A stretch of 64,000 bases of DNA from Yuukianura sp. NJ FZ-2021 (taxonomy: Eukaryota). A model generated the notes under the pieces. The model was not told the origin of the DNA. It saw only the letters and a program-made list of their open reading frames with translations, and did no database searches. Location of the stretch: the NCBI GenBank assembly GCA_046563655.1, contig CM102289.1:992001-1056000 (forward strand), given 5' to 3'. Every line of letters starts with the position of its first letter. Position 1 is the first letter of the stretch. The position numbers and the translations under genes were made by a program. This document shows, piece by piece, positions 1 through 64,000 of this stretch.

Positions 1-11833: not shown

Positions 11834-13525
11834 ATGAATGGAGCAGGGGCTGTGCGGTTACGATGGTCGAGTCATCAAACCACTGTCATGTCCGCCGTGG
11901 ATAACTTTTTTGAGGACGAGTCCCTTGTGGACGTAACATTGTCATGTGAAGGCCAAACACTCCAAGCCCACAAACTCATTTTAAGTGCCTGTAGCCCCTA
12001 TCTAAAGGTCAGTTGATGTTATCTTGATATCGTCGTTCGAAATCATAGGTCAATGTGCCTTATTACACCAATCATAAGATTAGGTTTAATTTATCAAAGA
12101 CTTGATTCGTTTTTTTCAGCAACTGCTCGATACAAAGGAACGAGTGGATCCGATCATCTTCTTCACTGGAGTGAAGTTTGCTCACCTCAACGCCCTTATC
12201 CAATTCATATACCGTGGTGAAGTGAATATCTCTCAAGAGCACCTTCCTTCATTCCTTACCTTGGCAGAAGATCTACAAATACGAGGATTAGCAAACCAAG
12301 GTGATTCATCCACTGAGTCAGCAACTCAGCGGATACGCTCAACCATTCTGGAAACAAATAACAGTAGCATTAGCAACTCTAAAGTAACAAATTCAACAAA
12401 GCCCAAACCTATTCGGAAAGTAGGAAAACACTTAGTCGGTAAAAGTTCAACACCACCACATCCTCCACCGCCCCCGTTGAAGAAAGCTCGATCAAGCATA
12501 GCTTCGGATGATGATCAGAGTATACCAGATGAGTTCCAGAATGGCCTTGTTTCACAAAATTCAGACTCCATTGACTCCGGTAACTTCCTGTCACCGGAGG
12601 AAGAACTTCAATATGAAGCAATAGCCATTGAAAATTCAGAAGATGAACAGTGTGACGGAGAAACTATTGTGGGCGATCAGCTCGATACGGATGCAACGGA
12701 TGGTGCTGGAACCGAGGTATTCCATCGTCATTTCCTGTTAGGTTCTTTGCACAATTGCTGATTTTTAGCACAGACTTTATAATCAGCTGATTTCGTTTTG
12801 TTTTCGTAGGACGATGTCAAACCTGGCAGAACAAAACTGGATTGGAAGCAGCTTTTGAAAGAAGAAGACTCGAATGAACAACTCAGTAAGTTTCTAAAAT
12901 CCCGCCGTTAAATACATGTTCGCTTTTTAATTGATAATTTAACATTAATTGAACTTTTTTTTTAATTTTAGGCATATCTGACCCAGATCAAGAAGCTATG
13001 GGTTGGCAGTTTGCTGATGGTGAAAACGAAAGCATTGAAATGACATTAGACGACGACGAAGAAGATGAGATCCAGGGAATGCCTTCCAGTTCCAGAAATT
13101 CCAGTGGCAACGACAGTAAGTCTATAAAAACGTTTGAGGATTCTGGGCCGAGAGAGCGAGTTGCATTGCGAGAGATGAGAGAAATGAATGGGAGAAAAAT
13201 GTTTCTCCTGTGTGTATTTCCTCATATCGTTTCAATGCAAAAACTCCTTGGCCCAGAGAATCTGTTGCTTATGGGAAACAGATACTCTGGTTATGTGAAA
13301 CGTTTTTGAAGGTTTTACTAAAAAGTTTTGTCACTTTCAGTTGAACCAACTGCATGTCCGCTTTGCAACAAGCAGTTCCAGAAGCGGAAGACATGGAATA
13401 CCCATTGTCTCTACGACTGTCCCATGGTTCCACCCAAGTACAGTTGTCCCAACTGTCCCTACAGAGCCAGAAGAGGATACCAGCTCAAGATCCATTGCCT
13501 TAAAATCCACGGAATAATCACCTAG
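11834..13525 (+). CDS. BTB/POZ (tramtrack-type) zinc-finger transcription factor, lola-like; exons 11834-12007, 12120-12716, 12810-12885, 12972-13115, 13341-13525
   Basis: The ttk-type BTB reads LRWSSHQ..LVDVTLSCEG..LQAHKLILSACSPY..FIYRGEVNI..LAEDLQIRGL. The C-terminus has a C2HC plus C2H2 finger pair (CPLC..HCLYDC; CPNC..HCLKIH). Splice phases are consistent. Confidence 0.92.
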
Positions 13526-14227
13526 TGCTTACTTTTTCATCGATTAGTAATTGACAACCAGCATGGCGACAACATTCGTGTGGATGGTGGAATTCCGGAG
13601 CAGTTCAATATCAAATGGGACGACGCATTAATTTTTAAGCCGACTTTTAGCCTTGCATCTTGGAAATGAAAAATTAACTTTATTTTGGACTTTGAACTTT
13701 CAATTCCAAATGAAATATCATCACTTAATCTACTTTAGCACTGAAGGATTAACATTTATTTAGTTTTTCTCACCTTAGTTTAACCTTACACCTATAAAAA
13801 AGACACTTTATTTGAACAGTTTTTTCTAATTAAAATGTATTTTTAGATCACTCAAGCCAAAAAGTTTACAACAGGTTTCAACTCAAGAAAACATGAATTT
13901 TTTAACTCTAACAATTTTTAGTGGAAGTTGTCAAGATCAGTTTTTGTAAAAGATGTTGAAGAGATAGTCTGTTCCGATTTGAGCGAAGATGGAGAAGGCG
14001 GGAAAATTTGAACTGTGGAAACAATCAAATCTCATTTGGAATTTCTTCATATCTGGAAATTTACAATTTTTCAGTTATCGTTCCAAATAGCTAGTGTTGT
14101 TACGGCATGCGACAAAAGTTGGCATGCGCAGACGTCGATTTTTGTGTTGACTAGATTGGTTCATGCGCAGTGACTAGAGTTTGGCTGCTTAAAAGTCCGT
14201 TGGACTGCAAGAAACTGAAGCAAATTT

Positions 14228-17200
14228 TCATCCAAACGGGTACATGAGGTAGCCAAACACAGCGGAAAAGCTGAAAGAAGCAAAAGCAAAATCATGCAAG
14301 TATTTGCTTAGTGTTCAACCGTTAAGTCAGCATGCTGCATTACATGTATTACATGTATTACATGCATTACATGTATTACATGTATAAGCAAAGCATGTTA
14401 CATTAATGTAATTAGATGCATATTGCATTAGTGTAACTACATTACCGACTAAAGTACACTTACGCAGCGGAAATTGTTGACCAAAGTGAGAACATTGAAC
14501 TGGTTTGGGGTTTGGCGTTGACGGAAGGCGTTTCACGTGAAGATCTGAAATTTGGGGGGCGTGGCTTGCAGAGTTCTTCCCGCGCATGACTTTTTCCTGA
14601 TCGAATGTCACAGAGCATGCGTAGTCTGCACTCTTCGTCACAAGGGGGCGCCACTGGCGAGTTTTTGTAGTAATATCTAACATTAAAAGCATTTTTAAGT
14701 AATAATTAATTAATTCTTGGATTGAATTTATACTGATTGACTTCTAATACTATTATATATTAAATACTATATATATTATAAGTTATTATTAATATACTAT
14801 AATTCTTACCGATAGTATCGATTGAAGAGCCTTCTGTCCTTGTACATAAGCATTACGAGGTCGTCCCAGTCAACGGGACTCAAAGACTTGAGGCCGTAAG
14901 CCTCTTTTGCAGAGTACATTTTGTACCACGTGAGTTCCAGTGCACGTACTCTGTTTGCCTCTCCAAGGTCAGTCACCCACGTCTCATGATCTAACACCAT
15001 CTAGAAAATTTTGAGAAAACAAAAGTTTTCAAAATTTTGAAATTTTTTTTTTTTGAAAGTCCCTCTGTTTTTTACTCTGGTAGAGGTAGGGTAGTCGCCA
15101 TCGACATAGTAAATTCTGTATCCTGGATTGAGATTAAAGTAGGGCGTTACAGATGGACCAACGTAGGCAACACTGGACGCGCGAAACGGGTCTTCCTCTG
15201 CGTAAAACAACTCCATTTCGTCGAAATGGGTGTGGCCAAAAAATTGGGCGCGAATTGTACTTTCATACCTGAATTCAAAATTTCAAAATTTCAAATTTTC
15301 CGCCTCTTGGTATAAGTTGTGTTATGTTAACGGTTACCTAGACACAATTGCATAGTAGTTACGTGACCATGTCTGTAGACAATCGGAGTAGCCAGGCGGA
15401 ATGTGTCCAATGATATGCACTTTTTCTTGCGCAAACTCTGCCGATTGCAGTTCAAAAATCAGCCATTTGAGCTCATCTGTCGGATCCGTACTATTTACAA
15501 GCAGCCACCTAAAAACATTTGAGATTTTCTTCTTTTCAATTTTTTTTTAAACTTCTGATTTTGATTCTGCTCAATTTTTTGGTTTTTGGATTCACGCTTA
15601 CCAGTTCTTGTTATTACAGTAGTTCATATTGAGTGAAATGATTTTGAAGCCAGGACTGACGACCGTTGAATAGTACGCGCCGGCGCGTACTGTTCGCGCC
15701 GTCGACGCGGGTAGCCATCGTGACCACTCTTTTTGCAGCTCTTCATATAACCAATCAATTGAATTCTGGGGGTCAGTGACCCATGGAGGTGCGAAACTAT
15801 TAACAGGAGCTCCTTCATGGTTCCCAAGCGCGGGAAAAATCGGGACATGCGGAAAGTATTGCATGAAAAGGTCGACGGTATCTTTTAAGATTGCGACATT
15901 TCCGGCATGCGTTTGGTTCCAGACATCATGCGCCGGAATATCACCGGTCCACAGGATATAGTCAATGTCTTTATGAGTGTCTGCGATGTGTCGGAACATT
16001 GATTCCATCGTTTTGCGTGGAGTGTCACACTTCCGGTAGTCCCCCATAGTCCGGCACCGAGATGGGGGCGAGGCGGTTTCGGACCGGAACTTATCCGGCA
16101 ACACAACGGTTCGTTGCAATCGGCATTCGAACCGGGTTCGTAGTGCGGGTCCCAGTGAGTATCGGATATTTGCAAAACCTTGAGTTTCGGAGATTCCGGT
16201 TTCGGAAGGGGATACGGTATTTCGATTGGCGGTTTCGGTACTGGTGGAAAAATTATTGACCATTGCATGCTTGGAGCTACGCCGGAACCACACGACTCTC
16301 CGACCACAAGAGCACAAATTTCGTTCGAATCCAGAATCAACACACGCATGATCTGAACAACTTCGTCCTGAAAACGAAAAAAGCGGTAAAATCCGAAATT
16401 CAAAACCTAAATTCAAAATTTTCAAAATTTTGAATTCCCGCTTTTTCGAAAACAGTGTTTTACTTACTACATATGTGTTGATAATTCCGTGACAGACACG
16501 CGGAGTTTGCATTTTCAAATTTATGCAAAGTTTGGTCGCTGCAGCAGCGATTTCTGCATCAGTTCTTCCGGTCCGAACATAGTGAAATAACAATCCAACT
16601 CCTGAAAAAATTTGAAATCCAAAATCAAAACTTAAATTTTGAAACTTGGCTTTCGAAATTTTGAAATTACCGGCTCTGCATGCCGTGCATGACACGGAAG
16701 TCATGACGGAAGTTTCAATTTCTCGTACGACTCTTGAGAGATCCAATGCAGTTGTAACTCTCGTAAAAATTGAAGTAACGCCGTCGCCAATTGCACGACC
16801 ACCGCCATTTCTCGCAGTTTTATTTTGAAGTAAAGTTGCATTTGCGACGGCGTACGTCAATTCGTCAAGGTCAGCATCAGAAGGCGGTTGTGGTCGGAAG
16901 TAACTGATGATCGGAGGATTTTGAGTATTTTGTTGCTCTATTTCGTTTGTTCCGATTTCATACTTTGCATTATCATCAACTGCTCCAATTCCCGCGGAAA
17001 CTTGAAATTTTCAAAAAAAAAAAATTGTGGTAAAAACTGAGCTTGAGAATAACAAGTTTGTAATTTTAACGTGGTTTTATGTTCCTGTGTCAAAAGTTTC
17101 ATTTTGATTAAAAAATTTTATCATGAGTACTTTTGTACTTTGGTGTGTTCAAAATTTAACTTTTCCTTTACATTTCTCTGCCTTTTGACCTCTAACTTTT

Positions 17201-17493
17201 AAATAGGAAATGTTGAATGAAACAAGTTGACCTTCGTGAAAACCACACAAAAAAAGGACGTTGACTCAATTAACTTATTCATTTTGGAATCACGCCATAA
17301 ACTCAACATGCGCGTGGTGATTCACTTTTCGGTCCACTACGCACATCACAAACTTCGCAAAAAAAAAGTTTTTCAGACTAAAATTCCTTTACATTTAAAA
17401 AAAATCTCAAATTTTGTGTAGTACTTACCACGACTGAGCAGGAAAATTCCAAAAACAAAAATTTTGTGACAAAAACAACGATTTTGTTTCCAT
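14228..17493 (-). CDS. SMPD1: Acid sphingomyelinase (saposin-B plus metallophosphoesterase), multi-exon; one apparent frameshift at 16041-16045
   Basis: Saposin cysteines (CTACRAG..CHGII) and motifs [44 protein letters not shown] and NPGYRIY. The C-terminus reads [11 protein letters not shown]. The putative start METKSLF is at 17493. Confidence 0.93.
14335..14410. repeat. Intronic (TACATGTAT)n tandem repeat
   Basis: A 9-bp unit repeated about 5-6 times. Confidence 0.8.
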
Positions 17494-18637
17494 TTCGTGT
17501 GAGACGTTTTGCTCATTTTCTAGTTTTTAGATTTTCCAAAAATCTCGACGCACTTTTATCAAATCCTTAAAAACTTTGTACAAATTTGCTGTTTTGCTTG
17601 AAAATTTGTCACAATTTTGCGTTTTTCTTGAAATTCGTCACAATTTTGCTGTCTTTCTTGAAAATTTGTTGGTTTCTGACCACTTTGATGCGGAAAGTGT
17701 TTAAATCTGCGCAATTAATTAGCTGTTCCTGTTTGAACTGCTAGTGTGTAACTGGGATGAATTTGTTTTAAAGGGGGATGAAGATGTGTATTTTTTGTTT
17801 GAGTTTGAGGGAGAGATGGAAATAGAGCAGATTTGATCTTGATAGGGCTAAATATGTACTGTTAGTCTAGGTACAGGCATTCAAATTCTCCCTCCCTTTT
17901 CACATGAGCTTTTAGATTAGTTTGTGAGGAATTGTTAGAGTAATTCCTACTAAGGTTAGTGTATGACAACTGATATGATCATGTGATATGGACAGGAGGA
18001 GATGCTTTTTATGCTTAGCAAAGTACCTGCTGAGTGACATTCAACAAAATAAATTTCCTCTGTATTGCTTTTTCCCTGTAAAAAATTTTTCTTCCCTGTA
18101 AAAACTGTTTTTTTTCCTGCAGGGCGAGGTCAGTGGGTATCGAGGTCATTCCTCAATGAGGCATTCAAAACTTAACAAGTTTTTTTTTCGTTTTAAAACT
18201 TGTAACAAGTCTCAATTAATGAAATCGAGTCTCATTTTTAAAAGAACATTTTTAAAAACCGGAATTTTAAAAATCGAATCTCACTTTGAACGGGAATTTT
18301 CCACACACTGAAAACTAAAAACAAGTTCAAGTGAAATTGATGATTTTAAAGAAATTTGATGCCGGTTTTTCACACATGAAAAAAAAAGTTACAAAAAAAT
18401 AGTCTTCGATGATACGAAATTAATCAACTTAATCAACAGTTTTTCACAAACGTGTTAATTAATTTGAGTTTTTGTTACGGTTATACGATTTTTCCAAAAT
18501 TAGGATAATAGAGCAGGTCATAAAATTACAAATTAAATTAAATTTACAAATTCAAAGTAAAATTTGATCATTATGTTCAAAAATTGAATTAAAAAAAAAT
18601 TAAACACTCATTCAGAACCTACTCCAAAAAATGCATT

Positions 18638-19150
18638 TTGCTAAACGATTGGATTTATGAGGAGCTCAGACAGCAGCATATCTGTCTATTCATAGTTTGC
18701 CAAAAAGATAGAAAAATTTGTCATAATTCATTTGGCGTCAAACTTTGCCAATGTCGTTAAACCCTAAATAAACTGAGTTTGAATGACATAAAGTAATGAT
18801 TAATAATTAATGTTAATTTAATTCATTGTAGGTTAGTTTAATTATTATATTAATTAATTGTTATTATGACCTAATTATTGTTATAAAATAATTTGACCTT
18901 ATATAATATATAATAATTTGCTAAACGATAGCACTTATCAAGAAATGACACCAGGAAGGCTGTGTGTTCAAGTTTGCCAAAAAGAAAGAAAAATTTGTGG
19001 AAATTTATTTGGCGTCAAAATATGCCAATGTTGCTAAATCCTCAAACTGAGATTAATTACATATCGTAATTATTAATCATTAAAATTAAACTAATTTATT
19101 GTAATTTCGTTTAATTATTATATTAATTAATTATAATTATAACCTAGTTT
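18638..19150. repeat. Tandem duplication with about 280 bp unit (starts 18638 and 18918)
   Basis: Shared TTGCTAAACGAT, GTTTGCCAAAAAGA, ATTTGGCGTCAAA and AT-rich tails. Confidence 0.85.
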
Positions 19151-19203
19151 GACCTTGAGTTTAATTCTACCGATGAACGAAAGCAGTTAAACTAAATCTC
19201 AAG

Positions 19204-19823
19204 TTATGAAACAATTTTTGCTGGAATGAGGACACAGACAATGTCTTTTCCATCGCTGCTCACCAACTGCCATTTGACCTGGACTGAAATTTTGGGATAA
19301 CTTTTCAGAACATTGATCGTATTAGTGTATTGGTACTGTGTCCCGGCCACCAGAGGGCACTTCACTCCAGAATCAACGCATCCATCGGGCTACAAATTTC
19401 AAAAAATCAATTTTTTTTTTAAATTTGAATCTCAAAATTTTGTAATTTGGAGTTTTAGGGCCTTACATGAGGAACGTGAAACGGAAGAGGAACGGAACCG
19501 ATGATTCCATGGACCAAAGGCTTGAATTCCTTCACTGCTACGTTCGGAATGAATCCAATGTTGACTGTTTCCTTTGTTCCTGCTTTGAGTTCACATGGAT
19601 CAGCATTGCATCCCACCACTTCCACCTTGGTTACCTTGCCAACAGTTCCAGTTAAAAGTTCATCACAGTCGGAGTAGGGCGTGTCACTCAATTCTTCAAA
19701 CATCCAACTGAGACTGCGCCAATCCATTCTTCTACTGCTGCTCAAACTGCCCTCCACGGAGCGAAATGTCAACCAAAGGGCGACTACAGTCAGCACAAGA
19801 CAGCAGCGGAACAGTGCACCCAT
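19204..19823 (-). CDS. NPC2: NPC2 / ML-domain lipid-binding protein (2 exons)
   Basis: Signal peptide and ML-domain cysteine pattern: DC...VGCNADPCELKAG...PDGCVDSGVKCPL...VKWQL...IVCVLIPAKI. Confidence 0.92.
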
Positions 19824-20338
19824 TCTCAAAATTTTGGAAAACTGAAAAACTCCAAAAACTCAAAATTTTGAAAATATTCCTTGAATCTGTTTTTGTTCAA
19901 GTTGCTAAGATGAGTGTTGAAACTGCACTGAAGATGAAATGGGGGCGTCTGTATCTAAGATGTTCTTGGTGACTCATTTGTGGCGTGATAAGTTCCAGAA
20001 CTTTTGAACTTTTGCTTGTACTTTAACTCTGTTTTGTGTTTCAAATTGAAACTTTCAATTCGTAAAACTTAAAAGTTAAACTGAAAAGTTGTTTTTGTGT
20101 TTTGAAGTATAGATAGAAAAGGGAACTTACAAAAGTTGTTGACTTTGACTTTTTTTCTTATCGAGCTGTTTTTAGTCACGAAGAAAAAAAAACAGTTTAG
20201 ACGCCACTGAACTTTTGTGTTGATTTCAACGACATGAGAACAATAGGATTTCCGGCTTATAATGAAATGGAAAAGTAAAAATAAAATTTTGGTTCAAACT
20301 AATTTTTTTTTTGAAAATTTTGAAAAACTTTTTTGGTT

Positions 20339-22482
20339 TTAATACTGGGCAGCAATGGAAATGAACTTGAGGTACTCCGACACACGCGTGTAGACGACAG
20401 GCATGATATGCTTTATATTGCATCGTCCAATGCCGTAACTAACCACTCCAACTTGTCGGTACGTTCCGTCAGTAGAGTTGACTGCCACCAGAGGGCCACC
20501 CGAGTCGCCCTAAAATTTTTCAGTTTTCAAAATTTTGAAAAATGGATTTTTTTGAAAACTTACGAAACAAACTGTAGTATTCTTAGGTGCAATGGCACAG
20601 ACTTGTGTAGGTTGAATAGGATCTACAAGCACTTTTCTGCCTAAAGTGATTGCATATGCTTCTGTCATGCGCTCACTACAATCCGAATTTGTTAAAAATT
20701 GGACTGAAAGTTTTTGAAGTTGGAGCGGAATGGAACCGTTTCCCTCTCCGCTCAACGCACCCCACCCGCTCACCACGCCCTCTCCCGAGCTGATCACTTC
20801 TTCTGAAATTATGAAGAAAAAAACATTCAAAATTTCGAAATTTCAAAATTTTAGTTTTTTTTTCTTACTCGGTTCAGGTAGACATATAGGTTGGATGTCA
20901 TTAGAGTACGTAAGGTTACTACGTAGTCGTATAACTGTAATGTCGTTCAAATGCGTTTTGAATGGTTTGTACTCGTAGTGCTGCACAATTGATTCAATTT
21001 CAATTTCGTCCCCTTCCCGCGTTCCATTTGCAGTGGCTAGTCTAATGCTGAGTGTCGCTAGGTCATGAACTCTAAAATTTTGGAAAAGGAAATTTTGAAA
21101 GTTAGAAATTTTGAAAATTTTTAACTTTTTGAAATTTGTTGGACCCTGTGAAGCAATGGTTTGCAGTTAGGAGTAAGTTTGGCCGAAGTACGGAAGCTCC
21201 GCAGAGATGATCTCCGTTCTCTGATTGGATGCTGACCTGCCACGGGAATTCTCGCCCTTCTGCTTGTTGTCCGTTCACGATCAGCACTTTGTCTGCTCTG
21301 CGACTGTGCAAAGTCAAAGTGTTTAGTTGATTTTCACTTCCGACGTCATCTGATTCGTACATTAACTGCCGACCACATAGCGGTTCATCTGAAATGTTGA
21401 AAAAAATGCTGAAAATTTAAAAATTTTAAAAATTTTGGAGACATTTTTGAAATAGAAAATGGATTCCAGACTTTTCCAGGTTTGGATTCCTGCACATGCG
21501 ACTTGCGTCACTTTGAAATGTACTTTCCATTTGGAGCTTTGAATCAGAAACAAAAATTTGACTGAAGACGAAGTCTGCTTTTCAGTTGGAATCAGCCATA
21601 CAATTGCTAAATTTTTTCAAAAATTTAAAAATTTTGAAAACTAATTTAAATTGAGTTTCAATTAGAAACCTGAGTAGTTTTTCAAGTCACAGATTGTCTC
21701 TACAGGGGAATTCGGGAGATTCAAAATTACGAACGAGTCGATGATACATTTTCGCGTAGTAGTGTACTTTGTTGACCCGGTCATCACCACATCTTTAAAA
21801 TCCATCCTAAATTTTCAAAATTTTAATCCAAATACTAAAATCAGTTTTTTTTGAAAGACTTACTTCAGAGCACAAACACCCGGAAGCGGAAGAACACTAA
21901 ACACACATTCAGTTGAGCCATTTGTACTGCTAGGGTAGCCAGGGGTCATGAACTCAGTGACCCAGTCGGTAGAAGATCCACCACATTTTGGTACCGTGGT
22001 TACTGAAAATCAAAATTAAAAATTTTCAAAATTTCAATTTTTCAGAACTTTCACTATATTTAATTTTTGAAAAGCGCTTAAGGTCATACCTTTACAACAG
22101 ACATGCGCACGTTTCGGGCAGATTCCCATCTTCCTAATGCCACCAGCTGCTTCACATTCTGCAGAGGACATGCAAGTACCGTGACCTTGACATTTTGTGC
22201 TGGACGTCCAAAGGTCATTGCCAGTCGTTGATCCAGTAGAAGTCTTCGGACGTAGAAGCGAATGCTTGTCATGCTCTGCTGATGCTGCCAGCATAACACA
22301 AAGTTTTGAATTCAATTCAAAGTTTTAGCTGATCTTTACAGCAAATAACTTCCAATCGTTCCAGTTATTTTTAAGTTTCAAGAAAAGTTTATAAAAAAGA
22401 AGTTTGTCTAAAACTTACTCGATAGTGAGTTGACTCTAAGCAGAAGTGCAAAGACAATGACTTTGTTAAAGCTGTGTTTCAT
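20339..22482 (-). CDS. Modular trypsin-like serine protease (Cys-rich N-terminal module, CUB-like domain, S1A domain), multi-exon
   Basis: IVNG activation site, FPWQVS, HLCGAS, and the full catalytic triad LTANHC, NDITVIRL and GDSGGPL. The N-terminus has GTCMSSAECEAAGG..CC, and the signal-peptide exon is MKHSFNKVIVFALLL. Confidence 0.88.
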
Positions 22483-23332
22483 TTTGGAAGGAGATCACAG
22501 AGCAAATACCACCCCATTTTCAAAAATTTAAATGTGAGTTGAGGCTAGAGTTGGCCAAAAATAAAATTTCAATGGCAAATGGCAACTCAATGAAAATCCA
22601 ATTAAATCAAGACCTCTTCATGTCCGCTTTTTTATTAAAAGAGGCACGCAATGTTGGATCAGTGTCAATGTCACACAGTCATGCATAAGAACAGCACATT
22701 TCGAGAAAAAAAAGTTTGAAAACTAAATTATCACCTAAAAAGATGGGATTTGTTTTAAAAATTTAGGTTTGTCATAAAATCACTGAAAGCAGAAGTAAAG
22801 AACTAAAGTCTGTCCATCATTTACCTTGCTCAAAAATTATGTGAATTTACTTGATCAAAAGTAGAAGCGTTTTAATTGTGTGTCATGAATTCATTTCTTG
22901 TGGTTCAGAAGTTAGTTTTGTGTCAACTTTGGATTCAGTTGTTATGTGAACAACAGTGTATTTTGTAGAAAAGCAAACGTTGAATGTCACCCCAGCAGTC
23001 TCAAACTTAATCCCACCGGTGAATTAAATATTTAATAGAGCACCGAAAAGTCGAATTTTTTAAAAATAGGTTTTCAAAACACTATGAATTTTATATTCGG
23101 CAAAGTATGCTATTCTGTGGTTGTTCCACGACAGTATTAAATTGAAGCGTCTAGACGAAGAAGGGCCTATGTCGTGTTGCTAAGAAAAACAATTTTACCT
23201 TATCTTGTTATTCAATTAATTTCTAATGCAAGAATTACTTATTTACAAAATTATTTGCTAAACAATTTCCTTGGAAACGATTTACACTCTCTCAGTTGCA
23301 GTTGGGCATCGAAAATACAAAACAAAAAAATA

Positions 23333-26300
23333 ATGGACCCGAAACTTATTTTGTATCTCAGTTTCGTCGTCTTTTCTACTGGAATTGAGTTATCTGGTTG
23401 TTTTTTGCTCGAACACATAAACTTGGATGTGTATTTGGGCGGAAGTTGGGCCACATGCTACAACCACGTGATTCTATACTCCAATTACACCAATATCTAC
23501 AGTTCTCATGCACTAACATTGGATCGGCATGGGAAAATGGCGATCCCAAGACGTTTTGAAAATAGCTCCTGCGCCGTAGTGACAAAGCTGGGCAATGTGA
23601 CTGTAACCAGAAGTCCGCTATTCTGTCCCAGAGACAACCTGCACTATATGACAAACAAGGTGGACTGCATTGGTGTTACTGCCATTTTCCCATTGACAAT
23701 ACGCCAAGAAGGTGAATTGTATGTCTACTTGGGACGGTACTGGTTTCCAGTATCGTTTTATAAAAGTGACGGTTCAGAGGATCAGCATGGGAAGCACACT
23801 AGGTTATTAGAGGGATACAATTTAGAACCAATTCTGTTGCAATCAATCACAGACTCCTGCCGATTTGAGTCCATCATGACCGCCCCGACGAACGAATGGA
23901 TAAAATGGAACAACAAAGTCGCATATAACAAATACTTTAATCTGTTTGTCGTGAGAGTGGTGTACAAAGAATGTAACAGATCTTCAGTCGGCGGACAATT
24001 TGAAATATCAGTTGGAGTTCCCGGTTTGAGCATCCCGAAGTTTTTGGTTCTTAATTCGCAGCGTCTGCCGCCGGTCATTGAATTTGATTTGATCAAGCAC
24101 AAAGTTCTGAAAACCTTGCCGATATTTTTATTTTCCCCGTACTTAGACCCAATTTCGAGGAGTATTTATCCTGCAATTAGTCAGTTTGTTTTGGCACGTT
24201 ATAATCAAAGTGGCTATCCTGACGCAGGTAATAATTGTGTTACTTATTTGCAGTGTTGCTGGATATCCACTTTTTTGACATTTGGTACACGGCTGGATAT
24301 CCAGTGGAAGAAATGGATGAATCCAAACTGGCGGAGCTTTGCCCGCGGGTTAATTAATCTTTTTTATCCTTTGAATTAATGAAATACAAAAGCTTAAAGA
24401 ATTCAAAATACCGTACAAAAAACGAACGAAATATCTTTTTTGTATGAGTTTGAAATAAATAATTAATTTTAATGTTCGAAAGAAACACTTTTTGCTGAAG
24501 TTTGATAACATGTTATCAACTTACAGCATCGTCTGCCGATATAAAAATGTAGCAATGGCACTGGACTTTTCTCCGGATCCAAAGAAAATGTAGCCGTAGG
24601 AAGTCGAATTAAACCAAAAATCCAAATAAAGGCGTTTTTGAAGCGCATAATTAACAGAAAAATAACGTAAAAGAAGGAAAATGTGCAGCGGATACAGTTA
24701 AAAGTTAGAAATTGTGCAAAATAAAAATTAAATACCCGAAGTGTGGAATTGTGCAACTTCGCAGAACGAAAAAGAAACGAAAGTTGTGATTTTGCCATCG
24801 AAATATGGTCAACTTTGGTGGCACTTTTAGGTTAGAAGGTGGTGTCCCGACATTTCAATTTTTTTTACACTGACTCTACAACTCATGCCAATGACTATGC
24901 TGGATCTCCAGGATGTCGGGACACCGCCTTCATTTTCATTTCCTTGCTCGAATTTGGGCCCAAAATCCGGAACCAACCTTTGATTTTTTTTTTAATTTCG
25001 CGCTAAATTCTTAATTCCTTCCATCCACTAAAAGTTTCATCCATTTCGGGTGAGTTTCTTCCAGTGGATATCCAGTGGAAGTGGCAATTAAGCCACTGGA
25101 CGTTTAACCGTCAAGCAACACGGCTTGTTTGGTTCAGAACCATAGTTCGGCACTCTCGTGATTTCATCTCTGCGATCCCGAGATCCCCTATCTCCGATCT
25201 GGGATCGGAGATCGGGGTGGATGAGTTTTTGGATCATTTCATTTTTCCAAAATTCGACTTATCACCTAACCTTAAGTCCAAATTATGCTCGATTTTCATA
25301 GAAAAGGTTTGTCGTAGAATTATAGTTGGGGCAATCAAAATAGACCCAACTTTTTGGTTTGAGAAAAATACATCACAAACTCACACCTGTGCGAAGTTTG
25401 CACCCACTCCGCTAGTCTCAACTCAGAACTGAAGCATGAAATATTCAGAACAATAGGAAAACAGGTTTGATTTTATTTTTGAAAAATTACTCAACGTCGT
25501 TTTCGGACTCTTCCGAAGTGTCGGAATCCTCATCCGATTCGCCCAAAGTAATTGATTGATTTAATCAGTGGCATTTTACCAATTCCATCCCTTTCCCAGT
25601 AGATTTTTTCTTCTTTCCTGCAATGTTCTATTGCTTTCGTCCAGTCGTCAGCAGTAATTCTATCACATGCTTCTAGGAACAACATTTTCAAATCAGTACT
25701 TTTGTCTTGCTTTAGGTTATGCTTTGCCACATACACTTTTACGTTGGCCCAAATAAGCTCTATTGGGTTGAATACACAATGGTATGGAGGTAAGCGTAAA
25801 ACTTTGTGACCAAATTGTTCAGTAATTTCGTCAATCCAGTACCTAATTTTTGTCGGTTTGTGCGCTAAAATAAGCATGTACAACTGTTTTTTGGTAGCAT
25901 TTACTGGAAATTCGATGGCTTGCTCTGTCAACCATTGGATCATTTTCGGTTTTACCGTGTTTGAATTTGGAATGTTATCAACTCTGGAAAAGAAACAAAT
26001 TGTTAGAGCAAAAATTGGTTATTGATTTTTTGTAACTTATTACCGGCGGCTATGATAACGAGCGTTGTCTAGAACAATAACACTTGGTTTTGTCAATAAT
26101 TTGAGGAATTTTTCGATGTACCAATTTTCAAAATACTCAGCATCCATGTCCTGGTGATAATCCGATTTTCCAGTGTTGGACCAAAAAATATCCACCGCAC
26201 CATTCACAAATTGTGGTAAATTACCTTTTAACTCAACTGATTTCAAAAGTGTATTTACGCTTCGATCCTTCCATTTGGGCACAAACATAAGTGGTGAGTT

Positions 26301-28283
26301 CTCGTCTCCATTCTTCTGTAGATTCTTCAGGTATTTGTGGAGGTTCTGGATATACTTATGCTCGGGTATACTGATGTTAGGAGATTTCAGTTTCTTGTTA
26401 GGTTGGCTCACTGGTGTTAAAACACTCATTTCGTGTCAAATGAATTCAGTTAACTAATTGTTAGTTAAATTCCCTAACTGAAGTCTACAAACTACTTAAT
26501 CGAAGTGATCATATGTCACAACTTTATAAATAACCAAAGTGGTAAACAAAAGTTTTTCCCGCCTAAAATTCAAACCAACAAAAGTAAACAACAACTAGCT
26601 GGGTGAACGGGGGTGGAGAGAGCGATGTATTTCTCTCAAACCAAAAAGTTGGGTCTATTTTGATTGCCCCAACTATAGTTATTTCATAAGGAATCGCAAT
26701 AATATTCTTTACAAAAATTCATTTTATGGTTGTTCTACGACAAACTATTCCAAGGAAACATTTCGTAGTATAAATTCTGCTTTAAAGAAAAAGTATTTCC
26801 TTGTTTATCCACATTGCATCCGATGAGGTTTTCAACATTGTTCTTATACATTCAGCAAAACATATTGTATCATATTTTTTTCAGATATACTTACTGTTCA
26901 AAATGTCATGCAATCATACAGTGCATGGAGTGGTGAGTGGACAGTACCGTTTAAGCGCATTCATGCATACGGGGTTACATGCTACCGAGAAGGCACTTTG
27001 CTAGGAGTTGCAGACTATATTCGACCATTTGCGGTATCCTCGTGGATCAATATATTTGGAGCAATAACATTCACGTGTATCTTTTTTGCTGTATGTCCAC
27101 AGTACAGGCTCGTCTCTCGCCAAATCCCGGTATTCATGTACTCAACATTATTAGAAGTAGGCTTCTCATTGGCCCATGTTCCTGGAATGCCTGGAAAAGT
27201 ACTTAATCTTTTTACCGCAATATTTCTACTGGTGGCACTGGTGCTTACGAATGGATACAAGGGAGTTGTAACTACATCCCTTGCGCTCCCATTTGCAAAA
27301 GAAGAATTGGATTCCGTAGAAATGGCGGTTGAGCGGAACTATGGACTTCTCGACAGACATGGTCCGAGCTATAAAATGCACAAATTTTGTTGCAATCATA
27401 CTGACGGCCTGGACATGATCCTCGTTCCAGACGAACGTGCACGCACAAATGGGGGAGAAACTTGCGCAGAATACATTGCCTCCATGTCACAAATTTACTG
27501 GATGGAAACATTGAATGCGTTTGGCTTCATAAGAAACGAACGGGAATATCCCGCTTCGTCAAATGTAGAAATTGCACAAATATTGATGGATCAGATGAAA
27601 AACAACGGCAAAGCTGGACTAATGGCTTACACCCTACTCAACCGTATACGGATACCGCCCTGTGGAGTGTCTTTTGACGAAGCTTTAAGGGAATGCAATA
27701 AAGAAATTGGCATTGTACACGATTCAATGGATCCGGCAGAGGCCAAAAATCACAGGGACTTTGTGGCTTATTCGAAAAAAATATGACAGAGGCCACTTAC
27801 CATTTCCTGGACAAAACGATGTTTCTCAGTGATCTAATGGTTGGGTGTTACTTTGATGTTAATTTCTTTGGCTATGATTTTACAGAAGGTTTAAGGCGGT
27901 TAGCTGAGTCTGGCACCGTTGTGAGTCGTTATGCTGCTTACCTTTCCTTGCGAATCACTAAGGAAAAGAAAATGGCGTTTAAAAGTGCAGGACGAAGCCC
28001 AGATGAGCCGCAGAAGTTGGCTTTGGGTTCCAGAATGGGCTTGATGTTTGTTTTTCTGCTCCTTGGTTCCGTATTGTCTCTCGTCTCTGCAACGGTGGAA
28101 GCTGTTTTGATTCCCAACAATGTTGTTATTAGAAATCTCTTGTTGACTACGAGCAACAAGTTTAAATCAAGTGTAACAAATTTTAAAACGCTGAGCTTTA
28201 AAAAAAAGTCGCAAGTGAAATTCAAATTCAGGAAAAAGCAAAATGTTATCCTTATACATGTTAATCAGCAACCACGAGAGTAG
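23333..28283 (+). CDS. Divergent ionotropic receptor-like protein, type A copy 1; exons 23333-24227, 26885-28283; 1-nt frameshift in the A-run at 27775-27781
   Basis: Signal peptide, pre-M1 IRPFAVSSW, pore-like MYSTLLEVG, M3-like LVLTNGYKGVVTTSLALP, S2 end LRRLAESG and a final TM helix. This is the iGluR/IR topology. Confidence 0.75.
24251..25123. mobile_element. hAT-type non-autonomous element in the A1 intron
   Basis: Termini CAGTGTTGCTGGAT / GTCAAGCAACACGG, TGGATATCCA subterminal palindromes, and TSD CTTATTTG / CTTGTTTG. A related copy lies at 54869-55262. Confidence 0.7.
25323..26675 (-). mobile_element. Internally deleted IS630-Tc1-mariner DNA transposon, DD82E (Sailor-like), with an intron in the transposase
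   Basis: About 52-bp TIRs (TAGTTGGGGCAATCAAAATAGACCCAACTTTTTGGTTTGAGA) with TA TSD. The transposase reads DYHQDMD..VIVLDNARYHS...LRLPPYHCVFNPIELIWA. Removing the GT-AG intron 26043-25984 leaves 82 residues between D and E. Confidence 0.9.
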
Positions 28284-28364
28284 AGAGCAGCTATAACTAC
28301 TTAACGGATTCTAGTTTTAGGAACTACCTACCAAAATATATAAATATGTTAGAAATGTTTACCG

Positions 28365-28668
28365 ATAGTTGCCGCCAACGAACGGCCAGACAGGCATACA
28401 GTAGCTTTCTCTTATTTAGAGTTATTGAAACACGAACTACCTATTAGTGGAAATTTTATTTCTATGGATCGTCCGGTCATAGGGGCGGTCACCTAAATTT
28501 AGAAAAATTAAGCACGATAAGTTGAAATAATGTGTTTCCTGCAAAAGAAATTTGGCACAACACTATGATTTAAATATTAGCCAAAGGGGGTTAAATTGAC
28601 TGGTACGTGGGTGTTCCACCACACTACTAACGTTTGCCGGCAATGTTTGCAATAAAGACAAATAAGCA
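28365..28668 (+). promoter_or_regulatory. Conserved upstream module of type-B genes (also about 31050-31360, 49090-49407, 56915-57794 interrupted, 58027-58331)
   Basis: Ordered blocks: HINE remnant, AAACACGAACT, GGGGCGG, AATTAAGCAC, GCACAACATTATGA, TAAATATTAG, GGTTAAATT, GTTCCACCACAGTA-like. Regulatory function is inferred. Confidence 0.55.
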
Positions 28669-31096
28669 ATGGAGCTAAATTTTGAAATCGTTCTTCTTCT
28701 ATATTTCCATCAATTTGTTGTTGTCAATTTAGATCTGACTCCTGAATCAATTGAACTGACAAATCTGAATCTTCTTGTAGATCAGTTTCCAAATAGTGAC
28801 AATTTGTTAGTACTACCAGACTACAGACACCCAGAAATCACTCACTCGTTTAAAGTACCTGTTAAATTGTACTATGTAAACACTGAACTTAGTGTTCATT
28901 GCGATTCATCCACGGAAAGTGCGCTGTTTTATTTCTTAAATATGCATTTGGGCCAATTAGACACACGGGCAAATAAGCTCACATATTTTACAGTATTTCT
29001 CCTCTTTCCCACGCTTTGGTTTGATACAATGGCGACTCATAGAACAGTAAATCCAAACATTTGTTTCAAAACAGTCAAGCATTTGTCTCTTTTCAACTTT
29101 AAATTAAATGTTATAATTCAAAGAATAGATTTTAAGCCGATGTCGCCTGATTTTACTGATTCCGATTTTGTTGATTTCGGGTTTAACCTACCGGCAAATC
29201 CCGTGCTTTCCTTCCTCGTTGAAATGTTGAAGTTGAATGGAACTGATCGCAGCACAACAACCATTGACACGGTTTTATTCGAACACAACGATCGTTCTGT
29301 TGAAACAAATTTCACCAACACACCATTTGCAATACCTCTGATGCAAATGATAGAGCTGGTACGGAAACAAGCGGAACAGACTTATTTTCTGCATGTCGCA
29401 CAAAATTATGTAAAAATTGAAGGAATTAAGGGAGCTTTAAATCCATTTAAGGCATTACAAATTGGACGAAACTTGTCACTTGTGGACTATTTCCGACTAC
29501 TGGTGCATGAAAACGTTGAAGTTTTTGTTCCTTCGGACGTTGCAGAAAGCTTAGTAACTTCTGGACCATATCCGGATATGCTCTTGAAGTATGACATTTT
29601 TCAAGACAGAATTAATTTCGAAATAGACAACTTCACAAATGGTAGGTTTGTGGTAGTAATGGGAACGGATAAGGTCAATTTTTTAACATGTGATGGTACA
29701 AGTGAAGTAGTAACGTTTGAATTTTATACTGTACCATATGACAAATATTGTTGGTTTAGTGCAATTATCGGATGTTGTTTAGTTGCCTTTACTTGTACTG
29801 TATTTTACGTCAAATTTCGCATTAGTACGACGGTAAAAAATTTTCTCCTTCACTGGATGAACTTTTTGCTTGTGACATCTCTCACTTTACTAGAAGTTTA
29901 TCAAAAACTTCCGCAACAAAATGGGAAAAACACAAAGTTGGTGATAGGTATGTGGGCTCTTATGTTGGTTGTTTTGACAAGTGGGTACAAAGGTGTCGTA
30001 GTTTCATTTCTAGTATCTCGGCTACCAATTAGCCAAACATACTTTACAGCTAAACAGTTGCAAGATTTTGTTATACTTCAAGATTCTGTAACATATCATC
30101 GCTATTTCATAGATTTTCAGATACTATTTAACTACTCTACCTTATACATCAACATTTCAGACCTTGAAACCCAAATTGTTAGTGACTGTGTCCAAATTCC
30201 ACATGAATCTTCTCCATTCGTTCAATATGAAGCAGTAGACAACTTGGCACTTCAACAAATGGTTCATCTAAGTAAACAAAACCGAGCAACGCGCAGAACT
30301 GTATCTGAGGTGTATATAATGACAAACTTCGATAGTTTAACTTCAGTACTTTTTTGCGACAGTTATGAGATAGCCACAAAAGGAGATACAACTTCAGATA
30401 AAATAGAAGTGAATGGGGTTGTGGTACATTCAGCTCTACCAAGTAGGTTTATAGTTGCACATATTCCTACATTTGTTGAAAATTTCCTCTACGAATCTGA
30501 TATCAAATTCGTGGTTACAAAATTAGCCCAAATTCTTTCTCCTTGTACAAAAATGGCCTTAATGGGTCTAGAGACTAACTTGGATTTGTTTCTAGTCAAC
30601 TATGAAAATATGCAAATCTCAATAACTGAAGATCAAATAGGACATGTTCCCAATACGCTTAATTTTCGGAAAGGAAATGAGACAATTGCTGAAATGCTGC
30701 GTGGCTACAGCATTGATAAGGAATATGTGTATACAAAAATTCAAAAACTTTTGGCGGGAGGGATTTTTCAGCTTTGGGAAAAATGGCAACCAGTGCGTAA
30801 ATCCAACAGCTCGGGATAAGATTATGAAACAGAATTTGAAAACTAAGAGGCTGTTGGCTCTGCCTTCAAAATTAAGTTTAAGTGGAAATATTATTACGTC
30901 TTTCTATTTACTTTTTGCGGGAGTGTGTCTTTGTGTTGTAATTTTTCTTTATGAGGTAAAATATTTGGTTTACGATTGTAAGAAAAAATTTGTCAAGCTA
31001 TGGTACCGAACATCTTATTTCCGTCGAAAATGGACCACTACAATGCTGACTATTTCACCGACGGCCGGCAGACAGACAGACTATGTCCATGCATAA
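28669..31096 (+). CDS. Divergent IR-like protein, type B copy 1 (intronless); 1-nt frameshift near 30800
   Basis: NFLTCDG..FEFY.VPYDKYCW (pre-M1), LTLLEV, WALMLVVLTSGYKGVVVSFL (M3-like), KLLAGGIFQLW and a last TM helix. An extra A relative to paralogs (CGTAAATCC vs CGTAATCC) causes the shift. Confidence 0.75.
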
Positions 31097-31360
31097 AGTA
31101 GCTTTCGCTTAATAATAAAATGAAACACGAACTGACTATTAAGGCAAATTTTGGCTCCATGAGCTTTGGTTCGTAAGTGGCAGAAACATCATTTTAAAAG
31201 AATTAAGCACGAAGAGCGGAAATGAATTTCCTTCAAAACAAATTTTGCACAACATCATGACTATTAGCCAATACAGGTTAAATTGCATGGCAAGTTATTG
31301 TTCCACCACAGTAGCTAGTTTTTGCCCGTAATGTTTGTTGGTTTTCAATAAAAAGAAGGA

Positions 31361-33775
31361 ATGGAGCTAAATTTTGAAATTGTTTTTCTTCTTTGTTTCC
31401 ATCAATTTGTTGTTGTCAATTTAGAACTGACTCCTGAATCAATTCAAGTGACAAATCTGAATCTCCTTGTAGATCAGTTTCCAATTAGTGACAATTTGTT
31501 AGTACTGCCGGGCTACCGACATCCAGAAATCACTCAAGGATTTAAAGTTCCACTTAAACTGTATTACGTAGCAACAAAGCATAGTGTCCATTGCGATACT
31601 TCCATGGAAACTGTGTTGTTAGATTTCCTAAATATGCACTTAGGCCAATTGGACACAAGGGCAAATAAGCTCACATATTTTACAGTATTTATCATTTTCC
31701 CGACACTTTGGTTTGATAAAATTGTGAGACAAGGAACAGTAAAGCCAATCGTGTGCTTCAGAACAGTCCAGCATTACTCTCATTTAACGTTTAAATTAAA
31801 TGTTATAATTCATACAATAGACTGTAAACTGATATCGCCTTATCTTGCTGGAGTTGTCGATTTTTCTTTTGGCATAGCAGCCAATTCCGTCGTTTCCTTC
31901 CTGGTTGTACCGTTGAACGGTACCGACCGTACCGTTACAACTATTGACACGGTAGTATTTGAGCACGCCTACCGTTCTATCGAAACAAATTTCACCAACG
32001 CGCCATTTTCCATGCCTGTAATGTCGATGGTCAAACAGGTACAGAAACAAGCGGAACAGACTTATTATGTCCACTACGGAAATTATGTAAAACTAGAATT
32101 AGTTAAACGGGTTCTAAATCCATTCAAGGCATTACAAATTGGAAAAAACTTGACACTCGTCGACTATTTCCGATTACTTCTTCACGAAAACGTTGAGCTG
32201 TTTGTTCCTTCGGACATTGCAGAAATTTTGAAAAGGTCTACAAATAATCCGGATTTGCTTTTGAAGCATGACATTTTTCAAAATACAATAAATTTCGAAA
32301 TAGACGATTTCACAAATGGCAGGTTTATGGTAGTAATGGGGTCGCATAAAGTGAATTTCCTAACATGTGATGGTACAAGTGAAGTAGTTACGTTTGAATT
32401 TTATGCCGCACCATACGACAAGTATTGTTGGTTTAGTTCAATTATCGGATGTTGTTTCGTTGCTTTGACTTGTACTGCATTCTACGTCGAATATTCCATT
32501 AGTATGACGGTAAAAAAAATTGTGCTCTACTGGATGAACTTTTTGTTTGTGACTTCGCTCACTTTAGTTGACGTTTTTCAAAAACTTCCGCAACAACGAA
32601 ATGGAAAAGACAATACAAAGTTGATGATGTGTTTGTGGGCGGTTATGTTTGTTGTTTTGACAAATGCGTACAAAGGCGTTGTAGTTTCATTTCTAACGTC
32701 TCAGTTACCCATTAGCCAAACGTACTTTACAGCTACACAGTTGCAACATTTTGTTATACTTCAAGATTCCGTAACATATCATCGCTATTTGAAAGATTAT
32801 CAGACAATTTTCAACTACTCTACCGTTTTCATCAACTCTACTGATCTTGAAACACAAATTGTGTGTGATTGTGTCCCAAATACCTATTCTACTCCAACCG
32901 TTCACTTTGATGCTGTAGACAACTTGGCACTCCAACACTTGGTTCAGCTAAGTAAAGCAAACCGTGCAACATGCCGACATAAGTCTGAGGTCCAAATACT
33001 GACAAACTACGACAATTTATATTCAGAACTATATTGTGACCGTTATGAGGTCAAAGTAGGTGCGGGTTTAGACAAAATAGAAATGAATGGTGTTGTTGTA
33101 CATTCCGTTCTACCAAGGAACTTCATCGTTGGATGTATTCCTACATTTGTTGAAAACTTCTTTTACGAATCTGATATCAAATTTGTAGTTACAAAATTAG
33201 CCCAAATGATTTCCCCTTGTACAAAAATGGCCTTAATGGGCCTAGAGACTAACTTGGATTTGTTTTTAGCCAACTACGAAAATATGCAAACCTCAAAATC
33301 CGAAGCCCGAATACATGTTCCTAGTGCACTTAATTTTCGGAAGGGAAATGAAACAATAGGTGAAATGGTGCGAGGTTACAGCATTGATAAGGAATATGTG
33401 TATACAAAAATTCAAAAACTTTTGGCGGGAGGGATTTTTCAGCTTTGGGAGAAATGGCAACCAGTGCGAAATCCAACAGCTCGGGATAAAATTATGAAAG
33501 AAAATGTGAAAACGAAGAGGCTGTTGGCTCTGCCTTCAAAATTCAGCTTAAGTGGTAATATTATTACATCTTTCTATTTGCTTATTGCGGGAGTGTGTCT
33601 TTGTGTTGTAATTTTTCTTTATGAAGTAAAATATTTTATATATACGTATATTATAAAATATGTTTATGAATGTAAGAGAGAATTTGCCAAGCGTTCTACT
33701 CCAGTTGTGCCATTTGGAGGTGCTATAACCAAACTTGTTTTGATTCCAAACATTGTGGCGCCCAACACAGCATAG
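31361..33775 (+). CDS. Divergent IR-like protein, type B copy 2 (intact, 804 aa)
   Basis: Single ORF with the same IR-like motifs as B1 (LTNAYKGVVVSFLTSQLP). Confidence 0.8.
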   Translation: MELNFEIVFLLCFHQFVVVNLELTPESIQVTNLNLLVDQFPISDNLLVLPGYRHPEITQGFKVPLKLYYVATKHSVHCDTSMETVLLDFLNMHLGQLDTRANKLTYFTVFIIFPTLWFDKIVRQGTVKPIVCFRTVQHYSHLTFKLNVIIHTIDCKLISPYLAGVVDFSFGIAANSVVSFLVVPLNGTDRTVTTIDTVVFEHAYRSIETNFTNAPFSMPVMSMVKQVQKQAEQTYYVHYGNYVKLELVKRVLNPFKALQIGKNLTLVDYFRLLLHENVELFVPSDIAEILKRSTNNPDLLLKHDIFQNTINFEIDDFTNGRFMVVMGSHKVNFLTCDGTSEVVTFEFYAAPYDKYCWFSSIIGCCFVALTCTAFYVEYSISMTVKKIVLYWMNFLFVTSLTLVDVFQKLPQQRNGKDNTKLMMCLWAVMFVVLTNAYKGVVVSFLTSQLPISQTYFTATQLQHFVILQDSVTYHRYLKDYQTIFNYSTVFINSTDLETQIVCDCVPNTYSTPTVHFDAVDNLALQHLVQLSKANRATCRHKSEVQILTNYDNLYSELYCDRYEVKVGAGLDKIEMNGVVVHSVLPRNFIVGCIPTFVENFFYESDIKFVVTKLAQMISPCTKMALMGLETNLDLFLANYENMQTSKSEARIHVPSALNFRKGNETIGEMVRGYSIDKEYVYTKIQKLLAGGIFQLWEKWQPVRNPTARDKIMKENVKTKRLLALPSKFSLSGNIITSFYLLIAGVCLCVVIFLYEVKYFIYTYIIKYVYECKREFAKRSTPVVPFGGAITKLVLIPNIVAPNTA

Positions 33776-34417
33776 TATATACTTATTTTGAATATTAACT
33801 TAGAAAATCACCAAAACGTGTTTCTTAATTTAAATTAAGAACAGGTTATAGGTTATCCTATAAAACGTACAGGGTTAGTGAATTGGAATCTGCATTGAAC
33901 TGCAATTAATTAGGCCAAACTACATTGGTTTAATTACAAAAAAAAACGCAAAAAAAAATGTAGAAGTGGATTAGGCGCTCTAAGCTATACATTTTTGATT
34001 AAATTCATTAAGGAAATTAATGGAGATAGATAATTTTAGTTTTGAAAAGTAAAATTTAGTAAAGGGAAATGCTTTTCATAGAAGAAGCGAAATTTCTTGT
34101 TCTGGGAGGATTTCACTATGCAAATACAAATTAAAAAGAAATTATATGCAACCTTCCTTTCAAATCAAACCAGGTAATAGTGAATACAAAGTTGAGAATT
34201 TTCAGTTCCGAATTACAATGCAATTTAATTAATTTTACTTACATATCCTCTTCCTCAATCTTTGAAAACCACTCAAGAAAAACAAATTTTTTAAATTTGA
34301 TTATGCCGTCTTCATATTTGTCGAGACTTTTGCATTTCTTGCTCACTTTCATGAAATTGTTGAACAGTATCTTTATAGCTTAACGCGCGAGGACTTAAAT
34401 ATAGACTGCTCTTGAAC

Positions 34418-35861
34418 ATGTCGAAGAAGGAACTTCCTCCTGTTGCTGTTCTACTAATTCGTTCTATTCAGAACTTGCACAAATCCCTACAAAGTCCTAT
34501 AACATGGAGCTACAAGGAGAAAAAATTATTGTTGATCGGTCCATTAGATGCCGACTTGGCTTAATTTGCACTCTGATGCTTGACACGAGCTTCATTCTTC
34601 TATGTTCATTCTTGTGTATGTCCAATTTCGTTGCAAATTTGAATCCGTTGGTTACAATGGGTTTTGTAGCTTTGGCATTTAATGGCTGCTTGAACGTCGC
34701 TCTGGACTTGAACATTATCGTCAACCAAATCGGATGCCAACAGGGGATCAACACATTCCTGCAACTCTTAAAAACCCGAAAAGGTATAAAAACATGAAAG
34801 CACTCAAATTAAAACCGAAGCAAATTGAGGCATGCTGAGTAGCTGAATATAATATGCGGAATAATTTTCATTATTTTTATCTTCATGTAAAATATATTTA
34901 AATATATCGATATAACGGTGTGGTACGTAAAATTAAACGATGGAAAAATCATATGTTTGTCTGTTTACGGAATTATAAGGGGACAACTGTAGCAAATATT
35001 ATGAAAACGAAAGTTATCTTGCAAAATTCTGAAATAAAAAGTTTTATCCTTATGTGATATGCGTTACTCAGTCTTACGTTAATTTTGTTTGCGTATTCAG
35101 GGAACCGTTTTCAATTGCCAGCCACAGCATTTCATACGAAGCTCGTACAGGCTGCTTACATGGGAGGGCCAATGCTGTCAACTCCGATTTTTCTAACACA
35201 ATGCTGGGCATCTGCTGAGGACGTGAACATTCTTCTCATAGCGACAATGGAACGCTACGGATTCACACCCACTCCATTCTGGCTAAATATTTTGGCACTC
35301 GTAGTTGGACTATCATTCTTGCTACAATGCTACCTCATTCCATACAAATTCATGCCCTACATAATCATGGCCATCCTTTTCTGGGACACAAGTAACTTCT
35401 GGCTAACGACGATGCAAAATAACATCAACCTACGCCAATCCACCATGCAGTCTACACTCAACTTCTACAAAGCAATTAGCCCCTTGATCACAATCGTGAA
35501 TGGCATTTTGTCATGGCTATTCGGATTCTACGTTGTCTCTGCTATTGCGTTCATGTCCATCGTATACGCCGTGTGTCTTAAAGTAGGAGTTTCAGTAAAC
35601 GTGTTCTTCTTATTTGTTGTGAGCACTTGCATTGTCATCTTTTGCAATCTCGTTCTGCGACTAACAGCGTATGTCCACGTACAGTCCATGTCATTCATCG
35701 ACGAATTGCGCAAAGCACATCCAAGATCAAAAGAAGTCCAGGCTTTACGACCATTCTCCATCAAGTGCGGTCCCCTCAACTACGTTGACAAAGAAATGAT
35801 CTTTACAGTAAACAGCAGCGTAGTTGACAACACCATTAACTTGGTACTCCTTACTAGGTAA
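34418..35861 (+). CDS. Gustatory-receptor-like 7TM chemoreceptor; exons 34418-34783, 35101-35861; 1-nt frameshift in the A-run at 34520-34525
   Basis: About 375 aa and highly hydrophobic. It has an N-terminal PITW and a C-terminal LRPFSIKCGPLNYVDKEMIF..VVDNTINLVLL resembling the GR-superfamily TM7 region. The phase-1 splice is in frame. Confidence 0.6.
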
Positions 35862-37202
35862 AGGAGTCAATTCGCTGAAGCTCATGAAGTGAAAATACTA
35901 TAAATATATAGTTAATATATACTAGTATACTAATCCAATATATGCTATAAATATATACATCCTATGTTATAAAATAATAGTTTCCCCCAAGGTAAATAGA
36001 ATACTTATAGGTACGGTTGTTGAAAATTGTTTTTTCAAAACTGAGTTGCTATGGGATTTCTTTGACTCCGAGCTCATTCATTTACAGTGTTGTTCAAAAT
36101 TTTCAGCATTTTAGTCTCAATACTTTCGCCGCAAACTTAAAAATAGCTTAAAAATTCGGATGAACCTGTATTTTCACTCGGAGTGACGTCACTGTGAGTG
36201 AAATTGTAAACAAATAAAGAATCGGTTTTGGTCGCTAAGGCATTTTTGCCGCCCCCTGAGTTTCCCCAACTTATCTCCATTCGTTATCTGCATAGGCCGG
36301 AAAATTAAGTATTTTTTCTCGGACTTTAAAATCTCTAGAAACTTTTTAAAAAATTGAAGTTCCTTTTTGAGAGTGAAATCTTTTTGAAATTAACATCCAT
36401 CTTTTTCGACCATTTTGTTTGTACTTTTCGACCAAATCCTATTCTACTATAATTTTTACATGGTTTTTGAGTTGCCTCGAGAAAACTCAGCTTGAAGGTT
36501 TTTTGCCCTATTTTTTTTAGGGATTTTAAAGATTTGGCGTTTTTTTTTAAACTTTCTTTGTCGGCCTTATTTTGAAACATATCTCGCCTAACGTAGAGGA
36601 GCCGAGAAATTTCTGTCCGAATTATAATTGGGCGTACTGTACATTGGCACACGGTTGATTAAGAAGGAGTAGTGAAGAAATAAAATGTAAAATAAAAAGG
36701 CAATTTAAAAAAATCGGAGTACTAAACTATATCTTATATCACAATCCTTAAGTTGTAAGTCTCTTTGTTCGTGACTAGGTCACTTGGTGGACCTAACTCA
36801 AGCTGTCAATTGCTAGGAATAACGGAAAGTGGCGAAACACACTGAGAAATCCAATATTCTGCGCACTTTACTAACCTAACCTAACCTAGCAAGAAAGTTA
36901 CATAACCTAAGTAAGGAAAACGTTTTTAAAAATTGGAAAATTTAATAAGAAAGACTTAGATAATAGAACCAACAGACGTAGTCACTATGGCATGCTTTAC
37001 CAAACCTAACCCCGCACCTGCGGCGCGGTACCGCATTCTAAGCTAGCCACACATTATGAGTATGTCTAACTGTGCCAGTATAGTCAGACTAATTTTTTCT
37101 TTCTGCCAAAATCTTGAAAATAAAATGCCCATTTTCATTTCCGGGTATAAAAACACAATTTCTGTCAATGTGTTTTGGGTCGATGTGTTTGTATTATTGT
37201 AT

Positions 37203-37234
<32 letters not shown>

Positions 37235-37396
37235 TAATGGCATGCATAGATCGGACTTTCGGTGTAATTGGACCTTCGGGGTAATCGCTTCGTGGTAATT
37301 CATTCGGTGAAATGTCGTGCTCCCGATGAAACATGCAGAAAGAATCTCTTCAGATGCTATAGTCATTGTTTAGTTTGAAAAATGCTTTGCAGAAAG

Positions 37397-37806
37397 TAGT
37401 GCTTCAAGTTCGGACCCGAAATGAAAGTTCGAACTTCGAACCTTAAGTTCGAACTTCTTCAGAACAAGTTCGTACTTTCGAAACTTTTTTAACAGGCAAA
37501 AAGTAATGGGCAGTGAAAAAAAAGTGAAGGCGATCAATTTAGCAAGTCACATTTAAAATGTACTTTTCTTTGTATATGAATTCTTTTTCACAAGCTAAAG
37601 TAATCAGATGGGTTTAAATTTAACAAAAACTTATTCCTGCGGCAAAATGTTTGGGTTTTGGTTGAAATCCATATATTGCTGTATATTTTGCCTATATTAA
37701 CCTATAAGTTCGAACTCTTTTGCCTGAGGTTCGAACTTCGAACCCGGAAAAATAGTCGAGTTCGTGTTCGGAAGTTCGAACTTTAAAGTTCGAACTTGAA
37801 GCACTA
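37397..37806. mobile_element. hAT-type MITE with GTTCGAAC subterminal repeats
   Basis: TIRs TAGTGCTTCAAGTTCG / CGAACTTGAAGCACTA with a perfect 8-bp TSD GCAGAAAG. Confidence 0.92.
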
Positions 37807-37814
37807 GCAGAAAG

Positions 37815-38562
37815 GAACTTTTTTGAAAACTTACTTGAAAGTTTCAAGTTGAAACTGAGTTGACTCCAAGTTAGAAGTAAAAACACAATGACTTTGTTAA
37901 AGTTGGGTTGCATTCTGGAAGAAGATCACAAAGAAAATACCACCCCATTTTGAAAAATTTAAATGTCAGTGGAGACTGGAGTTGCCCAACAATAAAATTT
38001 CAATGGCAAATATTAGTTCAATGAAAATCCAATTAAATCAAGACTTTTCATGTCCGTTTTTTTATTGAAAGAGGCACGCAATGCTGGATCAGTGTCAATG
38101 TCACACATTCATGCATAAGAACAGCACATTTCGAAAAAGAAAAGTTTGAAAACTAAATTACTTAGAAAACTTGGCGGAAAGGCAAAGCAAGTTTGGTCTC
38201 AACAGCAGTAAAACGCTTGGTAAATTCTATGATACACTCTTTAAAAAAATATTTTGCCTTATAAAGAAAAATTACAACACAAAGACACACTCCCGCAAAA
38301 AGTAAATAGAAAGATGTAGTAATATAATCTTCAATAAGATTATTAAATAGCGAAAGCTATTTAATAATTAAATTAATAATAGAGTCACACAAAAATGTGT
38401 GACCCACTCGTTAAAAGGTCCACATTTTGTTACAGTGGTTACTGAAATTCAAAATTTTCAAAAGTTTCAATTTTTTTGAACTTATACTACTCATAATTTT
38501 AGAAAATGTCGTACCGTTACAACAGATGCACGTTCACGTTTTGGGCAGAATCCCAACTTCCT
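37815..38562 (-). pseudogene. Duplicated fragments of the serine-protease 5' end
   Basis: 37815-38160 matches 22380-22730 (first exon MQPNFNKVIVFLLL plus upstream DNA). 38418-38562 matches 21979-22135. Confidence 0.85.
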
Positions 38563-39475
38563 TGAGTTGACCAGAGAAATCTTAGTTTCCATTCGCGCAG
38601 CCTTTGTCCCTGCAGGAATTAAACCTTCGTGTTTGGCCATCGTAATGCATTTATTTATTTAAAAGTGAAATAGTATACTTGTATAGCATCAAAAAAAAAT
38701 CAAATTTTTAACTTCGAGCCGATGCTATGTACTGTATGAATTTGTTTTCAAGAAATATCACGCCATATCAAGCAACACGATTGTAAAATATTTTGCACAC
38801 AATGTCGAACTAGACAACTCTCCCTACTGACACCTCTCCTTCTCCTGGAAATCAAAAATACGAAAAAAAATGGATCCGAAACTTATTTTGTATGTCACTT
38901 TCGTCGTCTTTTCGACTGGAATTCAGTTATCGACTTGTTTTTTACTTGAACACATAAACTTGGATCCGTATTTGAGCGGAAGTTGGGCCTCATGCTACAA
39001 CCACGTGATTCTGTACTCTAATTACACCAACATCTACAGTTCTCATGCATTAACATTGGGACGGCATGGCAAAATGGCCACACCTAGGCGTTTTCACAAT
39101 AGTTCTTGTAAAATAGTGACAAATGTGGGCAATGTCACTGAATCCAGAAGTCCGGCATTCTGCCCGGCAGACATCCCTCACTACATGACGAAAAACATGA
39201 ACTGCATTGGAATCACCGCCATTTTCCCATTGACAGTACGTCAAGACGAAGAAATGTTCGACCACTTGGGTCGAAACTGGCTGTCAATGTCGTATTACAC
39301 GAGTCACCGTCATCATCTACCACCGTTTACACAGAACTATGATTGGGAGTCAGAGGCGTACCATATAGAGCCAACGCCTATGCAAATCATAACAGACTCC
39401 TGCCGATTCCACTCCATCATGAAGGCCCCAACGGACAACTATATGAAATGGAGGAACAAGAGACATTATAGCTGG

Positions 39476-42400
39476 TGTTGAATAGTCCAGTAAACTACCC
39501 GCCTACCGTCTATTTCCTGTCAGTATCCCTTAACTGGCCGGCTCTACTAATGACTGTAACTGGATTCTGGACATTTGATGTATGATTAATGAGAGCTTAT
39601 TTATTTCCAATTAAACCAATTCTTAAAAGTTACAGTTCTCTCTTCCACTTCTTATCAAGGACTCTATCTTATGACAACTCTTATAGGAATAGCGCCTAGT
39701 CAAAAAACATACAAGTTAAAATTATACACACAAAACAAGCCTTAGGCTAGACGCTTCCATATACTTAAAACTACCCGGGGAACAGAAAGATTCCCTCGTT
39801 ATCAGTCGCAGTGTTCCCCACCCCAAACCGGGTACTCTAATGTCTTGTCGCTTATACGACATTCTCCCACTTTCCGAGGACTGATAGTACCGAGGAAATC
39901 CTTCTACTCCAAAATTAAAATAACCAAAATGAAAGAAAACTTAAATACTAACTTAACACTAGTCATGCAATCAAAACTTAAACCTAAATTAAAGAAATTA
40001 AACAATGAAAGAAAACTTGAACATAAAAAGAACTTAAGCAAATAAATTATGCCAGAGACTGTACGGTTAGTTGAATGTGAAACGATCAGGCTTCTTTAGA
40101 CGACGACCACATCTTGATTGTTTGATTTCCTCTGCTGCTGTAACTTGGACAACTGGCTCGGGATCAACGTCGACATCGTCTTCAACTTCCTTCTCATTCC
40201 TCCCGGTGTCCGCACGCCTCACTGGATTAGGTACCTTCGGAATCTCATCAGATTTGACTTCCGTGGGAATCAGACGTTGTATTGGTCGGAGTAGAGTCCC
40301 AGTCTTCGTCAGTAACTTTGCCACGCGAATCTCTCCGTCCTTCCCCGGAATCAGCTCCAGAATTTTTGCCATAGGCCAGAAAATTCGCTTTTGGTTCTCG
40401 ACTTCCACAAAAACTATTTCTCCCACAACGAACTTGCGATACTTCACTTGTTTACCCCGTTGTACCAAAAGGCCGAGGTATTCCGAACGGAAACGATCTC
40501 GCAGTTCCCGAAAGAGTTGCTCGTTGTGTTTCTTCTTCTGCTTGAGGTCTGACATGGGAACTAGACTCTCTTCTGGCACCACACACTTTGGCAGGTTGTG
40601 AACGAACATTGCGGGGGTCAAGGATACAAAATCGTCCTGATCTTCAGTGATGTATGTGAGCGGCCTATGATTAACTGCAGACTCAACTTCACACAATGCA
40701 GTTTCCAACTGGACATAGGTCAACTTGCCGAATCCCAGCATTCTTCGCAACAGATTCTTCACACTACCGATGAGCCGCTCCCACCAGCCTCCCCACCACG
40801 GTGCCGAAGGTGGATTGAAAATCCACTTAATGCGATGTTGCTCAGTTTCCTTCTCCACTTTAGCCCAATTGATGGTTCCAAACAGATTCTCAGCACCTAC
40901 AAAATTTGAACCATTGTCAGTGTACACAGTACGTGGTCTTTGTTTACGTTTGCTAAATCTGACAAAGGCCAACAGAAAGTCTTCAGTTGAGAGTGACTCA
41001 GTCAATTCCAAATGAATACATCGAAAAACTGCACACGTGAATAAGACGATGTAAACTTTGCACTTGTTTCTTAGTGTTAGAGGCCCTGCCAAGTCAATTC
41101 CCGTCACTTCAAAGGCAGAGGCATCTTGAACTCTTGGTTCAGGAAGTGTTATCGGCTTGACTGCAGTTTTCTTTCCGTCAAACCGACGGCACTTAACACA
41201 CTTTTTCAAAACTTTCACTATGGCTTGTCTACCACGAATGATCCAATACTTGTCACGAATTGTGCCCATCATCAGCTGAGCTCCTCCATGAGCATTGTCC
41301 AAATGCACTCGTTCAATGATGGAATCCACAAAGTGATGATCATGTGGTAGAAGAAGTGGTGCACGGAAACAGTCTGTGTCCTTACGTAGAGTAACCTTGG
41401 TAATCACTCGTAGAAAACCGTCTTCATCTAAGTGGACTCTTAGCCCTGCAATTATGTCCGTATGCTTTGGAAACACTTCACTTTGGACGATCTTGATCAA
41501 TTTGAGCTCTGCCTTTTCCAGCTCATCAGTAGTAGGGTACAGACTCTTCTCAGATGATCTCTTTAGCAACTTGTCCACAAATCTAAAAACAAACGAACAG
41601 ACACGGAGATTAGAATGGTAATTACTTCTTCGTACGTACCACGGAGCCGTGGTTTTGCACAAGGACACGAGAGACGAGATGCCTTTTCTTCTTTCTTGAT
41701 TAACTGCTTCTTCGTCTACTTCAATTTGTTCATTAGGCCACTTTGAACAATCGAGTCTGAGCCATGATGGACCCTCCCACCATCTCGACTCGAGGTACTT
41801 GATAGGCATGATGCCCCTTGATGGCAAGTCTGCCGGGTTTTGAGTTCCGGGAATGTGGTGCCAAGTACTGACTTCTGTCGTTGAACATATCTCCTTTACC
41901 CTATTCCCAACAAAAGTCCCCCAATCGTCGCTCCTTCGGATCCACGAAAGCGCAGTGGTAGAATCCGTCCAGAAATGAGTAGCGACGTCACTTAAATTCA
42001 AAGCACTTTTCACTGTCGTAGCCAGTCGTGCGGAAATGGCACAGGAAAGTAATTCCAGACGTGGGATCGTAGGATTTTTGAGTGGAGCCACCCTTGCCCT
42101 AGATTGAACAAGATACACATTAACTTTGGTTGCAGTCTCTACTCGTAAAAATGCCACTGTAGCGTAAGCTTTCTTTGACGCGTCACCAAAAACATGAAGT
42201 TGGTATCTCCCAACGTTATTTCGCATGCTACGACTGATGTCTCTTGGTATTTGGATTTTGTCCATCACTTCTGACAGTTCACTTGACCAATTAAGAAACT
42301 GTTGTTTCAGATCGTCGGGCACCTCTTCATCCCACTGTTTGGTACAATTCCAGGCTTCTTGCAAGATCAGCTTTGGTACAATGAGTACCGGACTTAGAAA

Positions 42401-45400
42401 GCCAAGGGGATCAAAGACCTTCTGTAACGTAGATAAAACAACACGTTTAGTAACTTTCTGTGGAATTTCAGGTGAAATAGGGACACAAAACAGAGTATCA
42501 AGCCTTTTGTCCCAATTCAACCCTAAAACATTGGACACAGTTTCACCATCATATGACCCACTCCGTTCCCACTGTCGTAGCTCCATCTTGGCAGTTGACA
42601 TGACTTCAGTGGACACATCCCGGACCCTAACCAGTTCACTTTCACTTTCCACTGTAAGCACAAGATTGTCAACATACAACGAGTTTCCAATTAGTCCGAC
42701 GATTGAAGGATCAACATTTCGATTCTGATTCAAATGATGTTGAATGACTGCTCCCAACAGGAAGGGACTGCAGTTCATTCCGAATACCACTCGGTTATGT
42801 TGGTACACTTTGATTTTCTTCAGTGTTGAGTCTTCCCACCATAGGAACTGTAGAAATGAGCGGTCAGACTGGTTTACTTCAATCATTAAAAAAGCCTTCC
42901 TTATGTCAGCAACCACCCCGATTTTACCAAACCTGAAACGCAACAAAATGGACGGGATTAGCTCGATAAGGTTAGGGCCTTTTTCTAAACAGTCGTTGAG
43001 AGATGGGCTCCTGCCAACTTTACAGGAGGCGTCAAAGACAGGACGCACAGGAGTCGTAACACTGGCTTTGAATACTGGCCGATGAGGAAGGAAATGACAG
43101 GCAGCACTTTCACTGTCACTTTTCACTGTGGAAATTATTCCTTCAGCCTCCCACTCTCTAAAGATTTTATCATAGTCAGCAAATCTTCCGAGACTGACTA
43201 ATCTCTTCGTGGTGTTTTCAAGTCTCTTCTCTGCCACAGAACGATTGGACGGAAGTAATTGAGTTCCGTTGACCCACGGGAGAGAAACAGAATAACGACC
43301 CTCTTGATCTTGTGTCACAGTGTTTTGAAAATGTTCAATTGCCTGCTTCTCTTTTTCTTCTGTGGTTTTCTTTTCAATTGGATCTTGAATCCCTAAGGTA
43401 TCCAATGTCCACAACTGAGTCACACTTGTACTTGTAATCGTCATTGATAGAACAGTCATGGCCAATGTGTCACTGTTCTTAGCCATTGGACCAAACACTG
43501 TCCATCCAAATTTAGTTTCTGTGGCAGTCAACCCGTTATGTAGCCTCTGGATCTTCCCTGTCAAAATACGTCCCATGGTATCAGCGCCTAGTAGAACTTC
43601 TACTTCCATGGAATTGTTTGGATCCACATCACTTATGGTGATTCCCCGTTTCTTCAACTGATGAATCCAAGGGCCGTCTGGAATCCTCGGAACTCTGCCA
43701 CAGATGTTGTCTTGGTCTAGAAGTGACATTGAACTAACAAAATTACCACCAACATTGCCAATTTTCACTTCATAAACCGAATGACGGTTACCCACAACCT
43801 CTTTACCACCAAACAGCATGTGGTTCATTGTAACCGTTTCCTTTGCCTCTAGGCCCAAGTCCAATGCCGTCTTCTTTAAGATGTACGATTTTTGAGAGCC
43901 GCAGTCCATCAACATACGCACTGCCTTCTTACAATGAGTCACTGGGTTCTCTAACTGCACAATCAACGTACGCAGAAGTACTTCACTTGTGCAGTTTAAA
44001 CTAGAAAGCACCGTCTTTTGTTCAGTGGGCACTGACTGCTTTACAACCACATCGGGGCACAAAAGAACTGGATGTTTTCTGCCACAAATCACGCATTTTG
44101 CTTGACTACGGCACTTAGATGCTTGATGTCCAATTTTCAAGCAGCAGAAACAGGCACGCTTCTTCATCACTGCTTCCTTCCTCTGTTCCAAGGTCATCTT
44201 TTGTGCTTTGAAGCAATTCAGAGACTCGTGTTGCTTGTCACAAAACAAACAATTTCTTTTCTCTCGAGATCCACTAGCTCCACTGAACAAACCCGCTGCT
44301 GTAGGCACGTCATCTTCCTTGGGCTCACGGTGTGAAGCTTTCTTCTTATCATTCTTTTCAGCGATGAGACCAAATCCCGATCGAGCTAGTTTCCGCTGCT
44401 CTTCGTTCTCGATCTCAACTTTCAGAAAGTTCATCAAAAAATTGAGCTCTGACATCGGTGGTGTTTCTCCGCTTCCATCTTTTCCAAAATTGGGGCTCCG
44501 CTGCCATGCCAGTAACACCTCTTCAGGCAGACTGGACTCCACCATTGGGAAAAGGAACTCCACGATCTGATCCACACTGACTCCTAGTGACTCTAAAGAA
44601 CGTAGCGAGGCTTCCAACTTGTCAACTAGAGTAGCCAGTGGCGTTTTCTCTTTAGAGCGGGTGTCAAGTATTAATTTGATAAGTTCACGGACGTAGACCT
44701 GCTTCAGCAACTTATCTTTTCCAAACCTCTCCTTCAGTGCTGAAACTGCTTTTGGGTAATTTTCCGCCGATTGGGGATACCTCTTCACTACTTCTTCCGC
44801 CTTGGAACCGGAAACAGTTGATTGGAGAAGGTATGAAAACTTATCCGAGTCGTGAAGTTCCTCGTCTTCGTGAATTTTCTTGTACTGTGACCACCAGCCC
44901 AACCATTCGGTCAACTCTCCAGAGAACTTCTTAAGCTCAATTTTTGGTAGCTTCACTCTACGACGATACGTTGTTGAAGATTCGCTTTTGGATGGACTTT
45001 GTGTTAAAGCACTCCTCTTCCAGTGTTTCTGCAACTTCGCTTCAACTTTCACCTTTGTGAGTGTAGCCGTCTTCAGGAATTCACGACATTCACGACGATC
45101 TTGACTAAGTGCTCCGCTGTCAGTTTCAGACATGTCCAGCAGGAATTCCTTTATTTGTTCGTCTAGATCCGCTAAATTCTTCATTGACAATTCCAGCATC
45201 TGAAGAGAAGCAGTGACCTCTTCCTCATTGAAAGGGTCCTTAACAATCTCTTCCTCTAATGACTTCAGCAATTCAGTGACATCGTCTCGTTCTGCTCCTC
45301 TTGCCCGCTTCGCACGATCCATTGTTTGTATGCAACAAAATTAACCAAACAATACAAGATTAGCAGAGAAATCAACCGTTTACCAAGAACGATCGTCACC

Positions 45401-45919
45401 TGGCTTAGTCCCGTTCCGGTAGGGACACACCTCGACGTAATCGGTTGTTAAAATCGTCGATTAGCCCTTTGTAGTAATTCCAGTGCGTCACGTAGACTCC
45501 AACAACTCCAGTTAAGGCTCCAGGGTCACCAAATGTTGAATAGTCCAGTAAACTACCCGCCTACTGTCTATTTCCTGTCAGTATCCCTTAACTGGCCGGC
45601 TCTACTAATGACTGTAACTGGATTCTGGACATTTGATGTATGATTAATGAGAGCTTATTTATTTCCAATTAAACCAATTCTTAAAAGTTACAGTTCTCTC
45701 TTCCACTTCTTATCAAGGACTCTATCTTATGACAACTCTTATAGGAATAGCGCCTAGTCAAAAAACATACAAGTTAAAATTATACACACAAAACAAGCCT
45801 TAGGCTAGACGCTTCCATATACTTAAAACTACCCGGGGAACAGAAAGATTCCCTCGTTATCAGTCGCAGTGTTCCCCACCCCAAACCGGGTACTCTAATG
45901 TCTTGTCGCTTATACGACA
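39476..45919 (-). mobile_element. Full-length BEL/Pao LTR retrotransposon
   Basis: 386-bp TG...CA LTRs (39476-39861, 45534-45919) and 5-bp TSD GCTGG. The minus strand has a PBS-like TGGTGACCCTGGAG and a polypurine tract GTGGGAGAA next to the LTRs. Confidence 0.97.
40067..45322 (-). CDS. BEL/Pao gag-pol polyprotein (1751 aa)
   Basis: LPKIELKKFSG (DUF1759-type gag), triple Cys-His knuckles, protease LMDCGSQ, RT ADIRKAF..YVDN, RNase H HVFGDAS, and integrase H..H..C..C plus IDLAGP/TDNGSNF/GGWWERL. Confidence 0.96.
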   Translation of the reverse strand: MDRAKRARGAERDDVTELLKSLEEEIVKDPFNEEEVTASLQMLELSMKNLADLDEQIKEFLLDMSETDSGALSQDRRECREFLKTATLTKVKVEAKLQKHWKRSALTQSPSKSESSTTYRRRVKLPKIELKKFSGELTEWLGWWSQYKKIHEDEELHDSDKFSYLLQSTVSGSKAEEVVKRYPQSAENYPKAVSALKERFGKDKLLKQVYVRELIKLILDTRSKEKTPLATLVDKLEASLRSLESLGVSVDQIVEFLFPMVESSLPEEVLLAWQRSPNFGKDGSGETPPMSELNFLMNFLKVEIENEEQRKLARSGFGLIAEKNDKKKASHREPKEDDVPTAAGLFSGASGSREKRNCLFCDKQHESLNCFKAQKMTLEQRKEAVMKKRACFCCLKIGHQASKCRSQAKCVICGRKHPVLLCPDVVVKQSVPTEQKTVLSSLNCTSEVLLRTLIVQLENPVTHCKKAVRMLMDCGSQKSYILKKTALDLGLEAKETVTMNHMLFGGKEVVGNRHSVYEVKIGNVGGNFVSSMSLLDQDNICGRVPRIPDGPWIHQLKKRGITISDVDPNNSMEVEVLLGADTMGRILTGKIQRLHNGLTATETKFGWTVFGPMAKNSDTLAMTVLSMTITSTSVTQLWTLDTLGIQDPIEKKTTEEKEKQAIEHFQNTVTQDQEGRYSVSLPWVNGTQLLPSNRSVAEKRLENTTKRLVSLGRFADYDKIFREWEAEGIISTVKSDSESAACHFLPHRPVFKASVTTPVRPVFDASCKVGRSPSLNDCLEKGPNLIELIPSILLRFRFGKIGVVADIRKAFLMIEVNQSDRSFLQFLWWEDSTLKKIKVYQHNRVVFGMNCSPFLLGAVIQHHLNQNRNVDPSIVGLIGNSLYVDNLVLTVESESELVRVRDVSTEVMSTAKMELRQWERSGSYDGETVSNVLGLNWDKRLDTLFCVPISPEIPQKVTKRVVLSTLQKVFDPLGFLSPVLIVPKLILQEAWNCTKQWDEEVPDDLKQQFLNWSSELSEVMDKIQIPRDISRSMRNNVGRYQLHVFGDASKKAYATVAFLRVETATKVNVYLVQSRARVAPLKNPTIPRLELLSCAISARLATTVKSALNLSDVATHFWTDSTTALSWIRRSDDWGTFVGNRVKEICSTTEVSTWHHIPGTQNPADLPSRGIMPIKYLESRWWEGPSWLRLDCSKWPNEQIEVDEEAVNQERRKGISSLVSLCKTTAPWYVRRSNYHSNLRVCSFVFRFVDKLLKRSSEKSLYPTTDELEKAELKLIKIVQSEVFPKHTDIIAGLRVHLDEDGFLRVITKVTLRKDTDCFRAPLLLPHDHHFVDSIIERVHLDNAHGGAQLMMGTIRDKYWIIRGRQAIVKVLKKCVKCRRFDGKKTAVKPITLPEPRVQDASAFEVTGIDLAGPLTLRNKCKVYIVLFTCAVFRCIHLELTESLSTEDFLLAFVRFSKRKQRPRTVYTDNGSNFVGAENLFGTINWAKVEKETEQHRIKWIFNPPSAPWWGGWWERLIGSVKNLLRRMLGFGKLTYVQLETALCEVESAVNHRPLTYITEDQDDFVSLTPAMFVHNLPKCVVPEESLVPMSDLKQKKKHNEQLFRELRDRFRSEYLGLLVQRGKQVKYRKFVVGEIVFVEVENQKRIFWPMAKILELIPGKDGEIRVAKLLTKTGTLLRPIQRLIPTEVKSDEIPKVPNPVRRADTGRNEKEVEDDVDVDPEPVVQVTAAEEIKQSRCGRRLKKPDRFTFN

Positions 45920-48539
45920 GCTGGTACTTTACTCGGTTCGTCGTGCGAGTTGTGTACAAGGAATGCAATATGTCTTCAGTCGGTGGACAATTTGAAATAT
46001 CAGTTGGAGTTCCCGGCTTGAGCATCCCGAAATTCTTGGTTCTAAGTTCGCAGAGTCTGCCGCTGTTCATTGAATATCATTCGCTAAAGCACAAAGTTCT
46101 GAAAACATTGCCGATGCGTTTAATGAGCGAAGACAACGCACCAGCAACGATAAATTTGTTATCTGCAATTAGTCAGTTTGTCTTGCCTCCTTATAATCAA
46201 AGTGACCATCCTGATGCAGGTAAAAAATGTTTAACATATTAAGCAAGGTTTGTTGACTTTGATTTTCTTTAACAGGTTGAGTAATACTTCATGTTTTTTG
46301 ATTTTGCAAAAAAAGAGTGTCTTTCATTTCAGGGTATTGAAGAGTCATAAATTTTTTAAATTTTACATACGAATGGGTACCAATATTTTGGAGTGGTACC
46401 AAAATTGGTTTCAATTTTTTTTCATTTTTTCGTCAGCAAGCGAGATAGTAGTCAACCTGTTAAAGAAAATTAACTTTTCGTTGTGAAGGAACGCTCATAA
46501 TAAGGTCAGAAGTCAACTTTTAGTTAGCTATTCTGTTCATTCTAATATTTTTACATTAATATATTTTAACGTTGTATTAAAACTATAATTATTGTTTTAT
46601 CGAAAATGTGAAACTGTGATGAAACTTGTGGACTAAAGGTAGTATGTTTCGAATAGCACTGTGCCGGAGGAATATTTCCTATGAATGAACTTTTTAGGGA
46701 GAAAATTACGGAAAATTGAAAATAATACGTGAAAGGCTTTTAACCCTTCTCAGTTACGTTAATATTATATGAACAAGTAGACATTCAGTGAGGTCATGTT
46801 AGAAAACTAGGGAGGGGCATGGTATATACCTCCTTTATCAAAGTTCCAAGCCCACGTATAAATTTTTTTTAAAAATTCAGAAAATGAACATTTATTTAAT
46901 AATCAGAATTTAATTCAACCTAACCTGTTGAACCAAAAAGTATTTTTTTAAAACAACTCTGCATGAATCCGCAAATGTGAATGCAGTTTTTGTTCAGCAA
47001 TCAAAACAGGAATTAAAAGACATATTTTTTGTAGACATACTCTGGGTTCTCAAACACGTGTATTCACACAGCTCATGGCACGGTGACTGGACAATACCGT
47101 ATAAGTTGTACCATTTGTACGGGGCTACGTGCTACCGAGAAGGCACTTTTCTGGGAGTTGCAGACTATATTCGGCCATTTGCGGTATCCTCATGGATTTT
47201 CATGGACAATGACGTTCGCATGTATATTTTTCGCTGTATGTCCACAGTACAGGGCCGTATCTCGCCACATCCCGGTATTCATGTACTCAACATTATTAGA
47301 AGTAGGCTTCTCATTGACCTATTCATTGACCTATGTTCCTGGAATGCACGGAAAAGTACTTAACCTTTTTACCGTAATATTTCTGCTGGTGGCACTGGTG
47401 CTTACGAATGGCTACAAGGGAGTTGTAACTACTTCCCTCGCACTCCCATTTGCAAACGAAGAATTGGATTCCTTTGAAATGGCGGTTGATAGGAACTATG
47501 GATTCCTTGACAGAGAGGCTCCGATGGAATGGATGTACCAATTGTGTTGCAATCATACGGACGGCATGGGCATGATCCTGTTGCCAGACGAACAAGTACG
47601 TACAAAGGGGGGAGAAACTTGCGCAGAGTACCTTTCAGCCCGGTCACAAATTAACTGGATGGAGAAAATGAATGCGTTTGGCTTTAGAACAAAACATCGG
47701 GACTATGCTACTACGTTGTCATGGGTAGAAATTGCACAAATATCGATGGATCAAATGAAAAAAAATGGGAAAGCTGGACTAACGGCTTACACCTTACGAA
47801 TTCCGCCATGTGGAATGCAGTTTAGGCATGCCATAACGGAATGTAAGAAAGAAATTGGCATTATACACGATACAATAGATTCGTCAGTGGGCAAACTTCA
47901 CCTAGATTTTATTGCAGAATATTATTTTAAACCAATGACCCTGCAGCAACCTTACCATTTCCTGGACAAAACGATGTTTCTGAAAGGTTTGATGGCTGGG
48001 ATTTATGTTGACGTTAGTTTCTATGGATACGACCTTACAAATGGCGTAAGGCGGTTAGCTGAGTCTGGAACAATCCTTAGTCGTTTTGCTGCAATCGATT
48101 CCTTGAGAATCAAAAAGGAACAGGAAATGGTGTTTAAAATTGAGGAGCGAAATGTACATGAACCGCGGAAGTTGTGTTTGAGTTCCAGAATGACGTTGAT
48201 ATTTGTTTGCCTCCTCCTTGGTTACGTGTTGTCTCTGCTCTCTGCAACGTCAGAATCTGTTTTGATTCCCAATTACTCTATTGTTAAAAATTTCTTGCTG
48301 ACTACGAATAACCAGTTTAAAGCAAAATTCAAACTCAGAAAAAGGCAAAATATTTCGAATCCCAACTACTCTTTTGTTAAAAACTTCTTGGTGACTATAA
48401 AAAACCAGTTTAAAGCAAAATTAAAACTCAGAAAAAAGGAAGATGTTATATTTATCAACGTTAATCAGAAATCACGAGAGTATAGAATTGCAGCGACTAT
48501 TAACTGATTTTGGTTATGGAGGAAACAGCAGTGAACATC

Positions 48540-49023
48540 CGTAGCAAGTCATTGCGGCCGAACCAAAAGCGGCCAATCCAATAGCGGCCGATCAATAGGG
48601 GCCGAAAAAAATTGAAGCCGATGACAAAGCGGCCGATTCCAAAACGGCCAGTGGCAAAAGCGGCCAATGGGAAAAGCGGCCAAATTACAGGTCCAGTTAA
48701 ACTCCTAAGTTAGGTTAGGTTTAATTAACTTATTTGGATTAGGTTAGCTTTAGTTAAAATGTTCCTGTTTAGTGAGTTTTTGTTAGGTTTTCTGAGGATT
48801 ATTTAAGTTAGGTTACGTTAGGTAAGGTTAATTAATCTAATTAGTTTAGTATTTTTAGTTAAACCAATATTATTAATTGAATTGGGTTGCTTCAAAGGTG
48901 AGCTATACTTCGGCCGCTTTTCCCATTGGCCGCTTTTGCCACTGGCTGTTTTGGAATCGGCCGCTTTGTCATCGGCCTCAATTTTTTTCGGCCCCTTTTG
49001 ATCGGCCGCTATGACATGGAACC
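48540..49023. mobile_element. Mutator-like MITE with long GCGGCC-repeat arms and internal TTAGG-like repeats
   Basis: Inverted arms of about 110-140 bp. The 9-bp TSD GTGAACATC lies at 48531-48539 and 49024-49032. Confidence 0.85.
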
Positions 49024-49407
49024 GTGAACATCTCTGGATTACCCGATCTTCGCTAATGAAAATAGATCGCTGAAATGTTCAACAATTTCCGACATAATTG
49101 CCGCAACAGACGGCCAGACAAAGAGACAATGTTGATGCATAAAGTAACTTAATCTTCTGAAAACACGAACTGCCTATTAGGGAAATTTTATTTCCGTCGG
49201 TCCTCGACTGGAAGGGGCGGCCACATTAATTTAGAAAAATTAAGCACCAAGTTTTAAGAATTGTTTCCTTCAAAACATAATTTTGCACAACATTATGACT
49301 TAAATATTAGACAAAGCAGGTTAAATTTACTGATATGTGGGTGGACCAAAACAGTAGTAAATTAACCTTTGCCTTTAATGTGTGGTACTTTGTAGTAAAA
49401 ACTAGCA

Positions 49408-51761
49408 ATGGAGATAAATTTTGAAATCGTTTTTCTTCTATGTTCCCACCACTTTGTTGTTGTCAATTTAGAATCAACTCTTGAATCAATTCAAGTGACA
49501 AATCTGAATCTACTTGTAAATCAGTTTCCAAATAGTGACAATTTATTAGTACTACCTGCGGCTATAGTCACCCAGAAATCACTCAAGGATTTAAAGTTCC
49601 AGTTAAACTGTACTACGTAAACACAAAACATAATGTCAATTATGATACGTCCATAGAAACTGTGCTGTTTGATTTCCTAAATATGCACTTGGGCCAATTA
49701 GAAAACAAAGCGATTAAGCTCAGATATTTTACAGTATTTCTCCTCTTTCCCGCGCTTTGGTTTGATAAAACGGTGACTCATAGAACAGTAAATCCAAACA
49801 TTTGTTTCAAAACAGTCAAGCATTTGTCTCTTTTAAACTTTAAATTAAATGCTATAATTCATAGAATAGATTTTAAGCCGATGTTGCCTTATTTTACTGA
49901 TTCCGATTTTGTTGATTTCGGGTTTAATCCACCGGCAAATCCCGTGCTTTCCTTCCCCGTTGAAATGTTGAAGTTGAATGGAACTGATCGCAGCACAAAA
50001 ACCATTGACACGGTATTATTCGAGCAAGACTACCGTTCTATTCTTCTATTGAAACAAATTTTACCAACACGCCATTTTCCATCCCAGTGATGCAAATGAT
50101 AGAGCTGGTACGGAAACAAGCGGAACAGACTTATTTTCTGCATGTCGCACAAAATTATGTAAAAATTGAAGGAATTAAGGGAGGTTTAAATCCATTTAAG
50201 ACATTACAAATTGGACGAAACTTGTCTCTTGTGGACTATTTCCGACTACTTGTGCATGAAAACGTTGAAATTTTTGTTCCTTCGGACGTTCCAGAAAGTT
50301 TAGTAACTTCTGGACCATATCCGGATATGCTCTTGAAGTATGACATTTTTCAAGATACAATTAATTTCGAAATGGACAACTTTACAAATGGTTGGTTTGT
50401 GGTAGTAATTGGATCGCATAAGGTGAATTTTCTAACATGTGATGGTACAAGTGAAGTAGTAACGTTTGAATTTTATGTTGCACCGTACGACAAGTATTGT
50501 TGGTTTAGTGCAATTATCGGATGTTGTTTAGTTGCTTTGACTTGTACTGCATTCTACGTCAAATATTCCATTAGTATAAACGGTAAAAAAATTTATGTTG
50601 TACTGGATGAACTTTTTGTTTGTGACTACGCTTACTTTACTTGACGTTTATCAAAAACTTCCGAAACAACAAAGCGGGAAATACAATACAAAGTTGGTGA
50701 TAGGTATCTGGGTTCTTATGTTGGCCGTTTTGACAAGCGGTTACAAAGGTGTTGTAGTCTCATTTCTAGTGTCTCAGCTACCCATTAGTCAAACATACTT
50801 TACCGCTAAACAGTTGCAAGATTTTGTTATTCTTCAAGATTCTGATACATATCGACGTTATTTTATAGATTATCAGATGTTATTTAACTACTCGACAGTT
50901 TACATCAACATTTCGGACCTTGAAACTCAAATTGTTAGTGATTGTGTCCCACTTCCACATGACTCTTCTCCGTTCGTTCAGTTTGACGCATTAGGCAACT
51001 TGGCACTTCAACAAATGGTCCACAGTAATACAAACCGTGCAACGTGCCGAACTATGTCTGAAGTGTATATAATGACAAACTTATATTTATCTGCAGTACT
51101 ATTTTGCGACAGTTATGAGATCGTGAAAAAAAAAGATACAACTTCAGACAAAGCAAAAATGAATGGTATTATTGTACATTCTGTTTTACCAAACAACTTT
51201 ATTGTTGCACATATTGTTCCATTTGTTGAAAATTTCTTCTACGAATCTGATATGAAATTTGTGGTTACAAAATTAGCCCAAATGCTTTCCCCTTGTACAA
51301 AAATGGCTTTAATGGGCCTAGAGACTAACTTGGATCTGTTTTTAGCCAACTATGAAAATATGCAAAACTCAAAATCCAAAGACCAAATAGTACATGTTCC
51401 CAGTACTCTTAAGTTTAGAAAAGGAAATGAGACCATTGCTGAAATGTGGACAGGGTACAGCATTGATAAGGAATATGTGTATACAAAAATTCAAAAACTT
51501 TTGGCGGGCGGGATTTTTCAGCTTTGGGAGAAATGGCAACCAGTGCGGAATCCAACAGCTCGGGATAAGATTATGAAAGAGAATGTGAAAACTAAGAGGC
51601 TGATGGCTCTGCCTTCAAAACTAAATTTAAATGGTAATATTATTACATCTTTCTATTTACTTTTCGCAGGAGTGTGCCTTTGTGTTGTAATTTTTCTTTA
51701 TGAGGTAAAATATTTGGTTTCCAAATATAGGAGAAACTTTGCTAAACGTTCTGCCGTTTAG
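49408..51761 (+). pseudogene. IR-like type B copy 3 with three frameshifts (about 49560, 50045, 50585)
   Basis: Four consecutive ORF pieces align colinearly to B1, B2 and B5. Confidence 0.85.
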
Positions 51762-52990
51762 CAAATTTATGCTATTTAGGCTTGTTATAACCAAACTTGT
51801 TTTCGCCCCAAATATTGTGGCGCCAAAGAAAAACTAGCGCATTTATTTTGAACTTGCCGGTGATGTTTACACATCACGAAATTAACTTGAAGCACTACGT
51901 CATCGTTGGGTCAAACGAAACAGCTAGTCGGTTCTTGAGATGGAGCAAGAGGATTTTTAAGATGTGTTTATCACTTTTAGCCTAAACGAGCTGCAGGATT
52001 TGTAATTGATAGAGCAAAAGGCCAAATCAAATAAAATTGTTTGCTTGATTATTTTATTAATTTTTTGTGACGAATTCGTTTCTTGCGGTGCAGAATTTAC
52101 TTTTGTGTCAAATTTGAATTCAGTTTTCATGTGATCAACAATGTATTCCGTTGAGGAGCAAAAGGTGAAGGTCTCGTCAGCAGTCTAAACTTAATCTAGA
52201 TCCCACTGGTGAATTAATATTTAATAAAGCACGAAAGTTAACTTTTTTTTTAAAATGTTTTTTTTACAACATTTTCATCTTCCCTTTTTTACAGCAGTAA
52301 AATGACACCTCGCATTACTAACGCAGTCTCACGAGTGGTTTTTTCAGTTTTTTTACGAAAGTATATAGTGGGGAGGATTGATTGTTTATAATTTTTCTGT
52401 GACAACGTTTTTCTTCGGTTGGAGTACAAAGTAAATTCATCCATTGTAACCATCCAGTTTAAATAATCATCGGACCCATAGTCCAGATCTGTTTTAGGAT
52501 TGTAAAATGAAGTTATACAAGTTTTATTACGCTTATAATTACTAAGAATTCATTGAAAATCAATTCCAAATAGTCGATTTTGTGCCAAATAGCGAACACT
52601 GGTTACAAGTAACACACGTCGTTACCTCAACCAAGTTTTGCACGAATTTAATTCCTTGGATACCACTACACTACATACTTTTGCAAAAGACAATTAAAAA
52701 ACGGCTCGTGAGACTAGCTTAGACAGCACGTGTATCGTTTTGTTTAGTTACCTTGGGCAAAACATGCTATGTGGCTGTTCCACGACGCGACAGTGCTAAA
52801 TTGAGTGGTCTAGACGAAGAAAGGGCTATGTCACGTTGATTAAAAAACAATTTTACTTCAATTATTGTTATTCATATATTTTTACATCTACTTCTAACGC
52901 AAAAATTGCTTGTTTGTAAAATTATTTGCTAAATATTTTCCTTAGAAACGAGACAGGCTCCATCTGTTGGACATCAAAAAGACAAAAAAA

Positions 52991-55900
52991 ATGGATCCAA
53001 AAATGATTTTGTTTGTCACTCCCATTGTCTTTTGTGCTGGAATTCAGTTATCCAGTTGTTTTTTGCTTGAACACATTAACTTGGATATGTATTTGGGCGG
53101 AAGTTGGGCCGCATGCTACAACCATGTGATCTTGTACTCCAATTACTCCAACATCTACAGTTCTCATGCATTAACATTGGATAGGCATGGGAAAATGGCC
53201 GTTCCAAGGCGTTTTGAAAATAGCTCTTGCGCCAAAGTAGAAAAGACTGGCAACGCCACTGTAATCAGCAGTCCGCCATTCTGTCCAAGAGACAACCTCC
53301 ACTATATGACGAGAAAAGTGGACTGCATAGGTGTTACTGCTGTTTTCCCATTGACACAACATCAAGAAAATGAAATGCTTATCTACTTGAGTCGGTACTG
53401 GCTGCCAATATCGTTTTACAAGGTTGATAGCCCAAAGCATCAACCGTATAACAAGCGCATTGATAAGTTAGTAGATGGATACGGTATACAGCCTGTTCTG
53501 TTGCAAACAATCACAGACTCATGCCGATTCGAGTACATCATGAACGCCCCGACAAATAAATTTATAAAATGGAAAAACAAGGTAATGTTTAGGAAATATT
53601 TTAATTGGTTCCTTGTGAGAGTGGTCTACAAAGAATGCAAAAGATTTATCGTCGGTGGACAATTTGAAATATCCGTTGGGGTTCCCGGGCTTTGCATCAG
53701 AAAGTTCTTGGTTCTCAATTCGCAGTATTTGCCGCCATTTGTTAAATTTGATTCGATAAAACAAAAAGTTCTGAAAACGTTGCCGATCGGTTTGGTGGGC
53801 GACCAAAATGAACTACTACTGCCCAGGAATATTTACTCCGCAATTAGTCAGTTTCTTTTGGCTCCTTATAATCAAAGTGATGATGCTGACGCAGGTAACT
53901 AGTTTTGAACAAAATAAACGGTTGTAAACCGGTGTACGTAAGTAGCGAAGATAGCGCCCCCCCCCCCGGGAGTGGGGATGGGTTTCCCCCACTTTCCCGC
54001 CACCCTTTCCCGAGTGAGTAGAAATGGGTTCCCCGGGCATCCCCGGGGGAGTTTAGTTGGGTTTCCCCCCGGGGGGAATGGAGACAGGTTCCCCCTGGGG
54101 AGTGGAGATGGGTTCACCCGGGGGAGTGGGGGTGGGTTCCACCACTTCTTCCAATGGGACAACAGGAGAACGCTAAAATAAAAAAAGTTGACCTTTGACC
54201 CGGAAGGAGGTCACTTGGGGTCATGTGATGTACACAAAAGTTGTTGCACTCGATGAGACGAACAACTTTTGTAGAGGTCATTTTCCGTGTTACCGGGGAT
54301 TAAACCGGTTGACCTTGACCTTTAACCCGGAAGGAGTTGACCCACCGGGATGATATTCAATAGTGAACATCACCGGGTCACTAGGTGTCCACCGGTGAAA
54401 ACAGATCCCGGAAATGGTTAACCGTTTCCGAGATAATTGCCGGAGACGGACGGACGGACGGCCGGACGGCCGGCCAGACAGACAAGGTCGATGTATAAAG
54501 TAGCTTCGCTACTTAATAAAGTCACAAGAGAAATTTTAGCAGTTACTAATTTTATCAGTGTAAAATTTGGAGAAAGTTTCACGTTTGACCAACTTCGACC
54601 TTTTCACCTATGAGCTTGTTTGTAGTCTCTTTAATTTTTACGTTTACTTAGCTCTTGGCATTCGATGACTTCTGATTTTTTCTATTTTACTTTCTGACGA
54701 AATTGGGGGTTTGGTGATAGGTTAGGCAATAACTTTAGTTTTCAAAAAATCCTAACTCAGACTATTCTTCTACTTTCTTCCTCTATTCGAGCTTGTATCG
54801 TGAATGTTAAATTACAAAGCAATCTCTTTTTGTAGTAGTGAACTCCATACTCCTACAACTGAGAGAATCAGTGGTGCTGGATGATTAAACGCCCAGTGGC
54901 TTAATTGCCACGTCTACTGGATATCCACTGGAAGAAATGTGTCACAAATGGACGAAACTAATATTGGGTGAAAAAATAAACATTTAGCGCTAAAATAAAG
55001 AAAAATCAAATTTAAAATTACAAAATAATATCAAAAGGCTTGTCTTTCTTGATAAAATTAAATATTTATTTAAGACTCATTTAAAAACGACATCTACTTA
55101 CTTTGTTTGCTGTAATTTCATTGTTTTTAGTTTTTTGTATTCAATTAAAACGAACCTCGCTGGCAAAGCTCTGCCATTTTGGATTAATCCAGTTCGTCCA
55201 TTTCTTCCACTGGATATCCAGCCGTGGATGAAATGTCAAAAAATGGATATCAAGCCACACTGCCGAAAATACAAGAGGTTACATTCGTTTTGAAAATATT
55301 AGACAAAACAACGCAGCCTTATTGCCACACCGAGGCTGCTATGCTAAGGGGGTCTGTTTTTTTTTCTTTTTAACTAATAAAATCTTCGTTTAACGCATGC
55401 ACTGAACTTTTGCACTTTGTTCTTCAATAATCAACGAAAATTGTTGTGACATAATTTTTGCAGATAAAGTTGGTGTTGCCCTTGCAGCACATTCACACAA
55501 CTCATGGGGTGGTGAGTGGAAAGTTCCGCTTAAGGCGCTCCATGCATACGGAATTACATGCTACCGAGAAGGCACATTATTGGAAGTTGTAGATTATATT
55601 CGGCCCTTTGCCGTATCCTCGTGGATGAACTTGTGTGGAACAATAACATTCGCGTGTATCTTTTTTGCTGTATGTCCACAGTACAAGGCCGTATCACGCC
55701 AAATGCCGGTATTCATGTACTCAACATTATTAGAGGTCGGCTTCTCATTGAACTATGTTCCTGGAATGCCTGGAAAAGCACTTAACCTTTTTACCACAAT
55801 ATTTCTGATGGTGGCCCTGGTGCTTACGAATGGATACAAGGGAGTTGTAACTACATCCCTCGCACTCCCATTTGCAGAAGAAGAATTGGATAGCTTCGAA

Positions 55901-56824
55901 ATGGCAGTTGATCGGAACTATGGACTTCTCGACACAGGGTCTCCGGCGACTGAGATGTACAAATTTTGTTGCAATCAAACAGACGGCTTGGGCGGCATGA
56001 TCCTCCTCCCAGACGAAGGTGCGCGCACAATTGGGGGAGAAACTTGTGCGGAGTACGTTACCGCGAAGTCACAAATTGAATGGATGGAGACCATGAATGC
56101 ATTTCGCCAACCAGGAAACCAATGGGAATATTATACATCGTCAGCTATAGAACTTAAACAAAGGTCAATGGATCAGATGAAAAACAATGGCAAAGCTGGA
56201 CTCGCGGCTTACAACCTACTCAAACGCATACGAATTATCCCATGTGGAGTGTCGCCTACCGAAGCCATAATGCAATGCAATAAAGAAATTGCCATTCAAT
56301 ACGATACAATGGATCCGGCAGAGGCCAAACGTCACATGGACTTTGTAGCAGAAATTTACGCTAAACAAAATGCGGCACAGGCACCCTACTATTTCAAAGA
56401 CAAAATGATGTTTCTCAGCGATCTAATGTTTGTGACTTCTCTTGACGTTAGTTTTGAGGGCTACGACTTTACAAAGGGTTTAAGGCGGTTAGCAGAGTCT
56501 GGAACAATTGTGAGTCGTTATGCAACTTTCCTTGCCTTGAAGATCAAAAAGGAAAAGGAAATGGCATTTAAACGTGCGGAACGAAGACCAGACGGACCGC
56601 AGAAGTTGGCTTTGAGTTCCAGAATGGGACTGATTTTTGTTTTCCTGGTCCTTGGTTCCACATTGTCTCTGGTCTCTGTAACGGTGGAAGCTGTTTTGAT
56701 TCCCAACTACTCGTTTGTTAAAATTTACTTGCCGACTATGAGAAATCAGTTTAAAGCAAAATTCAAATTCAGAAACAAGCAAAATCTTATGTTCATACGT
56801 GTTAAACAGAAACGAGTAGAGTAG
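52991..56824 (+). CDS. IR-like type A copy 3 (intact); exons 52991-53894, 55464-56824
   Basis: The phase-1 GT-AG splice gives a continuous frame (DA-DKVGVAL...YREGTLLEVVDYIRPF), with the same IR-like motifs as A1. Confidence 0.8.
53908..54520 (-). mobile_element. DINE-1/HINE-like (Helentron-associated) non-autonomous element
   Basis: Subterminal inverted repeats AAGTAGCGAAG (53940) / CTTCGCTACTT (54504), an adjacent partial IR forming the AAGTAGCTTCGCTACTT hairpin, a GTCY microsatellite on the minus strand, and a terminal stem-loop CGGTT-GTA-AACCG. The ends are T-rich. Confidence 0.75.
54869..55262. mobile_element. hAT-type MITE of the same family as 24251-25123, in opposite orientation
   Basis: Reverse-complement match to both ends of the A1-intron element (CAGTGGCTTAATTGCCAC; TTCTTCCACTGGATATCCAGCCGTG). 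No clear TSD. Confidence 0.7.
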
Positions 56825-57069
56825 AGAACAGCAACTAATACGAACGAATTTGGAAATGCCCACCAAAATAATATTAAATATTTCACCAAAAACTAAAAAA
56901 TATTTAACAATTTCCGAGATAATTTCCGCCAACGGACAGCCAGGCAGACAGAAAAGGTGGATGCATAAAGTAGCTTTTTCTTCTTAATTTTCTTGAAACA
57001 CGAACTGCATAGTAAAGGAAGTTAATTTTCATGGATCTTCAGGTAGCGAGGGGCGGTGACATAAATTTA

Positions 57070-57617
57070 CACGCTGGTTAAGGACAGCAGTATTGATGTT
57101 TTTAAAAATTACTATAAGAAAACTAGTGAAGTACACAAGTACCCTACGTCATCATCTTGTAATAACATTAAAATGCAGGTGCCTAAACAAATAACTCAAA
57201 AAAATAGCTTAATTACGTACCAATCTAGATCAGTTCAACTTTGGAACAATTCGAATGAAGAAGTAGTAAAGTCAAACAACTTAATGAATTTTAAAAGAAC
57301 ACTGAAAAAAGTTTTACTAAAAGAGCAAAATGAAAAATATGATAAGTAATTAAGGTAATTAATTAGTGTAGGTTAGAATAGATGTATGTATTAATTAGCA
57401 AATTAGTTAAGTAAGTAAAATTATATTACGATCACACAGACTCTTAGTGTAGGTTAGACTAGGTATTAATTAAGAGATAGTTAAGATAGATTACTTGTAA
57501 TACCAACGATCTTTTTTGTGTAAGACCACTTAAGTGGGTACAATTAAGAACAAAAATTTAATATTGAAAAGCATACATTGAATAAATCAAAAATATGAAC
57601 TCAAAAAAAAAAAAAAA
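57070..57617 (+). mobile_element. 5'-truncated non-LTR retrotransposon (LINE) 3' end with poly(A)
   Basis: Translates to SVQLWNNSNEEVVKSNNLMNFKRTLKKVLL, typical of a CR1/L2-group ORF2 C-terminus. AATAAA at 57581 and a poly(A) tail at 57603-57617. It interrupts the conserved B upstream module, with AAATTT-like flanks. Confidence 0.75.
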
Positions 57618-57794
57618 TTTCGAAAAATGAAACACAAGGAACGGAAATGTATTTCCTTCAAAGCAAAGCACAACATTATGACTTAAATATTAGACGGATG
57701 GGTTAAATTCACTTGTAAGTGGGTGGACCACGACAGTACCAAATTAGAATTTGCCTTCAATGTGTGATACTTTGTAATAAATAAGAAACTAGCA

Positions 57795-58026
57795 ATGGAG
57801 CTAAATTTTGAAGTCGTTTTTCTTTTATGTTTCCTTCAATTTGTTGTTGTCAATTTAGAGTTGACTCCTGAATTAATTCAAGTGACAAATTTGAATCTCC
57901 TTGTAGATCAGTTTCCAAATAGTGACAATATGTTAGTACTACCAGGCTACAGACATCCAGAAATCACTCAAGGATTTAAAGCCCCAGTTAAACTTTACTA
58001 TGTAAACACAAAAAATAGTGTTCATT
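57795..58026 (+). pseudogene. Truncated IR-like type B copy 4 (first about 77 codons)
   Basis: MELNFEVVFLL...KNSVH aligns to the B N-terminus, then switches abruptly into the HINE remnant and the B5 upstream module. Confidence 0.88.
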
Positions 58027-58331
58027 CGGCCGACGGCCGGCAGACAGACATACAACGCGGATGCATAAAGTAGTTTTCGCTTTTTTTAGTAAAACACGAA
58101 CTGCATATTAAGGGAAATTTTAGTTCGTAAGGGGCGGCCACATTATGGCGGCCTAATTTAAAAATAAAATAAGCACGAAGAGCGGAAATGTACTTCCTTC
58201 AAAACAGATTTTGCACAACATTATGATTTAAATATTAAGCAAAGCAGGATAAATTGACTGGTACGTGGGTGTTCCGCCACAGTACTTAACTTTTGCCCGT
58301 AATTTTTGGTAGGTTGCACTAAAAGGAAGCA

Positions 58332-60710
58332 ATGGAGCTAAATTTAGAATTTTTTTTTCTTCTATATTTCCATCAATTTGTTGTAGTCAATTTAGAATTG
58401 ACTCGTGAATCATTTCAAGTGACTAATCTGCATCTCCTTGTGAATCAGTTTCAAAATAGTGACAATTTATTAGTGCTACCAGGCTACAGACACCCTGAAA
58501 TCACTAAAGGATTTAAGGCTCCAGTTAAACTGTATTACGTAACAACAAAGCATAGTGTCCATTGCGATACATCCATGGAAACTGTATTGTTTGATTTCCT
58601 AAATATGCACTTGGGCCAATTAGAAAACAGAGCAAACAAACTCACATATTTTATAGTATTTATCCTTTTCCCCACACTTTGGTTTGATAAAATCGTGAGA
58701 CAACGTACAGTACAGCCAATCATCTGTTTCACAGCAGTAAAGCATTACTCTCATTTAATGTATAAATTAAATGTTGTACTTCATACTATAGATTTTAAAC
58801 TGATATCGCCTTATTTTGCTGTTGATTTCGAGTTTCGTTTTGGTGTAGCAGCCAATCCCACCGTTTCCTTTCTTGTTGTACCGTTGAACGGTACTGGCCG
58901 TACCGTAACAGCTATTGAAACGATACTTTTCGAGCACGACTACCGTTCTGTTGAAACAAATTTCACGAAAACGCCATTTTCCATGCCTGTAATGTCAATG
59001 GTCAAACAAGTACGGAAACAAGCGGAACAGACTTATTATCTCCACTACGGAAATTATGTAAAACTAGAATTAATTAAAGAGGCTTTAAATCCATTCAAGG
59101 CACAAATTGGAAAAAACTTGACACTCGTAGACTATTTCCGACTCCTTGTGCACGAAAACGTTGAACTTTTTGTTCCTTCGGACATTGCAGAAATTTTAAA
59201 AAGTACTACATCAAATCCAGATATGCTTTTGAAGCATGACATTTTCCAAGATAGAATTAATTTTCAAATATACGACGATTTTACAAACGGGAGGTTTTTG
59301 GTAGTAATGGGATCGCATGTTCTAAATTTCCTAACATGTGATGGTACAAATGGAGTAGTTACGTTTGAATTTTATGCCGCACCATATGACAAGTATTGTT
59401 GGTTTAGTGCAATTATCGGATGTTGTTTAGTTGCTTTGACTTGTACTGCATTCTACGTCAAATATTCCATTAGTATGACGGTAAAAAAAATTGTGCTCTA
59501 CTGGATGAACGTTTTGTTTGTGACTTCGCTCACTTTAGTTGACGTTTTTCAAAAACTTCCGCAACAACGAAATGGAAAAGACAATACCAAGTTGATGATG
59601 TGTTTGTGGGCTGTTATGTTTGTTGTTTTGACAAATGCGTATAAAGGCGTTGTAGTTTCATTTCTAACGTCGCAGCTACCCATTAGTCAAACCTACTTTA
59701 CAACTAAACAGTTGCAAGATTTTGTTATCCTTCAAGATTCGAATACATATCGACGCTATTTTAAAGACTATAAGAAAATATTCGACTACTCTACAGTTTA
59801 CATCAACTCTTCAGACCTTGAAACCCAAATTGTTTGTGATTGTGTCCCTTTCCCACGTGACTCTTCTCCACTCGTGCACTTTGAAGCTGTTGAAAATTTG
59901 GCACTTCAACAACTAGTCCACCTAAGTAAAACAAACCGTGCAACTTGCCGAACTACGTCTGACGTGCAAATAAAGACAAACTACGATAATTTGTATTCAG
60001 TGCTGTATTGTGACACTTATGCGATCGCGGCCAAGGCAGATACAACTTCAGACAAAATAGAAGTGAATGGTATTGTTGTACATTCTGTTTTACCAAACAA
60101 CTTCATAGCTGTTCATGTTGTTACATTTGTTGAAAATTCTTACTACGAATCTGATATTAAATTTGTGGTTACAAAATTAGCACAAATGCTTTCCCCTTGT
60201 ACAAAAATGGCTTTAATGGGTCTAGAGACGAACTTGGATCTGTTTTTAGCCAACTATGAAAATATGCAAAACTCAAAATCCAAAGACCAAATAGTACATG
60301 TTCCCAGTACTCTTAAGTTTAGAAAAGGAAATGAGACCATTGCTGAAATGTGGACAGGCTACAGCATTGATAAGGAATATGTGTATACAAAAATTCAAAA
60401 ACTTTTGGCGGGAGGGATTTTTCAGGTTTGGGATAAATGGCAACCAGTGCGTAATCCAACAGCTCGGGATAAGATTATGAAAGAGAATGTAAAAACAAAG
60501 AGGCTGTTGGCTCTGCCTTCAAAACTAAATTTAAGTGGAAATATTATTACATCCTTCTATTTACTTTTTGCTGGAGTGTTTCTTTGCGTTGTAATCTTTC
60601 TTTATGAGGTAAAATATTTTATATATACATATATTATTATACATGTGTACGAATGTAAGAGAGAATTTCCCAAGCGTTCTACTCCAGTTGTGCTTTTGGA
60701 GGTGCTGTAA
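58332..60710 (+). CDS. Divergent IR-like protein, type B copy 5 (intact, 792 aa)
   Basis: Single ORF paralogous to B2. Confidence 0.8.
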   Translation: MELNLEFFFLLYFHQFVVVNLELTRESFQVTNLHLLVNQFQNSDNLLVLPGYRHPEITKGFKAPVKLYYVTTKHSVHCDTSMETVLFDFLNMHLGQLENRANKLTYFIVFILFPTLWFDKIVRQRTVQPIICFTAVKHYSHLMYKLNVVLHTIDFKLISPYFAVDFEFRFGVAANPTVSFLVVPLNGTGRTVTAIETILFEHDYRSVETNFTKTPFSMPVMSMVKQVRKQAEQTYYLHYGNYVKLELIKEALNPFKAQIGKNLTLVDYFRLLVHENVELFVPSDIAEILKSTTSNPDMLLKHDIFQDRINFQIYDDFTNGRFLVVMGSHVLNFLTCDGTNGVVTFEFYAAPYDKYCWFSAIIGCCLVALTCTAFYVKYSISMTVKKIVLYWMNVLFVTSLTLVDVFQKLPQQRNGKDNTKLMMCLWAVMFVVLTNAYKGVVVSFLTSQLPISQTYFTTKQLQDFVILQDSNTYRRYFKDYKKIFDYSTVYINSSDLETQIVCDCVPFPRDSSPLVHFEAVENLALQQLVHLSKTNRATCRTTSDVQIKTNYDNLYSVLYCDTYAIAAKADTTSDKIEVNGIVVHSVLPNNFIAVHVVTFVENSYYESDIKFVVTKLAQMLSPCTKMALMGLETNLDLFLANYENMQNSKSKDQIVHVPSTLKFRKGNETIAEMWTGYSIDKEYVYTKIQKLLAGGIFQVWDKWQPVRNPTARDKIMKENVKTKRLLALPSKLNLSGNIITSFYLLFAGVFLCVVIFLYEVKYFIYTYIIIHVYECKREFPKRSTPVVLLEVL

Positions 60711-61713
60711 CCAAACTTGTTTTGGTTCCAAACATTGTTGCACCAATCACAAACTTAGTACATTTGTTCTGAATATTAACTTAGAAGATATTGAAAAAAT
60801 GCATTCATTGAAAAATTTAGCTCTTAACCTTAGAATCTAGGTTAGAATTTGCCCGCTGAGGTTACTAAAAACGTCACGCGGTTTTCTTTACACATTTCAG
60901 TTCTGTCTCTGGAATGCGTCATTCAATGCGAAAACTTAAGCTTAAACTTACTTAAGCAATTGGAACATTAAGTAAGTTAAGTAAGTCAGTCAGTAATAAA
61001 TCAGAGATGTAAAACTCTTTTCTTATTTATTCGAACAGAAAATTACCAAAACTTGTTTCCTATTTTAAATTTCCAGTTTATAGGCTATTCTATCATAATT
61101 TGCCGGATTAGTGATTTGGAATTAACTAACTGCAATTAATCAGGCCAGACTACACTTGATTAATTAAAAAGAATGCGTTGCAAATTTTAAAAAATGTAGC
61201 AGTGGATTAGGCGGTCTAAGCTATAAAATTTTAATTAAAGTCATTCTCATTGGGGAAATTAATGCAGTTAGATAATTTTAATTTTGAAAAGTAGAATTCA
61301 GTAAGGGAAATGTTTTCAATAATAGTATACGCGAAATTCTTTGTTATGACATTGTGTATGAATATTATATCATTATAGTTCAAATTAATTGCAACTAAAC
61401 TCGTTGAAAAGTTTAGGCAAAAACATCTATTTAGGCGACAACAGTTGGTATGACATACCAGAACACCCGAAGATCGCATTTTCCATTTTGACATTTTTAT
61501 AAAACCGCAGGTGACCATGGTGAGCTTCCAAGAAATCAGTCAAATTTTACTTTTTGAAAAATTCTAATGGCCGTGAACCTTTTGTGAAGTGAAGTTTTTA
61601 TGAAATTCATTGTCCTCGATGATAAATTACTATTTTAAATTTACCCGGGACAATGCTACATTTTCACTTAAATATCAAAAGGTATGAAAAAAAACAAACA
61701 GTCAATTGCCAAA

Positions 61714-64000: not shown

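Follow-up and report, generated by a model that had tools for sequence, protein, structure and literature searches.

A tandem array of divergent IR-like genes in Yuukianura sp. probably formed by segmental duplication of one block

Layout of the array and its genes

The window, a stretch of 64,000 nucleotides from contig CM102289.1 of Yuukianura sp. NJ FZ-2021, carries copies of two gene types, A and B, between positions 23333 and 60710 (about 38 kb). We mapped the copies by searching the window with A3 exon 1, A3 exon 2 and B5 in tblastn and by combining these matches with a list of stop-to-stop ORFs and self-blastn. The ORF list and tblastn confirmed the order A1-B1-B2, A2-B3 and A3-B4-B5 on a single (plus) strand that had been proposed in the original prediction, and the distances from an A stop codon to the ATG of the next B were 385, 900 and 970 bp, in agreement with the proposed gap of 0.4-1 kb. 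Three copies are intact (A3, 754 aa; B2, 804 aa; B5, 792 aa) and the middle cassette is broken on both sides, as also proposed. In total, of the eight cassette copies, full or partial, five have disabling lesions; in addition, a piece of the 3' end of a B gene, from the M4 region, lies inverted on the minus strand at 38201-38356 (tblastn E 1e-8; blastn 86% to 30888-30998; family HMM E 6.3e-5). Family HMM matches in the window were confined to 26.8-60.7 kb.

Both exons of A3 are intact. Exon 1 (52991-53894, plus strand; tblastn and splice-site match) and exon 2 (55464-56824, plus strand; family HMM E 1.5e-30, A-clade HMM E 2.5e-41) are joined by a G/GTAA...CAG/AT splice to give 754 aa, with one phase-1 intron about 40% into the coding region. 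There are nine Cys residues in exon 1 and five in S2, which is about 250 aa long. A significant match to A exon 1 was sought among the relatives and none was found, so the splicing of exon 1 to exon 2 is predicted from sequence logic. A1 exon 1 (23333-24227, plus strand), with a signal peptide and a Cys-rich N-terminal region, shares 70% identity with A3 exon 1 in tblastn and has the conserved G/GT donor after 24227, and similarity between copies stops about 4 nt past the donor in self-blastn. A1 exon 2 (26885-28283, plus strand) covers pre-M1, M1, pore loop, M3, S2 and M4 and was detected by the family HMM on two ORF pieces (E 2.7e-20 and 4.2e-8), with a −1 frameshift at about 27778 within an A8 run that could be an assembly error.

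A2, also on the plus strand, is a clear pseudogene with an LTR retrotransposon insertion and a −5 nt frameshift. The insertion cuts exon 1 into a 5' part (38870-39475; tblastn, self-blastn) and a 3' part reaching the conserved donor (45920-46219; tblastn), and the frameshift lies at 47198-47207 in exon 2 (47035-48507; tblastn; family HMM E 3.6e-19). The inserted element, identified by its LTRs, target duplication and Pfam matches, is a 6.4-kb BEL/Pao-type retrotransposon on the minus strand (39476-45919). Its LTRs (39476-39861 and 45534-45919) are identical at 385 of 386 positions and are bordered by the 5-bp target duplication GCTGG (39471-39475 and 45920-45924), and a single open gag-pol frame of 1757 aa (45340..40067) matches Peptidase_A17 (1.3e-44), DUF1759, RVT_1, Integrase_H2C2 and DUF5641.

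The B genes are intronless, lie on the plus strand and form two subtypes, with DNA identities of 86.7% for B1-B3 and 85.6% for B2-B5 and of 79-82% for cross-pairs (self-blastn). Subtype beta comprises the intact B2 (31361-33775; family HMM E 9.4e-111; Pfam Lig_chan E 0.006, under cut-off) and the intact B5 (58332-60710; ORF list), the protein of which was modelled with AlphaFold. B5 has three Cys in residues 1-340 and five in an S2 of about 290 aa. The alpha copy B1 (28669-31096; family HMM E 1.9e-79; Lig_chan E 0.021, under cut-off) has its frame shifted by one inserted T (+1) at about 30798, ahead of M4, and is counted as a clear pseudogene. This insertion and the A1 frameshift are two lesions that the original prediction had missed. 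B3 (49408-51761; tblastn and lesion analysis) is a pseudogene with lesions of +2 (49560), +8 by tandem duplication (50043) and +1 (about 50577), and is an alpha/beta mosaic, its middle being 93-94% identical to B1 (alpha-like) and its 3' end 95-97% identical to B5. B4 is a stump (57615-58046; tblastn, self-blastn; family HMM E 7e-7) that consists of about 180 bp of the B 5' flank and the first 84 codons from an ATG at 57795. In self-blastn, about 250-280 bp of 5' flank were conserved at every B copy, including those behind another B.

Superfamily assignment of the A and B proteins

The intact genes encode a signal-peptide-like hydrophobic N-terminus, a variable N-terminal region and a core of S1-M1-pore loop-M3-S2-M4. 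The transmembrane motifs that had been described for both types (PF/PY..W, Y.G...S.L..P and a final TM segment) were found in A3 (RPFAVSSW, GYKGVVTTSLALP and the final TM segment) and in B5 (APYDKYCW, AYKGVVVSFLTSQLP and the final TM segment), and hallmark residues common to the family are kept in both. In the proposed check with the Lig_chan HMM, the Pfam gathering score of 30.8 bits was reached by no single window protein, with B2, B5 and B1 scoring 15-19 bits and the A pieces scanned (both exons of A1 and A3, and A2 exon 2) giving no match; among 71 relatives, 13 matched Lig_chan at E<=0.01 and none reached the cut-off. By contrast, a profile of 94 family members matched 240 distinct PDB sequences at E<=10, the best 60 of which were all iGluRs, and the best match (GluD1, E 1.9e-13) extended from pre-M1 to M3 with a weak M4 stretch. 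With an A-clade profile of 19 sequences, the best 60 of 100 PDB matches at E<=1 were likewise all iGluRs (top E 0.0024).

Structure prediction of B5 gave an iGluR-like LBD-TMD fold. The AlphaFold model has a pLDDT of 67.6 and a pTM of 0.60. Values of pLDDT above 90 fall mainly within residues 320-480 and 600-780, and confidence is low in the N-terminal 250 residues and S2 residues 495-591. At least 305 PDB matches were obtained with Foldseek at E<=1e-3, those listed all being AMPA-receptor LBD-TMD chains. VIA-align superposed model residues 250-769 on AMPA/NMDA LBD-TMD structures (Z 11.3; 320-340 of about 400 residues aligned) and the TMD alone at 139 of 139 residues with an rmsd of 3.9 A. A search independent of Foldseek again returned iGluRs as top matches, and other P-loop channels matched only residues 341-450. 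The nearest ESM-Atlas clusters were Arthropoda hypothetical proteins (0.97) and 'Ionotropic receptor' clusters (0.91-0.94). Together with the family HMM match of A exon 2, the profile and model results support the original claim that A and B are IR-like subunits, an assignment predicted at the level of the iGluR superfamily.

A and B had been called barely alignable, and this description holds. When A exon 2 and B5 were compared by BLASTP, only 41 residues around M3 aligned (E 0.002), and profile-profile comparison aligned 116 columns (probability 86.7%, E 4.4e-6). In a tree of 118 sequences they fell into clades distant from each other, and by these comparisons A and B are members of the same family in clades that appear to be anciently separated. 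The family comprises at least 396 cluster representatives, the number of proteins that a B profile detected at E<=1e-3 in exhaustive HMMER searching; 67 were found at E<=1e-10 and 4 at E<=1e-30. An organism was given for 7 of 30 members looked up (five from Allacma fusca and one each from Folsomia candida and Orchesella dallaii); all seven are Collembola, and they are titled 'unnamed', 'hypothetical' or 'uncharacterized' with no functional name.

Origin of the A-B adjacency

Blocks 1 and 3 are colinear past the genes, with 22872-23333 resembling 52057-52991 and 33802-34104 resembling 61037-61348 at about 77% (self-blastn). Values of dS between blocks are alike for A exon 2 (0.34-0.36), B2-B5 (0.34) and B1-B3 (0.41), although gene conversion blurs the dating of the duplications. 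Colinear flanks and similar dS bear out the proposed co-duplication of the cassette, and the array was probably formed by segmental duplication of one block, its genes being divergent IR-like subunits in birth-and-death turnover. A single block, about 11-13 kb long and ancestrally holding A, B-alpha and B-beta, would give the three-block array through two rounds of duplication, A having gained one phase-1 intron and B remaining without introns. The nine original slots would then be represented by three intact genes (A3, B2, B5), one gene with a single homopolymer frameshift (A1), three clear pseudogenes (A2, B1, B3), one stump (B4) and one slot lost or merged in the B3 alpha/beta mosaic.

The original prediction had suggested that A and B may be a linked, co-expressed receptor pair; on this reading they would stay adjacent as partners in a single heteromer, perhaps on one transcript, and the pair would be duplicated as a unit. 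All copies do share one strand with a B 385-970 bp behind each A, the mixed A/B block persisted through two duplications, 1.5 kb separate the sole intact A (A3) from the intact B5 downstream, and heteromeric function is established for iGluRs and IRs (PMC9020824, PMC2924276). The shared strand, short gaps and nearness of intact A3 to intact B5 are expected from a functional pair too. However, the adjacency is fully accounted for by block duplication with colinear flanks, and decay is uncoupled, block 1 having an intact B2 but a frameshifted A1. The alpha copies adjoining an A (B1, B3, B4) are all dead, the intact B2 and B5 each sit behind a B rather than an A, and every B copy has its own conserved 5' flank. 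A also evolves faster than B (amino-acid identity 67-72% versus 82%; dN/dS 0.49-0.63 versus 0.28), which makes it a poor fit to a conserved partner or co-receptor. We further labelled ORFs of 40 related metagenome contigs as A-like or B-like by relative phmmer score. A-like ORFs were found at 15 loci, B-like ORFs at 23 and no labelable ORF at 2, and the two occurred together at none of the 40, these contigs being short and the relatives not orthologues. For five B-like genes the contig extended 1.7 kb or more upstream, and none of them had a same-strand family member there; for four A-like genes it extended 1.1 kb or more downstream, and none of these had a second family member. As far as such short contigs allow, relatives elsewhere are thus unlinked, and a linked receptor pair appears unlikely; the A-B adjacency would be inherited from the duplicated block instead of reflecting functional pairing.

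Since the evidence concerns fold and superfamily, the genes might instead be iGluR-like channels with a non-chemosensory role (e.g. neuronal, developmental or epithelial) and incidental tandem duplication, and the long Cys-containing S2 of B5 and A3 is unlike that of the iGluRs aligned to the model. We nevertheless regard such a role as quite improbable, given a signature of chemoreceptor type, with hundreds of divergent members, tandemly arrayed genes that lack introns, numerous young pseudogenes and dN/dS of 0.26-0.63 across A and B copy comparisons. This signature agrees with the divergent IRs described in PMC2924276 and PMC6938034, whereas, according to PMC2924276, synaptic iGluRs form a small and strongly conserved set whose genes are rich in introns. 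The number of disabled copies and the inverted fragment could also mean that the array is a decaying remnant in which the open frames of A3, B2 and B5 are out of use too. By contrast, three frames of 754-804 codons are still open at a dS of about 0.34 between copies, family-wide hallmark residues are retained in A3 and B5, and dN/dS values of 0.28 (B2-B5) and 0.34-0.52 (A1-A3) indicate purifying selection since duplication, making a remnant very hard to credit.

Relation to known receptor families

As described for insect divergent IRs such as the Drosophila IR94/IR52 arrays (Croset et al. 2010, PMC2924276), the array consists of iGluR-derived S1-M1-pore-M3-S2-M4 subunits, mostly single-exon, in same-strand tandem order with birth-and-death and pseudogenes, and high divergence leaves the sequences scarcely detectable by domain models in both cases. 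The likeness may be one of family type more than of orthology to any named insect IR; unlike the insect arrays, the window array alternates two anciently diverged clades instead of running through close paralogues, and its genes have a region of about 250 residues with no assigned fold before S1. Another parallel is found in a non-insect hexapod, the dipluran Campodea augens (PMC6938034). Its IRs number 2,431 and mostly lack introns, and 37% are pseudogenes, in most cases with a single lesion; the Ir101-Ir2525 expansion is made up of thousands of very divergent IRs that have no introns and were picked up through weak matches only. Campodea belongs to a different order, the named relatives of the window genes being Collembola. 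Several of its IR lineages gained introns independently, and these introns are reported in PMC6938034 as phase 2 or phase 0, in contrast to the phase-1 intron of A.

Against vertebrate AMPA/NMDA/delta iGluRs the family profile matches pre-M1, M1, pore loop, M3 and M4, and the B5 model superposes on LBD and TMD. Hallmarks in common with these receptors are P...W ahead of M1, a Tyr in the M3 'SYTANLAAF' box and a Glu in M4. Identity to them is, however, 10-15%, and a full amino-terminal domain could not be recognised. The M3 box is N-A/G-Y-K-G-V-V instead of S-Y-T-A-N-L-A, and S2 carries 5 Cys and exceeds that of the AMPA receptors aligned to the model by about 90-130 residues.

Neither A nor B resembles a conserved co-receptor because both evolve fast. 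By analogy with heteromers of tuning IRs and the co-receptors IR25a/IR8a/IR76b, which serve as our working model, A3, B2 and B5 may be variable 'tuning' chemoreceptor subunits in a co-receptor-dependent chemosensory role, which, as other IRs do, would form tetramers together with conserved co-receptors whose genes lie elsewhere; IR25a and IR8a orthologues are reported from the springtail Holacanthella duospinosa (PMC5644144). The array looks like ordinary turnover of a chemoreceptor gene family and not like a special two-part receptor, and the locus would thus add members to an already known kind, the divergent IRs.

Gene structure, lesions and surroundings of the array

The window, eukaryotic DNA of about 37% G+C without any N, was mapped by stop-to-stop ORFs and by tblastn with A3 exon 1, A3 exon 2 and B5 as queries. 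On the forward strand, A1 (23333-24227 and 26885-28283) is followed by B1 (28669-31096) and B2 (31361-33775), A2 (38870-39475, resuming after an insertion at 45920-46219, then 47035-48507) by B3 (49408-51761), and A3 (52991-53894 and 55464-56824) by B4 (57795-58046) and B5 (58332-60710). ORFs and tblastn thus bear out the layout of the original prediction, in which the two-exon family A and the intronless family B form three cassettes (A1-B1-B2, A2-B3 and A3-B4-B5) on one strand. An inverted B 3' fragment was also detected by tblastn at 38201-38356, and a family HMM returned no match in the 64-kb window beyond these copies.

In all three A copies exon 1 ends at G/GTAA (the slash marking the junction), and exon 2 begins after a pyrimidine run and AG. 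The junction is in phase 1 and keeps the frame, and the spliced A3 reads through for 754 aa. In the self-comparison, DNA similarity between A copies ends about 4 nt past the donor and returns 14-70 nt ahead of the acceptor, and the introns measure 2657, 815 and 1569 nt in the three copies. In the A-like relatives, one uninterrupted ORF of 750-775 aa spans the intron position, and the A intron was therefore probably gained in this lineage. A exon 1 (P0003) has a signal-peptide-like start and 9 Cys; it showed no Pfam match, no phmmer match among 150 relatives and no significant score with an HMM of the A clade (score -0.9, E 0.03 for 2 targets). B2 (804 aa) and B5 (792 aa) each consist of one open frame from the first ATG past a stop. 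An AATAAA hexamer lies 14-19 nt 5' of the ATG in B1, B2 and B4 (28651, 31347 and 57776), within the conserved B 5' flank; it could be the poly(A) signal of the upstream gene or a chance occurrence in AT-rich DNA.

Lesions were called from a gap-by-gap comparison of the copies. A1 carries a -1 frameshift in an A8 run at about 27778, which may be an assembly error, and B1 carries an extra T (+1) at about 30798, outside any homopolymer. A 5-nt deletion at 47198-47207 shifts the frame of A2, in addition to the retrotransposon within its exon 1, while three lesions have accumulated in B3, +2 at 49560, +8 by tandem duplication at 50043 and +1 at about 50577. B4 was ruled out as a full gene, with a remnant of 84 codons and about 180 bp of 5' flank being all that is left. 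A2 is interrupted by a BEL/Pao-type LTR retrotransposon (39476-45919, minus strand) with one open gag-pol frame of 1757 aa, whose Pfam matches include Peptidase_A17 (1.3e-44), DUF1759, RVT_1 and an integrase zinc domain. Its LTRs are identical at 385 of 386 positions (1 difference) and it is bordered by the target duplication GCTGG; the near-identity of the LTRs and the intact duplication indicate a very recent insertion.

Several other features share the window. Within the A1 intron, a minus-strand ORF (25530-26018) gives a sub-threshold match to DDE_3, a Tc1/mariner-type transposase domain (E 1e-4, 22.6 versus 28.6 bits), and the A1 and A3 introns have two inverted repeat pieces in common (24250-24471/55263-55053 and 24979-25121/55010-54871). 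Between blocks 1 and 2, a very hydrophobic open frame of 267 aa on the plus strand (35058-35861) has no Pfam match and may belong, as one exon, to a gene for a multi-pass membrane protein. In the genes flanking the array, Pfam assigned VOMI (8382-9098), BTB (12090-12761), Metallophos on the minus strand (15598-17010, sphingomyelinase-like in our reading), an ML domain on the minus strand (19455-19859) and a multi-exon carboxylesterase (61672-63871), and gave no match for ORFs of 471 aa (5921-7336) and 194 aa (9270-9854). Short local direct repeats of 76-82% identity lie outside the cassette array at 2067-2700, 9029-9333 and 18637-19149 in the self-comparison.

Membership of A and B in the iGluR superfamily

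As single proteins, B5, B2 and B1 reached 18.6, 16.8 and 15.1 bits against Pfam Lig_chan (PF00060), all under the 30.8-bit cut-off, and the A pieces had no Pfam match. The same held for the 71 best-scoring relatives, among which Lig_chan was found at E<=0.01 in 13 and at the cut-off in none (top score 28.1 bits), and no other Pfam family recurred. A phmmer search of B5 against PDB sequences gave no match at E<=10. A word-indexed search with B5 retrieved one protein, the relative P0001 (E 7.5e-4), which was again the only protein retrieved with an alignment of 94 family members, and A exon 2 retrieved none. P0001 and B5 have in common the blocks NFLTC.G, PYD...W and TNAYKGVVV and the final TM segment.

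The 94-sequence profile, with B5 placed first, matched GluD1 best (E 1.9e-13) when compared with the PDB. GluA1-4 came next at about 1e-11, and the best 60 of 240 matches were exclusively iGluRs. The alignment spans the pre-M1 strand, M1, the pore loop and M3, placing the family box N-A-Y-K-G-i-v-t-s-d-L-t on the iGluR S-S-Y-T-A-N-L-A-A-F-L-T, and a further, weak alignment extends over the end of S2, in the ligand-binding domain (LBD), and over M4 with its conserved Glu. The A-clade profile, of 19 sequences, gave a best E of 0.0024, and iGluRs were again the only proteins among the 60 matches listed. Columns conserved throughout the family are F.TC.G, Y..P.....W, L.E, W......L.N.YKG, one S2 Cys, L..SGI...W..W and the M4 Glu. 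A3 and B5 retain most of them; B5 has Gln in place of the family Pro following the M3 box, and A3 departs at several positions, among them the Gly of F.TC.G (Arg in A3) and the two Trp of W..W (Tyr and Phe in A3).

Although A and B can hardly be aligned directly, the family HMM, which contains no A sequence, matched A exon 2 from pre-M1 to M4 with an E of 1.5e-30, and a profile-profile comparison of A with B gave a probability of 86.7% (E 4.4e-6). These profile comparisons put A exon 2 in one family with B. The two are nevertheless distant within it. In a 150-sequence set, the nearest relatives of A exon 2 (P0060, P0050, P0084 and P0078, E 1e-17 to 1e-22) are not those of B5 (P0011, P0009 and P0008), and a tree of 118 sequences places A and B in distant clades, each beside proteins of other organisms.

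The AlphaFold model of B5, computed from the 94-row alignment, has a pLDDT of 67.6 and a pTM of 0.60, with confidence above 90 mostly at residues 320-480 and 600-780 and low confidence at 122-218 and at 495-591, the latter lying in S2. Foldseek returned at least 305 PDB matches at E<=1e-3, with AMPA-receptor chains comprising the LBD and transmembrane domain (TMD) throughout the matches listed. Alignment of the model to AMPA and NMDA subunits with VIA-align gave a Z of 11.3 and aligned 320-340 of about 400 LBD-TMD residues (model residues 250-769), and the TMD alone aligned over 139 of 139 residues at 3.9 A. A search independent of Foldseek, over 48,161 representatives, likewise ranked iGluRs at the top: AMPA TMD (Z 10.4), AMPA LBD-TMD (10.3), NMDA (9.8), GluD2 (9.4) and the plant GLR3.4 (8.7), whose isolated LBD aligned at Z 7.9 over 188 of 252 residues. 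TRP and K+ channels aligned with the M1-P-M3 module alone (residues 341-450). Since iGluRs top the structural searches, the predicted architecture of B5 is that of an iGluR LBD plus TMD, with a bilobed S1+S2 and three helices with a pore loop. S2 is unusually long, with about 290 aa from M3 to M4, and the N-terminal stretch of about 250 aa has low model confidence and is barely covered by fold-search matches.

The claim that these genes encode IR-like channels therefore holds at the level of the iGluR superfamily, on the profile matches of A and B and on the fold predicted for B5. We read the sub-threshold Lig_chan scores as extreme divergence, because superfamily membership was recovered at both profile and fold level. 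The window genes are thus real and encode very divergent IR-like subunits of the iGluR superfamily.

Origin of the array and the proposed pairing of A with B

In the self-comparison, the B copies fall into two subtypes, alpha (B1 and B3, 86.7% identical) and beta (B2 and B5, 85.6%), with cross-pairs at 79-82%; the B4 stump is marginally nearest to B3 (82.3% versus 79-80%). Blocks 1 and 3 are colinear beyond the genes themselves, both upstream (22872-23333 with 52057-52991) and downstream (33802-34104 with 61037-61348). The subtypes and the colinear flanks therefore point to an ancestral A-Balpha-Bbeta unit with its flanks that was duplicated twice. The dS between blocks is 0.34-0.36 for A exon 2, 0.34 for B2-B5 and 0.41 for B1-B3, and these similar values for A and B copies fit co-duplication. 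B3 is a mosaic, alpha-like in mid-gene (93-94% to B1) but with a 3' end that is 95-97% identical to B5, a sign of gene conversion or of an unequal exchange between the blocks; such an event may be the reason why block 2 has one B and not two. Across the copies, dN/dS ranges from 0.26 to 0.63, which shows relaxed coding constraint like that of chemoreceptor families. The array is accordingly best explained as a segmentally triplicated A-Balpha-Bbeta block under birth-and-death turnover. Sequence 5' of A1 recurs in altered order 5' of A2 (22426-22730 at 89% and 21957-22135 at 75%, within 37856-38562), and the inverted B 3' fragment sits between the reordered pieces, which suggests a rearranged block boundary.

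The original prediction was that A and B may form a linked and co-expressed receptor pair. Their common strand and short spacing, the persistence of a heterotypic block through two duplications and the intact A3 upstream of an intact B5 all fit such a pair. However, block duplication by itself yields the A-B-B periodicity, and gene death has been uncoupled: every alpha copy, that is, every B directly behind an A, is dead, while the surviving B2 and B5 each come after a B, and B2 is intact although the A of its block (A1) is frameshifted as assembled. Moreover, a conserved 5' flank of 250-280 bp accompanies every B copy regardless of the preceding gene, and A diverges faster than B, unlike a conserved partner.

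Linkage elsewhere was surveyed in metagenome sequence at 40 related loci, almost all of them from a single sample, with A-like ORFs in 15, B-like ORFs in 23 and no labelable ORF in 2, where scores were too low. A-like and B-like ORFs were found together in 0 of the 40, which also goes against the claimed linkage but is weak evidence, given short contigs and genes that are not orthologous. With the same restriction to short contigs and non-orthologous genes, none of the five B-like genes whose upstream flank extends for at least 1.7 kb has a same-strand member there, and none of the four A-like genes whose downstream flank extends for at least 1.1 kb is followed by a second member. More than one member was present in 5 loci, among them one with three same-strand sister copies and one whose two members belong to different clades and lie in opposite orientation. 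Metagenome contig L027:1-6904 carries three same-strand members spaced by about 1.2 and 0.6 kb, of which both complete ones are sister copies, so homotypic tandem arrays of the family also occur.

A dedicated A-B receptor pair is thus possible, without specific support, and we consider it unlikely. We give rather long odds to a broader version, in which the A and B clades would supply complementary subunits of a springtail-specific heteromeric chemoreceptor that needs no canonical IR25a or IR8a, with the A-B block as its unit of inheritance; if that were true, Collembola would have, in the several hundred IR-like genes of this family, their main repertoire of odour and taste receptors. For the two-part receptor the outcome is mostly negative, and segmental duplication together with gene death accounts for the A-B-B periodicity.

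A family of IR-like genes in springtails

When the B copies and P0001 were combined into a profile, an exhaustive HMMER search returned 396 proteins at E<=1e-3, 67 at <=1e-10 and 4 at <=1e-30. These are cluster representatives at 50% identity, and the family thus comprises at least 396 representatives. Most of the proteins are 650-870 aa long, and the matched portion is in two parts, one over M1-M3 and the other from the end of S2 to M4. An organism was on record for 7 of 30 members looked up, all of them Collembola (Allacma fusca 5, Folsomia candida 1 and Orchesella dallaii 1) and labelled 'unnamed protein product', 'hypothetical protein' or 'uncharacterized protein'; the remaining 23 came from metagenome or read-archive assemblies. 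In the ESM Atlas, B5 and A exon 2 lie nearest to clusters of hypothetical proteins from Arthropoda (0.97), followed (0.91-0.94) by clusters with the automatic name 'Ionotropic receptor' or 'Ionotropic glutamate receptor C-terminal domain-containing protein', which serve as leads only. The window itself is probably springtail DNA, or that of a close relative.

The genomic signature of divergent IRs is present in the window: intronless B genes, a single intron in A, a same-strand array, pseudogenes and dN/dS of 0.26-0.63. In Croset et al. (2010, PMC2924276), divergent IRs are described as mostly single-exon genes in tandem arrays subject to birth and death, with their few introns located toward the 5' end. 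The dipluran Campodea augens has 2,431 IRs, mostly without introns; 37% are pseudogenes, most with single lesions, and introns represent independent gains about one-third along the gene behind a divergent first exon (PMC6938034). The window array shows exactly that pattern.

Collembola are described as having no ORs (PMC6080948). The one printed springtail IR count that we found is 'at least 15' for Holacanthella duospinosa, IR25a and IR8a among them (PMC5644144), and a full-text literature search of incomplete coverage returned no description of a large springtail IR expansion or of this family. A large springtail family of IR-like genes appears to be unannotated. If its members are chemoreceptors, springtail IR repertoires would be badly under-annotated and may be comparable in order of magnitude to the dipluran expansion.
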